Below are positions 1 to 64,000 of a stretch of DNA of 64,000 nt, piece by piece (position 1 is the stretch's first letter; the number at the start of each line of letters is the position of its first letter). The notes beneath the pieces were generated by a model. That model worked only from the letters and a program-made list of their open reading frames with translations, did no database searches and was not told the DNA's origin. The position numbers and the translations under genes are program-made. Source of the stretch: Actinomycetota bacterium (GTDB lineage Bacteria > Actinomycetota > Acidimicrobiia > Acidimicrobiales > Aldehydirespiratoraceae); contig JBCCWI010000011.1 of the NCBI GenBank assembly GCA_039193795.1, positions 796-64,795 of the forward strand. The letters run 5' to 3'.

Positions 1-514
1 GCGGCATCGGGGCGTAGACCCCGAACGTGAGGTAGCCCTGCCACGGCTGGCGCAGAGCGGTCGACAGGTTGTAGTGCTGGCTCGAGTGGTGGGTGACGTG
101 GTTCGCCCACATGAGGCGACGCTCATGCTGCCAGCGGTGCGACCAGTAGTAGAAGAAGTCCCAGGCCACGAACGTGACCGCGAACGACACCGCCGGGTTG
201 GCGAAGGTGACGAGGCGGCGGGCGTAGAGCTTGTTGGTGACCTTGCCGTAGAGTCCCGCCAGCGTCGCGTTGACCGCGACGTTGCCGGCCAGCATCAGCA
301 GGCTGGCCCGGGTGTCGTTGCGCTCGTAGCCGACCGGTACGAGCGGGTCCGCGGGGAGGGAGGTGTCCGACAGCTGCTCGGGAGTGGCGTCGTCGAGATC
401 GCCGAAGGTGCGCAGCCGGCGCTTCTTGAGCACCTGTGCCTCCCACAGCATCGTCGCGATGAAGATCGGCCCCGAGGCCAGATCGACCTTGTTGAGCGGG
501 AGCGACCTCTTCAT
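1..514 (-). CDS. Fatty acid hydroxylase / sterol desaturase superfamily membrane protein (partial; 3' end lies beyond the window start)
   Basis: Absent from the ORF track because it runs off the edge. My minus-strand translation from the ATG (complement of 512..514) reads MKRSLPLNKVDLASGPIFIATMLWEAQ...FFYYWSHRWQHERRLMWANHVTHHSSQHYNLSTALRQPW. It carries the His boxes HRWQHE and HVTHH typical of the family. Confidence 0.7.
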   Translation of the reverse strand, partial: MKRSLPLNKVDLASGPIFIATMLWEAQVLKKRRLRTFGDLDDATPEQLSDTSLPADPLVPVGYERNDTRASLLMLAGNVAVNATLAGLYGKVTNKLYARRLVTFANPAVSFAVTFVAWDFFYYWSHRWQHERRLMWANHVTHHSSQHYNLSTALRQPWQGYLTFGVYAPMP

Positions 515-570
515 TCGTCCAGTGTGGCGCGCCGCGCTCCGGTGTGACCATCGGGGCCTAGGGTTCGGCC

Positions 571-1749
571 GTGGAACGATCGAAGGTGACGGTCGTCGGC
601 GCCGGGCCGGCCGGACTGATGGCCGCGGAGGCCGCGGCGACCACCGGTGCGACGGTGACCATCGTCGACCAGCGCCGTTCGTTCGGCCGCACGCTCCTGC
701 TGGCCGGCCGCTCGGGGCTGAACCTCACCCACGCAGAACCGATCGAGTCGTTTCTCGACCGGTACGGCGAGGGCCGCTCGCTGGTCGAGCCGGCGATTCG
801 CGACTTCCCACCCGAGGCCGTGCGGGTCTGGGCGGACGAGCTGGGCGCCGACACCTTCGTCGGCTCGTCGGGCCGCGTGTTCCCCGCCGCGATGCGAGCG
901 ACCGGGCTGTTGCGGGCGTGGACGGCGCGCCTCGACGCCGCGGGCGTGACGATGCGGACCGGGGTCGTGTGGCGCGGGTTCCAGAACGCGATCGGTACCG
1001 GGGGTTCGGTGGTGCTGGCGCTCGGCGGGGCCAGCTGGCCGTCGGTCGGTGGCGACGGCTCGTGGGTCGACGCGTTCCGCGCCGCCGGTATCGCCGTCGA
1101 CCCCCTCGTCGCCTCGAACGTGGGCGCGCTGGTCGAGTGGTCGTCGCCGATGCGGGAACGCCACGAGGGGCACCCCGTGAAGAACGCGGCGGTCTCGATC
1201 GGGGGTCGTGCGGTCAGGGGTGAGCCGACGATCACGGCGACGGGGCTCGAGGGAGGACCGATCTACGCGGTCGGGCCCGAACTGCGGGCGGCGGTCGCCG
1301 ACGGTCACGCCGTGCTGACGATCGACCTGCAACCGGATCGCACACTCGAGTCGCTCGGCCGGCGACTCGCCGACGCCCGTCGGCCGAAGGACTCCGTGTC
1401 GAGCTGGCTCCGCAAGGCGGGGCTGACGCCGGTCGCGGTCGCGCTGCTGCGCGAGGCGACCGGAAACCGGGTACCCACCGATGCGTCTCGGGTGGCTGCG
1501 CTCGCGAAGGCGCTCCCGATTCCGGTGGTGGGCCTCGCCCCGATCGCCCGGGCGATCTCGACCGCGGGTGGTGTCGCGGTCGACGAGATCGACGATACCG
1601 GCATGCTGCGACGGCGGCCCGGGCACTGGGTGGCGGGGGAGATGACGGCCTGGGATGCCCCGACCGGCGGCTACCTCCTCCAGGCGTGCCTGAGCACGGG
1701 CCGCCGCGCCGGCCTGGCCGCCGCCGGCTGGGTGCCGCCGTCGGACTGA
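571..1749 (+). CDS. HI0933/BaiN-like (TIGR03862-type) FAD-dependent flavoprotein
   Basis: 392-aa ORF. N-terminal dinucleotide-binding motif VTVVGAGPAGLMAAEAA. The C-terminal GEMTAWDAPTGGYLLQACLSTG resembles the HI0933-like family. GTG start. Confidence 0.75.
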   Translation: MERSKVTVVGAGPAGLMAAEAAATTGATVTIVDQRRSFGRTLLLAGRSGLNLTHAEPIESFLDRYGEGRSLVEPAIRDFPPEAVRVWADELGADTFVGSSGRVFPAAMRATGLLRAWTARLDAAGVTMRTGVVWRGFQNAIGTGGSVVLALGGASWPSVGGDGSWVDAFRAAGIAVDPLVASNVGALVEWSSPMRERHEGHPVKNAAVSIGGRAVRGEPTITATGLEGGPIYAVGPELRAAVADGHAVLTIDLQPDRTLESLGRRLADARRPKDSVSSWLRKAGLTPVAVALLREATGNRVPTDASRVAALAKALPIPVVGLAPIARAISTAGGVAVDEIDDTGMLRRRPGHWVAGEMTAWDAPTGGYLLQACLSTGRRAGLAAAGWVPPSD

Positions 1750-1794
1750 GCGGACCGGTGACACATCTCGGCCCGGTCCGGCGTCTCAGAGGGT

Positions 1795-2301
1795 GTGCAT
1801 GACGTCCGAGCTGCGCGGGTGACCGCCGCCGAACCCCCCTCGTCGCCCGACGACCGGGTGTTCGCCGAGCTCTACCCGGGCCTGCGGCGGTTCGCGGCGG
1901 TCGTGGCGAGTCCCGGGACCGACCCTGACGACCTCGTCCAGGACGCGCTGGTACGCGTGCTGCGCCGAGGAGGGTTGGGGCGGCTGGAGCATCCCGCGGC
2001 CTACCTCCGCCAGGCGATCCTGCGGTTGGCCATGGACGACCGACGGTCCTTCGGGCGTCGGATGCGCGCGATCGGCCGCCTGGGAAGCGCCGGCCCGTCG
2101 GCGTCCAGCTACCCGTCGGAACTCGGCGATCTCGACCAGCTCGAATCGGTCGACCGGGCGATCCTCTACCTCGGCGACGTCGAGGGCATCCCCCAGGCCG
2201 ACATCGCCGACCAACTCGGACTCACGCACCAAGCCGTGCGCACCCGCGCATCCCGAGCGCGCCGCCAGCTGCGGCGGGTCATCGAAGAGGAGGAATCGTG
2301 A
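1795..2301 (+). CDS. ECF-type RNA polymerase sigma-70 family factor
   Basis: 168-aa ORF. Region 2-like DDLVQDALVRVLRR and region 4 HTH IPQADIADQLGLTHQAVRTRASRARRQLR. Its stop overlaps the next gene's start (GTGA). Confidence 0.8.
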   Translation: MHDVRAARVTAAEPPSSPDDRVFAELYPGLRRFAAVVASPGTDPDDLVQDALVRVLRRGGLGRLEHPAAYLRQAILRLAMDDRRSFGRRMRAIGRLGSAGPSASSYPSELGDLDQLESVDRAILYLGDVEGIPQADIADQLGLTHQAVRTRASRARRQLRRVIEEEES

Positions 2302-3605
2302 GCGAATTCGACACCGACGATCTGCGCCGACGCGCCGAGTCCGGCGTGCCGCGTGGCGCGGCGAGCGTCTGGTCAGCCGCGACCGGTGAGGTGCGCCGCC
2401 GGCGCCGACGGGCCCGGGTCGGCGCGGGGCTCAGCGCAGCGGCTGCCGCCGTGTTCGCGCTCTCGTTCGTGGTCGGCGGCGACGACGGTGCCGACACCGA
2501 GGTCGTCTCGCCCCCGACGACGCAGGCCGGGTCGGGGGGCGACGCAGCGACCGCGTCGCCGGACGGTACGACGGACGACGTCGATGTCGATCGAGCCGGC
2601 CCCTCGGCCGACGGGTTGGTCGACGTGCTCCTGCTCCCGCTGCCGGAGGCGGAGGAGCGGCTCGCCTCGGTGGGACACGCGACCGAGGTCGTCGTGGGAT
2701 CGTCATCACCGGGTGCCGTGGTGCTCGCCAGTGATCCGCCACCCGGCCGCGGTGCGGCCGCCGGCCAGACCGTGCGACTCGTCGTCGGATCGGTGCCGAT
2801 CCCGTGGAGGGAGACCCCCATGCGAGCGATGCTGGACGATCTGTTCCTGTGGACCTGGGACGGGGCCGCCGGCCAGCGGATCGCGCTCCGGACGTCGGAG
2901 CTGGTCGCGGCCTGCATGACCGAGCAGGGGCAGCCCTACGAGGTGTGGGTACAGCCCGTGCCCGAGCAGGAGATCGGCGTCGTCGAGCTCGCCCGCAACG
3001 GGTGGGGACTGGCCCGTCGTCTGGTCGACGGGCCGGAACCGCAGCCGTCGTGGATGGAGCCGAATCCGAACCTGGCCTACGCCGCGTCCCTGAGCGGTGC
3101 GGCCTTCGAGACCTACAACGAGATCGAAGGGGCGTGTCACCGTCGGGCGACCGAGGAGATCGACGCCTGGCAGTCGCCGTTCAACCTCGAACAGCAGGAT
3201 CTGTTGGCCGAGGTCGCCGCCGAGCTCGGCGCGAGTTTCGCGGCGATCGACTCCGATCCGGCGTTGATCGAGGGGCGCCGCCGCTACTTCGAGTGCCTCC
3301 GCGCCGCGCACGGCGTCGAGATCGAGGAGTTCTTCCACGAGCACCTGATCGTCACCGAACGGCTCGACGAATTCGTCGCCCGCCACGGCGACGATCCGTC
3401 GTCGTGGTCGCAAGACGCCTGGGACGAGTTCGTCGCGCTCGAACACTTCGAACACGAGGTCGCCTTCACGGTGGTGGCCTGCGTGACCGAGCACGTCGAC
3501 CCCGTCCGCGACGAGGTCGCGACGCGAGTCGAGGAGGCGATGATCGAGGAGTACGCCGACTTCCTGGCCGGGTTGCAAGATGTCGTCGATCGGGCGCTCG
3601 GCTGA
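2298..3605 (+). CDS. Single-pass membrane protein with a PASTA-like extracytoplasmic segment and an unknown acidic C-terminal domain (possible sigma-factor partner)
   Basis: 435-aa ORF translationally coupled to the ECF sigma. Arg-rich stop-transfer followed by a TM helix (RRRRRARVGAGLSAAAAAVFALSFVVGG). The segment VDVLLLPLPEAEERLASVGHATEVVVGSSSPGAVVLASDPPPGRGAAAGQTVRLVVGS resembles a PASTA repeat. Confidence 0.55.
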   Translation: MSEFDTDDLRRRAESGVPRGAASVWSAATGEVRRRRRRARVGAGLSAAAAAVFALSFVVGGDDGADTEVVSPPTTQAGSGGDAATASPDGTTDDVDVDRAGPSADGLVDVLLLPLPEAEERLASVGHATEVVVGSSSPGAVVLASDPPPGRGAAAGQTVRLVVGSVPIPWRETPMRAMLDDLFLWTWDGAAGQRIALRTSELVAACMTEQGQPYEVWVQPVPEQEIGVVELARNGWGLARRLVDGPEPQPSWMEPNPNLAYAASLSGAAFETYNEIEGACHRRATEEIDAWQSPFNLEQQDLLAEVAAELGASFAAIDSDPALIEGRRRYFECLRAAHGVEIEEFFHEHLIVTERLDEFVARHGDDPSSWSQDAWDEFVALEHFEHEVAFTVVACVTEHVDPVRDEVATRVEEAMIEEYADFLAGLQDVVDRALG

Positions 3606-3635
3606 TCGGACGGTCGGGCGGCGTACGCTCCGCCC

Positions 3636-5723
3636 ATGGCCTTCACCTATCCCCCCGCCCGGCGAGGCGACGTCGTCGACGACTATCACGGCACCGAGAT
3701 CGCCGATCCGTATCGATGGCTCGAAGAGGTCGACGCAGCGGACACCAAGGCGTTCGTGGAGGCCCAGAACGCGGTGAGTGCTCCGTATCTCGCGAGCCTG
3801 CCCGACCGGGCTGCGTTGATCGACCGCATGACCGAGCTGTGGGACATCCCCCGGACCGAGCCTCCGCGTGTGCGGGGCGAGGGCGACGCCCGGGTCATGG
3901 TGTGGAGCCACAACGACGGCCTCGCCGACCAGCCGACGATCTGGATCCGACGAGGCGACGCCGACCCCGACGTGCTGCTCGACCCCAACACGCTCTCCGA
4001 GGACGGTGCCGTCGCGGTGACGGGATCCGCGCTGTCCGAGGACGGCCGCCTCTTCGCCTACCTCGTGGCCGAAGCCGGCAGCGATCGGCAGTACCTCGCC
4101 ATCCGCAGCACCGAGACCGGCGCAGACCTCGACGACCGGCTCGAACACCTGCGCTTCACGAGCATCGCCTGGTTCGGCGACGGCTTCTTCTACACCCGGT
4201 GGCCCGAGGTCGAACCCGGCTCGACGGCTCCCGTCCGGGATCCCTCGGTGCACTACCACCGGGTCGGAACCCCCCAGGCCGATGATCCGCTCGTGTTCCA
4301 CAACGACGACGACGCGGAGCCGATCTACAGCGCAGGACTCACCGAGGACCGTCGCTATCTCGTGTTGGCCGAACTGCTCGGCACCGACCGACGCAACGGT
4401 CTGCTCTATCTCGACCTCGACACCCACGGTGCCTCGATCGTCGACGGCGCGGCTGTCGACCCCGCTGGTTGGGTCCAGCTGGTGGCCCAGGGGGAAGCGG
4501 CCCACGAGGTCGTGTTGCACGTCGCCGGAGACGACGGCTCGAGCCGCTTCGTCGTGCAGACCGATCGCGATGCGCCCAACGGCCGCCTCGTGACGATCGA
4601 CCTGGCCGATCCGGACCCGGCGGCGTGGACGACGATCGTCGCCGAGACCGAGCAGCCGCTCGAGTGGGCCGCCGCTCTCGCCGGCGAGGTGATCGTCAAC
4701 CACCTCGCCGAGGCGTCGAGCGAGCTCACGCGCCACGCGCCGGACGGCACCGAACTCGGACGGCTCGACCTGCCGGGCGTGGGCAGTGTCACCGGCCTCG
4801 CCGGACGCTTCACCGACCCGGTCTTCTTCATCGGCTACCAGTCCTTCGTCGAACCGCCGACCGTGTTGCGGGTCTCGGAGGGCGCGAGCGAGGTGTGGGC
4901 GGCGAGCGAGGCGCCGATCGACCCCGCCGACGTGATCGTCGAACGCCTGCATGCGACCTCCACCGACGGTGCGCAGGTCGGCATGTTCGTGATCCGGCAC
5001 AAGGACGCTGCGCTCCCGGGGCCGGTCGAGCTCTACGGCTACGGCGGGTTCACCATCAACCTCACACCGGCATACAGCCCATCGCGGCTCGCGTTCCTCG
5101 AGGCGGGTGGGATCGTCGCGATCGCCAACCTGCGCGGCGGCTCCGAACACGGCGAGACCTGGCACGAGCAGGGCGCGCTGGGCAACAAGCAGCAGGTCTT
5201 CGACGACTTCGTCGCCTGCGGCCGCCACCTGATCGACCGGGGCGTCGCCACCGCCGACACCCTCGGGATCCGGGGTGGATCGAACGGCGGACTCCTCACC
5301 GCAGCAACGATGCTGCAGGCGCCGGAGCTCTTCGGTGCGGTGATCACCCAGGTGCCGGTGATCGACATGCTCCGGTTCCAGCACTTCACCGCAGGCCGAT
5401 TCTGGACGGTCGAGTACGGCGACGCCGCCGATCCCGAGGCGTTCGAATGGCTGATCGAGTACTCCCCGCTGCACAACGTGGCGGAGGGCGTCGACTACCC
5501 GCCGTTGCTGATCATGACGGCGGAGTCCGACGACCGGGTGGTCCCGATGCACTCCCACAAGTTCGCCGCGGAGGTGCAGTTCTGCGCCGGTGGATCGTCG
5601 GACAACCCGCTGATCGAACGGGTCGAGACACGAGCCGGTCACGGCATGGGGAAGCCGACCGCCAAGGCCATCGAGGAGGCGGCCGACATCTTCGCCTTCC
5701 TGCTGCATCACCTCCGGCCCTGA
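3636..5723 (+). CDS. Prolyl oligopeptidase (peptidase S9A family)
   Basis: 695-aa ORF. N-terminus YPPARRGDVVDDYHGTEIADPYRWLEE. Catalytic Ser motif IRGGSNGGLL. C-terminal D/H region (DDRVVPMHSHKF, RAGHGMG). Confidence 0.9.
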   Translation: MAFTYPPARRGDVVDDYHGTEIADPYRWLEEVDAADTKAFVEAQNAVSAPYLASLPDRAALIDRMTELWDIPRTEPPRVRGEGDARVMVWSHNDGLADQPTIWIRRGDADPDVLLDPNTLSEDGAVAVTGSALSEDGRLFAYLVAEAGSDRQYLAIRSTETGADLDDRLEHLRFTSIAWFGDGFFYTRWPEVEPGSTAPVRDPSVHYHRVGTPQADDPLVFHNDDDAEPIYSAGLTEDRRYLVLAELLGTDRRNGLLYLDLDTHGASIVDGAAVDPAGWVQLVAQGEAAHEVVLHVAGDDGSSRFVVQTDRDAPNGRLVTIDLADPDPAAWTTIVAETEQPLEWAAALAGEVIVNHLAEASSELTRHAPDGTELGRLDLPGVGSVTGLAGRFTDPVFFIGYQSFVEPPTVLRVSEGASEVWAASEAPIDPADVIVERLHATSTDGAQVGMFVIRHKDAALPGPVELYGYGGFTINLTPAYSPSRLAFLEAGGIVAIANLRGGSEHGETWHEQGALGNKQQVFDDFVACGRHLIDRGVATADTLGIRGGSNGGLLTAATMLQAPELFGAVITQVPVIDMLRFQHFTAGRFWTVEYGDAADPEAFEWLIEYSPLHNVAEGVDYPPLLIMTAESDDRVVPMHSHKFAAEVQFCAGGSSDNPLIERVETRAGHGMGKPTAKAIEEAADIFAFLLHHLRP

Positions 5724-5735
5724 CCGGGCCGGGGC

Positions 5736-6734
5736 TCAGTCGGCGAGCACCGCGTTGACCGCGTGCATGTGGTCGGGACCGATGCCGCAGCAGCCGCCGA
5801 TCAGGGTGGCGCCGACCGCACGCCAGATCGGGACGAACGCGGCGTAGTCGTCGGGGGTGATCGCATCGTCGAAGGACGGGAACTGGCCATCGACGACGAT
5901 CGCCGCGTGGGCGTAGGCCCCGAGCGGCCCGTCCCACCGGGTACGCATGGCGCGGAGCCCGGGCTCGATCAGGCGGGTGTCGGTGTGCATCAGGCACAGC
6001 ACGTCGGCGCCGTGATCTCGGGCGACATCGACCGCGTCGACCAGGAGATCGGCGTCCCGCAACGGGATCGGGTCCGCAAGCTCGCTCGCGTCGTGCCCTT
6101 CCTCCGGTCCGATGCTGAAGCCGACCCAGATCGGCAACCCGACGGTGGTGACGGCGTCGAGCGTGGCGGTCATCCGGTCGATGTCGACCATCATCTCCAG
6201 GCTGATGAGATCGGCGCCCGCGTCCCGCATGATCTCCGCCTGTCGGACGGTGTCCTCGCGGAGCCGATCGAGTGGTGGGTGGTCGCCCGAGAAACTCCAG
6301 TTGGACACGCCGCCGGCGACCACGACGTCGTCGCGTCTCGAGGCGTCACGAGCCGCCACCGCCAACTCGACCGCGATGCGGTTCACGTCCTCGAACTGGT
6401 GACCCCGTCCGACGTCGTCCATGACGTTGCGTCCGGCCGCGAAGGTGCATGACGCGATCAGGTCGGCACCGAGTCGGAGATAGTCGTCATGCACGGCCCG
6501 GACGATCTCGGGGTGGGTCAGGGCGGCGGCTCCGCTCCACCCCAGTTCGTGTTCGGGGACGCCGCGCCGGATCACCTCGGACCCGGTGGCGCCGTCGATC
6601 CGGACGAGGTCGCCTCGACGGGCTCGTTCGATCAGTCGGTCGTAGCGATCCACCCCCGGATCCTTGCCGATCGTCGCGTCCGGCGCAGCTCGTCCACGGG
6701 ACAGCGCCGTCAGCTTGATGTCATGCTGTGGCAT
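5736..6734 (-). CDS. Homocysteine S-methyltransferase family protein
   Basis: The ORF is 5736..6791; I prefer the ATG at 6734 (MPQHDIKL). An alternative GTG at 6653 would leave room for a promoter. Contains IDGATGSEVIRRG and the C-terminal zinc-site motif GGCCGIGPDHM. Confidence 0.75.
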   Translation of the reverse strand: MPQHDIKLTALSRGRAAPDATIGKDPGVDRYDRLIERARRGDLVRIDGATGSEVIRRGVPEHELGWSGAAALTHPEIVRAVHDDYLRLGADLIASCTFAAGRNVMDDVGRGHQFEDVNRIAVELAVAARDASRRDDVVVAGGVSNWSFSGDHPPLDRLREDTVRQAEIMRDAGADLISLEMMVDIDRMTATLDAVTTVGLPIWVGFSIGPEEGHDASELADPIPLRDADLLVDAVDVARDHGADVLCLMHTDTRLIEPGLRAMRTRWDGPLGAYAHAAIVVDGQFPSFDDAITPDDYAAFVPIWRAVGATLIGGCCGIGPDHMHAVNAVLAD

Positions 6735-8337
6735 GGCTTTGACGGAATCCCACGCCCACGGCGTCGAAACCCCCGCAGTCCTCGATGTCACGATCGGCGA
6801 TCTCCTCCGGTCTGCGGCGGACCGAGCGCCCGACCGAGTCGCGTTGATCGAAGGGATCCCCGAGGTGGGGGCGCGTCGCCAATGGACCTACACCGAGCTG
6901 CTGGCCGACGCCGAGCGGACCGCACGCGCCCTGCTCGCCACCTATCGGCCCGGCGACCACGTCGCGGTCTGGGCCCACAACGTGCCGGAGTGGGTGCTCC
7001 TCGAATTCGGGTGCGCGCTCGCGGGCATGACGATCGTGACGGTCAACCCGGCCTATCAGGCCTCCGAGCTCCAGTACGTCGTCAGCCAGTCCAACTCCAA
7101 GGCGCTGTTCGTGGTCGACGATCATCGTGGCAACCCGATGCTCACGATCGCGGAGAAGGTCCATCCCGGCTGCCCGGACCTCGAGGAGATCGTGCGCTTC
7201 GCGGACTGGGAGTCGTTCCTCGCCAGGGGCGACGAGGCGACGACGCTGCCCGCCGTGACCCCCGACGATCAGGTGATGATCCAGTACACGTCGGGCACGA
7301 CCGGCTTCCCCAAGGGCGCCGCGCTCCACCATCGCGGGCTCGTGACCAACTCGTACCACTTCCTCGATCGCCTCGGCATGGAGGACGGCGCGGTGATCGT
7401 CACCCAGATGCCGCTGTTCCACACGGCCGGCAGCGTGATGTCGGTGCTCGGCAGTACGTCGCTGGCATGCACCCAGGTGCTGGTGCCCGCATTCGAGCCG
7501 GGGCTCGTGCTCGAACTCACCGAGACCTACGGCGCCCACGGGATGATGGGCGTGCCGACCATGCTGATCGCGCTGATGGAGCATCCGAACTTCGACGACA
7601 CCGACCTGTCGTCGCTGCAGGCGATCTGCTCGGGCGGTTCGCTCGTCCCCGAGCACCTCGTGCGCACCCTCGAGAAGGAGCTCGGCTGCCCGTTCACGAT
7701 CGTCTACGGCCAGACCGAGTGTTCGCCGGTGCTCAACATGACCCGGCCCGACGACACGATCGAAGACAAGGCACTCACGATCGGTGCGCCGATGCCGTGC
7801 ATGGAGATCCGCATCGTCGACCCCGAGACGGGTGCGACCCTGCCCGTCGGCGAGACCGGCGAGTTGATCACCCGCGGCTATCAGGTGATGCACGGCTACT
7901 ACGAGATGCCCGAGCGCACGGCCGAGACGATCGACGCCGACGGCTGGTTGCACACCGGTGACCTGGCCGCCATGGACGATCGCGGCTACTGCACGATCGA
8001 GGGCCGTCTCAAGGACATGGTCATCCGAGGGGGCGAGAACATCTACCCCAAGGAGATCGAAGAGGTGCTCTTCGCGCACGACGCCGTCGCCGAGGTCGCC
8101 ATCGTCGGTCTCCCCGACGACAAGTGGGGCGAGACGGTCGGCGCGTTCATCCGCCCGGCGACCGATGCGGGCGTCAACAAGGCCGAACTCTTCGACTACC
8201 TGCGAGAGCACCTCGCCCCACACAAGACGCCGAAGCAGTGGTTCTCGGTCGACGCCTTCCCGCTCACCGGCTCGGGGAAGATCCAGAAGTTCGTCCTGCG
8301 CGACCAGTGGGTCGCCGGGGAGTGGGCCGAACTCTGA
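6733..8337 (+). CDS. AMP-dependent acyl-CoA synthetase/ligase (FadD-like)
   Basis: The ORF is 6664..8337; the likely start is MALTES at 6733. AMP-binding motif IQYTSGTTGFPKGAALHHRG; also GYCTIEGRLKDMVIRGGENIYPKEIE and GKIQKF. Confidence 0.85.
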   Translation: MALTESHAHGVETPAVLDVTIGDLLRSAADRAPDRVALIEGIPEVGARRQWTYTELLADAERTARALLATYRPGDHVAVWAHNVPEWVLLEFGCALAGMTIVTVNPAYQASELQYVVSQSNSKALFVVDDHRGNPMLTIAEKVHPGCPDLEEIVRFADWESFLARGDEATTLPAVTPDDQVMIQYTSGTTGFPKGAALHHRGLVTNSYHFLDRLGMEDGAVIVTQMPLFHTAGSVMSVLGSTSLACTQVLVPAFEPGLVLELTETYGAHGMMGVPTMLIALMEHPNFDDTDLSSLQAICSGGSLVPEHLVRTLEKELGCPFTIVYGQTECSPVLNMTRPDDTIEDKALTIGAPMPCMEIRIVDPETGATLPVGETGELITRGYQVMHGYYEMPERTAETIDADGWLHTGDLAAMDDRGYCTIEGRLKDMVIRGGENIYPKEIEEVLFAHDAVAEVAIVGLPDDKWGETVGAFIRPATDAGVNKAELFDYLREHLAPHKTPKQWFSVDAFPLTGSGKIQKFVLRDQWVAGEWAEL

Positions 8338-8350
8338 GCCCACACGCGAC

Positions 8351-8376
8351 GAACCCCCGGCCGGAGCCGGGGGTTC
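8351..8376. terminator. Bidirectional intrinsic-terminator-like hairpin between convergent genes
   Basis: Perfect 11-bp stem GAACCCCCGGC (8351..8361) / GCCGGGGGTTC (8366..8376) with loop CGGA. It lies between the stops at 8337 (+) and 8397 (-). Confidence 0.6.
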
Positions 8377-8396
8377 GGTGACGGCGTCGTCGGCGA

Positions 8397-9653
8397 TCAG
8401 AGGGCGGTGCGGATCCGCTCCCGGAGTTCGACCATGTCGGCGTCGTTCCACAGGAACTCGATCTTCTGATCGGCGATCGTGTCGCCGGTCGGGCGGTCGT
8501 TGAGCACGAACACGGTGAACGTCTCCGCCAGGTCCTCGGCCGGGTTGGTGGTCGCGTAGTCGGTCACGAAGTCGTCCCGGTGCTCCTCGTAGAACCGGTC
8601 GAGGGCGTCCCAGTCCTCGTTCTCCTGCGCCGAGAAGATCTCGTCGATCTGGGCCCGGGGCCAGAACCGCTCGACGAACTCGTTCATCGTGCTGGACTTC
8701 AGCGAGCAGCCCTCACCGGTGTGATAGGTCGGGCAGCTCCCGTCGTCGAAGCTCGGCGGCACCTCTTCGGCCTGCAGGGTGAGCAGGTGGGCGAACTCGT
8801 GGATCAGCACCCAGTCCTCGTCGGCGCCCAGCCCGGGGCTGATGCCCATGTGCCACTTCGTCGGGTCGTTGTCGTCGGGGTAGACGTACCCTCCGCCGCC
8901 GCGTTCGGCGATCACCTCGAACCCGATCAGCATCTGTCGCTGTTCGGCCGGGATCAGCTCGACGAACCGCCGCCAGATCGCCTCGCCTTCGGCGACGGCG
9001 TCGGCATCGCCCGTCGTCGGGGTGATGCGATCGCCGTCGACCGTGAAGACCGCAGCGGTCTCGTCGAAGGCGCCGTCGTGGTGATCGTGGTCGCCGTCGA
9101 AGGATCCGTCGGCCTCGCCCTCCGGGACGATCCAGCCGTCGTCGTCGACGGTCCAGCCCGCCTCCTCGAGCATCGAGAAGAACTCCTCGTCGGAGAGTGC
9201 GTCGATCTCGGCGTCGGTCATGCCGGCGAAGGGATCGTCGCCGGGTTCGCCGGCAGGCGATGCGGGTTCGTCGGTCTCGACGGCCGTGTCGTCGGGTTCG
9301 ACGGCAGGCGATGCGGGTTCGTCGGGTTCGTCGCCGCCGTCGACGGTGGCGTCGGCCGGTGCGATCGTGACCTCGAGACCGAGCTCGGCGAGCTGGTCGG
9401 CGAGGTCGTCGAGGGTGACGGTGCCGAGATCGTCGGCGTCGCGGACGAGGTCGGCGACCGTGCGGTCGTTGCGATTCGTGCTTGCGGTCCCGGTGGTGTC
9501 GTCGGCTCGCAGGCTGGCGAGGCCGAGGCTCGCCACCGCCACGGTGCCCGCCACGCCCGCCGCGGCCAGCGTGCGGCGGCGAGGGCGGCGGGTCGTCGGT
9601 GCGGACGGCGGCTCGGCTGGTTCGGTGACGGGGGTGGGGGTGGGGGCGTCCAT
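8397..9653 (-). CDS. Secreted putative zinc metallopeptidase (HExxH) with an acidic repeat linker
   Basis: Only the C-terminal 418 aa of ORF 8397..10433 are credible; the rest is antisense to the response regulator. Start is MDAPTPTP at 9653. Tat-like signal TRRPRRRTLAAAGVAGTVAVASLGLA. Contains HEFAHLLT plus a downstream EDLAE. Confidence 0.6.
   Translation of the reverse strand: MDAPTPTPVTEPAEPPSAPTTRRPRRRTLAAAGVAGTVAVASLGLASLRADDTTGTASTNRNDRTVADLVRDADDLGTVTLDDLADQLAELGLEVTIAPADATVDGGDEPDEPASPAVEPDDTAVETDEPASPAGEPGDDPFAGMTDAEIDALSDEEFFSMLEEAGWTVDDDGWIVPEGEADGSFDGDHDHHDGAFDETAAVFTVDGDRITPTTGDADAVAEGEAIWRRFVELIPAEQRQMLIGFEVIAERGGGGYVYPDDNDPTKWHMGISPGLGADEDWVLIHEFAHLLTLQAEEVPPSFDDGSCPTYHTGEGCSLKSSTMNEFVERFWPRAQIDEIFSAQENEDWDALDRFYEEHRDDFVTDYATTNPAEDLAETFTVFVLNDRPTGDTIADQKIEFLWNDADMVELRERIRTAL
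9243..9325. repeat. Imperfect 51-nt tandem duplication inside the metallopeptidase gene (acidic EPASPAxEP peptide repeat)
   Basis: GGGTTCGcCGGCAGGCGATGCGGGTTCGTCGG at about 9243 recurs as GGGTTCGaCGGCAGGCGATGCGGGTTCGTCGG at about 9294. Confidence 0.6.
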
Positions 9654-9788
9654 CGGGGTTCCTCTCGGTCGTGGTGGGTGGACGCTTCGCACCCTGACGA
9701 TCCCTCCCTGAGAGACCGTTGAGCGATCTTGAGAGAACGCTGAGAACGGCTCCTCGTCGCCTGGGCCCGTCGCTGCGATCATGGACCC

Positions 9789-10463
9789 GTGCGTGTGCTC
9801 ATCGTCGAAGACGAACCCCTGATCGCCAAGGCCCTCGAGGCGGGTCTCACCGCGGACGGCTACGGCGTCGACATCGCCGACCGGGGCGACGTCGGGCTCT
9901 GGCAGGCGGTCGAGAACGACTACGACGCCATCATCCTCGACGTCATGCTGCCCGGCATGAACGGGTTCAAGGTGTGCAGCGAACTCCGCGCCACCGGCGA
10001 CACCACGCCGATCATGATGCTCACCGCCAAGGACGGCGAGTACGACCACGCCGAAGGCCTCGACACCGGTGCCGACGACTATGTGACCAAGCCCTTCTCG
10101 ATGGTGGTCGTGTCGGCCCGACTCCGTGCGCTGATCCGCCGGGGTCCGACGGAGCGGGCCGCCCGCCTCGAGGCCGGCGACCTGGTGCTCGATCCGGCGG
10201 ACCGCACCGTGCGCCGCGGCGACACCCCCATCGAACTCACCCCGCGCGAGTTCGGTCTGCTGCGATACCTGATGCATCGACGGGGCGAGCCGGTGTCGAA
10301 GCGGGAGCTCGTCGAGCATGTGTGGGCCGACGACGATCTCGAGGACAACGTGGTCCAGGTCTATGTCGGCTATCTGCGCCGCAAGGTCGACGAGCCGTTC
10401 GGCCGGACCGCCATCGAGACCGTCCGTGGTCACGGCTACCGCCTCGCTGCGGACGGTGGCTGA
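9789..10463 (+). CDS. OmpR/PhoB-family response regulator
   Basis: 224 aa. Receiver domain MRVLIVEDEPLIAKAL...DAIILDVMLPGMNG...TAKD. Winged-helix output LTPREFGLLRYLMHRRGEPVSKRELVEHVW...VRGHGYRL. Confidence 0.9.
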   Translation: MRVLIVEDEPLIAKALEAGLTADGYGVDIADRGDVGLWQAVENDYDAIILDVMLPGMNGFKVCSELRATGDTTPIMMLTAKDGEYDHAEGLDTGADDYVTKPFSMVVVSARLRALIRRGPTERAARLEAGDLVLDPADRTVRRGDTPIELTPREFGLLRYLMHRRGEPVSKRELVEHVWADDDLEDNVVQVYVGYLRRKVDEPFGRTAIETVRGHGYRLAADGG

Positions 10464-11779
10464 TGGGGTCGCTGCGGCGTCGACTCGGGATCGCGATCAG
10501 CGCCGGCGCCTTCGTCCTCACGGCGATCGCGGGCGTGGTCGTCGTCTACGAGCGTTGGCAGGAGGCGTTGTCGGCACTCCCCGAGGCGATCGACCTGGAG
10601 GCGTTCCGCCTCGCCGAGTCGACCGGTCTCAGCCTCGATGACCTGCCCGGTGACGACGGCTTCGCCCTGATGCTCGACGACGAGGGATCCGAACTCGCCT
10701 CGGTCGGCGACGTCGGCGACGAACTCTTCGACGTGCTGCTGTTCGACATCTGGGCGGAGACGACCATCCAGGATCTCGCCGTGAGCACCGGCCTCGAGAC
10801 CGACGCGGGCCTGGTGATCGCGACCGGGGTGGCCTGCACCGACACGGCCCGCTGCGACACGGTGGTGGTCGGGGCGACGGAGTTCTCGTTCTGGTCCTTC
10901 GCCGGGCCCCGGCTCGGTTGGGTGATCGGTCTCGCGACGGCGACCGCAGCCCTGACCCTGGTCGTGGTGCGGTGGCTCATCGGCCGGGCGTTGGAGCCGG
11001 TCGAGACGATGCGACAGGAACTCACGACGATCACTGCGACCGACCTCGACGCGCGGATCTCCGCCCCCGCGACCGGCGACGAGATCGAACGGCTCGGTCA
11101 CACGCTCGACGAGACGATCGGCCGGCTCGGGGCGGCCGTCGCGGCGAATGAACGGTTCGTCGCCGATGCCGCTCACGAACTGCGGAGCCCCATCACCGGC
11201 GTTCGAGCGGCCATCGAGGTCGAGGCGGCGGCCGGCGATCGTCCGCTGCTCGACGAGAGCATCCGCGAGCTCGATCGCGCCGGTCGGTTGGTCGACGACC
11301 TGCTGGTGCTCGCCCGTCGTCAAGGAGACGCTGCGCCGTCGGCCGAGGTCGATCTCGACGACGTCGGGCGCGCCGCGGTCGCCGCGTTCCTGGTCCGGCA
11401 TCCCGATGTCGAGATCGACGCCTCCTTCGCCCCGATCCGGGTTCGCGGGGACGCCGACGCACTCAACCGGGTGGTCACCAACCTGCTCGACAACGCGGCC
11501 CGCTACGGCGACGGGCAGATCCGCATCCAGGTACGGCAGAGCGCAAACCGGGCGGTTCTGCGCGTCGAGGACGATGGCCCGGGCATCCCGGTCGCCGACC
11601 GTGCGCGGGTGTTCGAACGATTCACCCGGCTCGACGAGTCGCGCGCCCGGGCCACCGGCGGGTCGGGGGGGGGCCGCGCCCGCCGGCGCGAGGGGGTGGA
11701 GGCGCACGGCGGCACCGTCGCCGTCGAGGGCCCCGACGGCGGTGGCGCCCATGTCGTGATCGAACTCCCGACGAGCTGA
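10463..11779 (+). CDS. Sensor histidine kinase (atypical G2 box)
   Basis: Start MGSLRRRLGIAISAGAFVL overlaps the regulator stop (TGATG). H-box HELRSPITGV, N-box LLDNAARYG, G1 DDGPGI. The expected GxGLGL is replaced by GGSGGGRARRRE ahead of VEAHGG. Confidence 0.8.
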   Translation: MGSLRRRLGIAISAGAFVLTAIAGVVVVYERWQEALSALPEAIDLEAFRLAESTGLSLDDLPGDDGFALMLDDEGSELASVGDVGDELFDVLLFDIWAETTIQDLAVSTGLETDAGLVIATGVACTDTARCDTVVVGATEFSFWSFAGPRLGWVIGLATATAALTLVVVRWLIGRALEPVETMRQELTTITATDLDARISAPATGDEIERLGHTLDETIGRLGAAVAANERFVADAAHELRSPITGVRAAIEVEAAAGDRPLLDESIRELDRAGRLVDDLLVLARRQGDAAPSAEVDLDDVGRAAVAAFLVRHPDVEIDASFAPIRVRGDADALNRVVTNLLDNAARYGDGQIRIQVRQSANRAVLRVEDDGPGIPVADRARVFERFTRLDESRARATGGSGGGRARRREGVEAHGGTVAVEGPDGGGAHVVIELPTS

Positions 11780-11800
11780 CACCCGCTGCGATCGCGGCCG

Positions 11801-13027
11801 CTACCCTTCGCCGGCCATCGCCTCGTCGACCCGGGAGAACAACGGTCGCGCCGTGATGAGCAGTGAGCCGACCACGACGCCGGCGAGGATCGTGACCCAC
11901 TCCGGACCTGCCGCTTCGGCGATCACGCCGCCGAGGAACGCCCCCACCGGGCGCATGCCCCACGCGATGAAGAGGTAGGCGGTCATCATGCGGCCGAACA
12001 CCTCGTCGGGGACGAGCCGTTGGCGAACCGTGGCGCTCACGATGTTCCACGTCGGATCGGCGATGCCGTTGATCGCGACGGCGACGAACGCGATCGCCGG
12101 CGCGGTGGTGAACCCGAGCAGGAACATTGCGGTGGTGAAACACACGACGCTCACCTGCTGGCTGAACCCGTGGCTGGTCCGGCGGATGAACGCAGCGACG
12201 AAGAACGACGTCGCGACCGCCACGACCGCGTCGAGGCTCTGGGTCAACCCGAACCCGACTTCGGACAGGCCGAATCGTTCGGTCATCAAGATGACCGCGG
12301 TCGAGTTGATCGCCGCCCCGACGAAAGAGAACATCGCGACCGCGATCACCAGGGGCCGAAGGACCGGGTGTCGCCAGACGAAGCGAAGCCCGACCTGCAT
12401 GTCGGTGAGCAGCGCACCCGGGTCGTCGTTTCGCTCGGGTCGGTGACGCCCGGGCAGCCGGACCAGGGCGACGACCCCGAGCCCCGTGACGGCCGCCGAC
12501 AAGAGGAACGGCAGCGCGTCATCGGCGGCGAACAGCACCGCGCCCAGCGGCGGTCCGACGAAGGCGTTGGTCACGCGTTGCGTGGCCATCATCCGGGCGT
12601 TGGCGACCTCGAGTTGTTCGCTCCGTACGAGATCTCGGACGATCGCCGGCAGCCCACTGTCGGTCAGGACCTCGGCGCATCCGATGAGGAAGGCGACCAC
12701 GAACAGCCAGCCGATCGCCGGACGGCCCGACAGCAGCGCGACACCGAGCGTCGCCGTCACCGCCGCTCGGCCGGTCTGGGCCGCGACGGCGATCCATCGC
12801 CGGTCGAGTCGGTCGATCATGGTGCCCGCCGGCAGGCCGATCACCAGGAACGGCAGGTACTGGAACGCGGTCACCGCGGCGATCAGACGGGCGTCGCCGG
12901 TGATCTGGATCGCGAGCAGCGGCAGCGCCACCAGGCTGAGCCCGTCGGCCAGGTTGGTGGCGCTGAACGCCGACCACAGGGTCCAGAACGGGCGCCCGAG
13001 TCCTCGTTCGACGGATCGATCGCTCAC
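11801..13027 (-). CDS. MFS transporter
   Basis: The ORF is 11801..13213; the plausible GTG start is VSDRSVERGLGRPFWTLWSAF, placed at 13027 by codon counting. Multiple TM helices throughout. Confidence 0.75.
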   Translation of the reverse strand: MSDRSVERGLGRPFWTLWSAFSATNLADGLSLVALPLLAIQITGDARLIAAVTAFQYLPFLVIGLPAGTMIDRLDRRWIAVAAQTGRAAVTATLGVALLSGRPAIGWLFVVAFLIGCAEVLTDSGLPAIVRDLVRSEQLEVANARMMATQRVTNAFVGPPLGAVLFAADDALPFLLSAAVTGLGVVALVRLPGRHRPERNDDPGALLTDMQVGLRFVWRHPVLRPLVIAVAMFSFVGAAINSTAVILMTERFGLSEVGFGLTQSLDAVVAVATSFFVAAFIRRTSHGFSQQVSVVCFTTAMFLLGFTTAPAIAFVAVAINGIADPTWNIVSATVRQRLVPDEVFGRMMTAYLFIAWGMRPVGAFLGGVIAEAAGPEWVTILAGVVVGSLLITARPLFSRVDEAMAGEG

Positions 13028-13089
13028 CGCTCCACCCTTGCACGTGTCGGCGTGACGGTCGCGAGACGCCCCTCTGCTTCGCTGACCTG

Positions 13090-16000
13090 GTGAGCTCGAC
13101 GGGCCGCCTCCACCCGCTTCCGCCCGAGACGATCGGCCGCGAACCGGTACGATCCGGCGGGCCGCGCCATTCCGTGACAAGGGGGAGAGTGAGCCGCCGA
13201 CCCTTCCGTACACGTGTGCCGGCCAGCGAGGGCACGATTCCCCGTCGTCGGGTGCAACGGGTGCTCCAGGGCCGCTTCGATCGCCGGGTCACCGTGCTCC
13301 AGGCGGGTGCCGGATTCGGCAAGACGACCGCGCTCGCCAACGCCCTCGCCGAGAACGCCCTCCTTCCCCGCGGTCGCGACGTGTGGTTGGCGTGTGAGCC
13401 CGACGATGCCGACGCCGCACACCTGCTCGCCGGTCTCTCGGAGTGTCTCGGGCTCGGATCGACCGGCGATCTGGAGGCGATCGCCGCGTCGCTGTCGGCC
13501 CGGTCACCGTCGGCGGTGTGCCTGGTGCTCGACGACGTGCATCACATCCCGGACGGATCCTCGGGGGCGGCCACGCTCGCAGCCGCGGTCGAGGAGTTTC
13601 CGGGCAACGCGTCGCTCCTGCTCGCCAGCCGGATCGATCCTCCACTGCCCCTGGCCCGGCTCGAGGCGCAGGGGCAGGTGGGGAGGGTCGGCGAGCGGGA
13701 CCTGGCGCTGACCGATGCGGAGATCCGCGAACTGGCGGGGGGCGTCGACGACGCGGACGGGGTGTTCGACCTCGGCGGTTGGCCGGCGCTCGTGTCGCTG
13801 GGCCTACAGACCCGGAACCCGGCCGCCTTCCTCGACGAAGAGGTCTTGGCGTCGCTCGACGGCGATCAGCGTCGAGCGCTCGATCTCGTCGTCACGATCG
13901 GCGGCGCCGACGGCGAGCTCGCCAAGACGCTGCTCGGCTCGACCGCGGTGACGACACTGCGGAGTCTGCCGCTGGTCAGCGAAGCCGGCGGCTGGTTCGT
14001 GGCCCACGACCTGTGGGGGACGGTGGTGGTCGAGCCGGAGGGGGCGGCGGCGCTCCGACGGGCCGCGACCGATCACCTCCTCGATCGGGGCGATGCCGGC
14101 CATGCGCTCGATCTGGCGCTCGATCACCCCGACGACGTCGACGTCGACCGGATCCTGCGCGCTGCGGGTGTTCCGGGCTGGCACGTTCATCCGGATCGGC
14201 GCCGACGCTGGCTCGACCGGCTGCCGGCCGAGCGTCGGCGGTCCGGGGCGGCCGACTATCTCGCCGCGACGGTCGAGCGGGATCGTGATGCGGGGTCGAG
14301 CGAGGCGCGTGATCTCTTCGCCCGGGCGGCCGAACGATTCCGCTCCGAGGGCGACGGTGCGGGCGAGGCCCACGCGGCCGCCTCCGCAGCGGTGACGAGC
14401 TACATCCGACGCGAGTCCGACGGGCTCGTCGCGCCGGGGCTCCGGCTGATGGAACTCGCCGCCGAGGGGGTCGACGACGCAGTGTCCTTCGCGGCGATGG
14501 CGACCGCGATCTACCAGCTCGGCCAGGACGAACCCGACGCGACGCTCCAGACCATCGCCGGCATCGACATCACCGCCCTCCAGGGACCGTTTCGGCCGAT
14601 GGCCGACTGGATGATCGCCCAGGCGCAGCTCAACGCCGGCCATCCGGCGATCGATGCCGCCCGCCGCTGCGTCGCCGAGGTGTTGCCCCTGCCCGGGATG
14701 GTCGACGTGTTGCTCAGCGCACTCTGGCGGGAGGGTCACCTGCACGAGGCCGCCGACCTGTTGACCCAACCCCCACCCCGAGGGGAGCGACATCGCTATC
14801 TCCACTTCGTCTGGGGCGCGCTGGTCCACGGCGCGCTGGGCGACGCCGACGGCCGGGCCCGCGCCCTCGCCGGGGCGAAGGAGCGTCAACAGATGTCGGA
14901 CCAGCAGTCGACGGCAGTCGTGTTGGCGTTGGCTGAGGTCGCGCTCGACATCGAGGACGGTGATCCCGATCCCGAGGCGCGGTACCGGGCGTTGCTCGAC
15001 GCGTACCCGATCTCGCCGGAGACCCGACCCTGGTATGCGGCGGCGGCCGGCATGCTCGCCCGTTGGGTCCCCGACGCCGCCGATGCGATCGGGCGGGGTC
15101 CCGACGGCGAGATCATCCGTCGCGATCTCCGCACCGGCGAGATCCTCCGTCGCATCGACGGCGGGGACGTCGCGGCGATCGAGGCGTTCGTCTGGCCGTC
15201 GAACCCGGGGGCCGTCATCGCCGGCGTGATGCTCAAGGGTGCATGCGAACTGGTCGCGGCCGGGTGGGCCGCCGGGTCGCCCGACGCCCGTCGCACCGCC
15301 GACTGGTTGGCGGAGCGCATCGGCGAACCGGCCCGGGCCCACTTCCACGAGCTGGCCGCGTCCCATCCGGTCGCCAAGGTGCGCTCGGGAGCGACCGACA
15401 TCGTGGCCCGCACACCCGTCGCCCCGGCCCGACATCGACAGCTCCAGCTTCTCGGGCCGGCCCGCCTCCTCCTCGACGGTGTTGCGATCGAGGACGCCGG
15501 ATGGCGGCGGGAGAAGGTCCGGGCCCTGATCGGCTTCCTCGTGCTGCACCCCGACTCGACGAGGGACGCGGCGATGGTCGCGCTGTGGCCCGACGCCGAT
15601 GAGGAGTCCGGACGTCGGAACCTCCGTTCGACGCTCAACCTGCTCCACAAGGTGCTCGAACCGAATCGCGAGTCCGGCGACGCGACGTTCTTCGTCCGCG
15701 CCGACGCAGCCCGCCTGCGCCTCGTTCGATCCCCTCGGCTCACGATCGATGCGTGGGACTTCGAGGAGCTCCTCGACGATGCGGCTGCGCTCCAGCGCGA
15801 CGGCGTGCCGAGCCTGGCGCTGGCGCCGCTGACCGAGGCGGTCGAGTTGTACCGCGGCGACTTCCTCGCCGACGCGGCCTACGACGACTGGTCGCTCGCG
15901 GAGCGCGACCGGCTGCGGTCGCGGTTCGTCGACGCCGCGTGTCGCACGGCGGAGCTCCGACTGGCCGGCGACGATCTGGACGGCGCCGTCGCGATGGCGA

Positions 16001-16185
16001 CCCGGGCGTTGACCGTCGAGCCCTGGAGCGAGCGGGCGCATCGCTGCTCGATCGCGGCGCATCTCGCTCGGGGCGACCGGGCCGGCGCCCGGCGGGCCGT
16101 CGAGGCGTGCGTCGAAGCGCTCGCGGACTTCGGTGGCCCGGCGGACACCGAGACCGCGATGCTGTTCCGGCGCGTTCGCGACTGA
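13090..16185 (+). CDS. Large transcriptional regulator: N-terminal MalT/STAND-like P-loop ATPase plus C-terminal SARP module (OmpR-type winged helix + BTAD)
   Basis: 1031-aa ORF; the start is uncertain. Walker A VLQAGAGFGKTTAL and Walker B VCLVLDDVHHI. C-terminus (about 15440..16185): LQLLGPARLLLDGVAIED..RREKVRALIGFLVLHPD...RNLRSTLNLLHKVL, then AVELYRGDFLADAAYDDWSLAERDRLRSRF...ERAHRCSIAAHLARGDRAGARRAVEAC. Confidence 0.75.
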   Translation: MSSTGRLHPLPPETIGREPVRSGGPRHSVTRGRVSRRPFRTRVPASEGTIPRRRVQRVLQGRFDRRVTVLQAGAGFGKTTALANALAENALLPRGRDVWLACEPDDADAAHLLAGLSECLGLGSTGDLEAIAASLSARSPSAVCLVLDDVHHIPDGSSGAATLAAAVEEFPGNASLLLASRIDPPLPLARLEAQGQVGRVGERDLALTDAEIRELAGGVDDADGVFDLGGWPALVSLGLQTRNPAAFLDEEVLASLDGDQRRALDLVVTIGGADGELAKTLLGSTAVTTLRSLPLVSEAGGWFVAHDLWGTVVVEPEGAAALRRAATDHLLDRGDAGHALDLALDHPDDVDVDRILRAAGVPGWHVHPDRRRRWLDRLPAERRRSGAADYLAATVERDRDAGSSEARDLFARAAERFRSEGDGAGEAHAAASAAVTSYIRRESDGLVAPGLRLMELAAEGVDDAVSFAAMATAIYQLGQDEPDATLQTIAGIDITALQGPFRPMADWMIAQAQLNAGHPAIDAARRCVAEVLPLPGMVDVLLSALWREGHLHEAADLLTQPPPRGERHRYLHFVWGALVHGALGDADGRARALAGAKERQQMSDQQSTAVVLALAEVALDIEDGDPDPEARYRALLDAYPISPETRPWYAAAAGMLARWVPDAADAIGRGPDGEIIRRDLRTGEILRRIDGGDVAAIEAFVWPSNPGAVIAGVMLKGACELVAAGWAAGSPDARRTADWLAERIGEPARAHFHELAASHPVAKVRSGATDIVARTPVAPARHRQLQLLGPARLLLDGVAIEDAGWRREKVRALIGFLVLHPDSTRDAAMVALWPDADEESGRRNLRSTLNLLHKVLEPNRESGDATFFVRADAARLRLVRSPRLTIDAWDFEELLDDAAALQRDGVPSLALAPLTEAVELYRGDFLADAAYDDWSLAERDRLRSRFVDAACRTAELRLAGDDLDGAVAMATRALTVEPWSERAHRCSIAAHLARGDRAGARRAVEACVEALADFGGPADTETAMLFRRVRD

Positions 16186-16278
16186 CCCTGCGTCTTGCAA
16201 CGGTGCCCGCGGCGACGAGCCGGCATGGTTCAGCCGCTTCACGAACACTTCAGGGTCCGGTTCGTAGCGTCGGTCCCG

Positions 16279-17665
16279 ATGACGACGACCCACACTCCCG
16301 ACTCCGGTGTGCTCGACCCAGACGCCCCGACCGGCCGACTGCGATATCGACCCGACGGTGGTCGAGACCTCCGACTCGATCTCATGCGCGGCTATGCCCT
16401 CGCCGCGATGTCGATCAACCACCTGGGTCTGCAGAACAGCTGGTTCCACGAGGTGTCCGGTCGGTCGTCGTTCCTGCTGAGCGCAGCGGAGGCCTTCCTG
16501 TTCATCTCCGGGTTCACGCTCGGTTGGATCAGTGTCGGTCGACCGGCCGGCGCTGCCATGGAACGGCTGTGGACGCGCACCTGGGTGCTCTACCTCGCGA
16601 CGACCGGCGTGAGCGTCGGGTTCGCGATCGTGGCCCTCCAGACCGACTGGTCCCTGTGGGCCGGTTTCGACGCCGGCGAGCTCGCCGGTCCGGCCGACCT
16701 GTTGGCCCGGATCGCGACCCTCCGCATCGCCATCGGCGGCGTCGACATCCTCGTGGCCTATGTCTTCTATCTGCTCGCGGCGATCGCCGCGCTGCGGTTG
16801 ATGGAGCAGGGCCGGTCATGGCTCGTCGCCGTCGGTGTCGCCGGGCTCTACGTGGCCTCGCAGATCGCCGAGGGAAGGCGCGTTCGCGCTGGGGTTCGCG
16901 TCGTTCCGGGTGCTCGTGCCGAACGCGCCGCTCTTCTTCGGTGGGCTGCTGCTCGGGTATCACCGCGATGCGGTGGCCGCCGCGTGGCGTCGCCTGCGGT
17001 TCCACCGAGCCGCCGACGTCGCCGCGGTCGTCGCCGCCCTCACCGTCGGCGTCCTGCACGCCCGCGGCTGGCGGGAGCTCGCTCCCCTCGGCGACTTCCT
17101 GACCGCCGGCGCGCCCGACGAGCCGCTGTGGGCGCGCGAGTCGGAGATGCCGATCGGCCCGCTCCTGGGCGTGATGCTGTTCATGCGGGCGGGCTGGATC
17201 ATCGCCGACCGGCTCTATCAGCCGCTCCGCCGGACGCTCGGTTGGCTGTTGCTCCCCCTGGGTGAGGCCGCGCTCTTCACCTTCGTCGCCCACCTCGTCG
17301 CCATCCCGGTCTTCTACAACCTGCCCGGCTTCCCGCTCGATGACGACGTGTCCACGGTGACGGCGACGCTCTGGGTGGCGGCCTATCTGGCGTCGATCCT
17401 CCTCGCCGTCCACCTTCGTCGGCACGTGATCGGCTGGCTGCGGTCCGGGGACTCGGCGCGGGCGTGGGTGCGGCGGCACGGCCCGGCGGCGGCGGTGGCC
17501 GCGCTGTGTGTCGGCCTGCTCGTCGCCGGTGCCGACCCCGACGGCCAGGCCGGGCGCTGGCGGGAGGGCGAACGAGAGGAGGAGTTCTTCGACGAGGACG
17601 AGTTCGAGGAAACCGACGACGAGGACGCGTCGGTTCAGCTCGGGTCCGCCGGCGCCGAGCCGTAG
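16279..17665 (+). pseudogene. OpgC-like / acyltransferase-3-like integral membrane protein interrupted by a +1 frameshift near 16876
   Basis: ORF 16195..17265 is credible up to ...GLYVASQIAEG (codon GGA at 16873..16875). The hydrophobic protein continues in ORF 16835..17665 from GAFALGFASFRVLVPNAPLFFGGLLLGYH (GGC at 16877). Skipping nt 16876 joins the two frames. Confidence 0.6.
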
Positions 17666-18531
17666 TCCTCCCACGGATCGTCCCGTTCGCGGACGACCTG
17701 CCGGAAGCCCTTCTCCTCGAACGACTCGACCCAGCGGTAGGCCTCTTCGGTGTGGCGGGTCACGCCGTCGAAGAACGTGCCGAGCATCTGGCTGGTCCGC
17801 AGCCCCATGTTCTCGAACGCCTGGTTGATCAACAGCTTGTTGAGGGCGAGCTGGTTGGCCGGGATCGTCGCGAAGCGACGGGCCTCCGCCTCGACCTCGG
17901 CCTCGATGTCGGCGGAGTCGACGACGTGAGACACCAGGCCGATCCGGTGCGCTTCCCCGGCGGAGATCGCCCGCCCGGTCAGCAGGTACTGCTTGGCGTG
18001 CTCGAGCCCGAGCCGGTACACCCACATCATCGTCGTCGGCGTGCCGTAGATCCGGCTCGGGGCGTAGCCGATGTGCGCGTCGCTGGCCATGTAGAGCAGG
18101 TCGGCGCACAGGATCATGTCGGTCGCACCGCCGATCGCCCACCCCTCGATCTGCCCGATCACCGGCTTGGGACACTCCCAGATCTTCATGAAGCGGCGGA
18201 CGTTGTTGCCCATGAACTGGTAGTCCCGCACCGGATCCCAGGCCCCCTCCCGCGGCGCGGGACCCTTCGCGCCGTAGGGCGTCGACCAACCGGCTTCGAT
18301 GTCGCCCGAGGCAGGGGTGAGGTCGTAGCCGGCGGTGAGCGTGCCGCCCGCACCCCGGATCACGATCGCCGCGACGTCGGGGGACTTGGCGGCAGTGTCG
18401 ATGCCGTCGGCGACGCCCTGGATCACCGCGTCGGTGAGCGTGTTCTTCTTCTCGGGGCGGTTCAGGGTGATGATCGCGATGTCGTCGCGCTCGTCGTAGC
18501 GGACCGGCTGGGAGTCACTCATGGCGACCAT
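17635..18531 (-). CDS. Enoyl-CoA hydratase/isomerase (crotonase) family protein
   Basis: 298 aa. IAIITLNRPEKKNTL...AIVIRGAGGTLTAGYDL and GWAIGGATDMILCADL. Confidence 0.85.
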   Translation of the reverse strand: MVAMSDSQPVRYDERDDIAIITLNRPEKKNTLTDAVIQGVADGIDTAAKSPDVAAIVIRGAGGTLTAGYDLTPASGDIEAGWSTPYGAKGPAPREGAWDPVRDYQFMGNNVRRFMKIWECPKPVIGQIEGWAIGGATDMILCADLLYMASDAHIGYAPSRIYGTPTTMMWVYRLGLEHAKQYLLTGRAISAGEAHRIGLVSHVVDSADIEAEVEAEARRFATIPANQLALNKLLINQAFENMGLRTSQMLGTFFDGVTRHTEEAYRWVESFEEKGFRQVVRERDDPWEDYGSAPADPS

Positions 18532-18547
18532 GTTGGTGCGCCGGCGG

Positions 18548-19096
18548 TCAGCGTGTCGCCTCGACGGCGGCGATGATCTCGTCGACGGCGGGTCGGTCGT
18601 CGGGGCCGGCGCCCCAGAAGCCCCACGCGAGCGTGCCGTCGGGACCGATCACCATGTCGCCACCGAGTTGCAGGGTGTCCTCGGTCGGCCGGGCGAGGTC
18701 ACGCCAGCCGCCATCGGCGAGCAGCTGGACGTAGCGACGGGCCGCCCGCCATCCCCAGACGCGGGTGATCGAGCCCCGCCCGAACCCATAGGCGCGGTAC
18801 GCCCGCCGGTCGGGATCGGTCAGCACCGGGAACGGGAGCATGGTGCGGATGATGTGATCCGACAGGTTCGCCGGATCGGTGAAGGTCACGAGCACGACCG
18901 TCGTGTCCGGTCCGAGATCGTCGAGCCGGTCGCGCACGGCGACGGCATGAGCCGTGCACGGGAGTCAATGGATGTGACGGTGGAAGATGACGACCACGGT
19001 CGAGCCCTGCTGATCGGTGAGTCGCCACGGCTCGCCATCGCCGTCGATGAGTTCGAGCGGTGGTGTGGGATCCCCGATGATCGGTCGAGTGGTCAT
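18548..19096 (-). CDS. PRX_like2 / AhpC-TSA-type thioredoxin-fold redoxin with in-frame UGA (candidate selenocysteine, U44) in a U-L-P-C motif
   Basis: Track ORF 18548..18937 lacks the family's redox motif. The same frame upstream from ATG 19094..19096 reads MTTRPIIGDPTPPLELIDGDGEPWRLTDQQGSTVVVIFHRHIH-TGA(18965..18967)-LPCTAHAVAVRDRLDDL... Downstream family motifs: FPVLTDPDRRAYRAYGF and LGGDMVIGPDGTL. Confidence 0.65.
18931..18960 (-). promoter_or_regulatory. SECIS-like hairpin directly 3' of the in-frame UGA
   Basis: The mRNA reads UGA CUCC then CGUGCACGGC-[UCAUGCCGUC]-GCCGUGCGCG. This is a 10-bp stem including one G.U. The loop starts 15 nt after the UGA. A mutually exclusive inner hairpin, ACGGC-UCAU-GCCGU, is also possible. 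Confidence 0.4.
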
Positions 19097-19200
19097 CGCT
19101 GCGCATCATGCCGTGCCCGGCGTCTTGAGCGGTCCCGGCCGGCCACGTACCGTTGGGACGCAGACCGTGTGGAGCGGCGAACCGAACGGAAGGGGATCCG

Positions 19201-20445
19201 ATGTCGGTCGATCATCGCAGCCGACGCCACGAGGATGTGGCCGATCTCGACGCGCTCGCCGCGTTCGATGAGTACATCCCCGACGCGATCGATCGCCACG
19301 GCGAGCTCGCAGCATGTGGGGTCGCCTCCAAGGGCCTGGCCCCGCTCGGCTTCGACCTCGGCGACCATCAGGCGACCCTCGTCGTCGACGGCGAGACGCT
19401 CGTGCTCGTCGACGGGCTCGAGCACGCAGGCGTCGTCGCTCACCTCCCCGCCGATGCGCTCTCCGATCTGCTCCAGGATCGCCAGTCGACCATGGGGCTG
19501 GCGATGACCGCCCGGGTCAAGATCGAGCGGGGCTCGCTCGACGACTGGATCCGCTGGGAACCGGCGTTGCGGGCGCTCCTCGACGGCCGCGCCGTGCACG
19601 AGTCGGGCGCCGTTGCGATGGTCGATGGCGACGGGGACCCCCTCGACCTCGACCGACGCTTCACCCTCGAGGACGATCGCGACGAGATGCGACACTTCCT
19701 CACCGAGGCGGGGTTCCTGCATCTCACCGGCGTGTTCGATCCCGACGAGATGGCCCGGATCGGGCACGACATCGACGAGTCGATCGCAGCCGCCGCCGAC
19801 GGCGATCCCGAGTACTGGTGGTGCACCAACAGCGACGGCGAGCAGGTCGCGGTCCGCAGCCTCAACTTCCAGGAGAAGTCCGAGGCCGTCCGTGCGGCGC
19901 TGACCGACGAACGGCTGCTCTGGTTGGGGGAACTGACCGGCGACGCCCACCGGGCCCCCACCACCTGTGAAGGGCTGGTCAAGCCCCTCGACATCGTGCA
20001 GGGCCTGTCGGATCTGCCGTGGCACAAGGACTGCGGGCAGGGGCTGCACAGCTACATGTGCAACAGCCTGACCGTCGGGATCTCCGTGACGGGCGCCGAT
20101 CGGGTCAGCGGCGCCCTCGGCGTGATCCCCGGGAGCCATCGCGCCAACACGGTCGCCTCGATGCGCGACCGGGACCTCGACCTGCCGAGCCGACTGCTCG
20201 AGACCACGACCGGCGACATCACCGTGCACTGCAGCGACACGCTGCATCGGGCGTACCCGCCCTCCGCACACCCCCGCAAGGTCGTCTACACCAGCTTCCG
20301 TCTCGCACCGCTGGACGGTGACGAGGAGAAGCCAAACCCCCGCTACAGCCGGTCGGCGCGCAGCGAGCTCACGAGTGTGCAGGACCGGATCGCCGCAGCG
20401 GACAACGCCGCCGCCGACAACCGGTACGTCCCGAGCAACGGGTGA
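19201..20445 (+). CDS. Phytanoyl-CoA dioxygenase (PhyH) family Fe(II)/2-oxoglutarate oxygenase with an N-terminal SCP2-like domain
   Basis: ATG at 19201 preceded by GGAAGGGGA. C-terminal half has LSDLPWHKDCG (HxD) and DITVHCSDTLHRAYP. The N-terminal half (...TMGLAMTARVKIERGSLDDWIRWEPAL) resembles the SCP2 sterol-carrier fold. Confidence 0.7.
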   Translation: MSVDHRSRRHEDVADLDALAAFDEYIPDAIDRHGELAACGVASKGLAPLGFDLGDHQATLVVDGETLVLVDGLEHAGVVAHLPADALSDLLQDRQSTMGLAMTARVKIERGSLDDWIRWEPALRALLDGRAVHESGAVAMVDGDGDPLDLDRRFTLEDDRDEMRHFLTEAGFLHLTGVFDPDEMARIGHDIDESIAAAADGDPEYWWCTNSDGEQVAVRSLNFQEKSEAVRAALTDERLLWLGELTGDAHRAPTTCEGLVKPLDIVQGLSDLPWHKDCGQGLHSYMCNSLTVGISVTGADRVSGALGVIPGSHRANTVASMRDRDLDLPSRLLETTTGDITVHCSDTLHRAYPPSAHPRKVVYTSFRLAPLDGDEEKPNPRYSRSARSELTSVQDRIAAADNAAADNRYVPSNG

Positions 20446-20499
20446 TTTTCTCGCGGGCTCGCGACGGAACCCCCCACCGTCGTTCGTTGGACGGGGTGT

Positions 20500-21027
20500 A
20501 TGGCTGCCGCACACGACGTTCCGATGGGTGATCCGACTCGCCTGTCGGAGATCTACGACGATGCCGTCGACGAGGTGTTCCGATATCTCCGGGCGCGCTG
20601 CGGCTCGGCAGTCCTCGCCGAGGAGCTGACCTCCGCGACCTTCGTGCAGGCCGCACTCGAGACGTCGCGTGGAACGGTGCCGGACCTCTCGGTTCGGTGG
20701 CTGGTCACCGTCGCCCGTCACAAGCTCGTCGACCACTGGCGCCGCGAGGCGATGGCCGACCGCAAGCTGGTGCTACTCGAAGGCGGCCGCATCGACACGG
20801 TCGACCCGTGGAACGCAGTGCTCGACGAAGCCCGCGCCCGACAGGTGCTGCTCGACATCGCCCCGACCTACCGCGCCGTGTTGACCCTGCGGTATCTCGA
20901 CGATCTGAGCGTGCCCGAGTGCGCCGAGCAACTCGGTAAGTCCGTCCACGCGACCGAGAGCGTGCTCGCGCGAGCCCGCAACGCCTTCCGAACCGCCTAC
21001 GAGCAGACCGGAGGTCATGATGACTGA
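20500..21027 (+). CDS. ECF-type RNA polymerase sigma-70 family factor
   Basis: 175 aa. EELTSATFVQAAL...WLVTVARHKLVDHWRR (region 2). YRAVLTLRYLDDLSVPECAEQLGKSVHATESVLARARNAFR (region 4). Confidence 0.8.
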   Translation: MAAAHDVPMGDPTRLSEIYDDAVDEVFRYLRARCGSAVLAEELTSATFVQAALETSRGTVPDLSVRWLVTVARHKLVDHWRREAMADRKLVLLEGGRIDTVDPWNAVLDEARARQVLLDIAPTYRAVLTLRYLDDLSVPECAEQLGKSVHATESVLARARNAFRTAYEQTGGHDD

Positions 21028-22015
21028 CCCGCTCCGCGACCTGAACCCGCCCGAGGCCGTCGACTCGCCGAGCCCGGGCTTCGTGGAACGCCTGCGGGCC
21101 CGCGTCCATGCGATCGAGGCGCGAGCGGACCGTGCGCCGCAGGGTTGGCACCTCGCCCAACTCAACCTCGGGGTGTTCAAGGCACCGCTCGACGCCCCGG
21201 AGATGGCGCCGTTCGCCGCGGCCCTCGATCGCATCAACGCGATCGCCGACGAGTCGCCCGGGTTCGTGTGGCGCCTCACCGACGACGACGGGGGACCGTC
21301 GAGCAATGTCGAGGTCCCGGGATCCGACGATCCGCTGCTCGCGTCGAACCTGTCGGTGTGGCGCGACTACGACTCGCTGCGGGAGTTCATGTATCGCACC
21401 GACCACGCGTCGTACCTCCGCCGTCGAGCCGAGTGGTTCGAGCGGGAGTCGATCCCGATGGTGGTCGGCTGGTGGGTGCCCGCCGGAACCGTTCCCACGC
21501 TCGATGAGGCGCTGGACCGCCTCGAACACCTGCGCCGTGAGGGCCCGTCTGCGGCGGCGTTCCCGCTCACCCGCACCATTCCCGATCCCCCGTCCACCGC
21601 GACCAACCAGGAGGTACCCGCCATGGGTCAGGTCTTCATCCCGTATCTCACCGTCGGCGACAGTCGTGCGGCGCTCCAGTTCTACGGCGAGGTGTTCGGC
21701 GCCGAGCGCTCCGGCGAACTCTTCGAGATGGACGATGGCCGGATCGGCCACGCCGAGATGACGATCGGCGATCAGGTCTTCTACATGGCCGACGAGTTCG
21801 CCGAGATGCAGCTGCACGCGCCGACGGCGCACGGCGGCAACTCGGTCTCGTTGGTGATCCATGTCGAGGACTGCGACGCCGTCTACGAACACGCGCTCCT
21901 CGCCGGTGCGACCGGCGAGCGCCCCCCGGCCGATCAGCACGGCTTCCGGTCCGGATGGTTCGTCGACCCCTGGGGCCACCGCTGGTCGCCGACCAGCGCC
22001 GCCACCGGCGCCTGA
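21017..22015 (+). CDS. Fusion protein: DUF3291-like domain + VOC/glyoxalase (PhnB-like) domain
   Basis: 332 aa; overlaps the sigma gene by 11 nt. The N-terminal half is paralogous to ORF 60377..60826 (LAQLNLG..., WRLTDDDG..., SVWRDYDSLREFMYRTDHASYLRRRAEWFE..., WWVPAG). The C-terminal half reads IPYLTVGDSRAALQFYGEVFGAE...GHAEMTIGDQVFYMADE...DPWGHRW. Confidence 0.7.
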   Translation: MMTDPLRDLNPPEAVDSPSPGFVERLRARVHAIEARADRAPQGWHLAQLNLGVFKAPLDAPEMAPFAAALDRINAIADESPGFVWRLTDDDGGPSSNVEVPGSDDPLLASNLSVWRDYDSLREFMYRTDHASYLRRRAEWFERESIPMVVGWWVPAGTVPTLDEALDRLEHLRREGPSAAAFPLTRTIPDPPSTATNQEVPAMGQVFIPYLTVGDSRAALQFYGEVFGAERSGELFEMDDGRIGHAEMTIGDQVFYMADEFAEMQLHAPTAHGGNSVSLVIHVEDCDAVYEHALLAGATGERPPADQHGFRSGWFVDPWGHRWSPTSAATGA

Positions 22016-22060
22016 CCTCAGCCGTCGAGACGGTGGGGCCGTGAACGGGCGGTCATCGCC

Positions 22061-23215
22061 CTACGAGGCGGCCTCGACCGCCGCCTTGATCGCATCGCAG
22101 GTTCGCTGCATGTTGGCGCGGAGTTGCTTGCGGCGGCCGTTGATGACGGCCGCCGGGTTGTCCGAGTCGGCGGCGATGCCGACGAGGAGGTTGTTCTCCG
22201 TGCCGATCTCCATCGAGAACCGCAGGCGGATGCCGACACCCTGATCCATGATCTCGAACCGCCAGCGTCCCCCGGGTGACGCGGGATCGACGGTCGACCA
22301 CTCGAAGACGCGGCCCTCCTCGTAGGCGGTCACGTGGTTCTGCAGCGACCATTCCATGTCGCCCAGCTTGTTGTGCCCGGTGAACGTCGCCCCCAGGCCG
22401 CGCTCGTCGGAGTCCCATTCGGCGCCCTGGGTCTCGTCGCTCACCCCGACCGGGAAGCCGATGTCGCTCACGAACGGCCAGACCGTGCGCGGCGATGCCT
22501 CGATGTCGACCTCGGCCACGACCCCTTGGCCGTCGTTGAAGGACGTGCCACCGTCCTCGGACGCCCGAGCCCGGGTGAAGCCCCAACGATCGAAGTAGGT
22601 GATCTGCTCGGCCGGCCGGCGAGGTGCGGGCCGGAACTCGCTGCCCTTCGTGTACGCGACGGGGAAGGTCACGATCGTCGTGACGCCGTCGGGAATCGCC
22701 AGGATCCCGGCGAGCTCGTCGACGCTCGCGTTGAGCAGGGTGGTCCACGTGCTGCCGAGGCCCCGGGAGCGCAGGGCGAGGTTGAAGCTCCAGGCCGACT
22801 GGATGACCGAGTCGAAGAGGCCGGGGCGGCCCGAGTCGTCGTGGATGCCCCAGATGGCGGCGATCACGAGCACCGGTGCCTTGGCGAAGTTCTCCACCAG
22901 GTAGGCGCTCGAGTTGAACACCTTCTCCTTGCCGTGGCCCGTGCCCTCGAGTCGTTCGGAGACGCGCGTCATGAACTCGCCGTTGCGGGCGTAGATCTCG
23001 CCGAGCCGCTGCTTCGTCGCCTCGTCGCGCACCACGATCCAGCGGCGGCTGGCGTCGTTGCCGCCACTCGGCGCCTGTTCGGCGAGATCGATGCAGTCGA
23101 ACAGCACCTGGTCCTCGACCGGACGCTCGAAGTCGAGCCGTTTGCGCACCGATCGGGTCGTGGTCAGGAGGCGGTCGATCTGATCGAGATCGAATCCGGC
23201 GTCGTTGGTGGTCAT
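22061..23215 (-). CDS. Fusion protein: nitroreductase family domain + SRPBCC (START/polyketide cyclase-like) domain
   Basis: Start MTTNDAGFDL at 23215. N-terminus: LLTTTRSVRKRLDFERPVEDQVLFDCIDLAEQAPSGGNDASRRWIVV. The C-terminal ~150 aa (VVAEVDIEASPRTVWPFVSDIG...GRWRFEI...) has an SRPBCC-like pattern. Confidence 0.65.
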   Translation of the reverse strand: MTTNDAGFDLDQIDRLLTTTRSVRKRLDFERPVEDQVLFDCIDLAEQAPSGGNDASRRWIVVRDEATKQRLGEIYARNGEFMTRVSERLEGTGHGKEKVFNSSAYLVENFAKAPVLVIAAIWGIHDDSGRPGLFDSVIQSAWSFNLALRSRGLGSTWTTLLNASVDELAGILAIPDGVTTIVTFPVAYTKGSEFRPAPRRPAEQITYFDRWGFTRARASEDGGTSFNDGQGVVAEVDIEASPRTVWPFVSDIGFPVGVSDETQGAEWDSDERGLGATFTGHNKLGDMEWSLQNHVTAYEEGRVFEWSTVDPASPGGRWRFEIMDQGVGIRLRFSMEIGTENNLLVGIAADSDNPAAVINGRRKQLRANMQRTCDAIKAAVEAAS

Positions 23216-23240
23216 CGGGAATCCTCGTCGGGTGTCGGGG

Positions 23241-23981
23241 TCAGCCCTGGTGGGCTCGTGCGGCCTTGGCCAGGGTGCGGAGATCAGCACGTTCGTCGTC
23301 GGTCAAGACGTCGAGATCGGCGGCGTGGAGCTGGTCGGTGACCGTCTCCACGGCCTCCCGGGCGTCGCCGAGGCCGCTCACGTCGGGATAGGGCTCGGGC
23401 CAGCCGAACATCTTGGCGTTCCACTCGCCGGCGGGACCCGACAGGATCGCCTCCAGCGGGCCGAGGCCGGCGGCCTGGACTGCGACACAGTGCCGACTGA
23501 ACCGCAGCTCGCGCATCACCTGGGCGAGCTGGAACGTCCGGGCCGGGCCGGGCGCGTCGGGCAGCGGCATGTCGCGCCAACCGACGAAGAGGGGCGCGCC
23601 GTTGGGCGACGCCTGAGCCACGACCTTCTCCATGATCTCTCCGAGGCGTTCGACCCCATCGAGCCCCTCGAGCTTGGCCGCGCCCCACTCCTGACAGATC
23701 GTGGTGTAGATCGCGGCCCCCTCGCGAGGGGTCATCGCCGCCCGCCCGGCGTCGACCATCGTGCGCATCGTGGTGGGCTCCCAGAAGAAGGCGGCCCCGA
23801 CCACCGCATCGACCGGACAGTCGCCGAGCACGCCGAGCCGACCGACCGCATAGCCGCCGAGCCCCTCGGCCTGCAGCCCGAGCTCGGCGGATCGTCGGAA
23901 CGTCGACTCGTCCATCAACCAGGCCATCGCGAGCATGCCGATCGAGCCGCGCATGCTGCGGGCGACGGTGAGACTGTCCAT
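23241..23981 (-). CDS. Conserved hypothetical helical protein (actinobacterial type)
   Basis: Only the last 246 aa of ORF 23241..25157 look like real protein: MDSLTVARSMRGSIGMLAMAWLMDESTFRRSAELGLQAEGLGGYAVGRLGVLGDCPVD... The ATG is at 23979..23981. The upstream part is low-complexity and antisense to the next gene. Confidence 0.55.
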   Translation of the reverse strand: MDSLTVARSMRGSIGMLAMAWLMDESTFRRSAELGLQAEGLGGYAVGRLGVLGDCPVDAVVGAAFFWEPTTMRTMVDAGRAAMTPREGAAIYTTICQEWGAAKLEGLDGVERLGEIMEKVVAQASPNGAPLFVGWRDMPLPDAPGPARTFQLAQVMRELRFSRHCVAVQAAGLGPLEAILSGPAGEWNAKMFGWPEPYPDVSGLGDAREAVETVTDQLHAADLDVLTDDERADLRTLAKAARAHQG

Positions 23982-24009
23982 GGCGTTCTCCTCGTGACGC
24001 ACCGACCCG

Positions 24010-26430
24010 ATGCGGCGGCCCCACGTTTGCAGGCCCGCCGCCGTCGGGCCAGCCCACGATCGGTCGCCGGGCGGTGGTGGAGTGCGATACACAGTCGTCG
24101 TGTCGAATCGATCTCGGAGCATCGTGTCGTGGGTCGCGTTCGGGCTGGCGTTCGTGGTGGCCCTGGCCGCTGCGCCGGTGCTGTACGTCTCCACCGTGAT
24201 CGAGGAGGAGGACGCCTTCGTCTCGCTCACCGATGCGGTGATCGACCATCCCGACGTCCGCAGCGCGCTGGCCACCGAGGCGACCAACCTGACCTTCGAC
24301 GTGCTCGAAGCCGATGAGCTCGTCGCCGATCTGCTCCCTGAGCAGACACGGTCGATCGCCGTTCCGCTGACCCGGATCGCTGCCAACCAGGTCACCGATG
24401 CCGCCTTCGTGGTGCTCGACACGCCCGTCGGCGTCGACGCTCGACGCGCCGCGGTCCGCGAGCTCCACCGCCAGTTCCTGGCCGACGACGACTCCCTCGT
24501 CATCGACTTGCGCGCCGTGCTGGTTCGCACCGCTCGCGAGCTCGGTGGGCCGGCGGTCGGCGCCGGAGCCGCCAAGTTGGTCGCCGACACCGAGACCGGA
24601 CGCTTCGTCATCGTCGACGAAGGATCCTCGGAGCAGGATCTGCTCGCTGCGGTCCGTGCCATCCCCGTACTCGGGGTGGCGCTGTTCCTCGTCGCCTTCG
24701 TCCTGTGGGCACTCGGGGTCCTGGTCGCGCCCGATCGCCGGGCCGCGCTCATCCGGGCTGCGGTGCTCAACGCCATCGCGTCCGTCGTCGCGATCGTCAT
24801 CGTGGCGATCGCCCTGTACGGCGTGCTCGGGATGATCGGGGAGGGTTCGCCGTCGGCGTTCGCGGTCGCCGAGGTCGTCACCCAGGACTTCATCCGGCTC
24901 CAGTGGGGGACCATCCTGTCGTCGTTGGCGGTCGCGCTCGCCGCCATGCTCCTCGGTGATCGCGTCGCTGCGGTCGCGCTGCGGCGCCTGCCCGGCGAGC
25001 TCTGGCGGCGCTCGCCCGATCGCTGGCACACGATCGCCGACATCATCGGCGACAACGCCGCCCTGGCACGGATCGTCGTGTGGGCGATGGGCGCGCTCAC
25101 GCTGGTCGGTTGGCGCAACCCGACCGTGCGCGTGGTGCTGACCGTCGTCGTGCTCACCGGCGCCGCCCACGGGGTGATCTGGCTGCTGACCGCGGCCAGC
25201 CCGCTCGCCGCGCGGGCGCGCGCTCGGCTCGGCGCGCCCGGGACCTATGTGGACCCGACGAGTTCACGAGCCCGCCGGCTTCGGCTCAACGCGGCCGGCA
25301 CCGTCGCGGTGATCGCGGTGTTCTGGCCTGCGTGGAGCCGTGACGTGTTCATCACCTTGTTCGTGGCACTGGCCGTCGTGTTCGTGCTGATCGACGTCCG
25401 CACCGCCTGGACGACGGCCCGGGCGGCGGACCGGCTCGCCGTCGCCGATGTGGCCGACGAGGGCTGGTCGCGTCGACGCAGCCTCATGGTCGCGTTCGGC
25501 GTCTCGCTCGCGCTCGTCGTCGTCGGTGCGCTCTTCACCGGCTCCGCCGACGATCGGGTGGCGGCGAGCACCGGCTGCAACGGCGCCGACGAACTGTGTG
25601 ATCGAGCGATCGACGAGATCGTGTTCGCCGGTTCGCACAACGCGATGTCGTCGACCGATCTCGGTTGGCAACTCGCCATGCAGACGGGCGACATCGTGAC
25701 CCAGCTCGACCACGGTGTTCGCGCCCTCCTCATCGACGCCCTCTATTGGCGGGCCGAGGGGGTGGTCGAAGGCGGCGACGACGCGGCCGCCGCTGCGGTG
25801 ATCGAGGCGTCGCTGTCCAACGACGAGCCGCGGGCGGGCACCTGGTTGTGCCACGGATTCTGCGCCCTCGGTGCCACCGACCTCACCGCCGGCCTCGCCG
25901 ACATCTCGCTGTGGCTCGATGCCAACCCGCGCGAAATCCTGCTCATCATCGTGCAGGACGAGATCTCCACGCCGGATCTCGAGGCCGCGTTCGAGGCGAG
26001 CGGGCTCCGAGACCATGTGCACATCCATGAGCCGGGTACGGCCTGGCCCACCCTCGGGGCGCTCATCGACGCCGACGAACGGGTGCTCGTGTGGGGTGAG
26101 AACGGTGGTAGCCCCGACAGCTGGTTCCAGAACGTCTGGGACACCGATTTCACCGAGACGCCCTTCGCCTTCGGCCTGCGCAGCGACTTCTCCTGCGCTC
26201 CGAATCGAGGCGACGACGCGAACGATCTCTTCCTCATCAATCATTGGCTCACCAACGGCATCCCGGTGCGGGAGATCGCGTCGTCGGTCAACAGCCGTGA
26301 GGCCCTGCTCGAACGCGTCGCGGATTGTGAGGCGGAGCGCGGGCGTCGGCCCACGATCCTCGCCGTGGACTTCGTCGAGACCGGCGATCTCGTCGCGACC
26401 GTCGCCGAGCTGAACGAGGTGGACGGTTGA
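24010..26430 (+). CDS. Polytopic membrane protein with a C-terminal PLC-like phosphodiesterase (PI-PLC X-domain-like) domain
   Basis: 806-aa ORF; the start is uncertain. Several TM segments. C-terminal domain: CDRAIDEIVFAGSHNAMSS...LDHGVRALLIDALYW...WLCHGFC...LLIIVQDE...FLINHW. Confidence 0.55.
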   Translation: MRRPHVCRPAAVGPAHDRSPGGGGVRYTVVVSNRSRSIVSWVAFGLAFVVALAAAPVLYVSTVIEEEDAFVSLTDAVIDHPDVRSALATEATNLTFDVLEADELVADLLPEQTRSIAVPLTRIAANQVTDAAFVVLDTPVGVDARRAAVRELHRQFLADDDSLVIDLRAVLVRTARELGGPAVGAGAAKLVADTETGRFVIVDEGSSEQDLLAAVRAIPVLGVALFLVAFVLWALGVLVAPDRRAALIRAAVLNAIASVVAIVIVAIALYGVLGMIGEGSPSAFAVAEVVTQDFIRLQWGTILSSLAVALAAMLLGDRVAAVALRRLPGELWRRSPDRWHTIADIIGDNAALARIVVWAMGALTLVGWRNPTVRVVLTVVVLTGAAHGVIWLLTAASPLAARARARLGAPGTYVDPTSSRARRLRLNAAGTVAVIAVFWPAWSRDVFITLFVALAVVFVLIDVRTAWTTARAADRLAVADVADEGWSRRRSLMVAFGVSLALVVVGALFTGSADDRVAASTGCNGADELCDRAIDEIVFAGSHNAMSSTDLGWQLAMQTGDIVTQLDHGVRALLIDALYWRAEGVVEGGDDAAAAAVIEASLSNDEPRAGTWLCHGFCALGATDLTAGLADISLWLDANPREILLIIVQDEISTPDLEAAFEASGLRDHVHIHEPGTAWPTLGALIDADERVLVWGENGGSPDSWFQNVWDTDFTETPFAFGLRSDFSCAPNRGDDANDLFLINHWLTNGIPVREIASSVNSREALLERVADCEAERGRRPTILAVDFVETGDLVATVAELNEVDG

Positions 26431-26506
26431 GCCGCAGCCATCCCTGAGAGTCGTGTCTCGCCCCGATACCGTGGCTGCCACGGAGCGCGGCGAAAGGCGG
26501 GCCGGC

Positions 26507-27610
26507 ATGACCACGGGCGTTGAGGTCATCCCCACTCGGACTCTGGGAATCGACGAGATCGAACTCCTCGCGGTCGGCGCGTCGGTCTACGGGTGTGGAA
26601 GCGGCGGTTCGCTGATCGAGGGAAGGATCCTGGCATCGGCGCTGGCCGGTCGCCTCGGGCGCGGTCGGGTGGGGATGGTGCCGCTGGCCGACCTGCCCGA
26701 TGCCGCCCGGGTGGCGGTTCCGTCGACGTTCGCACGACCACGCAGCGTGGCATCGATCGACGCCGCGACCCGAGCCTTCGGCGAGCTGGCCGACCGCACC
26801 GGCGGCCCGTTCGACGCGGTCCTCCCGGCCGATCTCGGTGTGGTGTCGGTGCTCGTCGCCTTCGCCGTCGCCGCCGAACTCGACGTGCCGGTCGTCGACG
26901 CCGGCGGTGCGGTGCGCGCCGCACCCCATCTCGATCAGACCACCTGGGCGGCGGCCGGTGTCGTGCCGGGGACGGCGGTCCTGAGCGACGGCGAGGATCT
27001 CGTCGGCGTCGACAGCGACTCCGTCATCGTCGCCGATCGCTCGGTGCGGGCGCTCGCGACCGGCGACTCCCTCCAGGGCTCGATCGCCGGTGCGACCTGG
27101 GCGATGCGAGGCCCGACCGCCCGCCGCAGCTCGCTGCCGGGCATCGTGACCGCCGCCCTCGAAGCCGGCCAGGCGGTCGACGCGGTGACCGACCAGGGCG
27201 GCGACCCGGTCGCGGAGCTGGTTCGGGTGGTCGACGGCGCGGTGCTCGCCGGACGGGGCCCGATCGCAGCGGTGACGGTCGCGCTCCATGAGCGCACGGA
27301 GCACTTCGAGATCCGGATCGACACCGACGCCGGCCCGATCGACGTGGTGTCCCTCGACGGCCACGTTCAGCTGCGCGTCGACGGCGAGATCGTCGTCGGT
27401 GCGCCCGATCTCATCGCGGTGGTGACCCCCGGCGGGCTCGGGTGCACCCCCCGCGATCTCGCCGCCCCTGCGATGGAGGGTCAGGCGGTCGCGGTGATCG
27501 CCGCACCCCAGCCGGCGATCGACGCGCTGCGGGTCGATCCGACCGCCTTCGCTTCGGCGCACCGGTTCCTCGGCGCCGACGAGGACGCGCCGCCGTTCTC
27601 GCTGTCCTGA
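26507..27610 (+). CDS. DUF917 family protein
   Basis: The ORF is 26453..27610; I prefer the ATG at 26507 (MTTGVEVIP). The pattern LGIDEIELLAVGASVYGCGSGGS is characteristic of DUF917 N-termini. Confidence 0.65.
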   Translation: MTTGVEVIPTRTLGIDEIELLAVGASVYGCGSGGSLIEGRILASALAGRLGRGRVGMVPLADLPDAARVAVPSTFARPRSVASIDAATRAFGELADRTGGPFDAVLPADLGVVSVLVAFAVAAELDVPVVDAGGAVRAAPHLDQTTWAAAGVVPGTAVLSDGEDLVGVDSDSVIVADRSVRALATGDSLQGSIAGATWAMRGPTARRSSLPGIVTAALEAGQAVDAVTDQGGDPVAELVRVVDGAVLAGRGPIAAVTVALHERTEHFEIRIDTDAGPIDVVSLDGHVQLRVDGEIVVGAPDLIAVVTPGGLGCTPRDLAAPAMEGQAVAVIAAPQPAIDALRVDPTAFASAHRFLGADEDAPPFSLS

Positions 27611-27682
27611 CGGGCTCACCGGGCGGGCGGTGGTCGCCGCAACGATCCGCTGACAGGTGGCGGCGGGATCTAGGGTCGGGAC

Positions 27683-28717
27683 ATGTTCGTCCCCCTCACC
27701 ACCGAGCGGTTGCGCGTGCGTCGTGCCGAGCCGACCGACGTCGACGCGTTGGTCGAGCGACGCAACGACCCCGACGTCGCCGAACTCCAATCGTGGGAGA
27801 CCCCGTTCGCCGCCGCGGAGGCGGAGCGGATCGTGGCCGACGCCGGTCGGCACGAGGACCCGCCCCACGATCAGTGGTGGATGTTGACGGTGGAGCGCCT
27901 CGACGACGGCGCGGTCGTGGGCGACCTCGCGCTGCGGCTCGGATGGGCGGGGCGCTCTGCGGAGATCGGCTACACCTTCGCCCGCGAGGCGTGGGGGCAC
28001 GGGTACGCGACCGAAGCGACCGCCGCACTCGTCGACGGGCTGTTCGCTCGCCCGGACCTCACCCGGGTCCACGCCACGCTGCATCCCGACAACCATCGCT
28101 CGGCCCGAGTGCTCGAGAACCTCGGCTTCCGGTTCGAAGGGCGTACGAGGCTGTCGTTCTGGGTGGGCGACGAGAACAGCGACGACGCGCTGTACGGCCT
28201 CACCCGCGACGACCACGCCGATTGGGCGGCTCGCCCGACCGAGGCGCCCGCCGCCGTCGAACTGGTCGAGATCACCGCTGACCTCGCTGGTGCGGTCGAG
28301 CGGCTGGTGACCCACAAGAGCCAGGAACGGTTCGTCTCGCCCAACCTGCATTCGTTCGCCGACGCCCTCCTGCCCGAGGTCGTCGACGGTGCGCCGGTCG
28401 TGCCGTGGTATCGGGCGGTGGAGGCCGACGGCGAACTCGTCGGCTTCGTGATGCTCGCCGAGATCACCGACGCGCATCCCGAGCCGTATCTGTGGCGGTT
28501 GATGATCGACCGTCGTCACCAACGGCGACGGATCGGTGACCGGGTGCTCGATCTCGTGATCGACCAGTGCCGGACTTGGGGCGCGTCGGCCCTCGTCGTG
28601 TCCTGGGAGGAGGGCGTCGGCGGCCCGCGCCCGTTCTACGAACGCCGGGGGTTCGTGCCGACCGGACGCATCATCGAGGGCGAGACCGAGGCGCGGCTCG
28701 TGTTCGACGGTTCGTGA
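27683..28717 (+). CDS. Tandem GNAT N-acetyltransferase (two acetyltransferase domains)
   Basis: 344 aa. First domain is RimJ/RimL-like (LTTERLRVRRAEPTDVDAL...GYTFAREAWGHGYATEA...NHRSARVLENLGFRFEG). Second domain has RRHQRRRIGDRVLDLVI...PFYERRGFVPTG. Confidence 0.8.
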   Translation: MFVPLTTERLRVRRAEPTDVDALVERRNDPDVAELQSWETPFAAAEAERIVADAGRHEDPPHDQWWMLTVERLDDGAVVGDLALRLGWAGRSAEIGYTFAREAWGHGYATEATAALVDGLFARPDLTRVHATLHPDNHRSARVLENLGFRFEGRTRLSFWVGDENSDDALYGLTRDDHADWAARPTEAPAAVELVEITADLAGAVERLVTHKSQERFVSPNLHSFADALLPEVVDGAPVVPWYRAVEADGELVGFVMLAEITDAHPEPYLWRLMIDRRHQRRRIGDRVLDLVIDQCRTWGASALVVSWEEGVGGPRPFYERRGFVPTGRIIEGETEARLVFDGS

Positions 28718-29889
28718 CCGCCACCGCCGCGCCCACCGACACCCGCGCCATCGTCGCCACCTCGGTGGTGGCGACGATCGGCTGTGTCTACCCCGGGTTC
28801 TTGATCGGTGCGATCTCGGTGCAGGTTATCGACGAGTTCGGCGTCAGCGCCGGCCGCTACGGCTGGGCGATGGGCACCTACTTCCTGGCCGCGACGTTCG
28901 CCTCCGTCCTCGGCGGCCGGCTCGTGCAACGCATCGGGCCTCGCCGGCAACTGATCGGCTGTCTGCTGACGACGATCGTGGCCCAGTCCCTGATCGCGTC
29001 GATCGGCGACTCGTTCGGTGTCGTCGTGGCGTTGCTGGCGGTCTGTGGCGTCGTGAACGCCGCCAACCAGACCGCGGTCAACCTCGCGCTCACCCGGGCC
29101 CGGCTGCCACGACTCGGCCTCGCGATCGCCATCAAGCAGTCCGGCATGCCGTCGGCGGCGATGATCAGCGGCGCGACCGTGCCGCTGCTCGCACTGACGC
29201 TCGGCTGGCGGTCGGCGTTCGTCCTCGGCGTCGGTATCGCCGTCGTCGGCCTGCTCATGGTCGTGCGGTTCATCGAGCCGGGTGGTGTCGACGTGCTGCG
29301 GTCGGCCAAGCCGGTGTCGTCCAACCGGGCCCTCTACTGGTCGTTGATCGGTGGATCGTTCCTCTCGTTCTCCGCCGGTGGACTCACGTCGTGGCTGGTC
29401 GCCTCCGGCGTCGACGCAGGCCTCGGCGAAGGGACCGCGGGCTGGCTGCTCAGCCTCGGTGCCGCGTTCGGCATCTCCGCCCGGCTCTTCTGGGGCGTGC
29501 GGAACGACGCGATGAAGGCGAGCCCGTACTCGATGGCGGCGCTGATGGCGGCGATCGGCGCGATCGGCATGCTCGGGCTGGCTCCCCGGATCGAGGCGTT
29601 GCATGTCGCCGCCACGTTCCTCGCATTCGGTGCCGGGTGGTCGTGGCCGGTGTTCACCAACTTCGGGATCATGCGGGCCAACGGCGATGCGGCCGGAGCA
29701 GCGTCGGGGGTGACCCAGATGGGCATCTACCTCGGCGTGTTCGCTGGTCCGCTCGTCACCGGGTGGACCATCGACGAGTACGGCTACCCGATGATGTGGT
29801 CCCTCGTCGCCGTCTGCATGCTGATCGGCGCAGGCCTGACCTACTGGATCCGGGAGGAGTTCTCGGTCGGCGCGGGCGTGGGCGCGTAG
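28714..29889 (+). CDS. MFS transporter
   Basis: GTG start (VTATAAPTD) overlaps the GNAT stop (GTGA). About 12 hydrophobic segments. The upstream part of ORF 28567.. is out-of-frame GNAT sequence. Confidence 0.75.
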   Translation: MTATAAPTDTRAIVATSVVATIGCVYPGFLIGAISVQVIDEFGVSAGRYGWAMGTYFLAATFASVLGGRLVQRIGPRRQLIGCLLTTIVAQSLIASIGDSFGVVVALLAVCGVVNAANQTAVNLALTRARLPRLGLAIAIKQSGMPSAAMISGATVPLLALTLGWRSAFVLGVGIAVVGLLMVVRFIEPGGVDVLRSAKPVSSNRALYWSLIGGSFLSFSAGGLTSWLVASGVDAGLGEGTAGWLLSLGAAFGISARLFWGVRNDAMKASPYSMAALMAAIGAIGMLGLAPRIEALHVAATFLAFGAGWSWPVFTNFGIMRANGDAAGAASGVTQMGIYLGVFAGPLVTGWTIDEYGYPMMWSLVAVCMLIGAGLTYWIREEFSVGAGVGA

Positions 29890-30854
29890 GCGGTGTAGCG
29901 GCGAGCCAACTGGCGCTGCAGGTCTTGGCTGGCGACCGAGTCCCCGGCCAGCGTCTCGGGGCGGTCGCCGGTGGCGAGATCGGCACCCAGCCGCTCGATC
30001 GCCTCGTCGATGGTGAGGCCGATCCCGGCATCGGCATCGGCCCGTTCGGTGTCGTCGCGGTAGACCTTGGCCTTCCACGACAGCGAGAGTCGGACGGCCT
30101 CGTCGGGGTGGGTGGCCAGCACCGCACCGCCGTCGATGATGTGCCAGTCGACGCCATCGCAGACCAGTTCGCTCCCGAGGGTCATGCCGGCGGGCTTGAC
30201 CGAGCCGCGCGGGCCGACCCGCTGCACCTCGTGGGGCATGAAGTCGTTGTCGCCGACGATCGCGGTGTTCCACGTGTCGTCGTGGAGGAACGACGGCCCG
30301 CCCATGCCCTCGGGCCAGTAGCGGAAGCCGCCGGCCTCGCCTCGGTAGAACCAGGCGACCGCGGTGACGATGTGGATCCGTTCGGCCTCGAAGCAGCGGC
30401 TCATCCCCATCGCGGTCAAGAGCCAGGCGGGCGCATTGCGGCGATCGACCCCGCGGAACTCGGGGATGTCGGTGTGGCTGAACCCCTGCCGCCCGATCGG
30501 GGTCGTGAGGTTGACGTAGACCTGCTCTGGAACGATGACGTCCCAGCCGTACATCGAGCGGGCTGCGTCGGTGAAGCCGCGGTGGTGGAGGAGCGCGTCC
30601 GCCCCGTCGACCAACGGCTCGCCGAAGGCCCACTGGCCGCGAAAGGTCGGGCCGACCATGGCGTCGGCGAAGTCGGTCGCGTCGTCGTCGCCGTCGTTGG
30701 CGGCCACTTCGGTGGCCGACTTCGAGGAGGCGATGGTTCGGCCCGGCTGCCAGTACGGGCCGTGCTCGCGTGCCATCCGCCGGATCGACTCCGGATCGTC
30801 GACGACCGTGTCGACGGTGATCGGAGCCTTCGGAGGACGCACGGTGGTGGCCAT
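29841..30854 (-). CDS. Hypothetical protein (337 aa), no family recognised
   Basis: C-terminal 337 aa of ORF 29841..31886, starting MATTVRPPKAPITVDTVVDD (ATG at 30852..30854). Non-repetitive, globular-looking composition. Lies co-directionally downstream of coaA. Confidence 0.5.
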   Translation of the reverse strand: MATTVRPPKAPITVDTVVDDPESIRRMAREHGPYWQPGRTIASSKSATEVAANDGDDDATDFADAMVGPTFRGQWAFGEPLVDGADALLHHRGFTDAARSMYGWDVIVPEQVYVNLTTPIGRQGFSHTDIPEFRGVDRRNAPAWLLTAMGMSRCFEAERIHIVTAVAWFYRGEAGGFRYWPEGMGGPSFLHDDTWNTAIVGDNDFMPHEVQRVGPRGSVKPAGMTLGSELVCDGVDWHIIDGGAVLATHPDEAVRLSLSWKAKVYRDDTERADADAGIGLTIDEAIERLGADLATGDRPETLAGDSVASQDLQRQLARRYTAYAPTPAPTENSSRIQ

Positions 30855-30913
30855 GACGCCGACGCTACCGGCCGACTCGATCGCGTTGAAGTCCGTGGGG
30901 GCTCGCCGGGGTA

Positions 30914-31840
30914 TCAGAGCCGTCGCAGGCGGACCCGGCTCACCCGGTGGTCGGCCGCCTTCGTGAGGATCAGGCTCGCCCTCTCGCGGGTGGGCGCGAT
31001 GTTCTCGACGAGGTTCTTGCCGTTGATCGAGGCCCAGATCCCGCGTGCGACCTGCTCGGCCTCGTCGTCGCTCAGCCCGGCGAAGTTCGAGAAGTAGCTG
31101 TCGGGGTTCTGGAACACCGACTCTCGGAACGCGAAGAAGCGTTCGACGTACCACCGCTCGATGTCGGTCTCGTCGGCGTCGACATAGATCGAGAAGTCGA
31201 AGTGGTCGCTGACGAACTCGACGCCGTCGCCGCCCACCTGCAACACGTTGAGCCCTTCGACGATCACGATGTCGGGTTGGCGCACGACGACGCGCTCGTC
31301 GGGTCTGATGTCGTAGGTGATGTGGTCGTAGACCGGTGCGGCGACCTCGGGCTCGCCGCTCTTCACACCGCGGAGGAAGGCGACGAGCGCCCGGGTGTCG
31401 TAGCTCTCCGGGAACCCCTTGCGATCCATGATCCCGCGGTCGAGGAGTTCCGCGTTGGGGTACAGGAAGCCGTCGGTGGTGATCAGGTCGACCTGGGGAT
31501 GGTCGGGCCACCGTGACAGCAGGGCTTGGAGGATGCGGGCGAAGGTCGACTTTCCCACCGCGACCGAACCGGCCACACCGATGACGTACGGCACCTTGGG
31601 GGTCATCGAGCCGAGGAACGTCGACGACACCCGTTGGAGGTTCTGTACGGCGGATACGTAGAGGTTGAGCAGTCGGCTCAGCGGGAGATACACCGCCGCG
31701 ACCTCGTCGAGATCGATCTGCTCGTTGATGCCCTGGAGCTGGGCGAGGTCGTCCTCCCGCAAGGTCATCGGGGTCGCGGCGCGCAACGCAGCCCAGTCGT
31801 CGCGTGAGAACGTCAGGTACCGATCCGACACGCCCGTCAC
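30914..31840 (-). CDS. coaA: Type I pantothenate kinase
   Basis: 308 aa. P-loop [26 protein letters not shown]. Also [29 protein letters not shown] and [11 protein letters not shown]. Collinear with E. coli CoaA as I recall it. Confidence 0.9.
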
Positions 31841-31855
31841 CGTAGGCTGCGCGCC

Positions 31856-32266
31856 ATGACCGAGCTGCGCTACCTGGAACAGACACCGGCGATCGGGGAG
31901 TTCCGCGCCCTACGCGAGCGGGCCGGCCTGAGCTCGAAGACGCAGGAGGCGGCGGCCGCCGGTCTGCCGAACACGCTCCACGCCGTGTGTGTTCGCGACG
32001 GCGACCGTCTCGTCGGGATGGGCCGGGTCGTCGGCGACGGCGGCCTCAACTTCGAGATCGTCGACATGGCGGTCGATCCCGACCACCAACGACAGGGGAT
32101 CGGCTACCGGGTCATGGAGCTGCTCATGGCATACGTGCATCGCACGGCAGCACCCTCGGCGTACGTGAGCCTGATCGCCGACGACGGGGCACCGGCGCTC
32201 TACGCCAAGTTCGGGTTCGCACCGACGGCACCGGCGTCGATCGGCATGTCGGTGACGATCGATTGA
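31856..32266 (+). CDS. GNAT family N-acetyltransferase
   Basis: 136 aa. [27 protein letters not shown] and ALYAKFGF. Confidence 0.8.
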
Positions 32267-32270
32267 CCGT

Positions 32271-32313
32271 GGCGGGCACCGCGGCCGACGGCCCGCCGGC
32301 CGCGGTGCCCGCC
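32271..32313 (+). terminator. Strong hairpin after the GNAT gene (terminator-like, no U-tract)
   Basis: Perfect 17-bp stem GGCGGGCACCGCGGCCG (32271..32287) / CGGCCGCGGTGCCCGCC (32297..32313) with a 9-nt loop. Confidence 0.55.
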
Positions 32314-32333
32314 ATCATCTCGCCGTAGGATCC

Positions 32334-34481
32334 GTGCCGATGTCGACCGTCGGCTCCATCACCTTCGACGACGTGATCGTGCCGTTCAACGACGGCGACG
32401 ACGTGATGACGGCACTCGTGCGCGCCGGGCTCCACCCGAGCGGCGGTGGCGTGCTCTGCACCGAGGGCGTGTCGCCCCACAGCCTTGCGGAGATCGACGG
32501 GATCACCTACCGCCACACCGCGTTCACGCGGGCCCGCGACGGCATGGTCGTCCGGGCCCATGCCGCCGACGATCCGCCACCTCTGCCGGCGCACCCCACC
32601 TCGCCGGCCGCCGTGAGCGTCACCAACGTCCACCACCGCACGGTCGTCGTGGGTGGGGGATCGTCCGGGAGGGCCGCGGCCGCCCAGCATGACGACGTCG
32701 TCGTCTTCGATGCCCACGACGGCGAGGAGGTCGTGGGCATCTTCCCCGGACCGCTGGTCGTCGTGCGCACCGATGCGGGCATGATCCACGCCCACGCCGA
32801 ACACGTGGTCGTCGCCACCGGCTCCGTGCCGATCATGCCGGTGTGCCCCGGCACCGAGCTCGCCGGCATCTACACCCCGGGTGCGGCGGCGCGGCTCCGA
32901 TCGGCCGGGATCGACCTGGGGCGGGTCGTGACCGTGTCGCGCCCGCCCGATCGCTTCGCGGGTGATGGTGGGGTCGCGGCGGTCGTCGGCGCCGGCGACC
33001 GCCACGAATGTGAGGCCGTCATCGTCGACCTCGGCACGACACCCAACGATCTGCTCGCTCGGATGGGGGGCGACGACGTGTCGGTCGTCGGCGCTGCGGC
33101 GCTCACAGCCGAGCCCCCGCCGATGCCGGCGGAGGGCGTGGTGTGTCATGCCAACGGTGTCACCGTCGCCGACCTCCACGACGCATGGGATCGCGGCTTC
33201 ACCGGCATGGAACTGCTCAAGCGGGCGACGCTCGCGGGGACGGGCGCGACCCAGGGCATCGACTCGGTGCCGTATCTGCGCCGGTTCATCCTCGAGCGTG
33301 GCGGACGGCTCGAACCGGCCTTCACCGCCCGCCCGGTCGCCCGTCAGGCGACGCTCGGCGAGCTCGCTGCGGGGCGCCACCACGCCGTCGTGCCTCGCAC
33401 CGCTCTCCACGACGAACACCTCGCGCTCGGCGCGACGATGGATCGACTCGGCGGCTGGTGGCGGCCCTGGACCTATGGCGACGCCGACGCCGAGTACCGG
33501 GCCGTTCGCGAGGCGGTCTCGCTCGGCGACGTCGGCACGCTCGGCAAGTTCCTCGTGTCGGGGCCCGACGCCGAAGCCGCGCTCCAGCGGGTGTTCCCGA
33601 CCGACGTGTCGACGATCCGCCCGGGCCGCAGCCGCTATATCCTCATGCTCGACGAGCGCGGTTGTGTTCTCGATGACGGCATGATCCTGCGAGAGGCCGA
33701 GGGCGACCGCTTCTACGTGACCGTCACCTCCGGCGGTGCGAGCGTTGCCGAGATGTGGGTTCGAGACTGGACGGCGCACCTCGACGTGCGCTGGCTCAAC
33801 GCCACCATGTCGCTCGGGGCGATCAACGTGACCGGGCCGAAGGCGCCGGACGTGATGGCGCGGGCTGGACTCGACGAGACCCTGTCGATGCTGCGTCACA
33901 CCCACGCCGAGATCGCCGGCGTGCCGTGCCGGGTCGTGCGGCTGAGCTTCACCGGCGAGGTGAGCTACGAACTCCATCACCCCTTCGCCCGGTCGCCGGA
34001 GCTGTGGCGGGCGCTGCTCGACCTCGGCGCCGATCTCGGGATCGCTCCGCACGGGCTCGATGCGCTCACCCGACTGCGGCTCGAGAAGGGCCACCTCATC
34101 GTCGGTCAGGACACCGACTACGACTCGACGCCACGGCGGTTGCACCACGAGGCGATGGTCAATCTCGAGCGGGGCGGTGACTTCATCGGTCGCCATGCGA
34201 TCGAGCGGACCGACCGTCTGCCGCTCGACAAGATGCTGGTCGGACTCGAGTGCGACACCGAGGCACCCTTCGAGGGTGCGGTCGCCTGGCGCACCGATGG
34301 CGAGTACGCCGGCTACGTCACGTCGTCCACCTGGTCACCCACCCTCGACCGGGCGGTGATGTTGGCGTGGGTCCGCACCGTCGACGGCGATCTGCCCGAC
34401 GAGGTCGTGGTCGAGGGTCGGACGGCTCGTCGGGTGCCGGTGCCCTTCTACGATCCGGACGGGGAGCGGGCCCGTGGCTGA
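32334..34481 (+). CDS. Sarcosine oxidase alpha-subunit-like protein (short form with GcvT-type aminomethyltransferase C-terminal domain)
   Basis: 715 aa. VVVGGGSSGRAAA. The C-terminal half is GcvT-like (YRAVREAVSLGDVGTLGKFLVSGPDA...RLSFTGEVSYELHHP...GLDALTRLRLEKGH). Confidence 0.75.
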   Translation: MPMSTVGSITFDDVIVPFNDGDDVMTALVRAGLHPSGGGVLCTEGVSPHSLAEIDGITYRHTAFTRARDGMVVRAHAADDPPPLPAHPTSPAAVSVTNVHHRTVVVGGGSSGRAAAAQHDDVVVFDAHDGEEVVGIFPGPLVVVRTDAGMIHAHAEHVVVATGSVPIMPVCPGTELAGIYTPGAAARLRSAGIDLGRVVTVSRPPDRFAGDGGVAAVVGAGDRHECEAVIVDLGTTPNDLLARMGGDDVSVVGAAALTAEPPPMPAEGVVCHANGVTVADLHDAWDRGFTGMELLKRATLAGTGATQGIDSVPYLRRFILERGGRLEPAFTARPVARQATLGELAAGRHHAVVPRTALHDEHLALGATMDRLGGWWRPWTYGDADAEYRAVREAVSLGDVGTLGKFLVSGPDAEAALQRVFPTDVSTIRPGRSRYILMLDERGCVLDDGMILREAEGDRFYVTVTSGGASVAEMWVRDWTAHLDVRWLNATMSLGAINVTGPKAPDVMARAGLDETLSMLRHTHAEIAGVPCRVVRLSFTGEVSYELHHPFARSPELWRALLDLGADLGIAPHGLDALTRLRLEKGHLIVGQDTDYDSTPRRLHHEAMVNLERGGDFIGRHAIERTDRLPLDKMLVGLECDTEAPFEGAVAWRTDGEYAGYVTSSTWSPTLDRAVMLAWVRTVDGDLPDEVVVEGRTARRVPVPFYDPDGERARG

Positions 34482-34869
34482 GCCGACCCGCCGCGAGGTG
34501 GTGGCCGCCGTTCGGGTCGCCGCCCGCCCCGAAGCGCTCGATACGGCCTCCTGGCCCGTCGACGCGACGGTGCTGCGCACCGCGCCCGACGAGGTGCTGC
34601 TCGTCGACTCCCTCGACGCAACGCCGCCGGAGCCGGATGCGATCGTCTTCCCCGACATGGGGTGGGTCCGGTTCGCGATGGCGCCCGCCACGGGTGCGCA
34701 GGTGATGGCGCATGCCGCTGCGTGGCCGCCTCCGACCGCCGGGCTCGGGCAGGGTTTGGTCGCCGGAGTGCCCGCCAAGGTGGTCGTTCGCGACGACGAG
34801 TGGTGGATCATCGTGGGCGCGGTCGTCGCCGACGAGTTCGAGGAGCGGGTCGCGGAGGTGTTGACGTGA
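34474..34869 (+). CDS. Sarcosine oxidase gamma-subunit-like protein (short)
   Basis: 131-aa ORF. It is translationally coupled to both neighbours and lies between the alpha- and beta-like genes. The sequence itself is weakly diagnostic. Confidence 0.45.
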   Translation: MAEPTRREVVAAVRVAARPEALDTASWPVDATVLRTAPDEVLLVDSLDATPPEPDAIVFPDMGWVRFAMAPATGAQVMAHAAAWPPPTAGLGQGLVAGVPAKVVVRDDEWWIIVGAVVADEFEERVAEVLT

Positions 34870-36074
34870 ACGAGCATCCCGAGACCGAGATCTCCCTCGA
34901 CTGGAACGCACCCGAGGCGAGCTACGACGTCGTCATCGTCGGGGGAGGGGGCCACGGTCTCTCGACCGCCTACCACCTCGCGACCCGCCACGACATCACC
35001 GATGTGCTCGTGCTCGAACAGGGCTACATCGGTGGAGGGAACAGCGGTCGCAACACCACGGTGATCCGATCCAACTACGGCATTCCAGAGGCGGTGCGGT
35101 TCTATCAGCACTCCGTCGAGCGCTATCGCCGACTCGAAGCCGAGACCGGTCGAACGATGATGCACGACCGCAAGGGACTGCTGTGGATGGCGCACTCGGA
35201 GGCCGGTGTCCGTCGCGAACGGGCGAGGGCGGCGGTCAACCAGGCGTTCGGCGCGGAGACGGTGTATCTCGAGCCATCCGAGATCGCCGAGATCTGCCCC
35301 GAGATCGACCTGCGCTGCGGAGGCGGGTTCCCCGAGGTGATGGGCGCGTCCTACCACCAGGGCGCCACCGCTCGCCACGACCGTGTGGTGTGGGCGCTCG
35401 CCGAGGGCGCCATGCGGCGCGGGGTGCACGTGGCACCCCACACCGAGGTGACCGGACTGGTGCTCGACGGTGAGCGGGTCGTCGGCGTCGAGACCCCGGC
35501 CGGGCGGATCGCCGCCGGCGTCGTCGTTTCGGCGGTCGGTGGTGATGCGACTCGGCTCGGGAACATGGCGGGCGTACGCCTACCGATCCGAACCCATCCG
35601 TTGCAGGCCTATGTCACCAACCGTCACGTCCGCAGCTTCGATCCGATCGTCGCGTCGGGCGACCTCGGGTTCTACGTCTCCCAGACCGCACGGGGTCAGA
35701 TGCTGCTCGGCGCCGAGATCGATCGACAGCCGAGCTACTCCCGCCGAGCCACCCACGATCTCCTGGCGTCGCTGGCTCACCGGGCGATCACGGTGTTGCC
35801 GTTCATGCGCGACCTCCGGGTGCTGCGGCAGTGGGCGGGAAGCTGCGATATGTCGCCGGACTACTCGCCGATCATCGGCGACACCGGGGTCGACGGGTTC
35901 CTGATCACGACCGGCTGGGGCACGTGGGGCTTCAAGGCGATCCCGGCCGGCGGCGAGCTGCTGGCCGAGCGCATCGCGACCGGTGCCACGCCGGCGTTGA
36001 TCGAACCGTTCGCACTCGACCGCTTCGAGCGGGACCGCACGCTCGCGGACCGCGGCTCGGCGGGGACCCACTGA
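34866..36074 (+). CDS. Sarcosine oxidase beta-subunit-like FAD-dependent oxidoreductase
   Basis: GTG start at 34866 (VNEHPETEISLDWNAPEASYDVVIVGGGGHGLSTAYHLA). DAO-family features follow, and the C-terminus reads ITTGWGTWGFKAIPAGG. Confidence 0.85.
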   Translation: MNEHPETEISLDWNAPEASYDVVIVGGGGHGLSTAYHLATRHDITDVLVLEQGYIGGGNSGRNTTVIRSNYGIPEAVRFYQHSVERYRRLEAETGRTMMHDRKGLLWMAHSEAGVRRERARAAVNQAFGAETVYLEPSEIAEICPEIDLRCGGGFPEVMGASYHQGATARHDRVVWALAEGAMRRGVHVAPHTEVTGLVLDGERVVGVETPAGRIAAGVVVSAVGGDATRLGNMAGVRLPIRTHPLQAYVTNRHVRSFDPIVASGDLGFYVSQTARGQMLLGAEIDRQPSYSRRATHDLLASLAHRAITVLPFMRDLRVLRQWAGSCDMSPDYSPIIGDTGVDGFLITTGWGTWGFKAIPAGGELLAERIATGATPALIEPFALDRFERDRTLADRGSAGTH

Positions 36075-36322
36075 TGAGCCTGCGCATCCCCTGCCCGACC
36101 TGTGGTCCGCTGCCCATCGACCACTGGGTCCACGGCGAGATCCCCGTGGTGCCCGACTCCATCACCGACCCGGACGCCCGCGACGTCGATCGCGGGTACA
36201 TGCACGCGAACGAAGCGGGAGTCGTCCGGGAGGCGTGGTTCTGTCTCGGTGGCTGCCGGCGCTGGGTCACGCTGTGGCGCGACACCCGGACCGACACCTT
36301 CGTCGACCCGTCCTCAGACTGA
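36074..36322 (+). CDS. Sarcosine oxidase delta-subunit-like zinc-ribbon protein
   Basis: 82 aa. MSLRIPCPTCGPLPIDHWVHGE...WFCLGGCRRWVTLWRDTRT (Cys4 pattern). The ATG overlaps the beta-subunit stop. Confidence 0.75.
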   Translation: MSLRIPCPTCGPLPIDHWVHGEIPVVPDSITDPDARDVDRGYMHANEAGVVREAWFCLGGCRRWVTLWRDTRTDTFVDPSSD

Positions 36323-36886
36323 TCGGCCGATCGTTCGCAGGAACCGCGTCTGCGGGTCGGCGGCGGCGCCGTGCACGACGGCCTCGGCGAAGTGGGTCGA
36401 CGTCTCCAGCATGTCGCGTTCGGCATCGGCCACCTCGAGCGCGACCTGCAGCGCAGCAGGGTCGAGGGTGACCGCGCGGTCGAGGGCGGCGGCGATGTCC
36501 CACGTGTGGCCCAGCTGGTCGAACACGCGGAAGCCGATGAAGCGGCGAGCGGGGATGGCGCCGACCGGATGATCGACCGTGCGGTCGAGTGACCCGGCGA
36601 AGGCGTCGCGTGTCGAGGCGGCTGCGTCGGCGACCGCACCGGACGGGTCGTCGCCGAGATGATCGACGCCGATGACGGCTTCGATCGCCTCGTCGAGTCC
36701 GCCTCCGGCGAGAAGGATCGGTGCGAAACGATCCCCTCCCACGACGTGCTCGACGACGTCGCGGACCGTCCAGCCCTCGCACATCGACGAACGGTCCCAG
36801 TCGCCGTCGCCGAGTTCGGCCACCACCGCGGCGAAGCCCGCCATCGCACGAGCCATCGCGTCTCGAAGCTCGTCGTCGGTGGCCAT
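36314..36886 (-). CDS. DinB/MDMPI-type (mycothiol-dependent maleylpyruvate isomerase N-terminal domain, TIGR03086-like) protein
   Basis: 190 aa. DWDRSSMCEGWTVRDVVEHVVGGDRF...FDQLGHTWDIAAAL. Confidence 0.65.
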   Translation of the reverse strand: MATDDELRDAMARAMAGFAAVVAELGDGDWDRSSMCEGWTVRDVVEHVVGGDRFAPILLAGGGLDEAIEAVIGVDHLGDDPSGAVADAAASTRDAFAGSLDRTVDHPVGAIPARRFIGFRVFDQLGHTWDIAAALDRAVTLDPAALQVALEVADAERDMLETSTHFAEAVVHGAAADPQTRFLRTIGRSV

Positions 36887-36895
36887 GGAGGGACG

Positions 36896-38089
36896 TTAGT
36901 CGTCGAGGAGGGCCCCCACGCTGGGCGAGTGGGCCACCCGTCGTTCGTTCACGTAGGCCTCGTGGTTCTCCGCGAGCGTGTCGAGGTCGTAGAGATAGTT
37001 CACGAGGACACCGAACGACTCGGCGTCGCCCTTCGCCGACGGATCACCGGCGACGTTGATCTGCTCGAGCCGGGCGCCGTTGCGCAGATGGAACCGGGCG
37101 ACCGGATCGAACGGCTCGCCTCGGCGCTTGGCGGTGAGGAGATACCGGGCGGTGAGCGCCCGGAGCCCGTCGTCGGAGTGATCGACCTCGATCCCCTCGG
37201 CGTCGACCCACCGGCGCAGACCGGGGACCGGGGAGAGGGTCGAGAAGCGCTCCAGGCTCGGCACCGTGGCCCGCAACTCCTCGGTGACCTGCTTGATCAG
37301 GAAGTCGCCGAGCGGGATGCCGCGCAGGCCGGCCTGACAGTTGGTGATCGAGTAGAAGATGGCGGTGTCGGCCGGGTCGAGGCCGTCCGGGTCGGTGAGG
37401 TCGTCGTCGGGCACGGGCGCATCGATCACGTCGGTGATGCGTGTCGCCAGACCGTGCACGAGGGCGATCTCGACGAAGATCAGCGGCTCGGCCGGCAGGG
37501 ATGGGTGAAAGAAGCCGTAGCAGCGACGATCGGATTCGAGTCGCCGGCGCAGGTCGTCCCAGCCGCGGATCTCGTGCACCGCCTCGTACTCGATCAGCTT
37601 CTCCAGCGTCTCGGCCGGCGTGTTCCAGTCGATCGCCCGTAGCTCGAGGAACCCGCGGTTGAACCACGATGCGAGCAGATAGGCGAGGTCACCCTCGGCC
37701 GGGGCGAGCCGCTCGTCGCGCAGACGCAGCAGATCGGCCCGCATGGTGAGCAGGGTGTGGATGCCGTCGGCGGCGAGGTTGATCGACCGGAAGAGTTCGA
37801 GCCGGGGTGCTTCGGCGGCCTGCCAGAGACGGTGGACCGAGGAGGGGCCCGGGTCGTCGCGCCAGGCGGCGACAGCGGCCGTCACCGCGCTCGGGTCGGG
37901 CGCGAAGTCATCGACGAGGAAGCCGAAGAAGGCCGCCTTGGCGGCGTCGTCGCCCTGGCGGGTGAGGGTGGCGTACCGACGCGCGACGAGCTCGGCCAGG
38001 CTTCGGGCCGCGGCCTCGTCGCGCAGCCGGGTGAGGGCCCGGCAGGTCTCACGAAGGACGGCGAGTTCGGGGTTGGTCGCCTCGCTCAC
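36896..38089 (-). CDS. Malonyl-CoA decarboxylase
   Basis: The ORF is 36896..38182; the likely GTG start is at 38089 (VSEATNPEL). LLASWFNRGFLELRAIDWNTPAETLEKLIEYEAVHEIRGWDDLRRRL...FFHPSLPAEPLIFVEIAL...AIFYSITNCQAGLRGIPLGDFLIKQV. Confidence 0.8.
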   Translation of the reverse strand: MSEATNPELAVLRETCRALTRLRDEAAARSLAELVARRYATLTRQGDDAAKAAFFGFLVDDFAPDPSAVTAAVAAWRDDPGPSSVHRLWQAAEAPRLELFRSINLAADGIHTLLTMRADLLRLRDERLAPAEGDLAYLLASWFNRGFLELRAIDWNTPAETLEKLIEYEAVHEIRGWDDLRRRLESDRRCYGFFHPSLPAEPLIFVEIALVHGLATRITDVIDAPVPDDDLTDPDGLDPADTAIFYSITNCQAGLRGIPLGDFLIKQVTEELRATVPSLERFSTLSPVPGLRRWVDAEGIEVDHSDDGLRALTARYLLTAKRRGEPFDPVARFHLRNGARLEQINVAGDPSAKGDAESFGVLVNYLYDLDTLAENHEAYVNERRVAHSPSVGALLDD

Positions 38090-38150
38090 CCCATCCAGTG
38101 TACGGCAGTTAGCCGATGGCTGACCGATCGAGCCCCTACGCTGAACGGCG

Positions 38151-39656
38151 ATGGCCGGGTTGACGACGATGCCGAAGCCCACCGCGGGGGACCTCGTCGC
38201 GGGGATCTCGGTGGCTCTCGTCGCGCTGCCCCAGTCGCTCGCCTACGCGGAGATCGCCGGCCTGCCGCCCCAGTACGGCCTCTTCGCATCGGCACTGCCC
38301 GCCATCCTCGCCGCCTTCTTCGTGTCGTCGCGCTATCTCCAGACCGGGCCGGTCGCGCTGACCGCGCTGTTGACCTACGGCGCCCTCGAACCGCTCGCCG
38401 AACCCGAATCGGCCGACTTCATCGCCCTCGCGGCCGAGCTCGCCCTGCTCGTGGGAGTGTTCCGCATCCTGCTGGGCCTCCTGCGGCTGGGCGGAGTCGC
38501 CTACCTGCTCTCGGATCCGGTGCTCACCGGGTTCACGACCGGCGCCGCGATCTTGATCACGTCGAGCCAGCTTCCCAAGGTCTTCGACGTCGCCACCGAC
38601 GACCAGGGGGTCCTCGCCGACGCGTGGCAGGCGATCTCGTCGCCGGGCGACTGGCACTGGCCGGCGGTGGGATTCTCCGTGCTGACCCTCGTCGCGATGT
38701 TCGGAGGCCGTCGGCTGCACGCGCTGTTCCCCGGCGTGCTCGTCGCCGTGATCGTCGGGGTGGTCATCAGTTCGGCGACGAGCTACTCGGGCTCGACGAT
38801 CGGCGAGCTCGATGGCGGGTTCGTCTCGCTCTCCTTCGACTTCCCGTGGGACCGCACCGGCGACCTGATCCTGCCCGCGCTCGTGATCGCGCTCGTCGGC
38901 TTCGCCGAGCCGTCGTCGATCGCCCGCACCTTCGCGGCCCAGGAGCGCGAGCCCTGGAACGCGAATCAGGAGATGGTGAGTCAGGGGGTGGCGAATCTCG
39001 CGTCGGCGGTCTCGGGGGCGTTCCCGGTCGGCGGCTCGTTCAGTCGCAGTTCGCTGAACAAGCTGGCCGGTGCCCGGACGGCGTGGGCCGGCGCCTTCAC
39101 CGGCGGCTTCGTGCTGCTGGCGCTGCCGCTCACCCCGCTGCTCGAGGACCTGCCCAACGCCATCCTCGGCGCGATCGTCGTGGGCGCGGTCGCGAAGCTC
39201 ATCCGGCTCGACGAGTTGATCGCGCTGGCGCGTGCCAACTGGATCCAGGCGATCGTCGGCTTCGGCACGCTCACCGCGACGATCTTCTCGGCCCCACGCG
39301 TCGAGCGGGGTGTCGTGATCGGGGTCGTCCTGGCCCTGCTGGTGCACCTCTACCGTGAGCTCACGATCACCAGCCCGTTCCTGCGGGTCGAGAACACGCT
39401 GACGATCGCACCGGAGGGTGTGCTCTGGTTCGCCACCATTCCCGGCGTCGAGCGCCAGATCCGCTCGCACTCCGCGGAGTACGAGGAGCTCGAGCGGATC
39501 GTGCTCGACCTCGCCGGGGTCGGTCGCCTCGACTACTCCGCTGCGGCGGCGCTTCGTCGCATCGTCGAGGAGATGCGGGAGGCCGACATCGAGGTCGAGA
39601 TCATCAACGTGCGGCAGGGTGCTGCCCGCGGGGCGGCGCTCCACCTGCTCGACTGA
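38151..39656 (+). CDS. SulP family sulfate/anion permease with C-terminal STAS domain
   Basis: 501 aa. DLVAGISVALVALPQSLAYAEIAGLPPQYGLF. The C-terminal STAS-like segment is RIVLDLAGVGRLDYSAAAALRRIVEEM. Confidence 0.9.
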   Translation: MAGLTTMPKPTAGDLVAGISVALVALPQSLAYAEIAGLPPQYGLFASALPAILAAFFVSSRYLQTGPVALTALLTYGALEPLAEPESADFIALAAELALLVGVFRILLGLLRLGGVAYLLSDPVLTGFTTGAAILITSSQLPKVFDVATDDQGVLADAWQAISSPGDWHWPAVGFSVLTLVAMFGGRRLHALFPGVLVAVIVGVVISSATSYSGSTIGELDGGFVSLSFDFPWDRTGDLILPALVIALVGFAEPSSIARTFAAQEREPWNANQEMVSQGVANLASAVSGAFPVGGSFSRSSLNKLAGARTAWAGAFTGGFVLLALPLTPLLEDLPNAILGAIVVGAVAKLIRLDELIALARANWIQAIVGFGTLTATIFSAPRVERGVVIGVVLALLVHLYRELTITSPFLRVENTLTIAPEGVLWFATIPGVERQIRSHSAEYEELERIVLDLAGVGRLDYSAAAALRRIVEEMREADIEVEIINVRQGAARGAALHLLD

Positions 39657-39688
39657 GCGCGCGGCGCCGGGTCGCTACGGTGCGGGGC

Positions 39689-40342
39689 ATGCCCCGATTG
39701 CGACAGATCCCCAAGGACGAAGCCCACGAGCTGGCCCAGACGTTGTACTCGATGTTGTTCGGTGACCGCGATCCGGTCGCCGAGCCGGGAACGGCGACCG
39801 GCAGCCCCGGCAACTGGTGGACGGTGACGGCCCTCGTGCCCGATCTGTTCGACCACATCGTCGGGGGGTTCGGGTTCTACCGATCGCCGAACCGAGTGCT
39901 CGATGCCCAGCTGCGCGAGCTCGGACAGACCCGGGCCGGCTTCGCCCGCGGCAGCCGGTTCGTCTACTCCCAGCACGTGAAGGCCTGTCGCGAGGTCGGC
40001 CTGCCCGAGGAGAAGATCGACGCCATCCGAGCCTGGTCGGTCGCTGACGTCTACACGCCGATCGAACGGGCGGTGCTGGCGTACACCGACGCGCTGGTGC
40101 TCCAGGGCGGTCGGGTCCCCGACGAGGTCTTCGATGCGATGCGCGCCGAACTCTCCGAGGAGGAGATCATCGAGCTGACCTACATCGTGTGCACCTACGA
40201 CATGCACGCGACGATGTCGAAGGCCCTGCGGCTCGAGTTCGACGACGTCGACGATCCGATCACCGAGGTGCCCGGCCCCGAGGGCGTCGGGCCGTCGACG
40301 ATGGATGCGATGCGCGTCGTCGAGGATCTCGACCAGGACTGA
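39689..40342 (+). CDS. Carboxymuconolactone decarboxylase (AhpD-like fold) family protein
   Basis: ATG at 39689 (MPRLRQIPKDEAHE...). Helical CMD-like pattern: LGQTRAGFARGSRFVYSQHVKACREVGL...ERAVLAYTDALV. No CxxC or UxxC motif is present. Confidence 0.65.
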   Translation: MPRLRQIPKDEAHELAQTLYSMLFGDRDPVAEPGTATGSPGNWWTVTALVPDLFDHIVGGFGFYRSPNRVLDAQLRELGQTRAGFARGSRFVYSQHVKACREVGLPEEKIDAIRAWSVADVYTPIERAVLAYTDALVLQGGRVPDEVFDAMRAELSEEEIIELTYIVCTYDMHATMSKALRLEFDDVDDPITEVPGPEGVGPSTMDAMRVVEDLDQD

Positions 40343-40345
40343 CGC

Positions 40346-41089
40346 TCAGGCGATCGAGCGGGCTCGGACGGCGGCCGCGCCGGCCGCCCCGAACAGACCG
40401 AGGATCGCCAGCCCGACCAGTGCAGCGCCCGACCGACCCGGCGGGCCGGCGTCGGTGGAGCGTACGACCGGTGCGGCGAGGTCGTCGGCGTCGTCCGCGT
40501 CGGCTGGCGTCGTGGCGGTGGTGGTCGTCGACGTGGTGGTCGTGGTCGCCACCGTCGTGGTCGTCGAGGTGGTGATCGCGACGGTCGTCGTCGTGGTGTC
40601 CGCTGCGAGCGTCGTCGTCGCCTGCGCGGCGTCGCCGACGGTGAGGATCCCCCACGTGATGTCGCCGAGTGGGGTCGTGCACGGATCGTTGCAGTGCAGG
40701 ATCCAGTACTCGCCCGAGGCGAGGTCCGGGACGGTCAGTTCGAAGATCGCGTGGTTGGGCCCGTAGCTCCCGCGCCCGGAGTCGTAGGGTCCCTCGACGA
40801 CCTCGATCTCGGCCACCCACATCGCTTCGGGCGGGATCTCGCCGTGGGAACCGTCGTCCGCGTAGGCCCCGGCTCGGGCGAGCAGGTAGGCGTGGAAGGG
40901 GCCGTCATCGGGCGTGCCGAGCGATGGATTGTGGTCCCAGGCGACCGCCGCCCAGACCGTCACCGTCTCGCCGACCGAGACCGTGTCGGGATGGCGCCAC
41001 ACGGATCCGCCGGCCAGCGCCGGGGCCGCGGCGAAGCCGAGCACGAGGACGAGGGCGCCGATGCGAGCACCCCAGCGGACCGATCGCAT
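40346..41089 (-). CDS. Secreted, C-terminally membrane-anchored protein with a Thr-rich linker
   Basis: Start MRSVRWGARIGALVLVLGFAAAPALA (signal peptide) at 41089. Long T-rich tract (TTTLAADTTTTTVAITTSTTTTVATTTTTSTTTTATT). C-terminal TM helix LVGLAILGLFGAAGAAAV. Confidence 0.55.
   Translation of the reverse strand: MRSVRWGARIGALVLVLGFAAAPALAGGSVWRHPDTVSVGETVTVWAAVAWDHNPSLGTPDDGPFHAYLLARAGAYADDGSHGEIPPEAMWVAEIEVVEGPYDSGRGSYGPNHAIFELTVPDLASGEYWILHCNDPCTTPLGDITWGILTVGDAAQATTTLAADTTTTTVAITTSTTTTVATTTTTSTTTTATTPADADDADDLAAPVVRSTDAGPPGRSGAALVGLAILGLFGAAGAAAVRARSIA
40505..40625. repeat. Low-complexity GTC/GTG-rich DNA encoding the Thr-rich linker
   Basis: Runs of gtggtggtcgtc / gtcgtcgtc triplets on the plus strand. 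In-frame coding low complexity, not an array. Confidence 0.6.
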
Positions 41090-41150
41090 ACGCCACGGTA
41101 CCCCGACCCCTCGGGTGCGGGGCCGCGGCGTCCGCGTGCCGGTCGTGGCC

Positions 41151-41762
41151 TCACCCGTCGAGGCGGGCGATCCAGTCGTGGTCGGGATGCGCGCGAGCGA
41201 GGGCGTCGCGGAGCCAGATTCGCTCGGCATCGCCGAGCAGGCCGAACGCGACGTCGAAGTCGTGCTGATCCTTCGGGCGGGTCGCCTTGGCCTTGAACAA
41301 CAGGGCGCCGTGGGGACGCAGGTGCGGGATGCCGTCCGGTGATCGGCCGACCACTGCGGCTCGAGGCGCCTCGATGCTGGGGTCGCGGCGGAACACCCAC
41401 GTGTCGGCGTCGCCGGGTTCGGTCATCACGTCGAGCCGCCAGACGTCGGCGACCGGATCGAGCACCCAGTGCTGGTGGACGCCGTCGGGAGGCGACTCGG
41501 TGGGCCCGAGCCGATGGACCTCGCCCGCTCCGGCGGCGTGGAAGACGAAGCCGTCGAGGTGCCGGCGGATCGCCGGGAGGTCGCCGCGGGGGATGGCGAT
41601 CTCGAGATCCTCGTGGGTCCTCGTGGTCGTCCCCAGCGCGAGGTCGATCGCCCACCCGCCGACGACGCACCAGGGCACGTCGAGGTCGGCCAGACGCTCC
41701 GCGAGGTCCCACGGGCTCCACGCTGCCCACGACTCCGCCGGTGGCCCGTCCCACCGGGTCAC
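41151..41762 (-). CDS. Nucleotidyltransferase-fold protein resembling the aminoglycoside 2-double-prime-adenylyltransferase (AadB-like) family
   Basis: 203 aa. The motif VPWCVVGGWAIDLALGTTTRTHEDLEIAIP parallels the LPLWIGGGWAIDARLGRVTRKHDDIDLTFP of ANT(2)-Ia as I recall it. Confidence 0.45.
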   Translation of the reverse strand: MTRWDGPPAESWAAWSPWDLAERLADLDVPWCVVGGWAIDLALGTTTRTHEDLEIAIPRGDLPAIRRHLDGFVFHAAGAGEVHRLGPTESPPDGVHQHWVLDPVADVWRLDVMTEPGDADTWVFRRDPSIEAPRAAVVGRSPDGIPHLRPHGALLFKAKATRPKDQHDFDVAFGLLGDAERIWLRDALARAHPDHDWIARLDG

Positions 41763-41781
41763 GGTGACTCCCGCAAGGCGG

Positions 41782-42669
41782 TCACTCGAAGGGTCGGTCG
41801 TCCCACCACGGGATCGAAGGCGGCATGTCGCTCGACGGGCGGCCGGGGAACTCCGGCGGTCGCTTCTCGAGGAAGCTCATCACGCCCTCGGCGACATCGA
41901 CCCCCCGTCCGAGCTCGTCGATCATCCGGCTGTCGACCTTGTGGGCCTCCATCGGGTGGTCGGCGCCGAGCATCCGCCACAGCAGTTGGCGGGTCGTGGC
42001 GACCGACACCGCCGACGTGCCGTCGGCGAACGACGCCGCCAGCTCCCGGGCCGCGGGAAGGAGATCGTCGGGCGCGTGCACGCTTCGGATCAGCCCCGCC
42101 CGATGCGCTTCGTCGGCCAGGAACACCCGACCGGAGTACGTCCATTCGAGCGCCTGGCTGATGCCGACCAGACGAGGGAGGAACCAGCTCGACGCAGCTT
42201 CGGGCACGATGCCGCGCTTGGCGAAGACGAAGCCGATCTTGGCATCGGACGACGCCAGTCGGATGTCCATCGGGAGGGTCATCGTGATGCCGACGCCGAC
42301 CGCGTGGCCGTTGATCGCGGCGATGACCGGCTTGCGGGATTCGTAGATGCGGGTCGTGACGCGCCCGCCACCGTCGCGGGGCACCCGGGTCGTGTTGTCG
42401 CTGGCGACCCGGTCGGGTTGTTCGGATGCGTTGAACGTGTCGGCGCCGCCGGCGAGGTCGGCTCCGGCGCAGAACGCCCGACCGGCGCCGGTGACGATCA
42501 CCGAACGGACCGAGTCGTCGGCATCGGTGACGTCGAACGCGGCGACCATCTCGCGCACCATCACATTGGTGAACGCGTTGAGCTTGTCGGGCCGGTTGAG
42601 CGTGATCGTGGCGATGCCCGAGTCGTCGGGCCCGGGAAGGTCGAGGGTGATCTGTTCGAAGTCGGTCAT
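41782..42669 (-). CDS. Enoyl-CoA hydratase/isomerase (crotonase) family protein
   Basis: 295 aa. IATITLNRPDKLNAF...VIVTGAGRAFCAGADL...AINGHAVGVGITMTLPMDIRL. Confidence 0.85.
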   Translation of the reverse strand: MTDFEQITLDLPGPDDSGIATITLNRPDKLNAFTNVMVREMVAAFDVTDADDSVRSVIVTGAGRAFCAGADLAGGADTFNASEQPDRVASDNTTRVPRDGGGRVTTRIYESRKPVIAAINGHAVGVGITMTLPMDIRLASSDAKIGFVFAKRGIVPEAASSWFLPRLVGISQALEWTYSGRVFLADEAHRAGLIRSVHAPDDLLPAARELAASFADGTSAVSVATTRQLLWRMLGADHPMEAHKVDSRMIDELGRGVDVAEGVMSFLEKRPPEFPGRPSSDMPPSIPWWDDRPFE

Positions 42670-43874
42670 GACGCCGCCTCCACGACGAAGCAGGCGGTGG
42701 TCGCGGTCGATCCGCCGATGTTGAGGGTGGCGACCCGCGCGGCGCCGTCGACCTGGTAGTCGCCGGCGGTGCCGCTCACCTGCTTGGTGGCGTCGACCAA
42801 CATGCGGGCGCCGGTCGCGCCGACCGGATGGCCACCGCCGATGAGGCCGCCGCTGGGGTTGACCGGCATGTCACCGTCGCGTTCGAGTCGGCCTTCCTCG
42901 ACCGCCTTCCACGACTCGCCGGGTGCGGTGATGCCGAAGTGGTCGATCGCCATGTACTCCGACGGCGTCATGCAGTCGTGGGTCTCGATCGCGTCGAGCT
43001 GGCCCGTTCCTTCGATGCCGGCTCGGCCGAAGGCGTCGGTGATGGCCCGCCGCACGTGCGGCATGACGTACGCCTCGTCGCTCGACCGTTCGAACTTCTG
43101 ATCGATCGGCAGGCCGACGGTCGTGTGGCCCCACCCGCCGATGACCGACCGGGCCGATCGATCGTGCTCGGCGAGCCACCGGTCGCTGACGAGGACGACG
43201 CCGGCTGCGCCGTCGGTGATCTGGGTCACGTCGTTGCGACGGAGCCGTCCCTCGACGACGGGGTTGGCGTCGTCGTCGGCCATGAACGACTCGGGGGTGA
43301 GGGCCCACGCTCGGGTCTGGGCGTTGGGGTTGTCCTTCGCGTTGCGCAGGTTGAGCTCGCCGATCGCACGCAGGTGTTGCTCGTCGATGCCGTAGCGGCG
43401 GTCGTACTCACCGGCCACCCGCTCGAAGGCGTACGGCCAGAAGAACTCGATGCCCTCGGTCTCGTGCCCGACCCATGCGGCTGCGGTCTGAACGGCGGCG
43501 GCCGGCCCACCCGGCATCGTCTTCTCCTGCTCGACGCCGAGCACGAGCACACAGTCGTAGCGGCCGGCTTCGATCTCGGCCATGCCCGCCAGCACGGCCA
43601 TCGACGACGAGGCGCACGCGGCCTCGTGGCGCATCGCCGGCACGCCCCACAGGTCCGGCTCCACGGTCGCCGGCATCGCGCCGAGGTGGCCCTGGCCGGT
43701 GTAGAGCTGCCCGAAGGCGTTGCCGACGTGGATGCTCTCGACCGCCGTCGCATCGATGCCGGCGTCGGCCAGGGTGGCGGCGACGACGTCGGCGGTGAGG
43801 TCGGCGATGTCGCGGTCGGTCTTGGCGAGATTGTCGGCGAAGTCGGTCTGATGGACCCCGAGGATGTTGGTCAT
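42666..43874 (-). CDS. Thiolase-family protein (SCP-x/lipid-transfer-type acetyl-CoA acetyltransferase)
   Basis: 402 aa. RHEAACASSSMAVLAGMAEIEAGRYDCVLVLGVE (active-site Cys region), ETHDCMTPSE and NPSGGLIGGGHPVGATG. 4-nt overlap with the crotonase gene. Confidence 0.85.
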   Translation of the reverse strand: MTNILGVHQTDFADNLAKTDRDIADLTADVVAATLADAGIDATAVESIHVGNAFGQLYTGQGHLGAMPATVEPDLWGVPAMRHEAACASSSMAVLAGMAEIEAGRYDCVLVLGVEQEKTMPGGPAAAVQTAAAWVGHETEGIEFFWPYAFERVAGEYDRRYGIDEQHLRAIGELNLRNAKDNPNAQTRAWALTPESFMADDDANPVVEGRLRRNDVTQITDGAAGVVLVSDRWLAEHDRSARSVIGGWGHTTVGLPIDQKFERSSDEAYVMPHVRRAITDAFGRAGIEGTGQLDAIETHDCMTPSEYMAIDHFGITAPGESWKAVEEGRLERDGDMPVNPSGGLIGGGHPVGATGARMLVDATKQVSGTAGDYQVDGAARVATLNIGGSTATTACFVVEAAS

Positions 43875-44034
43875 GAGCGGTCTCCTGTCGCCGGCCGCCG
43901 CGAGCGGTCGCTGGCGATCTCATCGTCGCGCAGATGCTCGGCTGGACGGAGCGGAACCGCTCGGCGGACGAGGTCGTCGATCGTGACGGGAACGGGCATC
44001 GGGCCATGTTCGCAGACGTGACGCCGAGACACCC

Positions 44035-45534
44035 ATGGGCCAGCATGGGGTCATGAAGGTCGAGATGCGTCACGAGGTTCACGGCGGGCTCCCGCCGGGC
44101 GACGATCACCCGTATCGCAGCGGCGTCTGGCGCCCCCAGTACCGCGAGTACGACGCTTGGGATCTCGCGGTCATCGGCGAGATCCCCGACGATCTCGCCG
44201 GCGTGTATCTGCGCAACACCGAGACCGCGGTCTTCGAACCGGCGAAGCGGTACCACCCCTTCGACGGCGACGGCATGATCCACTCGATCGGGTTCGCGGG
44301 CGGTGAGGCGAGGTACGCGAACCGGTTCGTGCGCACCGAGGGCTTCCTCGCCGAACAGGAGGCCGGCCGGTCGCTCTGGGCGGGAATCGCCGAGCATCCG
44401 TCGAACGCGGTCGCCGACCACGGGTGGGGGGCTCGGTCGATGATGAAGGACAACGCCTCCACCGATGTCATCGTCCACCGCGGCGAGGCGCTCGCCAGCT
44501 TCTACCAGTGCGGGGAGCTCTACCGACTCGACCCGCACACGCTCGAGACCCGGGGTACGACCGAGTGGGATGGCTTCTTCCCGCCCGAGGGGGTGTCGGC
44601 GCACCCGCGGGTCGACGAGCACACCGGCGAGCTGCTCTTCTTCAACTACGGCGTCAACGCGCCCTACATGCACTACGGCGTGGTCAGCGCCGAGGGCGAG
44701 CTCGTCACCTACATCGACGTTCCGCTGCCCGGGCCCCGGCTGCCCCACGACATGATGTTCACCGAACACTGGACGATCCTCAACGACCTGCCGTTGTTCT
44801 GGGATCCCGAAGCGCTGGAGGCGGGCTACTACTCCAATGTCTTCCGCCGCGATCTCCCGAGCCGATTCGCCCTCGTGCCTCGCCATGGCTCCACCGATGA
44901 CATCCGCTGGTTCGAGGCCGATCCGACCTTCGTCCTGCATTGGATCAACGCTCATGAGGACGGCGACGAGGTCGTGCTCGACGGCTTCTTCCAGCACAAC
45001 CCGACGGCCCGCGGCATCGACCGCAGCGCCAACGCCGACCCTCGCTACAAGGGTTTCGAGACACTCGACATGAACGTGCTTCAGGCCCGGGCTCATCGCT
45101 GGCGGTTCAACCTCGTCACTGGCGAGACCACCGAGGAGCCGTTGAGCGAGACCTGCACGGAGTTCCCGATGATCAACGGGCAGCACTGGGGACGTCCGTA
45201 CCGCTACAGCTACAACGCCCGGTGCGCCCATGGCATCTTCGCCTTCGACGGGCTCGTCAAACACGACCTCGCAACGGGCGAGGAGCGGCTGTGGGAGGCA
45301 CCCGCAGGGACGTTCGTGAGCGAGACCGTCGTCGCGCCGAAGCTCGGTTCGGCCGCGGAGGACGACGCCTATCTGCTCACCTTCTCGTGCGATCTCGTGA
45401 ACGACGAATCGCACTGTGAGATCTTCGAGGCCGCCGACCCGGTCGCCGGGCCGATCGCTCGGGTCAAGCTGCCCGAGCGGATCTCGTCCGGGACCCACGC
45501 CACCTGGGCGCCGGCATCGCAGCTCGGCGGCTAG
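44035..45534 (+). CDS. Carotenoid oxygenase (carotenoid/stilbene cleavage dioxygenase, RPE65) family protein
   Basis: 499 aa; the start may be MKVEM at 44053. YHPFDGDGMIHSIGF..., NASTDVIVHRGEALA, PHDMMFTEHW and HWINAHEDGDEVV. Confidence 0.85.
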   Translation: MGQHGVMKVEMRHEVHGGLPPGDDHPYRSGVWRPQYREYDAWDLAVIGEIPDDLAGVYLRNTETAVFEPAKRYHPFDGDGMIHSIGFAGGEARYANRFVRTEGFLAEQEAGRSLWAGIAEHPSNAVADHGWGARSMMKDNASTDVIVHRGEALASFYQCGELYRLDPHTLETRGTTEWDGFFPPEGVSAHPRVDEHTGELLFFNYGVNAPYMHYGVVSAEGELVTYIDVPLPGPRLPHDMMFTEHWTILNDLPLFWDPEALEAGYYSNVFRRDLPSRFALVPRHGSTDDIRWFEADPTFVLHWINAHEDGDEVVLDGFFQHNPTARGIDRSANADPRYKGFETLDMNVLQARAHRWRFNLVTGETTEEPLSETCTEFPMINGQHWGRPYRYSYNARCAHGIFAFDGLVKHDLATGEERLWEAPAGTFVSETVVAPKLGSAAEDDAYLLTFSCDLVNDESHCEIFEAADPVAGPIARVKLPERISSGTHATWAPASQLGG

Positions 45535-46382
45535 CCGGCGTCGGCCGGGATCAGCGGTTCGATCGCGTTCCAGATCGTGCGACGCACCATGTCGTGGTGG
45601 AGGTACGCGTCGATCGCGTGCCACGGGCTCCCGGTGTCGAGGACGAGGTCGATGATCGCCGGCTCGCCGTCGGTGTCGGGGAAGAGCGGGGCGAGTTCGT
45701 TCACGAGGGCGACCGGCTCGTTCGGGTGGGAGATGTTGACCCAACGACGCACGGTCGTCGGCATGCGGTCCGGCACCGACAGGCGGCGCCGGACGTACCC
45801 CTCGACGCCGAGGGGCGAACCGAGTGTGATCAGTGCATCGAGTTCGAGTCCGGTCGCGTGGATGGCCTCGAGGGCGACGATCGAGCCCATCGAATGGGCG
45901 ACGATGACGCGGGTCGCCGAGCCGACGACGTCGGCGAAGCGCTCGAGCACGACGTCACGGGTGCCGTCGAGGTTCTCGAAGAACGCCGGGACCTGCCAGA
46001 GGTTGAACGCCGAGACACGATCGGCCGCCAGGTTGCCGGCGGCCACCACCGCATCGGAGTCCGACCAGCGGTTGGCGACCTCGGCGAGATCGGTGAGGCG
46101 CTCGGGTTTCACCTCGTCGTACGCAGCGTGGGCCTCGTCGACGACGTCGCCGAGGGTCCGGCGCACCGTCGCCCAGGTCGACTCGGCGGCGCGCTCAGCC
46201 GCCGCGTCGCCGGCGTACCACGACCAGTCCTGGTAGTAGGCGAGTGCGCTGTTTTCCCGCAGCCAGTCGTCGAAACGCGCCGGTGCCGGGGCCGCCAGGG
46301 CGTCGATCCAGGTTGCACGAGCCTCGTCGGCTCCGGGTCCCGGTGGGGGTCCGACGCCGTGGACGAAGACGATGGGCGCCAT
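45531..46382 (-). CDS. Alpha/beta-hydrolase fold protein (lipase/esterase-like)
   Basis: C-terminal 283 aa of ORF 45531..46631, starting MAPIVFVHGVG. Nucleophile-elbow motif VIVAHSMGS. Confidence 0.55.
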   Translation of the reverse strand: MAPIVFVHGVGPPPGPGADEARATWIDALAAPAPARFDDWLRENSALAYYQDWSWYAGDAAAERAAESTWATVRRTLGDVVDEAHAAYDEVKPERLTDLAEVANRWSDSDAVVAAGNLAADRVSAFNLWQVPAFFENLDGTRDVVLERFADVVGSATRVIVAHSMGSIVALEAIHATGLELDALITLGSPLGVEGYVRRRLSVPDRMPTTVRRWVNISHPNEPVALVNELAPLFPDTDGEPAIIDLVLDTGSPWHAIDAYLHHDMVRRTIWNAIEPLIPADAG

Positions 46383-46389
46383 CGGGCGA

Positions 46390-46746
46390 TCAGAGTTCGA
46401 ACGTGGCGCGGGTGAGGACCTCGCCCTCGGTGATCTCGGCGGTCGCCTCACGACGCGTGCCGAACAGCCAGACCGCGCCGTCGGGATCGGCCTCGAGGTT
46501 CTTGATCCACTGGGAGTCGCGCCGCACGGTCGACACGTCGATGCGATCGCCGATGCGGGTTGCCAGCAGCGGGACTTCGCGGGTCTTGCCGCTCTTGCGG
46601 CCGGTCGTCTCGACGACCACGACGCCGACACCGATCGGCAGTGGCGACGTGAGGCCGGCCTTGGCGAGGGGGCGAACGACCGAGTTCAGCGTGCGGAAGC
46701 CCTGCTGGACGGCCGTCTTCTGGAGTTCTTCGAAGAGGGGGATCAC
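46390..46746 (-). CDS. Deazaflavin (F420)-dependent nitroreductase family (DDN-like) small oxidoreductase
   Basis: 118 aa. [47 protein letters not shown] fits the split-barrel DDN-type family. Confidence 0.65.
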
Positions 46747-46755
46747 CCCTCCAGG

Positions 46756-47475
46756 CTACGGGAAGGCGACCTCGTCGAGGAACCAGTCGACCAGGCGGTG
46801 GCAGCGTTCGGTGTTGCCGGCCTCGCGTTCGGTCATCTCGGCCACCATCTCCTCGGGCACCACGCCGATCTCGGCCAGGTAGTCCGGCGGCGCCTCGCGC
46901 AGGAACCCGCGGACGTGCCCGACGTCGACCTCGGGGTGGAACTGGGTGCCGACGGATCGACCGATGCGGATCAGCTGGGTCGACGAGCCGTTGCGGGCCA
47001 GCACCTCGGCCTCGGCGGGCGGATGAAAGCGGTCGTGGTGCCACTCGAACCACGGGCCGTCCGCGAGGACGGCGGGTGCGCCGTCGACGGGCTCGAGGTC
47101 GTACCAGCCGACCTCGGTCACCGGCGCGACCTCGACCGATCCGCCGAGGGCGTCTGCGATCAGCTGACCGCCGAAGCAGACGCCCAGGATCGGCTGGTCG
47201 GCGCTGACCGATCGACGGATCTCGGCCAGTTCGTCGTGGACCCAGTGGGAGATGGCGTCCTTGTCGGCGAGCGAGCGCACCGAGCCCATCAGCACCACCA
47301 GGTCGAAGTCGGCCCAGTCGGGCCAGGGCTCGAACTCCTGTGGCTCGTCGTAGTCGGCGGTGAGCACGTGGGTGTGGACGGTGAAGCCGCGTTCGGCCAG
47401 ACGGACCCCGACCTGCCCGCTCGGACCGTCGGGCTCGTGGGCGATGACCAGGGCGGTGCGGTGGGGGTCGCTCAC
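46756..47475 (-). CDS. Class I glutamine amidotransferase-like protein
   Basis: GTG start at 47475 (VSDPHRTALVIAHEPDG) overlaps the upstream stop. Contains ILGVCFGGQLIADALGG and GTQFHPEVD. Confidence 0.75.
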   Translation of the reverse strand: MSDPHRTALVIAHEPDGPSGQVGVRLAERGFTVHTHVLTADYDEPQEFEPWPDWADFDLVVLMGSVRSLADKDAISHWVHDELAEIRRSVSADQPILGVCFGGQLIADALGGSVEVAPVTEVGWYDLEPVDGAPAVLADGPWFEWHHDRFHPPAEAEVLARNGSSTQLIRIGRSVGTQFHPEVDVGHVRGFLREAPPDYLAEIGVVPEEMVAEMTEREAGNTERCHRLVDWFLDEVAFP

Positions 47476-48332
47476 AGGTCGAACCACACGTGAGCCTGGC
47501 CGGTGCCCGACACCGACTCGTACGCCCCGAACTGGGTGCCCTTGGCCGTGCACGTCGCGCCGCCGAGCGCCCCGACCATCGTGAGGTAGTGGCCGAAGTA
47601 GCCCTCGGGCGCGTGCTGACCGTACTCAGGCACGAAGTCGAGGATGGCGGCGTGGTCGCCGGCCTTCATCCACTCGAGCACCTGGCGGTCGGCGGCACAC
47701 GCCTCCGGCGTGCGGACGTGGAGGTCGGGGTCGGCGGCCTCGTGGTCCCGGAACTGGCGCAGCGGCCAGAACCGGTGGCTGAGCCCACCCGACGCGAGGA
47801 TCACGACCCGACGGTCGAGGCCGGCGATCGCTTCGGCGAGCAGCTGGCCGAACAGGAGGAAGTCGTACGGCTCGCCGGTCTGGACGACGCCGGCCGAGAG
47901 CCAGCGCTCGTCACCCTGGAGGAAGGGCAGGAGGTTGATCGTCGGGTAGTGCACCGGAAGGTACGGGTCGTCGATCGGGGTGATCCAGGTGTCGTCTCGA
48001 CGCTCGCCTGCGGCCGCCCAGGCTTCGGCGAGCTCGCGATCGCCGGGCATGTCGTAGGGCATCTGTCGCATCCCGCGGGGGAGTTCCTCGGAGGTGTAGA
48101 TCCCGGTTCGGCGGTCGTGGCTGGCCACGATGTGCTCGATCGTGGTGAACCAGTGCGTGTCGATCACGACGACGGTGTCGGCCTGCGCCGGCCCGAGCTT
48201 CTCGGACCGGAGGTCGTGGAGACCCTGGAACAGGCTGGTGTCCTCGCCGTCGTTGAGTTCCCGCCGGATCTGCTCGGGCAGGACGAGGGGTGGGACGTGG
48301 GAGACGAGTGCGGCGCCGACGATGCTTCCCAT
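47472..48332 (-). CDS. Class III (LigB-type) extradiol ring-cleavage dioxygenase
   Basis: 286 aa. MGSIVGAALVSHVPPL..., VVIDTHWF, PVHYPTINLLPF and ILASGGLSHRFWPL. Confidence 0.8.
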   Translation of the reverse strand: MGSIVGAALVSHVPPLVLPEQIRRELNDGEDTSLFQGLHDLRSEKLGPAQADTVVVIDTHWFTTIEHIVASHDRRTGIYTSEELPRGMRQMPYDMPGDRELAEAWAAAGERRDDTWITPIDDPYLPVHYPTINLLPFLQGDERWLSAGVVQTGEPYDFLLFGQLLAEAIAGLDRRVVILASGGLSHRFWPLRQFRDHEAADPDLHVRTPEACAADRQVLEWMKAGDHAAILDFVPEYGQHAPEGYFGHYLTMVGALGGATCTAKGTQFGAYESVSGTGQAHVWFDL

Positions 48333-48339
48333 GGTTCTC

Positions 48340-49608
48340 CTAGGCGATGACCTTGACGGGCAGGGTCTTGATCCCGGCGATGAAGTTCGAGCGTAGGTGC
48401 TGGATCTCGCCGTTCGGTTCGAGGCGGTCGACCCGCTTGGCGAGCTCTTCGAAGACGAGTCGCAGCTCCATCCGGGCGAGCCAGGCGCCGAGGCAGAGGT
48501 GAGGGCCGTTGCGGCCGAACGCCATGTGGTCGTTCTTCTCGCGTTCCATGTCGAAGCGCCACGGGTGCTCGAAGCCGTCCTCGTCGTGATTCGCCGAGTT
48601 GAACCAGATCACGACCTTGTCCCCGGCCCTGATCGCCTTTCCGCCGAACTCGACGTCGCGGGTCGCCGTTCGACGGAAGTGCATGGTGACGGCGCTGGTG
48701 CGCAGCACCTCCTCGGTGGTGGTGGCCAGGAGCTCGGGTCGGGCTCGCAGGGTCTGCCACAGCTCCGGGTGGTTCATGAAGTTCCACATGCCATGGGTCA
48801 TCGAATACCGGGTGGTGTCGTTGCCGGCCGCGACGAGCAGGGTGAAGAAGTTGTTGAACTCGCGATCGGTGAGCGGCGTGCCGTCCTTGGTCGGTTCGAG
48901 CAGCTGGCTGATGATGTCGCCGGTGGGGCAGTGCCGACGCTCGGCGGCCCGTTCCTGGGCGAACCGGAAGATCTCGATGGCGGCGGGGGAGCGGAACGGC
49001 ACCATGCGGAACTCGTCGGTGTCGACCAGATCGACGGGGTGGTCGGTGAAGTCCGGGTCGGTGTTGCCCAGCAGTGCGTCGCCCCAGGCGACCAGCTGGC
49101 GGCCGTGCTCGTCGCTCGTGCCGAGCAGCTTGCCGAGCATGCGCATCGGGAGTTCTTCGGCGATGTCGTGCACGAAGTCGAACTCGTCGTTGCGGAGCGC
49201 GCGCTCCACGACCTCGGCGGCCAACTCGCGGATCGGCTCCTCGTAGGTCTCGACCGTGCGCCGGGTGAAGCCCTTGTTGACGAGGCGGCGGTACCGGGTG
49301 TGCTCCGGGGGGTCCATCTCCATCATCGTCTTGCGGGCCGCGTTCTCGTCGGCGTCCATCTCCTCGAGGCGGATGCCCTGTTCGGAGGTGAACGTCTCGA
49401 CGTCGCGGCTGACCGCGAGCGCGTCCCGGTACTTCAGGATCGACCAGAAACCGGAGGCGTCGGCCTCGGGGGTCCAGTGCACCGGGTCCTCGCGGCGCAG
49501 GCGGGCGAAGGTCGCGTGCGGCACCCCCTGGGTGTAGGTGTCATGCGAGGTGATGTCGGCGTCGTCGGGACCGAGGTCGGCGAGATAGTCGTCGACGAAC
49601 GTGCTCAT
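48340..49608 (-). CDS. Cytochrome P450 monooxygenase
   Basis: Start MSTFVDDYL at 49608 (ATGA overlap with the upstream gene). EMDPPEHTRYRRLV, AGNDTTR, and the heme-binding FGRNGPHLCLGAWLA. Confidence 0.9.
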   Translation of the reverse strand: MSTFVDDYLADLGPDDADITSHDTYTQGVPHATFARLRREDPVHWTPEADASGFWSILKYRDALAVSRDVETFTSEQGIRLEEMDADENAARKTMMEMDPPEHTRYRRLVNKGFTRRTVETYEEPIRELAAEVVERALRNDEFDFVHDIAEELPMRMLGKLLGTSDEHGRQLVAWGDALLGNTDPDFTDHPVDLVDTDEFRMVPFRSPAAIEIFRFAQERAAERRHCPTGDIISQLLEPTKDGTPLTDREFNNFFTLLVAAGNDTTRYSMTHGMWNFMNHPELWQTLRARPELLATTTEEVLRTSAVTMHFRRTATRDVEFGGKAIRAGDKVVIWFNSANHDEDGFEHPWRFDMEREKNDHMAFGRNGPHLCLGAWLARMELRLVFEELAKRVDRLEPNGEIQHLRSNFIAGIKTLPVKVIA

Positions 49609-50435
49609 CGGTCGGTCCGGGGTGCGGCCGCCATCGGGTTGGGGCCGGCCCAGACCGTGGTGCCGCCGCCCATCGAGTTGCCGACCTGGCGGTAGTAGCC
49701 ACCGATGATCTCGTACGGGGCGAGTCGGGCCAGCTCCTCGGTGGGGTTGTCGAAGATGTCGAGTTCGGCGTCGCCGGAGTACACCGGGCCGAGCTCGACG
49801 TCGTGGCCGCGCATGGTCACGAGCTCGTCGAGGGAGTCGCGTCCGTCCATCTCGATCGCCGGCATCTGCCGGGTGTGCAGCATCGGGTGGCCGTTGACGA
49901 ACCCCGCCGTCTCGGCCGTCCCGGTGATCGTGAAGCGGGCGTCGGCGATGCGGCGGCCCCACGTGGACAGCGTGGCGCCGAAGCGGCCGCCCGGCTCGAG
50001 CCGGGGACCGGCCTTGCCGATCGTGATCGCCCGGGTCATCCAGATCTCACTCATCTTCTTCGGGTAGCCCTGCACATGTCCCCGGGCCATCGCGAAGTCC
50101 TTGTCGACCCAGATGTAGGCGGCCCGGCTGTAGATCTGGCCCTCGTACTGGCAGCGGACGACGAGGAAGACCTCCTTGTACTGCGCCCGCGCCGGGTCGA
50201 GGAGCTCTTCGAAGGAGTCTGAGCAGCTCTGCCACTCGGCCCAGATCAGGGCGCAGGCGCCGGGGTCGTCGTCGACCGGCTCCAAGCCGTCGGGCAACAG
50301 CTCGGCGACGTTGGCCGGATCGGTGCGGAACTCGACGGTGAGCATCTCGCCCGAGTAGTGCCACGGCGGCCCGGGGAGGATGCCGCCGGCGCCGGTCGGT
50401 GTCCGCGGGTACATGAAGCCCTGGAGTTCTGCCAT
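49605..50435 (-). CDS. Acetoacetate decarboxylase (ADC) family protein
   Basis: 276 aa. YPRTPTGAGGILPGPPWHYSGEMLTVEFRTDPANVAELLP...KEVFLVVRCQYEG is the typical ADC-family pattern. Confidence 0.75.
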   Translation of the reverse strand: MAELQGFMYPRTPTGAGGILPGPPWHYSGEMLTVEFRTDPANVAELLPDGLEPVDDDPGACALIWAEWQSCSDSFEELLDPARAQYKEVFLVVRCQYEGQIYSRAAYIWVDKDFAMARGHVQGYPKKMSEIWMTRAITIGKAGPRLEPGGRFGATLSTWGRRIADARFTITGTAETAGFVNGHPMLHTRQMPAIEMDGRDSLDELVTMRGHDVELGPVYSGDAELDIFDNPTEELARLAPYEIIGGYYRQVGNSMGGGTTVWAGPNPMAAAPRTDR

Positions 50436-50451
50436 GCACCGAGCCTATTCG

Positions 50452-50463
50452 TTTGGTACCGAA
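50452..50463. promoter_or_regulatory. Candidate operator, site A (TTTGGTACCGAA; 11/12 match to the palindrome TTCGGTACCGAA)
   Basis: Lies in the 79-bp divergent region between the ADC-family operon (start 50435, -) and the acyl-CoA dehydrogenase (start 50515, +). Locally AT-richer context ctaTTCGTTTGGTACCGAATgattc. Confidence 0.4.
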
Positions 50464-50514
50464 TGATTCAACCGAGCGGGTTCCCGACGGTCGGTTCTGG
50501 AAGGATGCGAGACG

Positions 50515-51702
50515 ATGACCGACGCACCGACACCCGACGATGCCAAACCGGAGGACTTCGACGACATCCGTGTCGAGGTCCGGCGCCTGTGCGACACGTA
50601 CGGCAACGAGTACTGGCGAGGTCTCGAACCCGATCGCTACCCGACCGAGTTCGTCACCGAGCTCACCGATCAGGGCTGGCTCGGGTCGCTGATCCCCGGG
50701 GAGTACGGGGGTGGTGGTCTGAGCCTCGCCGGCGCGTCGGTGATCCTCGAGGAGATCTCCGCCAGCGGCGGCAACCCGTCGGCGTGCCACGCCCAGATGT
50801 ACGTGATGGGGACCGTGTTGCGGCACGGCTCCGATGAGCAGAAGCGGCACTACCTCCCCCAGGTCGCCGACGGGCGCAAGCGACTCCAGGCGTTCGGTGT
50901 CACCGAACCCTCCGCCGGTTCCGAGACCACCGCGATCCGCACCCGAGCCGAACGCGACGGCGACACCTGGCGCATCAACGGCCAGAAGATCTGGACCAGC
51001 CGCGCCGAGCACTCCGATCTCATGGTGCTCCTCGCCCGCACGACCCCGGCCGACGACGTCGTCAACCGGACGGAGGGTCTGTCGGTGTTCCTCGTCGAGA
51101 TGCGCGGCGACGACGGTGCGCTCGTCCCCGGGCTGACGATCAACCCGATCAAGACGATGATGAACCACAACAGCACCGAGGTGTTCTTCGACGATGTGGT
51201 CGTCCCCGCCGACGCACTGATCGGTACCGAGGGCATGGGGTTCCGTCACATCCTCGACGGCATGAACGCCGAACGCATCCTGATCGCTGCGGAGTGCATC
51301 GGCGACGGTCGCTTCTTCCTCGACAGGGCGAGCGGCTACGCCAACGAGCGGGAGGTGTTCGGGCGCCCGATCGGCATGAACCAGGGCGTCGCCTTCCCGC
51401 TCGCCAAGGCCTACGCCAACCTCGAGGCCGCCGATCTGATGCGCTGGAAGGCCGCCAACCTCTTCGATGCCGGTGCCTCGTGCGCCGCCGAGGCGAACAT
51501 GGCGAAGATGCTCGCCTCGGAGGCCTCGTGGGAAGCGGGGAACGCCGCGGTCCAGACGTTCGGCGGCTTCGGCTTCGCCGAGGAGTACGACATCGAACGC
51601 AAACTGCGCGAGACCCGCCTCTACCAAGTCGCCCCGATCAACAACAATCTCGTGCTCGCCTTCCTCGCCCAGAAGTGCCTGGGACTGCCGAAGAGCTACT
51701 GA
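50515..51702 (+). CDS. Acyl-CoA dehydrogenase
   Basis: 395 aa. FGVTEPSAGSETTAIRTRAERDGDTWRINGQKIWTS and QTFGGFGFAEEYDIERKLRETRLYQVAP. Confidence 0.9.
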   Translation: MTDAPTPDDAKPEDFDDIRVEVRRLCDTYGNEYWRGLEPDRYPTEFVTELTDQGWLGSLIPGEYGGGGLSLAGASVILEEISASGGNPSACHAQMYVMGTVLRHGSDEQKRHYLPQVADGRKRLQAFGVTEPSAGSETTAIRTRAERDGDTWRINGQKIWTSRAEHSDLMVLLARTTPADDVVNRTEGLSVFLVEMRGDDGALVPGLTINPIKTMMNHNSTEVFFDDVVVPADALIGTEGMGFRHILDGMNAERILIAAECIGDGRFFLDRASGYANEREVFGRPIGMNQGVAFPLAKAYANLEAADLMRWKAANLFDAGASCAAEANMAKMLASEASWEAGNAAVQTFGGFGFAEEYDIERKLRETRLYQVAPINNNLVLAFLAQKCLGLPKSY

Positions 51703-52865
51703 TGACCGCACCGCTCGACGGGGTGATCGTCGTCGCTGTCGAACAGGCCATCGCCGCGCCGTTCGCAACGAGACAGCTCGCCGACCTCGGTGCTCGGGTG
51801 GTCAAGATCGAGCGGCCCGGCTCGGGTGACTTCGCCCGCGACTACGACACGGCCGTCGACGGCAGTTCGGCGTTCTTCGTCTGGGGCAACCGCGGCAAGG
51901 ACAGTGTCGTGCTCGACCTGAAGTCCGAGGACGGCCGGGCCACCCTCGAGACCTATGTGGCCGGCGCCGACGTGTTCGTGCAGAACCTCGCACCGTCGGC
52001 TGCCGAACGGATCGGTCTGCTCGCCGCGCAGGTGCACGAACGGCATCCTCATCTGATCGCCTGCGGCATCTCCGGCTACGGCCTCGACGGTCCTCGCACC
52101 GACGACAAGGCGTATGACCTCGCGATCCAGGCCGAGGCCGGCGCGATCTCGCTCACCGGTTCGGAGGTCGAGCCGAGCAAGGTGGGCTTCTCGGTCGCCG
52201 ACATCTCGGCGGCGATGTACGCGCTCACCTCGATCCTCGCCGCGCTCAACCGCCGCCATCTGACTGGCCAGGGTGCCGTCATCGAGCTCTCGATGCTCGA
52301 GACGCTCGCCGAGTGGACCGCCGCTCCGACCTCCGGTGCGGTCGGTCGGGGCGTTCGCCCGACCCGGGCGGGCCATCGCCACGCCATGATCGCCCCCTAC
52401 GGGGTGTACCCCCTCGCCGACGGGAGTGAGATCGTGATCGCCGTGCAGAACCAGACCGAGTGGGTCGCGCTCTGCACCGATGTGTTCGAGCAACCTCAGC
52501 TCGTCGACGATCCGCGGTTCGCGGCCAACGAGGACCGCATCGCCAACATCGAGGCGTTCGAACCGGTCCTCCGTGCCGCTCTCGTCGCCGTGCCCGCGGA
52601 TGAGATGCGCGCCCGGCTCGCGGCCGCGCGGATCGCCGTGTCCTCGGTCAACGAGCCGCTCGCGCTCTGGGAGCACGAGCAGCTTCGGGCTCGTGGGCGC
52701 TTCACCGCCACCGAACTCCCCGGTGGGCGCGTCGAGACCTATCGGGCACCGTTCAACATCGACGGTGTCGCCGGCGCCGCGCCGAAGGTCCCCGCGCTCG
52801 GCGAGCACGACGCCGAGGTGCTCGCAGAACTGGAGCGGCGAGCGATCAGCCGCCGGCGTTCGTGA
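51702..52865 (+). CDS. Family III CoA-transferase (CaiB/BaiF-type)
   Basis: Start MTAPLDGVIVV overlaps the dehydrogenase stop (TGATG). VEQAIAAPFATRQLADLGARVVKIERPGSGDFAR...GKDSVVLDLK. Confidence 0.85.
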   Translation: MTAPLDGVIVVAVEQAIAAPFATRQLADLGARVVKIERPGSGDFARDYDTAVDGSSAFFVWGNRGKDSVVLDLKSEDGRATLETYVAGADVFVQNLAPSAAERIGLLAAQVHERHPHLIACGISGYGLDGPRTDDKAYDLAIQAEAGAISLTGSEVEPSKVGFSVADISAAMYALTSILAALNRRHLTGQGAVIELSMLETLAEWTAAPTSGAVGRGVRPTRAGHRHAMIAPYGVYPLADGSEIVIAVQNQTEWVALCTDVFEQPQLVDDPRFAANEDRIANIEAFEPVLRAALVAVPADEMRARLAAARIAVSSVNEPLALWEHEQLRARGRFTATELPGGRVETYRAPFNIDGVAGAAPKVPALGEHDAEVLAELERRAISRRRS

Positions 52866-53373
52866 TGACCTGACGCAACAGCTGTGCGAGTTGGTGCTTC
52901 TGGTCGTCGTCGAGGCCGGCCGCCATCTCCACCTCGAAGGCGTTGAAGCGAGGGAAGACGTCCTCGATCGTGTCGAGGCCCGCGGGCGTGAGGCGCACGA
53001 GCACCCGGCGGCGGTCCGCCTCCACGCGTTCGCGCTCGACGAGTTGCTGCTTCTCCAGGGTGGTCACGAGCCCGGTCACGGTGCCCTTGGCGAGGTCGCA
53101 CTCGGTGGCGAGCCGGTTGGTCTCCATCTCACCCCACACCCACAGCACCCACAGGATCGTGAAGCCACCCCAGGACAGGTTCGCCGAGGCGAGGACGGTG
53201 CGTTCGGCCGTGCGGCGAACCGCGGCGGCCGCCCGGTAGATGTTGGAGATCGCCTGGAGGGACACGAAATCGAGCGGACGGTCACCGATGGCGGCGCGGA
53301 TCTCGCGCTCGGCCTGCAGCATCTCGTCGGGGGTGGCGTCGGGAGCCATCGTCGTCCTTTCCGGCGACGTCAC
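52846..53373 (-). CDS. MarR family transcriptional regulator (HpaR-like by context)
   Basis: 175 aa. FVSLQAISNIYRAAAAV...WGGFTILWVLWVWGEMETNRLATECDLAKGTVTGLVTTLEKQQLVERE..DRRRVLVRLTPAG. Confidence 0.85.
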   Translation of the reverse strand: MTSPERTTMAPDATPDEMLQAEREIRAAIGDRPLDFVSLQAISNIYRAAAAVRRTAERTVLASANLSWGGFTILWVLWVWGEMETNRLATECDLAKGTVTGLVTTLEKQQLVERERVEADRRRVLVRLTPAGLDTIEDVFPRFNAFEVEMAAGLDDDQKHQLAQLLRQVITNAGG

Positions 53374-53404
53374 CCTAGGCCCGGAGCGCCGGCCGCGCAG
53401 ATCG

Positions 53405-53416
53405 TTCGGTACCGAA
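53405..53416. promoter_or_regulatory. Candidate operator, site B (perfect 12-bp palindrome TTCGGTACCGAA)
   Basis: Lies in the 71-bp divergent region between the MarR gene (start 53373, -) and the FAH-family gene (start 53445, +). Confidence 0.45.
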
Positions 53417-53444
53417 TCATCTCGGTTTGGGCTACGGTCGGACC

Positions 53445-54329
53445 ATGACGGAGATTCGCAGGATCCTGCTCGACGGCTACCCGACCGAGGTCGTCCGCGA
53501 CGGCGACGAGCTCGTCGCCGGCGACGGTCGGCGGGTCGCGATCGCCGACGCAGCGCACCTGGCGCCGGTCGAGCCGACCAAGATCATCTGCATCCATCTC
53601 AACTACCGCAGCCGGGTCGACGAGTTCATGACCAAGCTGCCCGCGGCACCGACCTACTTCCACAAGCCGATCACCGCGCTGTGCGGACATCGGGCCGACG
53701 TGGTCCGCCCCGACGGCTGCGAGTGGCTGAACTACGAGGGCGAGATCGCCATCGTCATCGGCAAGACCTGTCGCAACATCGCGCCCGAGGATGCCGGCGA
53801 GTACATCGCGGGCTACGCGGTCTCCAACGACTACGGCCTGCACGACTTCCGCGACACCGACGCCGGGTCGATGCTGCGGGTGAAGGGCAGCGACACCCTG
53901 TGTCCCGTCGGTCCCGGGCTCGTCACCGACTGGGACTTCCGCGGCAGGCGCATCCAGACGATCGTCAACGGTGAGGTGAAGCAGGACGCCACCACCGACG
54001 AGATGGAGTGGGACATGCACTACATCGTCGCCGACATCGCCCGCACCATCACCCTCGTCCCCGGCGACATCCTGCTGTCGGGCACACCCGCCAACTCCCG
54101 CACCGTCTACCCCGGCGATGTCGTCACCGTGTCGGTCGAGGGGCTCGGCGAGCTGACCAACACGATCGTTCACGGTCCGATGCCGATTCGCACCGACGTC
54201 GGCGCTCAGGTGTCTCGATCCGAAGAGGTCATGTCGACCGCCCAGGGCGGCGACTGGGAGTTCCGCGGCATCCGAGCCCCGCTCGGCCCCGGCGCCAAGC
54301 ACTACGAGAGCACCCTCGACGATGACTGA
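53445..54329 (+). CDS. Fumarylacetoacetate hydrolase (FAH) family enzyme (HpaG/HpcE-like isomerase/decarboxylase)
   Basis: ATG at 53445 (MTEIRRILLDG). KIICIHLNYRSR, NYEGEIAIVIGK and DILLSGTPAN. Confidence 0.85.
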   Translation: MTEIRRILLDGYPTEVVRDGDELVAGDGRRVAIADAAHLAPVEPTKIICIHLNYRSRVDEFMTKLPAAPTYFHKPITALCGHRADVVRPDGCEWLNYEGEIAIVIGKTCRNIAPEDAGEYIAGYAVSNDYGLHDFRDTDAGSMLRVKGSDTLCPVGPGLVTDWDFRGRRIQTIVNGEVKQDATTDEMEWDMHYIVADIARTITLVPGDILLSGTPANSRTVYPGDVVTVSVEGLGELTNTIVHGPMPIRTDVGAQVSRSEEVMSTAQGGDWEFRGIRAPLGPGAKHYESTLDDD

Positions 54330-55788
54330 CGACCTCCGGGCCGACGTCGACGGCGTGACGGTCCGCACCGGCCACCTGATCGCCAACGAATGGGTCGGAT
54401 CCGCCGCCACCTTCGAGAGCCGCTCACCGTTGGACTGGGACGGGCTGCATCTCGCCGACATCGCCCGCGGCGACGCATCGACCGCGGCCGACGCCGTCGC
54501 CGCCGCGGTCGCCGGGTTCGAGACATGGGGGGCGACGACGCCGGCCGAACGGGCCGAGGTCATGCACCGCCTGGCCGACCTGATCGAAGCGAACACCGAC
54601 GCCATCGCCCACGTCGAGAGCCTCGACATGGGCTTCCTCGAGGAGTCGATGCGGCTCCGGCTGGTCGGGCGTGGCGCGGCGAACTTCCGGCTCTACGCCG
54701 ACCTGATCGTCGAGCACGAGGAACGCCACTGGCCAGCGAAGGCCATGGACAACCGCGTCGTGCGGATGCCGGCCGGTCCCGCCGTCGTGATCACCCCGTG
54801 GAACGCGCCGTTCATGCTCTCGACGTGGAAGCTCGCGCCGGCCCTCGCCGCCGGCAACACCGTGATCCACAAGCCGGCCGAGTGGTCGCCGCTCAGCGCC
54901 GCAATCCTCGCCGAACTCGCCGTCGACGCCGGGTTCCCGGCCGGCGCCTACAACCTCGTGCAAGGCATCGGAGCCGAGGTCGGGGCCGAGTTGGTCGCCG
55001 ACCCCCGTGTCCGACGCATCACGTTCACCGGTTCACCGGCGACCGGGCGCCACATCGGCAAGGCGGCGGCGGAGAACCTCGTGCCGTTCACCGCCGAGCT
55101 CGGCGGCAAAGGCCCGCTCCTCGTCTTCGCCGACAGCGATCTCGACGCCGCCGCCGAGAAGGCGGCCTGGCAGTTCGACGACTCCGGTCAGGTCTGCCTC
55201 GCCGGCACCCGCCTGCTGGTCGAAGCGTCGATCAAGGACGACTTCCTCGAACGGTTCCACGCTCACGCTGACGCCCTCGTCCTCGGTGATTCACGCGATC
55301 CCGCCACCGACATCGCACCCCTCGCCAACCCGATCCATCGCGATCGGGTCCACGGCTTCGTCGAACGGGCCCGGGCCAACGGCGACACGATCGTGCGCGG
55401 GGGCGCGCCCGTCGACGGCTCGCTGCACTACGAACCCACCCTCATCGAGCCGGCGAGCAACCACAGCGAGATCGTGCAGTCCGAGATCTTCGGGCCGGTG
55501 CTCACCTTCCAGACCTTCGCTGACGAGGCCGAGGCCGTCGCCCTGGCCAACTCGACCGCCTACGGCCTCAGCGCCATCGTCTACACCGGGTCCCGGGAGC
55601 GAGCTGAGCGGCTTGGCCGCACGATCCGGGCGGGCCTCGTGTGGGTCAACACCTTCCTGGTGCGCGATCTCACCGCCCCGTTCGGCGGGTGCGGCATCTC
55701 CGGCATCGGGCGCGAGGGTGGCGATCACGCGCTCGACTTCCACGCCGATCTCAAGACGGTGATGATCCTCGACGGGACCACCGAGTAG
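54322..55788 (+). CDS. NAD(P)-dependent aldehyde dehydrogenase (HpaE-like semialdehyde dehydrogenase by context)
   Basis: 488 aa. VITPWNAPFMLSTWKLAPALAAGNTVIHKPAEWSP, FTAELGGKGP and QVCLAGTRLLV (catalytic Cys). Confidence 0.9.
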   Translation: MTDDLRADVDGVTVRTGHLIANEWVGSAATFESRSPLDWDGLHLADIARGDASTAADAVAAAVAGFETWGATTPAERAEVMHRLADLIEANTDAIAHVESLDMGFLEESMRLRLVGRGAANFRLYADLIVEHEERHWPAKAMDNRVVRMPAGPAVVITPWNAPFMLSTWKLAPALAAGNTVIHKPAEWSPLSAAILAELAVDAGFPAGAYNLVQGIGAEVGAELVADPRVRRITFTGSPATGRHIGKAAAENLVPFTAELGGKGPLLVFADSDLDAAAEKAAWQFDDSGQVCLAGTRLLVEASIKDDFLERFHAHADALVLGDSRDPATDIAPLANPIHRDRVHGFVERARANGDTIVRGGAPVDGSLHYEPTLIEPASNHSEIVQSEIFGPVLTFQTFADEAEAVALANSTAYGLSAIVYTGSRERAERLGRTIRAGLVWVNTFLVRDLTAPFGGCGISGIGREGGDHALDFHADLKTVMILDGTTE

Positions 55789-55803
55789 GGGTTCGAAGGC
55801 CGG

Positions 55804-56583
55804 TCAGTACAGCGAACCGCCGCCGCCCGACTCGACTTCGCCGCGTGCGGCAGCGAGCGAGGCTCGGGCGCCGTCGCCCAGTGCGAGCTGGTCGGCGATG
55901 GCGGTGACCATCCGCATGCCCTGCGCGAAGCGCTTGGGCACGAGCGGGCCGGTGGCGTGGCAGCCTGGCATCACCCCGGCCTTCTGACACTCGGCGATGA
56001 TCGTGGCGTAGGCCTCGTCGAAGGCCGGCTCACCGTCGTTGTTCGCCGGCGGAAGATCGAGGGTCAGCGACAGGTCGGCGGGGCCGACGTAGACCGCGTC
56101 GATACCAGGCACCTCGAGGATCGCCGGCAGGTTCTCGACCGCCTGCTTGGTCTCGATCATCGGGATGACAGCGACGTTCTCGCGGGCCCACTCGACATAG
56201 TCGGGTCGCCGGATCCGGCCGACCGTCGGACCGAACGAGCGCGAACCTTCCGGGGCGTACCGGCACGCCTTCACCGCGGCCTCGGCCTCCTCGGGGGTGT
56301 TGACCATGGGGATGATGACCCCCTCGGCGCCGGCGTCGAGCATCTTGCCGATGATGCCGGGCTCGTTCCACGGCACCCGCACGATCGGGATCGATCCACC
56401 GTGTTCGATCGCTCGGATCAGTTCCACCGTGATCTGGTACTCGACGGTGCCGTGCTGGGTGTCGACACAGACATAGTCGAAGCCGGCCCGGGCCATCACC
56501 TCCGCCGAAAGTGTCGCCGGGATCGAGAGCCAACCGCCGACGACGTTCTCACCGTCGTTCCACATCTGCCGAAGCGTTCGCAT
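55804..56583 (-). CDS. HpcH/HpaI family aldolase
   Basis: 259 aa. [56 protein letters not shown] and [14 protein letters not shown]. Confidence 0.85.
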
Positions 56584-56612
56584 GCCCGTTGTCTAGCGCA
56601 TACGTTTCGGCG

Positions 56613-57491
56613 ATGAGCGCCCTCGACCCCACGCCCCTCACGAAGTCCTACGCCACCGTCGCCGGCAAGCGGATGGCCTACCACGAGCGGGGTGAGGGCG
56701 ACGCGATCGTCTTCCTCCACGGCAACCCGACCTCGTCGTACCTGTGGCGCAACATCATTCCCCACGTCGAGTCGTCGGGTCGCTGCATCGCGCCCGATCT
56801 GATCGGGCAGGGCGACAGCGACAAGCTCGACGACACCGGGCCCGACGCCTACACCTTCGTCCAGCACCGCGAGTATCTCGACGGTCTGCTCGAACAGCTC
56901 GATCTCGGTGATGCGGTCACGCTCGTCATCCACGACTGGGGTTCCGCGCTCGGCTTCGACTGGGCGAACCGACACCGCGACCGGGTGAAGGGGATCTGTT
57001 ACATGGAGGCGATCGTTCGGCCCGTCACCTGGGCGCAGTGGCCCGAGGCGGCCCGGGGGATCTTCCAGGGGTTCCGCTCCGACGCAGGCGAGGACATGGT
57101 GATCGGCAAGAACCTGTTCGTCGAGGCGGTGCTGCCCGCGTCGATCCTGCGCGACCTCACCGATGACGAGATGAACGAGTATCGGCGCCCGTTCGTCGAG
57201 CCCGAGCACCGGCGCCCGACCCTCACCTGGCCCCGCCAGATCCCGATCGAGGGCGAGCCGGCCGACGTCGTCGAGATCGCCCAGTCCTACGCCGACTGGC
57301 TCTCGACGAGCGACGTGCCGAAGCTCTTCGTCGACTGTGATCCCGGGGCCATCCTCATCGGCGAGACCCGCGAGTTCTGCCGGACCTGGCCGAACCAGAC
57401 CGAAGTCCGGGTGTCGGGCAATCACTTCGTGCAGGAGGACTCCCCCCACGAGATCGGCGAGGCGCTGGCCGCCTGGCTGGACGGGATCTGA
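56613..57491 (+). CDS. Haloalkane dehalogenase (alpha/beta hydrolase, HLD-II type)
   Basis: ATG at 56613 ([13 protein letters not shown]). [19 protein letters not shown], nucleophile HDWGSALGF and a C-terminal [10 protein letters not shown]. Confidence 0.85.
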
Positions 57492-57509
57492 CCCGCCGTC
57501 CTCGCCTGT

Positions 57510-58814
57510 TCAGTGGTAGGGCAGGTACTGATCGCGCTCCCAGTCGGTGAGCTCGTCGCCGTCGACGTGCTCGCCGACCGCCGCGATGTAGCGCTCCCAC
57601 TCGGCGTCCTTGTTCACCAAGAAGTTGGCACAGACGTCTGCACCGACGGCCTCCTGGAGGCGTGTGTCGGCACGGAGATCGACGAGCGCGTCCCGGAGGT
57701 TCTCGGCGGAGTGGACGTCGGTGTTCACGTTCTCGAAGCCGTCCTCCACCATCGGGTCGGGACACGGGAGGTCGTCGACGACCCCCAACCGTGCCGCCTG
57801 GAGCACGGTGGTGACCGCGAGGTGGATGTTCGCCGAACCGTCGGGCAGCCGGTTCTCGATTCGTGTTCCGGGGCCGCCCACCTCGGGGATGCGGTTGCCG
57901 GCGCACCGGTGTTCATAGCCCCAGTTGGCCCAGTAGCCGTTGAGTTCGCCCGGCTGGAGTCGGCGATAGCCGGTGATGGTCGGCACGCACAGCGCGGTCA
58001 TGCCGCGATGGTGATGGGTGAGGCCCGCGAGACACTGCTTGGCCAGCGGGGAGAGGTCGCCATCGGCGACCAATGCGTTGTCGCCGTTCTCGTCGACGAG
58101 GGAGACGTTGACGTGGATCCCCGAACCGGACGAGCCGGCGAACGGCTTGCCGAGGAAGGTCAGGTCGAGGCCCTGCTTGAGCGCGGTCTCGCGGGCCAGG
58201 ACCCTGAACAAGAACGCGTCGTCGGCCGCCTTCAGCGCATCGTCGTACTCGAGTGTGAGCTCGAACTGGGCCTCGTCGAACTCGGCGTTGATGGACTCGG
58301 GCTTGAATCCACAGGCCTCGGCGGTCCAGGCGATGTCGGCGATGACGCCCTCGGGATCGGCGCCGGGTCCCGTCGCGTACACGAACGAACGGGGTGTCTC
58401 CCACCGTTTCCACCCGCCTGCGCCGTCGGGCTCCATCACATAGGCCTCGAGTTCGATGCCCACCTTGACGCCGAATCCGAGCTCGGCCCAATCGGCCACC
58501 GCCTGTTGCAGCGCGTACCGCGATGAGAAGGTGTACGGCGCGCCCTCGAAATCGAGGTGGGCGATCGCGACGCCGGTGCGGTCGTCCTCCCAGCTGGGCC
58601 GGAGGGTGTCGCGCTCCATCGTGGCCCAGACGTCCTTCAGTCCCTCGAACAACGATGCGCCGGGTGCGGGCACCAGGTCTCGGTCATAGGCCGTACCGAA
58701 GACGGTCACACAGTGTCCGGTGCCTCGCTCCGCGATGCGCGGTGGCAGGTACTTGCCGCGGGCGAGGCCCAGGTGGCACGGCCAGAGGATGCGGTAGCGG
58801 TCGTAGTCGGTCAC
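57510..58814 (-). CDS. Glutamine synthetase family protein (gamma-glutamyl-amine synthetase-like, GlnA-paralog type)
   Basis: 434 aa, GTG start. GIELEAYVM, NAEFDEAQFELTL, GSGIHVNVSL and NRIP...RIENRLPDGSANIHL. Confidence 0.85.
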   Translation of the reverse strand: MTDYDRYRILWPCHLGLARGKYLPPRIAERGTGHCVTVFGTAYDRDLVPAPGASLFEGLKDVWATMERDTLRPSWEDDRTGVAIAHLDFEGAPYTFSSRYALQQAVADWAELGFGVKVGIELEAYVMEPDGAGGWKRWETPRSFVYATGPGADPEGVIADIAWTAEACGFKPESINAEFDEAQFELTLEYDDALKAADDAFLFRVLARETALKQGLDLTFLGKPFAGSSGSGIHVNVSLVDENGDNALVADGDLSPLAKQCLAGLTHHHRGMTALCVPTITGYRRLQPGELNGYWANWGYEHRCAGNRIPEVGGPGTRIENRLPDGSANIHLAVTTVLQAARLGVVDDLPCPDPMVEDGFENVNTDVHSAENLRDALVDLRADTRLQEAVGADVCANFLVNKDAEWERYIAAVGEHVDGDELTDWERDQYLPYH

Positions 58815-58830
58815 GCTGCGACCCTACTCG

Positions 58831-58842
58831 TTCGCTACCGAA
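58831..58842. promoter_or_regulatory. Candidate operator, site C (TTCGCTACCGAA; 11/12 match to TTCGGTACCGAA)
   Basis: Lies in the 56-bp divergent region between the GS-like gene (start 58814, -) and the gamma-glutamyl hydrolase gene (start 58871, +). It shares the left flank CTCGTTCG and the right flank T with sites A and B. Confidence 0.4.
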
Positions 58843-58870
58843 TGGTCCTGTCCGACTAGCCTGCGACACC

Positions 58871-59587
58871 ATGAAGCCGCTGATCGGGATCGTCGGTCGC
58901 CGCAAGAAGGGCCACGACATCGCCGCGATGCCGGAGTCGCTGCACCACCTCGATCTCGAGCTGTATTTCAGCGACTACAGCCGGGGGGTTCTGGCCGCCG
59001 GTGGCCTCCCGGTCCACATCCCGATCGAGGCCGATCCGGCCGCGATCGCCGCACGCATCGACGGTGTGCTGCTGTCCGGTGGGGCCGACGTCGCACCGGC
59101 GCTCTACGGCCAAGACGCCGAGACCGACCTGTACCCGCCCGAAGCCGACCGCGACCGGATGGAGATGGCCCTGATGGATGCCGCGGTCGACACCGGCATG
59201 CCGGTGCTCGGCATCTGCCGGGGCCTGCAGATCGCCAACGTGCATGGTGGCGGGTCACTGCATCAGCACGTGCCGGAGCAGGCGCGCTACGACATCGCGC
59301 CCACGGCGGTGGTCGACGCCGTCCGTTTCGAGTCCGATTCGGTGCTCGGTCGCCTGTACGGCGAACACCGCGACGTCAACACCTTGCACCACCAGACCGT
59401 CGACCGGGTCGCCGCCGACTACCGGGTCACCGCCTGGGGAGCCGACGGCGGCGTCGAGGGTCTCGAACACGCGGAGCTCCCCATCGTGTCCGTGCAGTGG
59501 CACCCGGAGATGATGACCGAGCGCGACACCGACCCGGTCTTCGGCTGGTTGGTCGAGGCTGCGAAGCTGTACGCCGCGGCGCGCTGA
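58871..59587 (+). CDS. Gamma-glutamyl-gamma-aminobutyrate hydrolase-like peptidase C26 (class I amidotransferase fold, PuuD-like)
   Basis: ATG at 58871 (MKPLIGIVGRR). GVLLSGGADVAPALYG, PVLGICRGLQIANV and VQWHPE. Confidence 0.85.
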   Translation: MKPLIGIVGRRKKGHDIAAMPESLHHLDLELYFSDYSRGVLAAGGLPVHIPIEADPAAIAARIDGVLLSGGADVAPALYGQDAETDLYPPEADRDRMEMALMDAAVDTGMPVLGICRGLQIANVHGGGSLHQHVPEQARYDIAPTAVVDAVRFESDSVLGRLYGEHRDVNTLHHQTVDRVAADYRVTAWGADGGVEGLEHAELPIVSVQWHPEMMTERDTDPVFGWLVEAAKLYAAAR

Positions 59588-59603
59588 TTGGTACCGTCGC
59601 GCC

Positions 59604-60380
59604 ATGGCGTACGAACGGATCACGGTCGAGCGCGACGGCGACGTCGTCACCCTCACCCTCGCCAACCCCGAGAAGCGCAACGTGTTGGCGCTCGACACGA
59701 TGCAGGAGATCACCGCGGCGTTGACCGAGATCGGTGACACCGACGCGCTCGGCGTCATCGTCGCGGCCGAAGGCCCGGTGTTCTCCGCCGGCCACAACTT
59801 CGGCGACATGCTCGGTCAGTCCGAGGAGGACGTGCGGGCACTCTTCGACGTCTGCACCGAGATGATGACCCTCATCCAGGCACTGCCCCAGGTCGTGATC
59901 GCCCGGGTCCACGCCCTGGCGACGGCCGCCGGTTGCCAGTTGGTCTCGATGTGTGACCTGGCGGTCGCCGGTGCGTCGGCGGCGTTCGCTGCGCCCGGGG
60001 GCAAAGGCGGGTTGTTCTGCCACACGCCGATGGTCGGCATCTCCCGGGCCATCGGTCGCAAGCGAGGCCTCGAGCTCGCCTTGATCGGGGATCCGATCGA
60101 CGCGCACACCGCCGCCGACTGGGGGCTCGTGAACCGGGTTGTCCCCGACGATCGGCTGGTGGACGAGACGGCGGAGCTGATGGCTCGCGCCACCCGCGGT
60201 TCGGCCACGTCCAAGGCGCTCGGGAAGCAGACGTACTACGCCCAGATCGACATGGCGCAGAGCGATGCCTACGAGTTCGCGACCGGCGTGATGTCGGCCG
60301 GCGCGGTCTCACCCGACGGGCAGGAGGGCATCGCATCCTTCGTGGAGAAGCGGCGACCGGAGTTCGGTCCTCGGGTGTGA
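59604..60380 (+). CDS. Enoyl-CoA hydratase/isomerase (crotonase) family protein
   Basis: 258 aa. VVTLTLANPEKRNVL...VIVAAEGPVFSAGHNF...ATAAGCQLVSMCDLAV. Confidence 0.85.
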   Translation: MAYERITVERDGDVVTLTLANPEKRNVLALDTMQEITAALTEIGDTDALGVIVAAEGPVFSAGHNFGDMLGQSEEDVRALFDVCTEMMTLIQALPQVVIARVHALATAAGCQLVSMCDLAVAGASAAFAAPGGKGGLFCHTPMVGISRAIGRKRGLELALIGDPIDAHTAADWGLVNRVVPDDRLVDETAELMARATRGSATSKALGKQTYYAQIDMAQSDAYEFATGVMSAGAVSPDGQEGIASFVEKRRPEFGPRV

Positions 60381-60826
60381 GCTGGCAGCTCGCCCAGTTC
60401 AACGTCGCGACGGCGAAGTTCGACGACGACGATCCGCGACTGGCCGAGTTCATCGACAACCTCGATCGGCTCAACACCCTCGGCGACGACGCGCCCGGTT
60501 CGGTGTGGCGCTTCCAGAGTGACTCCGGCAACTCCGTGGACGTGAAGGCGTACGAGGATCCGCGGATCCTGCTCAACCTCACGGTGTGGGAGGACGTGAA
60601 GTCGCTCTGGGACTATGTCTACAAGACCGATCACGTCGACTTCCTGCGACGCCGCACCGAGTGGTTCGAGGTCGAGTCGCAACCCTTCGTCGTGATGTGG
60701 TGGGTCCCGGCCGGCCATCGACCCACCCCGGCGGAAGGCGTCGAGCGTCTCGAACACCTGCGGGCGAACGGGCCGACGCCCTACGCCTTCTCGTTCCGTG
60801 ACAACTACGAGCCACCGTCCCGGTGA
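60377..60826 (+). CDS. DUF3291-like protein (stand-alone paralog of the N-domain of 21017..22015)
   Basis: 149 aa. WQLAQFNVA, WRFQSDSG, TVWEDVKSLWDYVYKTDHVDFLRRRTEWFE, MWWVPAGHRPT and ERLEHLRANGPTPYAF. 4-nt overlap with the crotonase gene. Confidence 0.7.
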   Translation: MSWQLAQFNVATAKFDDDDPRLAEFIDNLDRLNTLGDDAPGSVWRFQSDSGNSVDVKAYEDPRILLNLTVWEDVKSLWDYVYKTDHVDFLRRRTEWFEVESQPFVVMWWVPAGHRPTPAEGVERLEHLRANGPTPYAFSFRDNYEPPSR

Positions 60827-60829
60827 CGG

Positions 60830-62347
60830 TCAGTCGATGATGTTGTCGTACACCCAGTCGTTGTAGGTGACGCCCTCCGGCAGCACATGTCGGGTCGCCT
60901 GATCGGCGGGTGCCTGGCGCCACTCGGGGGCCGTGCCTCCGGCGTAGAGCTCACGCAGGAAGGTGCGTCGACGCTGGCTCTCCTCGACGAGCGGGCCGAG
61001 GGTTTCGAGGTCCCACCGGTCCTCGACGAGGGCGTTGAGTTCGGTCTGTGCCTCGGCGTAGGCGGCGTCGTCGGCGAGGTTGGTCAGCTCATGGGGGTCG
61101 GTGCGGAGGTCGAAGAGCTGGGCCGGATCGCAGCCGCTCCACACGTACTTCATCGCGCCGCGCTTGGCCATGAGGATCGGGGCGGTGGCGCCCTCGGACA
61201 GGTTCTCGCCGAACACGACGTCACGATCGCTGGTGAGCAGCGACGTGCCCTCGATCGGCTCGACGACGTGGGTCCCGCCGGCCAGCTCGACGAACGTCGG
61301 CAGCAGGTCGGCGAGCGAGACGTTGCGGCTGCTTCGCCCCGGGTCGATCCCAGCGCCGGCGACGAGCAGCGGGATGCGCGACGACGGCTCGAAGAACGAG
61401 CGCTTGTACCAGAGGCCCCGTTCGCCGAGGAAGTCGCCGTGGTCGGTCGAGAACACGATGACCGTGTTGTCGGCCATGCCCGACTCTTCGAGTGCACCGA
61501 GGACTTCCCCGACGATGTCATCGCAGTAGCTCACCGAGCCGTAGTAGCCGTGGCGAGCGGTGCGGATCTGCTTGGCGGTCGGCACGAAGTGTTCGAGGCC
61601 GGTCTGTTGCAGCAGTCGCAGGCTGTACGGGTCCTGCTCGTCGAGTCGTCCGACGGCCGGCATGTCGATCTCGTCGTGGTCGTAGCGCGCCCAGTGTTCG
61701 TGGTCGCACTGGTACGGATCGTGGGGGTGGGTGAACGACAGCGTGAGGTGCCATGGCTGGCCGTCGTCGATGCCGACGCCACGTCCGAGGTCGAAGAGCT
61801 TGCGGCGGGCGCGGTGCAGGACCTCCTCGTCGTAGTCGATCTGCACGTTGCGGGTGACCGGTCCGGCGAGGGTGAACGAACGGGCGTCGTTGCCGTGCTC
61901 CTCGCTGGTGTCGGTCCAGTCACCGGTCCACTGGAAGCTGGCGGGGTAGATGTCGATCGTGAGTCGTTCGTCGAATCCGTGGAGCTGGTCGGCACCGACG
62001 AAGTGCATCTTGCCGACCAGGGCGGTGTGGTAGCCGGCCGCCTTGAGATAGTGCGCGTAGGTCGGATACGAGCTCGGGAACTCCGCGCCGTTGTCGTACG
62101 CGCCGACCTCGGAGGCCAGCCGCCCCGACAGCATCGAGAAGCGGCTCGGCGCGCAGAGGGCGAAGTTCGTGTATGCCGAGTCGAACACGAGTGAGCGTTC
62201 GGCGAGTCCGTCGAGATGCGGTGTCTTCGCGATCGGGTTGCCGTACGCCGGGAGGAACGAGGCGGCGAGCTGGTCGACCTGGATGAACACGATGTTCGGC
62301 TGCGGCACGGCGAGAGTCTGCCGCAGCGAGCCAGTGCGCGCATCCAC
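60830..62347 (-). CDS. betC: Choline-sulfatase
   Basis: 505 aa. The formylglycine motif CAPSR sits in YTNFALCAPSRFSMLSG. Long collinear matches to Sinorhizobium BetC as I recall it: YDNGAEF..S.PTYAHYL..AGY.TAL.GKMHFVG.DQLHGF.ERL..DIYPA.F, SFTHPHDPY and DHGD.LGERGLW.K..FFE.S.R.PL. Confidence 0.85.
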   Translation of the reverse strand: MDARTGSLRQTLAVPQPNIVFIQVDQLAASFLPAYGNPIAKTPHLDGLAERSLVFDSAYTNFALCAPSRFSMLSGRLASEVGAYDNGAEFPSSYPTYAHYLKAAGYHTALVGKMHFVGADQLHGFDERLTIDIYPASFQWTGDWTDTSEEHGNDARSFTLAGPVTRNVQIDYDEEVLHRARRKLFDLGRGVGIDDGQPWHLTLSFTHPHDPYQCDHEHWARYDHDEIDMPAVGRLDEQDPYSLRLLQQTGLEHFVPTAKQIRTARHGYYGSVSYCDDIVGEVLGALEESGMADNTVIVFSTDHGDFLGERGLWYKRSFFEPSSRIPLLVAGAGIDPGRSSRNVSLADLLPTFVELAGGTHVVEPIEGTSLLTSDRDVVFGENLSEGATAPILMAKRGAMKYVWSGCDPAQLFDLRTDPHELTNLADDAAYAEAQTELNALVEDRWDLETLGPLVEESQRRRTFLRELYAGGTAPEWRQAPADQATRHVLPEGVTYNDWVYDNIID

Positions 62348-62373
62348 CCGGCCGTGACCGCTCGGTCAGACGT

Positions 62374-63339
62374 TCACCACTCGAGGCGGCGGACGGAGGC
62401 TCCTTCGGTCGCCGCCTCGAGGAACGCTCTGGCCTCCTCGAGCACGACGCGTTGGCGCTCGGCATCGCCAGGTGGGCCGAGCGGACGGCCGAGGGGTTGC
62501 GGGGTCAGCACGAGTCGAGGGATCGACATCGGGATCATGCGGCCGGCGAACGTCTCCGACGCGATCATGACCGTCGGGATTCCGGCCGCTTCGAGCAGGC
62601 GTGCGACGTGCCCCACGGACACGTGGCAGACCGGTCAAAGGGGGACGAGGAACGCCGCTTCGATCCCGTCGGTCCGGAACTGCTCGACCCACTCGGGGCC
62701 GGTCTTCTTGGTGAGGCGGACCTGTGAGCAGGCGCCGACGAAGGAGAAGGCACCGGCGTACTCGCCGAGCGCGCCGTCGGCGGCCCACGCCTCCATGTGG
62801 TCGATCGGGAGGCCGACGTTGTGGTCGAGCTGCGCCCCTTCGATCGGGTAGCCGCCGTGGCGGACGCGCAGCTGGTCACCCGTCGTGCCCGGAGGGATCG
62901 ACGACAGCGACGGCGCCTCCTTGAGGAAGTCCTGGATGCGTTCGACCGCTTCGTCCTGGGTCATGTCGGCGACGCCGAACGGTTCGGGGTCGTCGCCGTC
63001 GAGGAAGTGGCCGCTCGATGTGACCAGGGCGACCTTACGCTCGGAGAGCGGCGACGACAGCGGGGTGAACGGGGCGTCGTCGTAGCTGAACTGGCCGGGT
63101 TTGTCGTAGGCCCTGACCTGCCAGTCCTTGAGGAAGAGCGCCATCTCCCGAGCTCGTTCGTCGGTGCCGTCGGCGACGGTCACCGCATGACGGATCAGTT
63201 CTTCGAAGAAGGTGGCGGCGTCGGCCTCGTCGAGCGCGGCCAGGAACTTGGCATCGAGGTTGGTGCGGGTGCTGTAGGAGAAGGAGTTCTTGAAGGCCTC
63301 GAACGTCTCCGGTGTCGGCTGGTCCTGCTCATCGCTCAT
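62374..63339 (-). CDS. GrdB/PrdB-family (glycine/sarcosine/betaine/D-proline reductase selenoprotein B-like) protein with in-frame UGA (candidate Sec, about U235) in a U-P-V-C motif
   Basis: Track ORFs 62635..63381 and 62374..62622 are in the same frame, separated only by TGA (62635..62637). The joined reading is ...GIEAAFLVPL-U-PVCHVSVGHVARLLEAAGIPTVMIASETFAGRMIPMSIPRLVLTPQPLGRPLGPPGDAERQRVVLEEARAFL... This parallels the GrdB region around Sec as I recall it (..ILTST-U-GTCTRCGATMVKEIERAGIPVVH....RIVP...PHPLGNP...). The likely start is the ATG at 63339 (MSDEQDQ). Confidence 0.65.
62602..62628 (-). promoter_or_regulatory. SECIS-like hairpin 3' of the in-frame UGA
   Basis: The mRNA reads UGA CCGGUC then UGCCACGUG-[UCCGUGGGG]-CACGUCGCA. 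This gives 8 pairs plus one C.C mismatch. The G-rich 9-nt loop begins 16 nt after the UGA. A shorter alternative is CCACG-UGUC-CGUGG. Confidence 0.35.
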
Positions 63340-63432
63340 GTGCTCATCATGTCTCAGCGGTGTCGGCGACGGCGTACCCAATGGTCGTCACGGCGACAGG
63401 CGACGGCCTCGCCCGCCGATCGGATTCGTCTG

Positions 63433-63497
63433 GGTGTCGCACCGTAGTGGAACGCCGTTCGCCGCCCCCGGCCTGCGTTCCACTACCGTGCGACACC
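63433..63497 (-). terminator. Very stable hairpin (23-nt arms, 22 paired) overlapping the stop codon of the small upstream ORF
   Basis: GGTGTCGCACCGTAGTGGAACGC (63433..63455) and GCGTTCCACTACCGTGCGACACC (63475..63497) are reverse complements with one central mismatch, separated by a 19-nt loop. The stop (complement of 63483..63485) lies inside one arm. No U-tract follows. Confidence 0.5.
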
Positions 63498-63776
63498 CCT
63501 CACCAGAGTCCGCAATGCGGCGGTTCGGTGGATCATCCGGTGTCTGGTGGTGCGGGGGAGATCACCGATCGCGTCGTGACCGTGTCCGGTGCGGACGACA
63601 CGGCCACGCCGGACCTCGGCCCGAAAGGCGTCCGGGATCGTACGACTGGCGCGGCCGCCGACTCGGAACCCGTCGGCCTCGAGGTCGAGCCGGAGCTCGG
63701 CGACCGTCGCCGAGCCGCCTCGTTCGATGAGCAGGGTGACCAGGTAGCGGCGCAGATCGAGGGTGTGAAGGATCAC
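63483..63776 (-). CDS. Small hypothetical protein (about 97 aa), possibly winged-helix-like
   Basis: GTG at 63776 (VILHTLDLRRYLVTLLIERGGSATVAELRLDLEADGF...). GC3-rich codon usage in this frame. The part of ORF 63483..63947 upstream of this start overlaps the acyl-CoA dehydrogenase gene and looks non-coding. Confidence 0.35.
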   Translation of the reverse strand: MILHTLDLRRYLVTLLIERGGSATVAELRLDLEADGFRVGGRASRTIPDAFRAEVRRGRVVRTGHGHDAIGDLPRTTRHRMIHRTAALRTLVRGVAR

Positions 63777-63807
63777 CGCCCGAGCCTGCTCGGGCGGTGT
63801 GACCTGC

Positions 63808-64000
63808 CTAGGCGTAGGAACGCTTGGCGACCTCTTCGAGCATGACCTCGGTGGCACCACCACCGATCGGCAGGATGCGGGCATCTCGGTACATGCGCTC
63901 GATGGTGGACTCTCGCATGTAGCCCATCCCGCCGTGGAACTGCACACAGTCGTACATGACCTGGTTGACGACCTCGCAGCCCCAGGCCTTCACGCCCGAC
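63808..64000 (-). CDS. Acyl-CoA dehydrogenase, C-terminal end (partial; 5' part lies beyond the window end)
   Basis: The ORF tail ...AWGCEVVNQVMYDCVQFHGGMGYMRESTIERMYRDARILPIGGGATEVMLEEVAKRSYA is the canonical ACAD C-terminus. The reading frame stays open to position 64000. Confidence 0.75.
   Translation of the reverse strand, partial: SGVKAWGCEVVNQVMYDCVQFHGGMGYMRESTIERMYRDARILPIGGGATEVMLEEVAKRSYA

Follow-up and report, generated by a model that had tools for sequence, protein, structure and literature searches.

Does the TGA that interrupts a redoxin frame in this contig end the protein, or is it read as selenocysteine (Sec)? In the window, the 64,000-nucleotide stretch of DNA analysed here, the open reading frame (ORF) called mechanically at 18548..18937 begins at a GTG and matches the NCBI annotation P0001 of the contig. 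The original prediction held that this start is artificial and that the frame continues upstream to an ATG at 19094..19096, and both points were borne out. The minus-strand frame reads as quoted from ATG 19094-19096 to the stop TGA 18548-18550, with one in-frame TGA inside it (18965-18967, codon 44; motif FHRHIH-U-LPC), and the GTG is the internal Val codon V54. Just upstream, at 19106-19108, another in-frame TGA ends the frame, which leaves ATG 19096 as the earliest possible start. The features of the predicted gene are the following.

18548 to 19096, minus strand: Prx-like selenoprotein coding sequence (predicted read-through), 182 amino acids plus stop, M1...H43-U44-L45-P46-C47...R182
18965 to 18967, minus strand: candidate Sec codon UGA, codon 44, in the context CAU-UGA-CUC
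18956 to 18958, minus strand: codon of Cys47, the partner of U44 in U-x-x-C, which is Cys in 83 of 83 loci and was aligned to 3drn and 3hjp
18935 to 18937, minus strand: GTG (V54), the artificial start of the annotated 129-aa 'AhpC/TSA family protein', within the apical loop of the candidate SECIS

Our results indicate that this locus very probably encodes a 182-residue, Prx-like and SelL-related redoxin of the AhpC/TSA type, in which the UGA is decoded as Sec by means of a hairpin at 18946-18925 and gives a U44-L-P-C47 active site.

The UGA column was compared in 83 orthologous loci from species-level genomes of Acidimicrobiales, Ilumatobacteraceae, Microthrix and other Actinomycetota MAGs, with protein identities of 48-74%. 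TGA was present in all 83, a pattern far beyond chance, and TAA, TAG, Cys or another sense codon in none, so an intact Cys form is absent from the close relatives. Three distant relatives (31-39% identity, 35-59% GC) that were checked at the DNA level also carry TGA in the same column. The tblastn matches in 80 genomes cover query residues 1-182, that is, they run across the TGA. In the 43 codons upstream of it the residues are kept (W, G, P, FHRH) and synonymous sites vary; judged from this alignment, the DNA evolves as a coding region on either side of the TGA. The neighbouring codons are also constrained. The His codon before the UGA is CAT in 69 of 72 sequences, though the other His codons of the gene prefer CAC, and the Leu codon after it is always CTN, so the base following the UGA is C. 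The codon of Cys47, TGC or TGT, specifies Cys at every locus.

The protein databases present the same gene in shortened form. Nearly all of the best 120 homologues are 126-147 aa long and cover about 70% of the query, and of the best 150 cluster representatives (31-63% identity) about 130, by our own count, begin at the same point, just past the UGA. The few full-length homologues, P0137, P0164, P0175, P0178, P0190 and P0237, have Cys at the UGA column (HRHLA-C-LPC, a C-x-x-C motif), as had been anticipated for the position of the UGA; P0137 is 47% identical to the window product over 176 residues.

These observations bear directly on the reading of the UGA as a true stop, under which the locus would be a pseudogene or a split gene whose products are a 43-aa peptide, a 129-aa C-terminal protein with its own initiation, or both. 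It agrees with the annotation of the 129-aa ORF only, by every gene caller and in the GenBank record, and with TGA being the organism's commonest stop codon. Since most ORFs in the window end in TGA as their ordinary stop, the genetic code is not reassigned. However, decay is incompatible with a stop in the active-site column of 83/83 species at 48-74% identity and with the purifying selection that acts on the 43 codons before it. TAA and TAG are never used at this column, the 129-aa product would be without the beta-strands and redox motif of the fold, and the GTG taken as its 'start' encodes an internal Val, within a conserved hairpin loop. We therefore regard a true stop as extremely unlikely, in agreement with the original prediction, which had argued against a plain nonsense mutation.

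The family of the read-through product was examined with U44 replaced by Cys. This product matches Pfam AhpC-TSA (PF00578; E-value 8.5e-17, 61.7 bits against a gathering threshold of 26), AhpC-TSA_2 (PF13911; 42.7 bits against 27) and Redoxin, which bears out the earlier assignment to the thioredoxin-fold redoxins. The best NCBIfam match is NF040769, SelL-related redox protein (E-value 9.2e-34, 116.6 bits, 167 of 173 model positions), a narrow miss of the curated cutoff of 120 bits; on these scores the window protein is a close relative of NF040769, not a certified member. These profile matches identify the product as a SelL-related AhpC/TSA protein, and the PF13911 and NF040769 matches are consistent with the PRX_like2 class proposed at first. 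An AF2 model was made for the Cys homologue P0137 (pLDDT 95.6 when based on the alignment, 42 from the single sequence), and Foldseek placed Bcp4, AhpE, BcpB and ResA as its best PDB matches, with TM scores of 0.72-0.88 normalised to the target. The window protein itself can be aligned with structures of the BCP/PrxQ type over residues 7-130, and the solved BCP/PrxQ, AhpE and ResA proteins have the same fold at 16-25% identity to it.

The alignment to 3drn and 3hjp places U44 at the Thr of the peroxiredoxin T-x-x-C(P) motif and C47 at the peroxidatic Cys. Thus, the proposal that the UGA replaces the catalytic Cys holds for the first Cys of a CxxC-type motif but not for the catalytic Cys of peroxiredoxins, which corresponds to C47. 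The canonical PxxxTxxC signature of peroxiredoxins was not found, the Thr position being occupied by U44; where canonical peroxiredoxins have T-x-x-Cp, the window protein has U-x-x-C. Because this type of motif resembles that of the ResA-like CxxC thiol-disulfide oxidoreductases, peroxidase activity should not be assumed.

Among selenoproteins, SelL shares the Prx-like thioredoxin fold and a redox motif in the same place. SelL has two Sec residues, which form a U-x-x-U diselenide motif, whereas the window clade has Cys at the second position in 83/83 loci, which separates it from SelL proper. Prx-like thiol:disulfide oxidoreductase selenoproteins have been described as 'Prx-like 1' in the GOS and Sargasso Sea selenoproteomes (PMC2398784, PMC13188914) and are rated 'predicted with high confidence' in a 2026 review (PMC13188914). 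The window protein and Prx-like 1 (PF00578, UxxC) have in common the AhpC/TSA domain, a U-x-x-C at the start of helix alpha1, an occurrence in environmental and marine bacteria, identification through Sec/Cys pairing, and a bSECIS directly after the UGA; on this likeness the window protein is a candidate member of the subfamily. In GOS, 225 Sec forms of Prx-like 1 stand against 2,740 Cys homologues, whereas Sec forms outnumber Cys forms in the window clade (about 130 of the 150 best representatives).

Two overlapping hairpins downstream of codon 44 come into question as the SECIS element.

18925 to 18946, minus strand: candidate SECIS hairpin, 8 bp, 18946-18939 pairing with 18933-18929 and 18927-18925
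18928 and 18938 to 18934, minus strand: bulge C18928 and apical loop CGUGC of the candidate SECIS, which has a 5+3 bp stem and spans 22 nt
18931 to 18960, minus strand: 10-bp hairpin, with 5' arm 18960-18951, 10-nt loop 18950-18941 and 3' arm 18940-18931

The two structures are mutually exclusive, and the candidate SECIS overlaps the 3' arm of the 10-bp hairpin. The candidate SECIS was located by mutual information, synonymous-site entropy and energies after synonymous resampling. Synonymous variation is suppressed at four consecutive codons within it (V52 GTC in 52/53, A53 GCC in 66/79, V54 GTG in 66/79, R55 CGC in 51/52), with a synonymous entropy of 0.14-0.80 at codons 52-55; elsewhere in the gene, most codons for Val, Ala and Arg have values of 1.2-1.9. 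The pair with the highest mutual information in the orthologue alignment is that of columns 27 and 45 (CG 30, GC 21, GU 7): the two columns are compatible in 59 of 82 sequences (34.8 expected from permutation), and among nearest-neighbour pairs with different bases at column 27 there is compensation in 7 of 12. This covariation comes mainly from one column pair and a register shift, among sequences that are phylogenetically related. The mean folding energy of the segment is -11.0 kcal/mol, compared with -7.1 kcal/mol for synonymously resampled codons. It is the only segment of the gene with such an excess (z about -1.4), and z was below -1 in 72% of sequences here, compared with roughly 10-35% (typically about 20%) in the other segments. 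Published constraints on bSECIS elements comprise a loop of 3-9 nt, an upper stem of 4-16 bp, a G in the first two loop positions and 16-37 nt from UGA to loop, with an MFE criterion of -7.5 kcal/mol or lower (PMC13188914). The candidate, which begins 18 nt downstream of the UGA, agrees with all four (5-nt loop with G second and then U, 5+3 bp, 26 nt from UGA to loop) and folds at -11.1 kcal/mol in the window sequence. Taken together, these comparative data support the 18946-18925 hairpin, conserved and under selection, as the candidate SECIS.

RNAalifold on the orthologue alignment gave a weak consensus of 3 bp. A search of the whole window with Rfam at gathering thresholds had no match, as is to be expected given the poor coverage of bacterial SECIS elements by Rfam models. 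Two other structures were considered and set aside. A long-range lower stem (columns 8-17 with 52-61), derived from base-pair probabilities, had no excess over resampling with 19-codon windows. For some orthologues the MFE structure is a 5' hairpin (columns 9-16 with 22-29), which on average is not under selection.

The original prediction had named the 10-bp, GC-rich stem at 18931..18960 as the SECIS. That hairpin is indeed present: it begins 4 nt after the UGA, contains one G-U pair among its 10 bp, has about -18 kcal/mol in isolation and is the MFE structure of this segment in the window (about -18 to -19.5 kcal/mol), more stable there than the candidate SECIS (about -18 compared with -11 kcal/mol). 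Its position directly after the UGA would also suit a functional SECIS of this gene. However, given its composition, the 76-nt region around it has no exceptional stability (z = -1.78, with 8 of 200 shuffled sequences folding equally well), there is no excess stability over synonymous resampling (z = -0.06), and the third codon positions vary freely among orthologues. The hairpin is peculiar to this sequence and not conserved: of its ten pairs, that of columns 12-39 is lost in 39/81 orthologues and that of columns 18-33 in 62/81. It also lies outside three of the four bSECIS constraints, with a 10-nt loop that starts with UC and stands 14 nt from the UGA. In addition, established ribosome footprint sizes suggest that, once the UGA occupies the A site, the ribosome would enclose its 5' arm. 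It is thus highly improbable that the 10-bp hairpin is the SECIS, and the part of the proposal that stands is the existence of the stem, with 18946-18925 as the real candidate.

The conservation evidence demonstrates recoding and not the identity of the inserted residue. A residue other than Sec might be inserted, either Cys by a selC-like tRNA(Cys) or Trp or Cys by near-cognate read-through in a weak UGA-C context, the base after the UGA being always C. Such tRNA(Cys) species with a UCA anticodon have been described for a few Actinobacteria. The genes selA, selB, selC (tRNA-Sec) and selD were not found within the 64-kb window of this MAG, using ARAGORN and Pfam annotation of 40 window ORFs; ARAGORN found no tRNA-Sec in the flanks of 60 related loci, and clustering of neighbour genes gave no strongly conserved operon partner. 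By contrast, insertion of Cys would leave little reason for TGA to be kept in 83/83 lineages instead of drifting to TGC or TGT, a structured element of SECIS geometry is under selection, and Sec proteins with the same motif, fold and family are already known. Cultured relatives in the Acidimicrobiia have the machinery: Ilumatobacter coccineus, I. nonamiensis and Ca. Microthrix parvicella possess SelD, SelA and SelB, with 15, 10 and 7 selenoproteins, respectively (PMC5029168 Tables S1 and S2). Similarly, selC, selA, selD and a divergent selB were reported in all 84 genomes of Actinomarina (bioRxiv 10.64898/2026.04.03.716425). Recoding to a residue other than Sec is accordingly a very unlikely explanation in our view, and the in-frame UGA is almost certainly a real Sec codon of a thioredoxin-fold redox protein, as far as comparison of sequences can tell.

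A second gene of the window supports decoding of UGA as Sec.

62374 to 63339, minus strand: PrdB/GrdB-like candidate selenoprotein, 321 aa, in-frame TGA at 62635-62637, motif LVPL-U-PVC

It matches GRDB (PF07355, 5.5e-10) and PrdB (TIGR04483, 9.7e-23), with scores far under the equivalog cutoffs. These matches and the U-x-x-C motif are shared with the PrdB/GrdB 'selenoprotein B' family, which is among the most abundant marine selenoprotein families. Its homologues are truncated at the same point, the full-length ones read LVPV-C-PVC, and an 8-bp hairpin with a GUG loop follows, its apical loop starting 18 nt after the UGA. This conserved UGA is independent evidence, at the level of sequence, that the organism decodes UGA as Sec. 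A scan of neighbouring ORFs revealed neither grdA nor prdA nor any other reductase partner; the adjoining ORF is a sulfatase. Same-frame adjacent ORF pairs in the window were also examined as possible further selenoproteins, and three were rejected. The pair 19129-20445 and 20446-21027, with a TGA between, joins the unrelated domains of a PhyH-like protein and an ECF sigma factor, and its second ORF has its own in-frame candidate starts. The separator is TAA between 36314-36895 and 36896-38242, and TAG between 46390-46755 and 46756-47625.

Under Sec decoding, the following sequence of events is proposed. When the ribosome reaches the UGA at 18965-18967, the hairpin at 18946-18925, with its loop CGUGC, would recruit SelB carrying Sec-tRNA(Sec), and Sec would be inserted in place of termination. 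With the UGA in the A site, at least half of the 5' arm of the 10-bp hairpin would lie inside the ribosomal mRNA channel, so this more stable structure probably could not compete at that moment. U44-L-P-C47 might then form a selenenylsulfide. The mature protein would most likely be a thiol-disulfide or peroxide-reducing oxidoreductase, with nucleophilic attack by Sec and resolution by Cys47.

More tentatively, the clade, together with relatives at 31-60% identity from low- and mid-GC lineages, might be a subfamily of its own among the SelL-related Prx-like redoxins, one in which Sec is almost obligatory and which catalogues and pipelines have missed, with scores under the NF040769 cutoff and a 129-aa fragment as its annotation everywhere. 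It would have its own SECIS type with a GUG loop, shared with the PrdB-like gene, and the extra 10-bp hairpin of the window sequence might modulate Sec insertion. We consider this possible but rather doubtful.

Marine selenoproteins of this kind are already known, and the finding is correct and unsurprising; it leaves existing knowledge of Sec decoding and of Prx-like selenoproteins unchanged. Recognising both UGA genes points to selenium use in an uncultured lineage of Actinomycetota and adds to the evidence for Acidimicrobiia with rich selenoproteomes. Bacterial SECIS elements in high-GC Gram-positive lineages are poorly modelled, and the comparative data define a compact and testable candidate (22 nt, loop CGUGC) for such a lineage. 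The main practical consequence concerns annotation, as gene callers routinely halve such genes. The present gene and at least about 120 of its orthologues stand in public databases as N-terminally truncated 'AhpC/TSA family proteins' without the active site, and more than 100 further cluster representatives follow the same pattern. Annotation shortens the PrdB-like gene at its UGA in the same way.

Translation of the minus strand agreed with the frame proposed in the original prediction, 18548-19096 with a UGA at 18965-18967. The gene has the following features:

18548-19096, minus strand: Prx-like CDS, with M1 at ATG 19096-19094 and terminal stop TGA 18550-18548
18967-18965, minus strand: internal TGA, codon 44 (U44), the sole in-frame stop inside the CDS, in the context FHRHIH-U-LPC

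An earlier start was ruled out, since an in-frame TGA (19108-19106, minus strand) lies upstream of this ATG. The gene appears in the mechanical ORF list only as 18548..18937, with a GTG start that is Val54, and its GenBank entry is P0001, a C-terminal ORF named 'MAG: AhpC/TSA family protein [Actinomycetota bacterium]'. About three quarters of the ORFs in the window end in TGA as their normal stop, so there is no reassignment of the genetic code.

A protein search with the 182-aa read-through product, in which U44 was written as Cys, returned 258 homologues. Among the 120 listed, nearly all were 126-147 aa long, matched the query over its C-terminal ~70% only and shared 56-82% identity with it; the exceptions were three entries of 117, 122 and 167 aa. 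This common C-terminal-only extent is the signature of gene callers halting at one place in every genome. Two orthologues on contigs of 3.6 and 3.1 Mb both read ...IFHRHIH*LPC... in a single frame. A species-level survey, which took a single genome for each GTDB species, turned up 176 relatives. Of these the top 80 were retained (Acidimicrobiales, Ilumatobacteraceae, Ca. Microthrix, one Miltoncostaea and one 'Gammaproteobacteria' MAG; 48-74% identity), and in all of them the tblastn alignments crossed the stop. The codon-44 column held TGA in 83/83 loci, window included, with no TAA, TAG or sense codon, and the motif over these loci was [IV]FHRH[ILSTV]x-TGA-[LV][PS]C. On the 5' side of the UGA, residues such as W24, G8, P12 and F38-H-R-H41 were kept and synonymous positions were variable, the pattern that aligned sequences are expected to show when translated. 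The alignments thus bear out the earlier claim of recoding rather than nonsense mutation, and the UGA is judged from them to be conserved, not a lesion. One Acidimicrobiia-type orthologue (62% identity, same TGA and SECIS) was found in a MAG labelled 'uncultured Gammaproteobacteria bacterium' (L025, CAXMSE010000103.1); its contig is probably mis-binned.

The C-terminal ORF was also run against 1.84 billion cluster representatives, giving 708 matches. By our own count, ~130 of the best 150 were 110-146 aa long with a common start point and 31-63% identity. Three distant members (31-39% identity, 35-59% GC) carried TGA at the same column, in FHRHFH*LPC, FHRHLA*LMC and FLRHLA*LLC. The few full-length representatives had Cys at the UGA column (HRHLA-C-LPC and similar), or Ser in two cases; one Cys homologue, P0137, aligned end to end with the window product at 47% identity. 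That Sec forms are far more numerous than Cys forms is a mildly unusual trait of this Prx-like subfamily. In another representative, P0193 (230 aa), the first ~90 residues presumably resemble the SelB N-terminal GTPase domain (GHIDHGKT...DVPGHERF, by eye), and this stretch runs directly into a Cys-form Prx-like protein at 'LACLPC'. P0193 may be a chimera produced by assembly or by a frameshift, or may reflect a genuine selB neighbour of the family.

The Cys-substituted product matched Pfam AhpC-TSA (8.5e-17), AhpC-TSA_2 and Redoxin. Its top NCBIfam match was NF040769, 'SelL-related redox protein' (9.2e-34), a narrow miss at 116.6 bits against a 120-bit cutoff. The PRX_like2/AhpC-TSA motif proposed earlier held as to the Pfam family and the CxxC-type first position, but not as to the catalytic Cys: in sequence alignment with BCP/PrxQ peroxiredoxins of the PDB, U44 corresponds to the Thr of T-x-x-C and C47 to the peroxidatic Cys. 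The alignment-based AlphaFold model of P0137 (pLDDT 95.6) placed the first Cys after strand 32-36 and directly before helix 43-54, where thioredoxin-fold proteins classically carry their CxxC, and its Foldseek matches were Bcp4, AhpE, BcpB and the CxxC oxidoreductase ResA. Taken together, the motif alignment, model and Foldseek matches argue for a Prx-like redoxin of the CxxC type, in which the attacking, N-terminal residue is Sec. In this the protein differs from canonical TxxC peroxiredoxins, and it is not SelL proper because its second motif residue is Cys. For its role, we infer Sec-dependent thiol/disulfide or peroxide redox chemistry, and any finer assignment would be speculative. In marine metagenomes, few selenoprotein families are as abundant as the UxxC Prx-like (PF00578) and UxxC PrdB-like ones (PMC2398784), and both are present in current catalogues (PMC13188914; PMC5029168 Table S3). 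The window gene works like the former and is placed as a member, a true case of recoding and of widespread annotation error within a well-known class.

No tRNA was found in the 64-kb window, no selA, selB or selD among its 40 annotated ORFs, and no tRNA-Sec in the scanned flanks of 60 related loci. The window does contain a second UGA gene:

62374-63339, minus strand: PrdB/GrdB-like gene (PF07355), TGA 62635-62637, motif LVPL-U-PVCHVS

GenBank has only its 234-aa N-terminal part; most homologues end at the same point, and rare full-length forms carry Cys (LVPV-C-PVC). An 8-bp hairpin with a GUG loop lies 3' of this UGA, the apical loop beginning 18 nt past it. The gene belongs to the PrdB/GrdB selenoprotein B family and is a candidate second selenoprotein gene. 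Ilumatobacter coccineus, I. nonamiensis and Ca. Microthrix parvicella are SelD+, SelA+ and SelB+ with 15, 10 and 7 selenoproteins, and Acidimicrobium ferrooxidans has zero (PMC5029168 Tables S1-S2). In Actinomarina, selC, selA, selD and a divergent selB are found in all 84 complete genomes (bioRxiv 10.64898/2026.04.03.716425). The second UGA gene and this lineage literature provide good, indirect evidence that the organism decodes Sec, and codon 44 is very probably a Sec codon.

The 10-bp stem with a 10-nt loop proposed as the SECIS (18960-18931) exists and is the minimum-energy fold of the window sequence; the stability of the surrounding 76-nt region is ordinary for its composition (z = -1.78). 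Across the ungapped orthologue nucleotide alignment (A2, 81 sequences), two of its ten pairs set free third-codon positions opposite a fixed C and were broken in 39/81 and 62/81, and windows over the hairpin had no excess stability versus synonymously resampled versions (z = -0.06). bSECIS limits are a loop of 3-9 nt, a G within the first two loop positions and a UGA-to-loop distance of 16-37 nt (PMC13188914); this hairpin lies outside all three (10 nt, loop start UC, 14 nt). The broken pairs, the z of -0.06 and the bSECIS limits speak against it as a conserved SECIS. A different hairpin was identified downstream:

18946-18925, minus strand: candidate SECIS hairpin, stem GCCGUCGC with GCGAC(C)GGC, C18928 bulged

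It has the loop CGUGC (18938-18934), a UGA-to-loop distance of 26 nt and an energy of -11.1 kcal/mol, agrees with four of four bSECIS constraints, and overlaps the 3' arm of the first hairpin. Three independent sequence signals, synonymous suppression, covariation and folding energy, support this candidate. Synonymous variation was suppressed at V52 (GTC 52/53), A53 (GCC 66/79), V54 (GTG 66/79) and R55 (CGC 51/52), with entropies of 0.14-0.80, whereas the remaining Val, Ala and Arg codons of the gene mostly lie at 1.2-1.9. The top mutual-information pair joined columns 27 and 45, the third codon positions of Ala51 and Arg57, as C/G in 30, G/C in 21 and G/U in 7 sequences, which fits an 8-bp stem, continuous (GCG...CGC) or with one bulged C (GCC...C-GGC). 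At these columns 59/82 sequences were compatible versus 34.8 expected by permutation, nearest-neighbour pairs differing at column 27 were compensated in 7/12, and pair 28-42 occurred as G-C, G-U and A-U. When synonymous codons were resampled from the family's own usage in windows along the gene, excess structure appeared at one place only, columns 25-48 (mean energy -11.0 versus -7.1 kcal/mol resampled; mean z -1.4). There z < -1 was reached in 72% of sequences, against roughly 10-35%, typically about 20%, in other windows, and the signal was lost when columns 25-27 were left out. Base-pair probabilities averaged over the 81 sequences favoured the same helix, and the distant members L085 and L088 have hairpins at the equivalent position (loops AGUU and GGUCG). 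These comparisons move the SECIS assignment from 18960-18931 to 18946-18925. Judging from established footprint sizes, the ribosomal mRNA channel would hold the first 9-10 nt past the A-site codon; during UGA decoding the first stem would then have a large part of its 5' arm unwound, and the downstream hairpin could form.

Immediately 3' of the UGA, another hairpin (8 bp, CCGUGUG...CACGCGG) pairs A2 columns 9-16 with 22-29 (window 18962-18955 / 18949-18942). It is the minimum-energy fold in a subset of orthologues, e.g. L003 and L083, with no excess over synonymous resampling on average; on visual inspection, CCG-TGT and CCC-TGC seem to be frequent combinations of the Pro and Cys codons. The His codon ahead of the UGA (18968-18970; columns 1-3) was CAU in 69/72, although CAC is preferred at the other His codons of the gene. 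The Leu codon past it (18962-18964; columns 7-9) was always CTN and never TTG, the base after the UGA being invariantly C. This CAU-UGA-C pattern suggests that the nucleotides on either side of the recoding site are under selection.

No strongly conserved operon surrounds the Prx-like gene in the 81 loci. A PEMT/ICMT-like membrane methyltransferase directly follows it, overlapping its stop, in 14/81:

L001 10501-10968, L002 10393-10866 and 12 further loci: PEMT/ICMT-like methyltransferase gene

Beta-lactamase-rhodanese fusion genes are nearby in 12 loci, and a sulfate permease and a GntR regulator were seen close by in several. These neighbours could indicate a link to sulfur metabolism; the arrangement is absent from the window. 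Two long ORFs elsewhere in the window, 8400-10496 (minus, 699 aa) and 23998-26427 (plus, 810 aa), show a strong GC3 coding signature and had no Pfam match at E <= 1e-5. In the window, the Prx-like gene has an enoyl-CoA hydratase on its downstream side and, transcribed divergently from it, a PhyH-like dioxygenase. Read-through of the PhyH-like ORF into an ECF sigma-factor ORF in the same frame (19129-21027, plus strand; TGA 20443-20445 between) was considered and rejected: the domains are unrelated and the sigma ORF has its own in-frame candidate starts.

Follow-up and report, generated by a model that had tools for sequence, protein, structure and literature searches.

Two redox protein genes with probable selenocysteine UGA codons in a selenocysteine-decoding Acidimicrobiales genome

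RESULTS

Two genes with in-frame TGA codons in U-x-x-C motifs

The window analyzed here, i.e., a stretch of 64,000 nucleotides from a metagenome-assembled Acidimicrobiales genome (hereafter G000), carries two minus-strand genes that are each interrupted by an in-frame TGA. Gene 1 (18548 to 19096) has an ATG at 19094-19096 and a true stop TGA at 18548-18550, and its read-through translation is 182 amino acids long. The internal TGA (18965 to 18967; U44) lies in the motif FHRHIH-U-LPC. The Pfam domain AhpC-TSA (PF00578) covers residues 7 to 109 and spans U44 (61.7 bits; cut-off, 26), and AhpC-TSA_2 (PF13911) also scores above its threshold (42.7 bits; cut-off, 27). The NF040769 model matches residues 11 to 177 across profile positions 3 to 172 of 173 (116.5 bits; E = 9.4e-34) and likewise spans U44. 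With U replaced by C for scoring, gene 1 is 3.5 bits short of the curated NF040769 cut-off of 120 bits, and it is therefore termed SelL-related-like here rather than a certified member.

Gene 2 (62374 to 63339), which begins with an ATG at 63337-63339 and ends at a true stop TGA at 62374-62376, has a read-through translation of 321 amino acids with the internal TGA (62635 to 62637; U235) in the motif LVPL-U-PVCH. The Pfam GRDB domain (PF07355; 39.5 bits; cut-off, 22) covers residues 36 to 232 and ends before U235. Two other models span U235, namely, TIGR04483 (80.9 bits; residues 90 to 317) and the GrdH model (residues 36 to 287). The original prediction that each TGA joins two open reading frame (ORF) halves of one family is thus borne out by AhpC-TSA and NF040769 for gene 1 and by TIGR04483 and GrdH for gene 2, and the U-x-x-C redox motifs that it placed at these codons read U-L-P-C and U-P-V-C, respectively.

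In an AlphaFold2 model of gene 2 (pLDDT, 87.4), a beta-strand leads into a helix whose N-terminal cap contains U235 and C238. A PDB sequence search with gene 2 returned no match, and the best match in a Foldseek search had an E value of 0.016 and a TM score of 0.28.

Conservation of the TGA column and cysteine forms

Homologous loci of genes 1 and 2 were found in up to 36 related genomes, with identities of 31 to 92% over the matched stretches. Among the loci from the 60 related genomes searched, the TGA column is invariant for gene 1 (19 of 19 loci; FHRH[IL]x-U-LPC) and for gene 2 (20 of 20 fetched loci; P-x-U-P-x-C). Each of the 18 gene 1 orthologues in relatives contains one TGA in the same motif. 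Beyond these relatives, all 11 phylum-level homologues of gene 1 carry an in-frame TGA, and in the 9 for which the motif was read, the codon lies within xxRHxx-U-LxC. An in-frame TGA is likewise present in all 68 search matches of gene 2, which are distributed over 36 genomes; its orthologues show identities of 92, 87, 78, and 51%, and G000 itself contains three paralogues.

The comparison with Cys homologues called for by the original prediction yielded full-length proteins with Cys at the exact position of the TGA for both genes. The Cys forms of gene 1 (P0246 and others, including P0258, P0261, P0265, and P0267) read FHRHLA-C-LPC, and those of gene 2 (P0009 to P0013) read LVP[VG]-C-PVCH.

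Gene neighborhoods yielded few clues to function. A PhyH-like dioxygenase gene divergently paired with gene 1 is the one recurring neighbor, at five loci of the same genus. The ECH gene downstream of gene 1 was discarded as a functional clue, this arrangement being seen only in G014, and so was the sulfatase gene downstream of gene 2, the conservation of which is limited to the closest species. No conserved operon partner of gene 2 was found in the neighborhoods of the homologous loci.

Hairpins downstream of the UGA codons

The selenocysteine (Sec) insertion sequence (SECIS) of gene 2 (62603 to 62627, minus strand) has a stem of the GC..ACGUGU / ACACGU..GC type and the apical loop CGUGG. Numbered from the U of the UGA, its stem comprises columns 11-20 and 26-35, and the G and U of the loop are invariant. 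RNAalifold predicted eight pairs, five of which have compensatory double changes. In the alignment, 95% of the cells are paired (66% in shuffles; slid controls, ≤56%), and 42 cells are changed on both sides, a value reached by none of 500 shuffles (13.9 in shuffles). Covariation of the hairpin after the gene 2 TGA is thus strong. The hairpin had been foreseen, but with an apical loop 15 to 16 nt after the UGA, whereas the observed loop begins 18 nt past the A of the UGA.

For gene 1, a candidate SECIS (18932 to 18952, minus strand) occupies columns 16 to 36 from the U of the UGA, with a stem of columns 16-23 and 29-36 and the loop CGUCG. The hairpin originally proposed for this gene has its loop 15 nt past the UGA in this sequence, as stated, but its 10-bp stem is poorly conserved (only 78% paired across orthologues, with two compensatory cells), and the shorter, better conserved hairpin was preferred. 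In the latter, 75% of the cells are paired, compared with 67.9% in shuffles (none of 500 as high) and at most 58% in slid controls; the pair 22-30 flips from GC to CG in five sequences and is the one covarying pair. A distant gene 1 subfamily has a clean hairpin, GCGCACCU-CGUGA-AGGUGCGC. Support for the gene 1 SECIS is moderate, with little covariation.

Single-sequence folding energies of the two hairpins were not exceptional relative to shuffles (z = -2.1 and -0.5). At 69% GC, such scores are uninformative, and the covariation test was used in their place. An Rfam scan of the window detected no family at its gathering score.

Selenocysteine machinery and its distribution

G000 is an Acidimicrobiales MAG from a marine-type actinobacterium, with 235 contigs (bin size of about 4.8 Mb; 69% GC; completeness, 79.6%; contamination, 5.8%). 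We searched it for tRNA-Sec and selABD, the absence of which would have spoken against Sec decoding, and the full set is present in the bin, as expected for the Sec-decoding actinobacterium originally proposed. The tRNA-Sec gene (G000:C160:1480-1571), with a UCA anticodon and a long variable arm, reached 64 bits with the RF01852 model, above its gathering score of 47, and was called SeC with anticodon tca by ARAGORN. selA (389.3 bits; cut-off, 267.9) and the adjoining selB (285.6 bits; cut-off, 242.25), which includes the C-terminal domain, lie on contig C2; selD (364.9 bits; cut-off, 125) lies on contig C31 and encodes a protein that is itself a Sec form (U in GAG-U-GCK). The machinery is thus encoded outside the window, as had been anticipated, and the window itself contains no tRNA gene. 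The link between the machinery and the window rests on binning, composition (contigs C2, C31, and C160 agree with the bin in GC and tetranucleotide composition), and relatives.

Sec use had been described as patchy in Actinomycetota. The distribution of selA does not fit that description, as the gene was found in all 37 genomes of the same family, in 51 of the 61 relatives searched (same order), and in 266 of 401 genomes of an evenly drawn sample of the phylum. Given the counts for the family and the phylum, the Sec trait is common and in itself unremarkable. Nine of the 10 relatives without selA also lack any GrdB-like gene, the exception being an 84%-complete MAG.

Genome-wide scan for in-frame TGA codons

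A scan of G000 for TGA-interrupted genes, the coding-potential filters of which were loosened because two stricter versions missed gene 1, identified at least 19 (roughly 20) selenoprotein genes. Seventeen further TGA sites, including those of FdhA and SelD, lie in classical CxxU, UxxC, or UGSC motifs, and at each of them one Pfam domain or one curated family model extends across the TGA. As originally expected, other redox genes of this genome are misannotated in the same way, at least 17 of them besides genes 1 and 2. Two additional motif matches, at C57:23415 (dnaN/recF) and C23:1132 (asd/PNPOx), were rejected as ordinary gene boundaries.

TGA is the main stop codon of G000, ending 84% of long ORFs (TAG, 14%). 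Ordinary in-frame junctions numbered 52 for TGA and 29 for TAG, and the TGA junctions resemble the TAG junctions, i.e., gene boundaries; TGA-broken genes are not in excess across the genome, and such an excess was what would have counted against the original prediction. Pyrrolysine was considered as a reason why in-frame TAG junctions are relatively numerous and was rejected, since a downstream ATG is as frequent at these junctions as at TGA gene boundaries. A strict scan of the contig containing the window detected one other in-frame TGA junction with coding sequence on both sides (window position 3603), which is an ordinary boundary between the genes at 2298-3605 and 3636-5723.

DISCUSSION

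Decoding of the two TGA codons

We consider it very probable that both TGAs are selenocysteine codons in two redox proteins, and three other readings were weighed against this one. Inactivating mutations or sequencing and assembly errors would make both genes pseudogenes, and such a reading could draw on the fragmentation of the MAG into 235 contigs, its contamination of 5.8%, and the splitting of both genes by public gene callers. It is effectively refuted by TGA conservation, the same TGA being present at the same catalytic column in all orthologues and paralogues examined, across dozens of independent assemblies; moreover, coding signal and domain continuity are kept on both flanks, and TGA-broken genes are not in excess genome-wide (52 TGA versus 29 TAG junctions, against a stop usage of 84% versus 14%). 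We regard pseudogenes as extremely improbable, in line with the original argument that two such TGAs are unlikely to reflect random pseudogenization.

The internal GTG codons at 18937 (gene 1) and 62622 (gene 2) offer possible starts for a C-terminal piece, so that the UGA might terminate an N-terminal piece and leave a selenium-free split protein. Such a split would coincide exactly with the catalytic residue and eliminate it, and the codons between the TGA and the internal starts, which lie 9 and 4 codons past it, would be lost; the Cys homologues are single-chain proteins, a covarying hairpin directly follows the gene 2 UGA, and G000 has the full Sec machinery. A split protein is accordingly very unlikely. 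Alternative meanings of UGA exist in some bacteria: a reassigned code could give the codon the sense of Trp, Gly, or Cys, or near-cognate tRNAs could read through it. Nothing specific to these loci points to such decoding. This possibility is hardly credible in a genome in which TGA is the dominant stop (84% of long ORFs) and a canonical tRNA-Sec and SelA, SelB, and SelD are present, and Cys is the only residue with which homologues align at this position.

For the favored reading, decoding as Sec, SelB-GTP with Sec-tRNA(Sec) would recognize a bacterial SECIS hairpin a few nucleotides past the UGA, within the coding sequence, and this complex would deliver Sec to the ribosome in place of termination. 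Translation would then yield full-length proteins whose U-x-x-C redox pair has Sec as its attacking residue. We infer the actual insertion of Sec as well as the chemistry and substrates of both proteins, and the roles proposed below are suggested by family resemblance only. Gene 1 would be a peroxiredoxin-like redoxin of the SelL-related/Prx-like type, which most likely reduces a peroxide or a disulfide through a U44-C47 selenenylsulfide. Gene 2 is most likely a selenol/thiol reductase that would act outside any glycine or proline reductase complex.

Comparison with known selenoproteins

Gene 1 shares the thioredoxin/AhpC-TSA fold with the NF040769 family ("SelL-related redox protein"), with a nearly end-to-end profile match and a U/C-x-x-C motif after an F-x-R-H strand, and the gene 1 family occurs in both Sec and Cys forms. 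Eukaryotic SelL carries a UxxU diselenide; unlike it, gene 1 has UxxC. Gene 1 is also close to the Prx-like UxxC selenoproteins of ocean metagenomes (Zhang and Gladyshev 2008, PMC2398784).

Gene 2 belongs to the same Pfam superfamily (PF07355) as PrdB (TIGR04483) and GrdB/GrdF/GrdH of Stickland-fermenting anaerobes, and shares with PrdB and GrdB a U-x-x-C motif at the homologous column and a TGA-encoded Sec with a hairpin directly downstream. It scores far below the PrdB equivalog cut-off (80.9 versus 300 bits) and the cut-offs of the GrdB-type models TIGR01917 (31 versus 602), NF040794 (39.8 versus 800), and NF040795 (49.4 versus 775). Neither GrdE/PrdA (PF09338) nor GrdA (PF04723) was found in G000 or in 59 of 60 relatives; a positive control was provided by relative G046, which has a true grd operon (PF09338, 327.6 bits). 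Lacking a GrdA, GrdE, or PrdA partner, gene 2 is not a Stickland reductase. It corresponds to the "PrdB" class that is abundant in the GOS ocean metagenomes, where 235 Sec and 110 Cys forms were counted (PMC2398784).

Judged from sequence alone, the gene 2 hairpin resembles Sec insertion of the Escherichia coli fdhF type: it lies in the ORF and begins no more than about 10 nt from the UGA, and its apical loop, some 18 nt past the UGA, contains an invariant G-U (CGUGR), although its stem sequence is unrelated to that of E. coli fdhF. A SelB with a C-terminal extension is common to E. coli and G000.

Actinomarinales, an order of the same class (Acidimicrobiia), are reported to possess the Sec machinery and about five selenoproteins per genome (bioRxiv 10.64898/2026.04.03.716425). 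Common to them and G000 are selA, selB, selD, tRNA-Sec, SelD in its Sec form, and selenoproteins that gene callers overlook (bioRxiv 10.64898/2026.04.03.716425). G000 differs from them in belonging to another order (Acidimicrobiales), in its larger size (bin of about 4.8 Mb), and in its number of selenoprotein genes, which is about four times theirs.

Implications for annotation and redox biology

All the families found were already known from ocean metagenome selenoproteomes; the recoding mechanism is textbook knowledge, the families were previously catalogued, and nothing here is conceptually new. In surveys, "selenoprotein-rich" denotes six or more selenoproteins, mostly in anaerobic Deltaproteobacteria, Clostridia, and Synergistetes. 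We lean slightly toward the view that this Acidimicrobiales family represents an undescribed selenoprotein-rich lineage of Actinomycetota and that its three stand-alone GrdB/PrdB-like proteins represent a partner-independent, non-Stickland enzyme class. Surveys of ocean metagenomes had counted the UGSC, AhpD-like, Prx-like, DsbA, and "PrdB" families with no actinobacterial assignment, and these selenoproteins are now tied to a specific actinobacterial lineage. The stand-alone GrdB/PrdB-like family, which is abundant, mostly in the Sec form, and confidently folded, with no PDB relative or known partner, is a reasonable target for functional work.

The results bear chiefly on annotation. Standard gene callers split or truncate genes 1 and 2 and about 17 others in G000. 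In public records, the genes called for homologues have their end or their beginning at the TGA (e.g., they end in ...FLVPL or begin with MRDRLD...), so that the catalytic residue is missing from these records. Sec use is universal in the family, and read-through annotation alters the predicted redox repertoire of this widespread environmental group of actinobacteria.

Two redox genes interrupted by a conserved in-frame TGA

A standard-code ORF listing breaks each of the two genes into two same-frame pieces. Reading through TGA 18965-18967 (residue U44) in gene 1, a SelL-related AhpC/TSA-type gene (ATG 19096 to TGA 18548, minus strand), yields a 182-aa protein with the translation MTTRP...VVVIFHRHIH-U-LPCTAHAV...AVEATR. 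Reading through TGA 62635-62637 (U235) in gene 2, a GrdB/PrdB-superfamily gene (ATG 63339 to TGA 62374, minus strand), yields a 321-aa protein containing ...IEAAFLVPL-U-PVCHVSVGHVARLLE.... The gene 1 product matched Pfam AhpC-TSA (61.7 bits; residues 7 to 109, with U44 inside the match), AhpC-TSA_2 and Redoxin (both across U44), and NCBIfam NF040769, "SelL-related redox protein" (116.5 bits; cut-off, 120), nearly end to end with U44 covered. Its closest solved structures are Bcp/PrxQ peroxiredoxins (E ~1e-5). Gene 2 matched Pfam GRDB (39.5 bits; cut-off, 22), and the PrdB, GrdH, GrdF, and GrdB models matched it across U235 with scores far under their cut-offs. A PDB search with gene 2 returned no chain matching by sequence or fold; in its AlphaFold2 model (pLDDT, 87.4; pTM, 0.86), U235 and C238 lie where helix 236-251 begins, right after strand 228-232.

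In the loci that were fetched, oriented, and translated, the TGA column was identical in 19/19 gene 1 loci (motif FHRH[IL]x-U-LPC) and 20/20 gene 2 loci (P-x-U-P-x-C). Across 60 related genomes, an in-frame TGA was carried by all 18 close SelL-related orthologues and by 68/68 GrdB-like matches (36 genomes; 30 to 92% identity). Even sampling of the phylum (401 genomes) added 11 gene 1 homologues (35 to 59% identity), all with an in-frame TGA, and the motif xxRHxx-U-LxC could be read directly around it in 9. Full-length Cys forms exist for both genes, with FHRHLA-C-LPC in homologue P0246 (48% identical) and others for gene 1 and LVP[VG]-C-PVCH in P0009 to P0013 (44 to 54% identical) for gene 2. 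Nearly all database gene calls for the homologues are fragments ending at the TGA or beginning past it (i.e., C-terminal pieces of ~127 to 135 aa and one 43-aa call ending ...FHRHIH for gene 1, and N-terminal pieces of ~225 to 240 aa for gene 2), named "AhpC/TSA family protein" and [quoted passage not shown] by NCBI. The two in-frame TGAs on which the original prediction rested are confirmed as an observation, and their interpretation as Sec codons is supported.

A genome-wide excess of TGA-interrupted genes, named in the original prediction as evidence against recoding, was not found in the host MAG. Its long ORFs end in TGA (84%), TAG (14%), or TAA (2%), and in-frame stop junctions with a strong coding signal on both sides numbered 57, 29, and 2, respectively. 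An ATG lay within 12 codons at 60% of the TGA junctions (five Sec-type sites excluded) versus 66% of the TAG junctions, and at none of the five Sec-type sites. This similarity between TGA and TAG indicates that the non-Sec TGA junctions are gene boundaries. The TAG share of these junctions between closely packed genes (29/88) is well above its 14% share of stops, likely because TGA stops often share bases with the following gene's start codon in another frame (ATGA/GTGA).

SECIS hairpins

Of the hairpins predicted after the two TGAs, that of gene 2 was well supported by covariation. RNAalifold gave a single hairpin for this family (columns 11-20/26-35, numbered from the U of UGA; loop CGUGR), with compensatory double changes in 5/8 pairs. 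Cells were paired in 95% of cases versus 66% in shuffles, and both-side changes occurred in 42 cells versus 13.9, a value reached by 0/500 shuffles; every slid control was far lower. As the encoded peptide varies, the stem goes from ACGUGUCC/GGGCACGU through ACCAGAC/GUCUGGU to GCGUAC/GUACGC, a pattern that coding constraint alone hardly explains. For gene 1, the predicted 10-bp version did not hold up (78% paired, hardly covarying). A shorter hairpin (columns 16-23/29-36) was 75% paired versus 67.9% in shuffles (0/500), with one pair switching GC to CG, and a distant subfamily has a clean hairpin, GCGCACCU-CGUGA-AGGUGCGC. This shorter hairpin is probably the SECIS, short of proof.

Sec machinery and its distribution

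The Sec machinery was expected to lie elsewhere in the genome, and it was recovered from the bin (4.81 Mb; 235 contigs, the window lying on C11; 79.6% complete; 5.8% contamination): a tRNA-Sec scoring 64 bits (gathering threshold, 47), with anticodon loop CUUCAAA and a long variable arm, adjacent selA and selB on contig C2, and selD on C31 with its own TGA in the active-site motif GAG-U-GCK. All contigs with machinery or selenoprotein genes have a GC content of 68.7 to 70.3% and tetranucleotide profiles unremarkable for the bin. In public records, the close relatives are MAGs labelled "uncultured Candidatus Microthrix sp." and "Actinomycetota bacterium," and more distant homologues carry the names Acidimicrobiales or Acidimicrobiia bacterium.

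Of the 61 genomes, 51 carried selA (37/37 in the same family), and 9 of the 10 selA-less genomes had no GrdB-like gene, the tenth being an 84%-complete MAG; trait and machinery co-occur. Sec use had been described as patchy in Actinomycetota, a view corrected for this lineage by these counts and by the even sample, with selA in 266/401 genomes and 182/249 genera. Within the class Acidimicrobiia, Sec machinery was reported in 2026 for Actinomarinales (bioRxiv 10.64898/2026.04.03.716425).

In SelA of the whole order (C2:22382-23479 in the MAG, and relatives; ORFs of ~420 to 450 aa), the TIGR00474 match begins only at about position 52 to 71, which indicates a divergent N-terminal domain; in SelA from many other families of the phylum sample, it starts at position 1. 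The N-terminal domain of characterised bacterial SelA binds tRNA-Sec.

Gene 2 and the genomic neighbourhood

PF09338 (GrdE/PrdA) and PF04723 (GrdA) were not found in the MAG or in 59/60 relatives. In relative G046, both were found beside a GrdB-like gene on a single contig, showing that the searches work and that this genome has a real glycine reductase operon. On these domain searches, gene 2 is therefore a stand-alone superfamily member without a GrdE/PrdA or GrdA partner. It corresponds to the "PrdB" class of ocean surveys, in which that class was abundant and predominantly Sec-containing (PMC2398784). The G046 cluster (C77:18472-23294), comprising a GrdE/PrdA-family gene, the GrdB-like gene, and a GrdA gene that itself contains a TGA, is the only genuine glycine reductase-type cluster among the 60 relatives.

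The neighbourhood gives little help toward the function of either gene: a PhyH-like dioxygenase is divergently paired with gene 1 at five same-genus loci, a sulfatase lies downstream of gene 2 only in the MAG's species and its closest relative, and three species have an acyl-CoA dehydrogenase upstream. Within ~3 kb of each selenoprotein gene there is both a gene with a DUF3291 domain and one for an enoyl-CoA hydratase (21017-22015(+), 60377-60826(+), 17635-18531(-), and 59604-60380(+)), which may be coincidence or shared pathway context. Between gene 2 and the acyl-CoA dehydrogenase, ~95 to 160 nt upstream of the gene 2 start, a near-perfect 24-nt inverted repeat (63432-63498; GGGTGTCGCACCGTAGTGGAACGC...GCGTTCCACTACCGTGCGACACCC; RNA fold, -56.8 kcal/mol) keeps both arms at the orthologous locus of relative G014 and resembles a repeat after a TAG stop elsewhere in the MAG (C175:790-880); candidate roles are those of terminator, operator, or REP-like element. 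Elsewhere in the window, 13090-16185(+) encodes a 1,031-aa protein in which Pfam recognises only a BTAD transcriptional-activator domain at the C terminus; the remaining ~880 residues have no family match at E <= 1e-4.

Selenoproteome of the genome

Other redox genes had been predicted to be TGA-split as well, and a motif-aware search combined with Pfam, in which a site was confirmed when a single domain spanned the TGA, bore this out. Confirmed sites belong to an FdhA-type molybdopterin oxidoreductase (CNRT-U-HAPS; C9:43712), CMD/AhpD-like proteins (CxxU; C5, C22, C51, and C70), UGSC-family proteins (C18, C54, C61, and C94), a DsbA-like protein (U-PWC; C61:18922), and AhpC/Redoxin-type proteins (C4, C20 [W-UGC], C26, and C69). 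A homology search reading through TGA added two further GrdB-like paralogues: on C14, where the Pfam GRDB match ends three residues before the TGA, and on C18, where the submitted piece had no Pfam match. Counting SelD and both window genes, the genome has at least 19 selenoprotein genes; C9:24581 (HHG-U-LFP), weak in Pfam, is a twentieth candidate. Two of the proteins are fusions: an AhpC/TSA domain (W-U-PPC) joined to DsbD_N (C4, ~6711(-); 388 aa in total) and a UGSC domain (C-U-GSC) joined to a ~400-aa C-terminal region without a Pfam match (C18, ~23756(+)). The GOS study (PMC2398784) likewise mentions UGSC fusions.

All families found here appear in that published marine catalogue and in a 2026 review table; our literature search found no paper on Acidimicrobiales selenoproteomes. 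Organisms with six or more selenoproteins are termed "rich," and most are anaerobic Deltaproteobacteria, Clostridia, and Synergistetes (PMC5029168); the "actinobacterial" example of 2006, with 12 selenoproteins, is Symbiobacterium. Gene 1 and gene 2 almost certainly represent genuine but unremarkable Sec recoding, in members of known families that had gone unannotated. Less expected are the stand-alone GrdB-like family, orphaned from any known partner or function, and the high number of selenoprotein genes in this genome.

Follow-up and report, generated by a model that had tools for sequence, protein, structure and literature searches.

Does a short palindrome that recurs in three divergent intergenic regions of a catabolic island mark a single regulon and, if so, which protein reads it? 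The window analyzed here is a stretch of 64,000 nucleotides from an Actinomycetota bacterium, and an earlier note on it had proposed that one dimeric MarR regulator ties the divergent promoters concerned into one regulon. The palindrome is real and evolutionarily conserved, and comparison of sequences points to the island's own MarR-family protein as its most likely binder; the genes under its control would be an aromatic-degradation cluster of uncultured marine Acidimicrobiales.

The three sites described in the earlier note were re-located exactly, and gene calls by Pfam and start codons place each of them between divergent genes, as had been claimed. They are as follows:

50448..50467, no strand assigned: putative operator A, TTCGTTTGGTACCGAATGAT (core TTTGGTACCGAA, 50452-50463), between the ADC-P450-LigB-GATase operon and the acyl-CoA dehydrogenase (ACAD)/CoA-transferase pair
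53401..53420, no strand assigned: putative operator B, ATCGTTCGGTACCGAATCAT (core TTCGGTACCGAA, 53405-53416), between MarR and the FAH/aldehyde dehydrogenase (ALDH) pair
58827..58846, no strand assigned: putative operator C, CTCGTTCGCTACCGAATGGT (core TTCGCTACCGAA, 58831-58842), between the glutamine-synthetase-like (GS-like) gene and the C26-crotonase-DUF3291 genes

The flanks agree as well, with TCGTT...AAT(G/C)(A/G) common to A, B and C. The 12-mers first taken for the operator are the core of a palindrome of 18–20 bp with the consensus aTCGTTyGGtACCrAACGAt, whose most conserved half-site cores (TT.GG and CC.AA) have centres 10 bp, or one helical turn, apart. Site A is flanked by the starts of the ADC-family gene (50435, minus strand) and the ACAD gene (50515), site B by the ATGs of MarR (53349, minus strand) and the FAH-family gene (53445), and site C by the GTG of the GS-like gene (58814, minus strand) and the ATG of peptidase C26 (58871). 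The core lies 17–56 nt from the start codon (52 nt upstream of the ATG in the case of ACAD), which corrects the previous figure of 30–70 bp. The description of the surroundings as AT-richer holds, with 58–67% G+C in the intergenic stretches vs. 69.7% for the window.

The genes on either side of the sites, and the regulator gene among them, are arranged in the following units:

46756..50435, minus strand: target operon 1, four genes from ADC to GATase (Pfam and NCBIfam)
49605-50435, minus strand: ADC/MppR-like gene of target operon 1
48340-~49600, minus strand: P450 gene of target operon 1
47472-48332, minus strand: LigB/HpaD-like dioxygenase gene of target operon 1
46756-47553, minus strand: class-I GATase gene of target operon 1
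50515..52865, plus strand: target unit 2, acyl-CoA dehydrogenase (50515-51702) and family III CoA-transferase (~51700-52865; Pfam)
52846..53349, minus strand: MarR-family regulator, 167 aa from ATG 53349 (PF01047)
53445..55788, plus strand: target unit 3, FAH/HpaG-like (53445-54329) and HpaE-like aldehyde dehydrogenase (54322-55788; Pfam and NCBIfam)
57510..58814, minus strand: target unit 4, glutamine-synthetase-like, of the gamma-glutamyl-amide synthetase type (PF00120, 235 bits)
58871..60826, plus strand: target unit 5, peptidase C26 (gamma-glutamyl hydrolase type), crotonase and DUF3291 (Pfam)

The GS-like protein scores below all NCBIfam equivalog cut-offs. The HpaI-like aldolase and alpha/beta hydrolase units, with divergent starts at 56583 and 56614, are members of the island without a site. 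As proposed here, the pathway encoded by the island is a homoprotocatechuate-type meta-cleavage route joined by a gamma-glutamylation pair, a P450 and CoA-dependent steps.

The MarR gene had been named the sole regulator of the island, and it is the only one found by Pfam within 42.8–62.3 kb. Its end at 52846 stands; the longer form beginning at GTG 53373 is unlikely because that start overlaps a -10-like hexamer, and ATG 53349 is preferred. The resulting 167-aa form is also the called protein in a public collection. The protein belongs to the MarR family, with 46.4 bits to PF01047 (cut-off 24.6), scores above the cut-offs of PF12802 and PF22381, and 44 MarR-family matches in the PDB. Its best NCBIfam match is HpaR (TIGR02337), at 56.5 bits vs. 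a cut-off of 121.2.

Taken alone, the 12-mer is weak evidence, since its enrichment in the window is marginal. At up to two mismatches it has four matches in the window vs. 1.2 expected, a number reached in 2 of 100 shuffles. At up to one mismatch there are 13 matches genome-wide, the majority in coding-like frames, and the probability of three of these landing inside 8.4 kb by chance is 0.0025. The extended motif, unlike the bare 12-mer, is decisive against chance. When a matrix (PWM) made from the sites of relatives was used to scan the genome, a variant of a check that had been called for, A (37.1 bits), B (29.8 bits) and C (23.8 bits) were the best three of 4.8 million positions, although these scores are partly circular because both the PWM and the list of sites trace back to a pattern taken from the window's own sites. 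Next in rank came a site on contig C100 (19.1 bits), which is not conserved, and a match at 15.3 bits. A weaker half-site at 59587 and a 10-bp core at 51221, both pointed out earlier, are indeed present in the sequence; as sites they are noise (-21.2 and -5.6 bits), because 422 genome positions exceed 0 bits. The reversed pattern, used as a control, has no match in 61 genomes, while the true pattern matches 21 of them.

Phylogenetic footprinting, another check suggested at the outset, found the palindrome kept in equivalent intergenic regions of uncultured Acidimicrobiales of at least eight genera. Where the MarR protein is 45–86% identical, the same palindrome stands upstream of MarR/FAH, ADC and C26/GS-like, and the remaining intergenic DNA has diverged. 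For example, operator B stands out as a conserved block (columns 2307-2330) when MarR upstream regions are aligned, and the site gaCCGTTCGGCACCGAACGAgta, located between C26 and GS-like in L021-L023, L026, L037 and L039, is orthologous to operator C. The divergent layout of MarR and FAH with the operator between them is also conserved in relatives, as is the ADC-P450-LigB-GATase gene order with the operator immediately upstream of ADC. In two Nitriliruptoraceae loci (L089 and L090) with a 46% identical MarR, no site was found in the DNA examined. All carriers of the motif are uncultured MAGs, and one carrier contig is binned as Gammaproteobacteria.

A 20-nt perfect palindrome is able to fold as a hairpin and, together with the marginal enrichment of the 12-mer, this could suggest an RNA structure in 5′ leaders, or else a chance or small repeated element without regulatory function. 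Such an origin is highly improbable given the cross-genus conservation at orthologous promoters, the empty reversed-pattern control, the location of the palindrome ahead of the points where leaderless genes are presumed to start, and a copy number of three to four per genome, all intergenic. Furthermore, 74 sites, which were selected by likeness to the palindrome and so make the test indicative only, show 150 departures from symmetry in one arm (110 pair-breaking and 40 wobble) vs. 22 compensated in both arms. Uncompensated departures indicate that base identity rather than pairing is conserved, as expected of a protein site and not of an RNA hairpin. This count speaks against an RNA hairpin or attenuator.

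The distribution of the motif follows that of the MarR gene. It occurs in 16 of 17 MarR-positive genomes and 5 of 44 MarR-negative ones (61 genomes; Fisher p = 1.5e-9, phylogeny uncorrected), an association whose apparent strength is inflated by the choice of loci via MarR or via the motif. In G020, which has the motif and no MarR, the site lies at a contig end next to FAH, so a MarR gene there would be cut off. The MarR-positive G061, reached through a locus, has no motif match at up to one mismatch. Genome-wide, nearly all matches lie within 30 kb of MarR and mostly upstream of the first genes of operons. Among first genes, an upstream site is present for ADC in 24 of 29 non-redundant relatives, for FAH in 20 of 29, for C26 in 7 of 13 and for GS-like in 5 of 9. 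The upstream regions of ACAD orthologues carry one in 4 of 10 cases, and those of CoA-transferase (0/14), HpaI (0/8), ECH (0/7) and DUF3291 (0/5) in none; ECH (crotonase) and DUF3291 are internal genes of their operon.

These data also bear on whether the palindrome is instead the operator of another transcription factor encoded elsewhere, e.g., of FadR/GntR type, with MarR having other targets. FadR/GntR-type boxes have a TGGT...ACCA core, and the centre of the palindrome, TGGTACCA, is reminiscent of half-sites of that type. Adjacency to MarR is also not absolute: in G021 and in the clade of L059-L064, 19 kb to 1.2 Mb separate the sites from it, and in G021 the single perfect palindrome of the genome is upstream of ADC with MarR 1.2 Mb away. 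Nonetheless, such a factor is quite improbable, since the motif tracks MarR and not the enzymes. The complete, single-contig genomes G018 and G030 retain ADC-P450-LigB-GATase, GS-like and C26 at 55–87% identity, but neither contains a MarR orthologue, a site scoring over 6 bits within 20 kb or a pattern match anywhere in the genome; likewise, G057 possesses the ADC gene and lacks both MarR and motif. No further regulator was detected in the island, and none was found near the MarR-less clusters. Finally, for 23 of 40 MarR orthologues a site lies within the 200 nt upstream of the gene itself.

Placement of the sites relative to transcription starts speaks to how the MarR protein might act. Conserved TAnnnT hexamers adjoin or overlap all three sites, and the -10 and -35 assignments below were made solely from these hexamers and their spacing:

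50442..50447, minus strand: putative ADC -10-like hexamer TAGGCT, 6 nt before the ATG, abutting operator A
50466..50471, minus strand: putative ADC -35-like hexamer TTGAAT, its 18-nt spacer to the -10-like hexamer being operator A
58821..58826, minus strand: putative GS-like -10-like hexamer TAGGGT, 6 nt before GTG 58814, abutting operator C
53433..53438, plus strand: putative FAH -10-like hexamer TACGGT, 6 nt before ATG 53445
53372..53377, minus strand: putative MarR -10-like hexamer TAGGGT, operator B beginning 23 nt upstream, beside the -35 region
58857..58862, plus strand: putative C26 -10-like hexamer TAGCCT, 8 nt before ATG 58871, operator C lying over the -35 region

An E. coli-type sigma-70 scan of the region returned no promoter, and the ACAD unit yielded no convincing one. 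TA(G/A/T)(G/C)(G/C)T occurs at the equivalent place in more than 15 orthologous ADC promoters, and the string cTTGAATCGTT...AACGATTAGGGT is kept in L036, L041, L043, L045, L046, L068 and L074. Relatives L021-L026 keep GAACGAGTAGGGT in the GS-like promoter and TAACGT or TAGCCT in that of C26. Conserved blocks also mark the -10-like positions of FAH (TAnnnT, alignment columns 2243-2262), where the presumed -35 region lies under the right arm of operator B, and of MarR (TA(T/G)(G/C)GT, columns 2613-2622). The ADC arrangement is consistent with a leaderless promoter, one that would be blocked by a dimer on the operator.

The MarR protein could also bind the palindrome and act as an activator or dual regulator at some promoters, contacting RNA polymerase from about -46 at the promoter of its own gene or at those on the plus strand. 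The centre of operator B, ~46 nt upstream of the presumed MarR transcription start, is at a position compatible with activation too, and HpaR of Yersinia is an activator at a T6SS promoter, where its site lies upstream (PMC7180172). This mode of action is improbable here because, at ADC (the best-conserved target) and GS-like, the operator occupies the stretch between the -35 and -10 elements, right up to the -10 hexamer, which is a repressing position. Moreover, L102, which has neither MarR nor operator, retains the ADC -10-like hexamer and leaderless spacing, suggesting that the promoter works without the MarR protein.

Four independent comparative tests, namely orthologous conservation, co-occurrence with MarR, loss without MarR and promoter-like placement at operon starts, support the original proposal of one dimeric MarR regulator uniting the divergent promoters. 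Sites A, B and C are most likely operators of the island's own MarR-family protein, which would act as a repressor, with binding, sign, promoter assignments and ligand being inferred. A homodimer would recognize the 18–20-bp palindrome, the 10-bp spacing of half-site centres being the geometry expected if a single dimer sets its two winged-helix domains on the site. Every operator would have a promoter pointing away from it on either side. For the minus-strand units (ADC-P450-LigB-GATase and GS-like) it would form the spacer of a leaderless promoter and touch the -10 hexamer; for the plus-strand units (FAH-ALDH and C26-crotonase-DUF3291) it would cover the -35 region, and at the MarR gene's own promoter it would lie next to the -35 region. 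A dimer bound there would keep RNA polymerase off both promoters of the pair. Judging from the analogous PcaV and HpaR, a pathway substrate or intermediate may then bind MarR, release it from DNA and induce the whole island.

In Streptomyces coelicolor, the protocatechuate/beta-ketoadipate operon is repressed by the MarR protein PcaV, whose gene diverges from the operon. The 20-bp pseudopalindromic operators of PcaV lie in the intergenic region between the two and are kept in other species, and the pathway substrate releases the protein from DNA (PMC3616709). Both systems thus have an actinobacterial MarR gene divergent from an aromatic-catabolic operon with a ~20-bp palindromic operator between. 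In contrast, the PcaV operator (TCAG-N4-CTGA) is unrelated to TCGTTyGGtACCrAACGA, at least three separate promoter regions over 8–30 kb carry the site here, and a meta-cleavage/gamma-glutamylation route replaces the beta-ketoadipate pathway. PcaV is absent from the PDB sequence matches of the MarR protein at E ≤ 1e-3.

The best NCBIfam match, HpaR, is the repressor of the homoprotocatechuate hpa-meta operon in E. coli W and Yersinia; it regulates genes of the HpaG/HpaE/HpaD/HpaI types, and the island contains such genes as well. Its palindromic sites overlap the -10 element and its operator is AT-rich, TTAA-N4-TTAA (PMC7180172), unrelated to the motif found here. The regulon here adds P450, ADC-fold, GS-like, C26 and CoA-dependent genes, and the PDB entry for HpaR (7el2) matches only at E = 2e-7. 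Equivalence to HpaR was rejected on the basis of the score under the curated cut-off and the operator type.

The closest solved sequence is that of MgrA (2bv6; E = 4.8e-13), and MgrA/OhrR-type proteins share the winged-helix MarR fold. In the OhrR-DNA complex (1z9c), a dimer sits on a palindrome with its recognition helices in adjacent major grooves. However, these proteins serve in redox or virulence control in Firmicutes, their identity is ~25–30% at most, and nothing links their operators or signals to the present motif. No operator resembling the consensus was found in the searchable literature.

A MarR-type repressor with palindromic operators in the divergent promoters of an aromatic-catabolic cluster is an ordinary, textbook kind of circuit, and this classification is well supported. 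What it provides is a precise cis-element and a candidate regulator for an island existing only in uncultured bacteria, and the operator delimits the regulon and so likely pathway membership. The design is compact, with a 20-bp operator as the entire spacer of a leaderless promoter, and is a potential part for high-GC hosts. More tentatively, the MarR/operator pair may mark a conserved, undescribed regulon, widespread in marine and sponge-associated Acidimicrobiales, for breaking down an aromatic amine or acid by unusual steps. These would comprise gamma-glutamylation (GS-like plus C26/GATase), P450 hydroxylation, LigB-type ring cleavage and CoA-dependent steps, with an ADC-fold enzyme replacing the usual hydratase. 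The operator would then decide which genes are members of the pathway, and the MarR protein would be a ready-made sensor, or bait, for finding its substrate.

The three intergenic palindromes of the catabolic island lie exactly where the earlier note had placed them, and the flanks that it described as shared are borne out by the sequence read-out.

50452–50463, site A core, TTTGGTACCGAA
53405–53416, site B core, TTCGGTACCGAA
58831–58842, site C core, TTCGCTACCGAA

The flanks common to A, B and C extend the joint pattern to TCGTTyGsTACCGAAT(G/C)(A/G). In a matrix built from relatives' sites, the full consensus is a 20-bp palindrome, ATCGTTCGGTACCGAACGAT, the best-kept positions being TT and GG in one arm and CC and AA in the other, with their centres 10 bp apart. 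Variants of the TCGTTAG-N4-CTAACGA kind are present at three loci (L062, L068 and L075). Across 74 sites, departures from symmetry are mostly restricted to one arm and uncompensated (150 vs. 22 compensated), which appears to fit a protein-binding site, not an RNA hairpin.

The 12-mer by itself is weak evidence, and it is the extended motif that is decisive. With up to two mismatches, the bare 12-mer yields four matches in the window, compared with 1.2 expected; with up to one, it yields 13 in the genome (4.81 Mb, 69.4% G+C). Ten of the 13 fall outside the island, mostly in coding-like frames, as called from stop-to-stop ORFs and GC3, a distinction that is only crude at high GC. The probability of three of 13 matches landing inside 8.4 kb by chance is 0.0025. 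The genome scan proposed in the earlier note was made with a symmetric, 22-column matrix of 74 distinct sites from other genomes, and sites A (37.1 bits), B (29.8 bits) and C (23.8 bits) were the top three among 4.8 million genome positions, although the matrix is partly circular, since its sites were gathered with a pattern derived from the window. The next scores were 19.1 bits, for a site on another contig (C100), followed by 15.3, 13.0 and 12.4. The pattern TCGTTYGGNACCRAAYGA, with up to one mismatch, is matched in 21 of 61 related genomes; its reversed form, used as a control, matched in none of the same 61. Two weaker sites in the earlier note, at 59587–59598 and 51221–51230, scored −21.2 and −5.6 bits, respectively, and are noise.

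The C100 site of the source genome (2148–2165, locus L001) has the same 18-mer as site B, TCGTTCGGTACCGAATCA. Its downstream neighbour is an FKBP gene, whose conserved −10-like hexamer is ~45 nt 3′ of the site, and next comes a P450 paralogue with 37–39% identity to orthologues of the island P450 in relatives. The site has no counterpart in the orthologous regions of two relatives, G014 and G004 (the closest MarR-positive genome in this comparison), and was kept as a candidate only, not as a fourth operator.

Profile searches gave the following map of the island.

46756–47553, minus strand, class-I GATase
47472–48332, minus strand, LigB/HpaD-like dioxygenase
48340–~49600, minus strand, P450
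49605–50435, minus strand, ADC/MppR-like; site A follows
50515–51702, plus strand, acyl-CoA dehydrogenase (ACAD)
to 52865, plus strand, family III CoA-transferase
52846–53349, minus strand, MarR; site B follows
53445–54329, plus strand, FAH/HpaG-like
54322–55788, plus strand, HpaE-like aldehyde dehydrogenase
55804–56583, minus strand, HpaI-like aldolase
56614–57491, plus strand, alpha/beta hydrolase
57510–58814, minus strand, GS-like; site C follows
58871–59587, plus strand, peptidase C26
59604–60380, plus strand, crotonase
60377–60826, plus strand, DUF3291

MarR had been regarded as the sole regulator of the island, and no other was detected by Pfam between 42.8 and 62.3 kb. Flanking the island, and without an operator site, are genes for a carotenoid/stilbene-cleavage oxygenase (RPE65 family, 400 bits; 44035–45534) and an F420H2-dependent quinone-reductase-like protein (46390–46746). 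A Pfam search of every long frame in 45531–46390 matched nothing. Selenocysteine was considered for the ADC orthologues of eight genomes (G008, G010, G012, G013, G020, G026, G028 and G035) and rejected, as the flagged TGA codons are ordinary stops; the C-terminal tail of the source genome's ADC-like protein is a few residues longer than in these eight.

Sites occur upstream of the first genes of operons and are absent before internal genes, as seen when upstream regions were counted by gene family. The fractions are biased upward, because loci were picked via MarR or the motif.

Upstream regions with a site scoring >15 bits, by gene family
ADC, 24 of 29
FAH, 20 of 29
MarR, 23 of 40
C26, 7 of 13
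GS-like, 5 of 9
ACAD, 4 of 10
CoA-transferase, 0 of 14
HpaI, 0 of 8
crotonase, 0 of 7
DUF3291, 0 of 5

Orthologues of MarR (45–86% identity) are found in 16 of 60 relatives, representing 8 of 35 genera, and in at least 35 public MAGs with Acidimicrobiales, Acidimicrobiia or Candidatus Poriferisocius in the title; none is from a cultured organism, and many stem from marine or sponge samples. Alignment of the DNA upstream of MarR reveals a single conserved block, (G/A)AT..TT(T/C)GG(T/C)ACC(G/A)AACGAT (columns 2307–2330), amid diverged sequence. In maps of 20-kb loci, the palindrome falls between MarR and FAH, ACAD and ADC, and C26 and GS-like, matching its three placements in the window. The phylogenetic footprinting recommended in the earlier note finds the palindrome kept in orthologous intergenic regions. 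Four genomes of the same genus have an additional palindrome between ADC and P450. For example, a near-perfect copy, TCGTTTGGTACCAAACGA, lies at ~15160–15460 in L022, L023 and L026 (loci of G008, G012 and G010), where P450-LigB-GATase is under its own putative operator-controlled promoter. Farther afield, a contig titled Gammaproteobacteria MAG (L091, 10001–14921; 47% G+C) has a 32-bit copy of the palindrome directly 5′ of a P450/GS-like pair, and encodes a 37% identical MarR at a distance of 4.4 kb from that copy. Unless this contig is misbinned, the association of regulator, operator and target seems to cross phyla.

Of 17 MarR-positive genomes, 16 contain the motif, compared with 5 of 44 MarR-negative ones (Fisher p = 1.5e-9, phylogeny not corrected for). 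The one MarR-positive genome below threshold (G060) has the exact 12-mer 5′ of MarR, with two mismatches in the flanks. In G020, scored as MarR-negative with the motif present, the site sits beside FAH on the edge of a 3-kb contig, and MarR would fall outside it. The ADC gene is present in 20 of the 61 genomes. Two single-contig genomes, G018 and G030 (loci L101 and L102), have ADC-P450-LigB-GATase, GS-like and C26, but lack a MarR orthologue; no site in 20 kb exceeds 6 bits, and the pattern is matched nowhere in either genome. Since the enzymes are kept there without MarR and the motif, the motif tracks the regulator and not the enzymes. Regulator and operator may have been lost from these genomes, or may never have been present. 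No recognisable regulator was found in the surroundings of their MarR-less clusters, which may therefore be expressed constitutively.

Nearly all genome-wide matches lie within 30 kb of MarR. In G021, MarR is 1.2 Mb from the cluster, and the sole match in the genome is a perfect palindrome directly 5′ of ADC. A clade of complete Acidimicrobiales MAGs (L057, L059–L061 and L064) has no site within 10 kb of MarR; a gap of just ~24 nt separates the FAH start from the MarR start, and it contains no operator. In L059–L061 and L064, the only genomic matches are 19–30 kb from MarR, one being directly 5′ of ADC-P450; the genome containing L057 (G061) had no match in a genome-wide pattern scan with up to one mismatch. 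Co-occurrence, discrimination, locality and targets support the earlier proposal that one MarR regulator ties these promoters into a predicted regulon, from which the two weak sites are discarded.

All promoter assignments come from reading the sequence. On the ADC side (minus strand), TTGAAT is followed by an 18-nt spacer that coincides with the operator, TAGGCT, 6 nt and ATG, and the string cTTGAATCGTT...AACGATTAGGGT-N6-ATG is present in >15 genomes. In L102, which is without MarR, the TAnnnT hexamer and its 6-nt gap to ATG are kept, and the operator and TTGAAT are gone. The arrangement is best described as a putative leaderless actinobacterial promoter in which the operator makes up the spacer; a dimer bound there would exclude RNA polymerase. 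The presumed GS-like promoter is laid out in this way too (operator, TAGGGT, 6 nt, GTG at 58814). For FAH (TACGGT, 6 nt 5′ of ATG 53445) and C26 (TAGCCT, 8 nt 5′ of ATG 58871), the operator covers the presumed −35 region. MarR has TAGGGT at 53372–53377 and a short leader with AAGGA before ATG 53349, a start consistent with the 167-aa product annotated in public data. Operator B starts 23 nt 5′ of this −10-like hexamer; in some relatives, another site, absent from the source genome, lies 45 nt nearer MarR, over its −10. By the same reading, the ACAD unit has no convincing promoter, and no operator site lies between the divergent HpaI and hydrolase starts (56583 and 56614, 30 nt apart).

TAnnnT is found 6–8 nt 5′ of the starts of ADC, FAH, GS-like, C26, HpaI, hydrolase and FKBP, in the following stretches.

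Window 50436–50447
Window 53433–53447
Window 56584–56613
Window 58815–58826
L001 ~2089–2105

Judging by this recurring spacing, leaderless transcription would seem to be the norm in the organism. An E. coli-type promoter scan of 50300–59000 found nothing, an expected and uninformative outcome for an actinobacterium of 69% G+C.

The regulator clearly belongs to the MarR family (PF01047). HpaR (TIGR02337) is its best curated match, but the 56.5 bits fall short of the 121.2-bit cut-off, and the protein therefore does not qualify as an HpaR equivalog; among solved structures, MgrA (E = 4.8e-13) and HpaR 7el2 (E = 2e-7) come closest. At E ≤ 1e-10, the subfamily comprises 914 clusters in public data, and those with names are all just generic MarR. 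The HpaR operator of Yersinia and E. coli, TTAA-N4-TTAA (PMC7180172), is unrelated to the island motif. In logic, the closest analogue is the Streptomyces coelicolor protein PcaV, a MarR-family member that represses through 20-bp pseudopalindromic operators lying between its divergent gene and operon; these operators are conserved across species, and PcaV is released by the pathway substrate (PMC3616709). Its operator, TCAG-N4-CTGA, is likewise unrelated in sequence. A full-text literature search with four 12-mer variants yielded only KpnI-site cloning primers and no described operator, in keeping with the earlier impression that the motif matches no named one.

Taken together, the element is almost certainly a functional, conserved cis-regulatory site, and MarR probably binds it and acts as a repressor. 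We infer a circuit in which a MarR-type local repressor acts through palindromic operators in the divergent and mostly leaderless promoters that serve an aromatic-catabolic island. By analogy, the inducer is expected to be a pathway substrate or intermediate. What the island degrades is a more novel question than the operator circuit.
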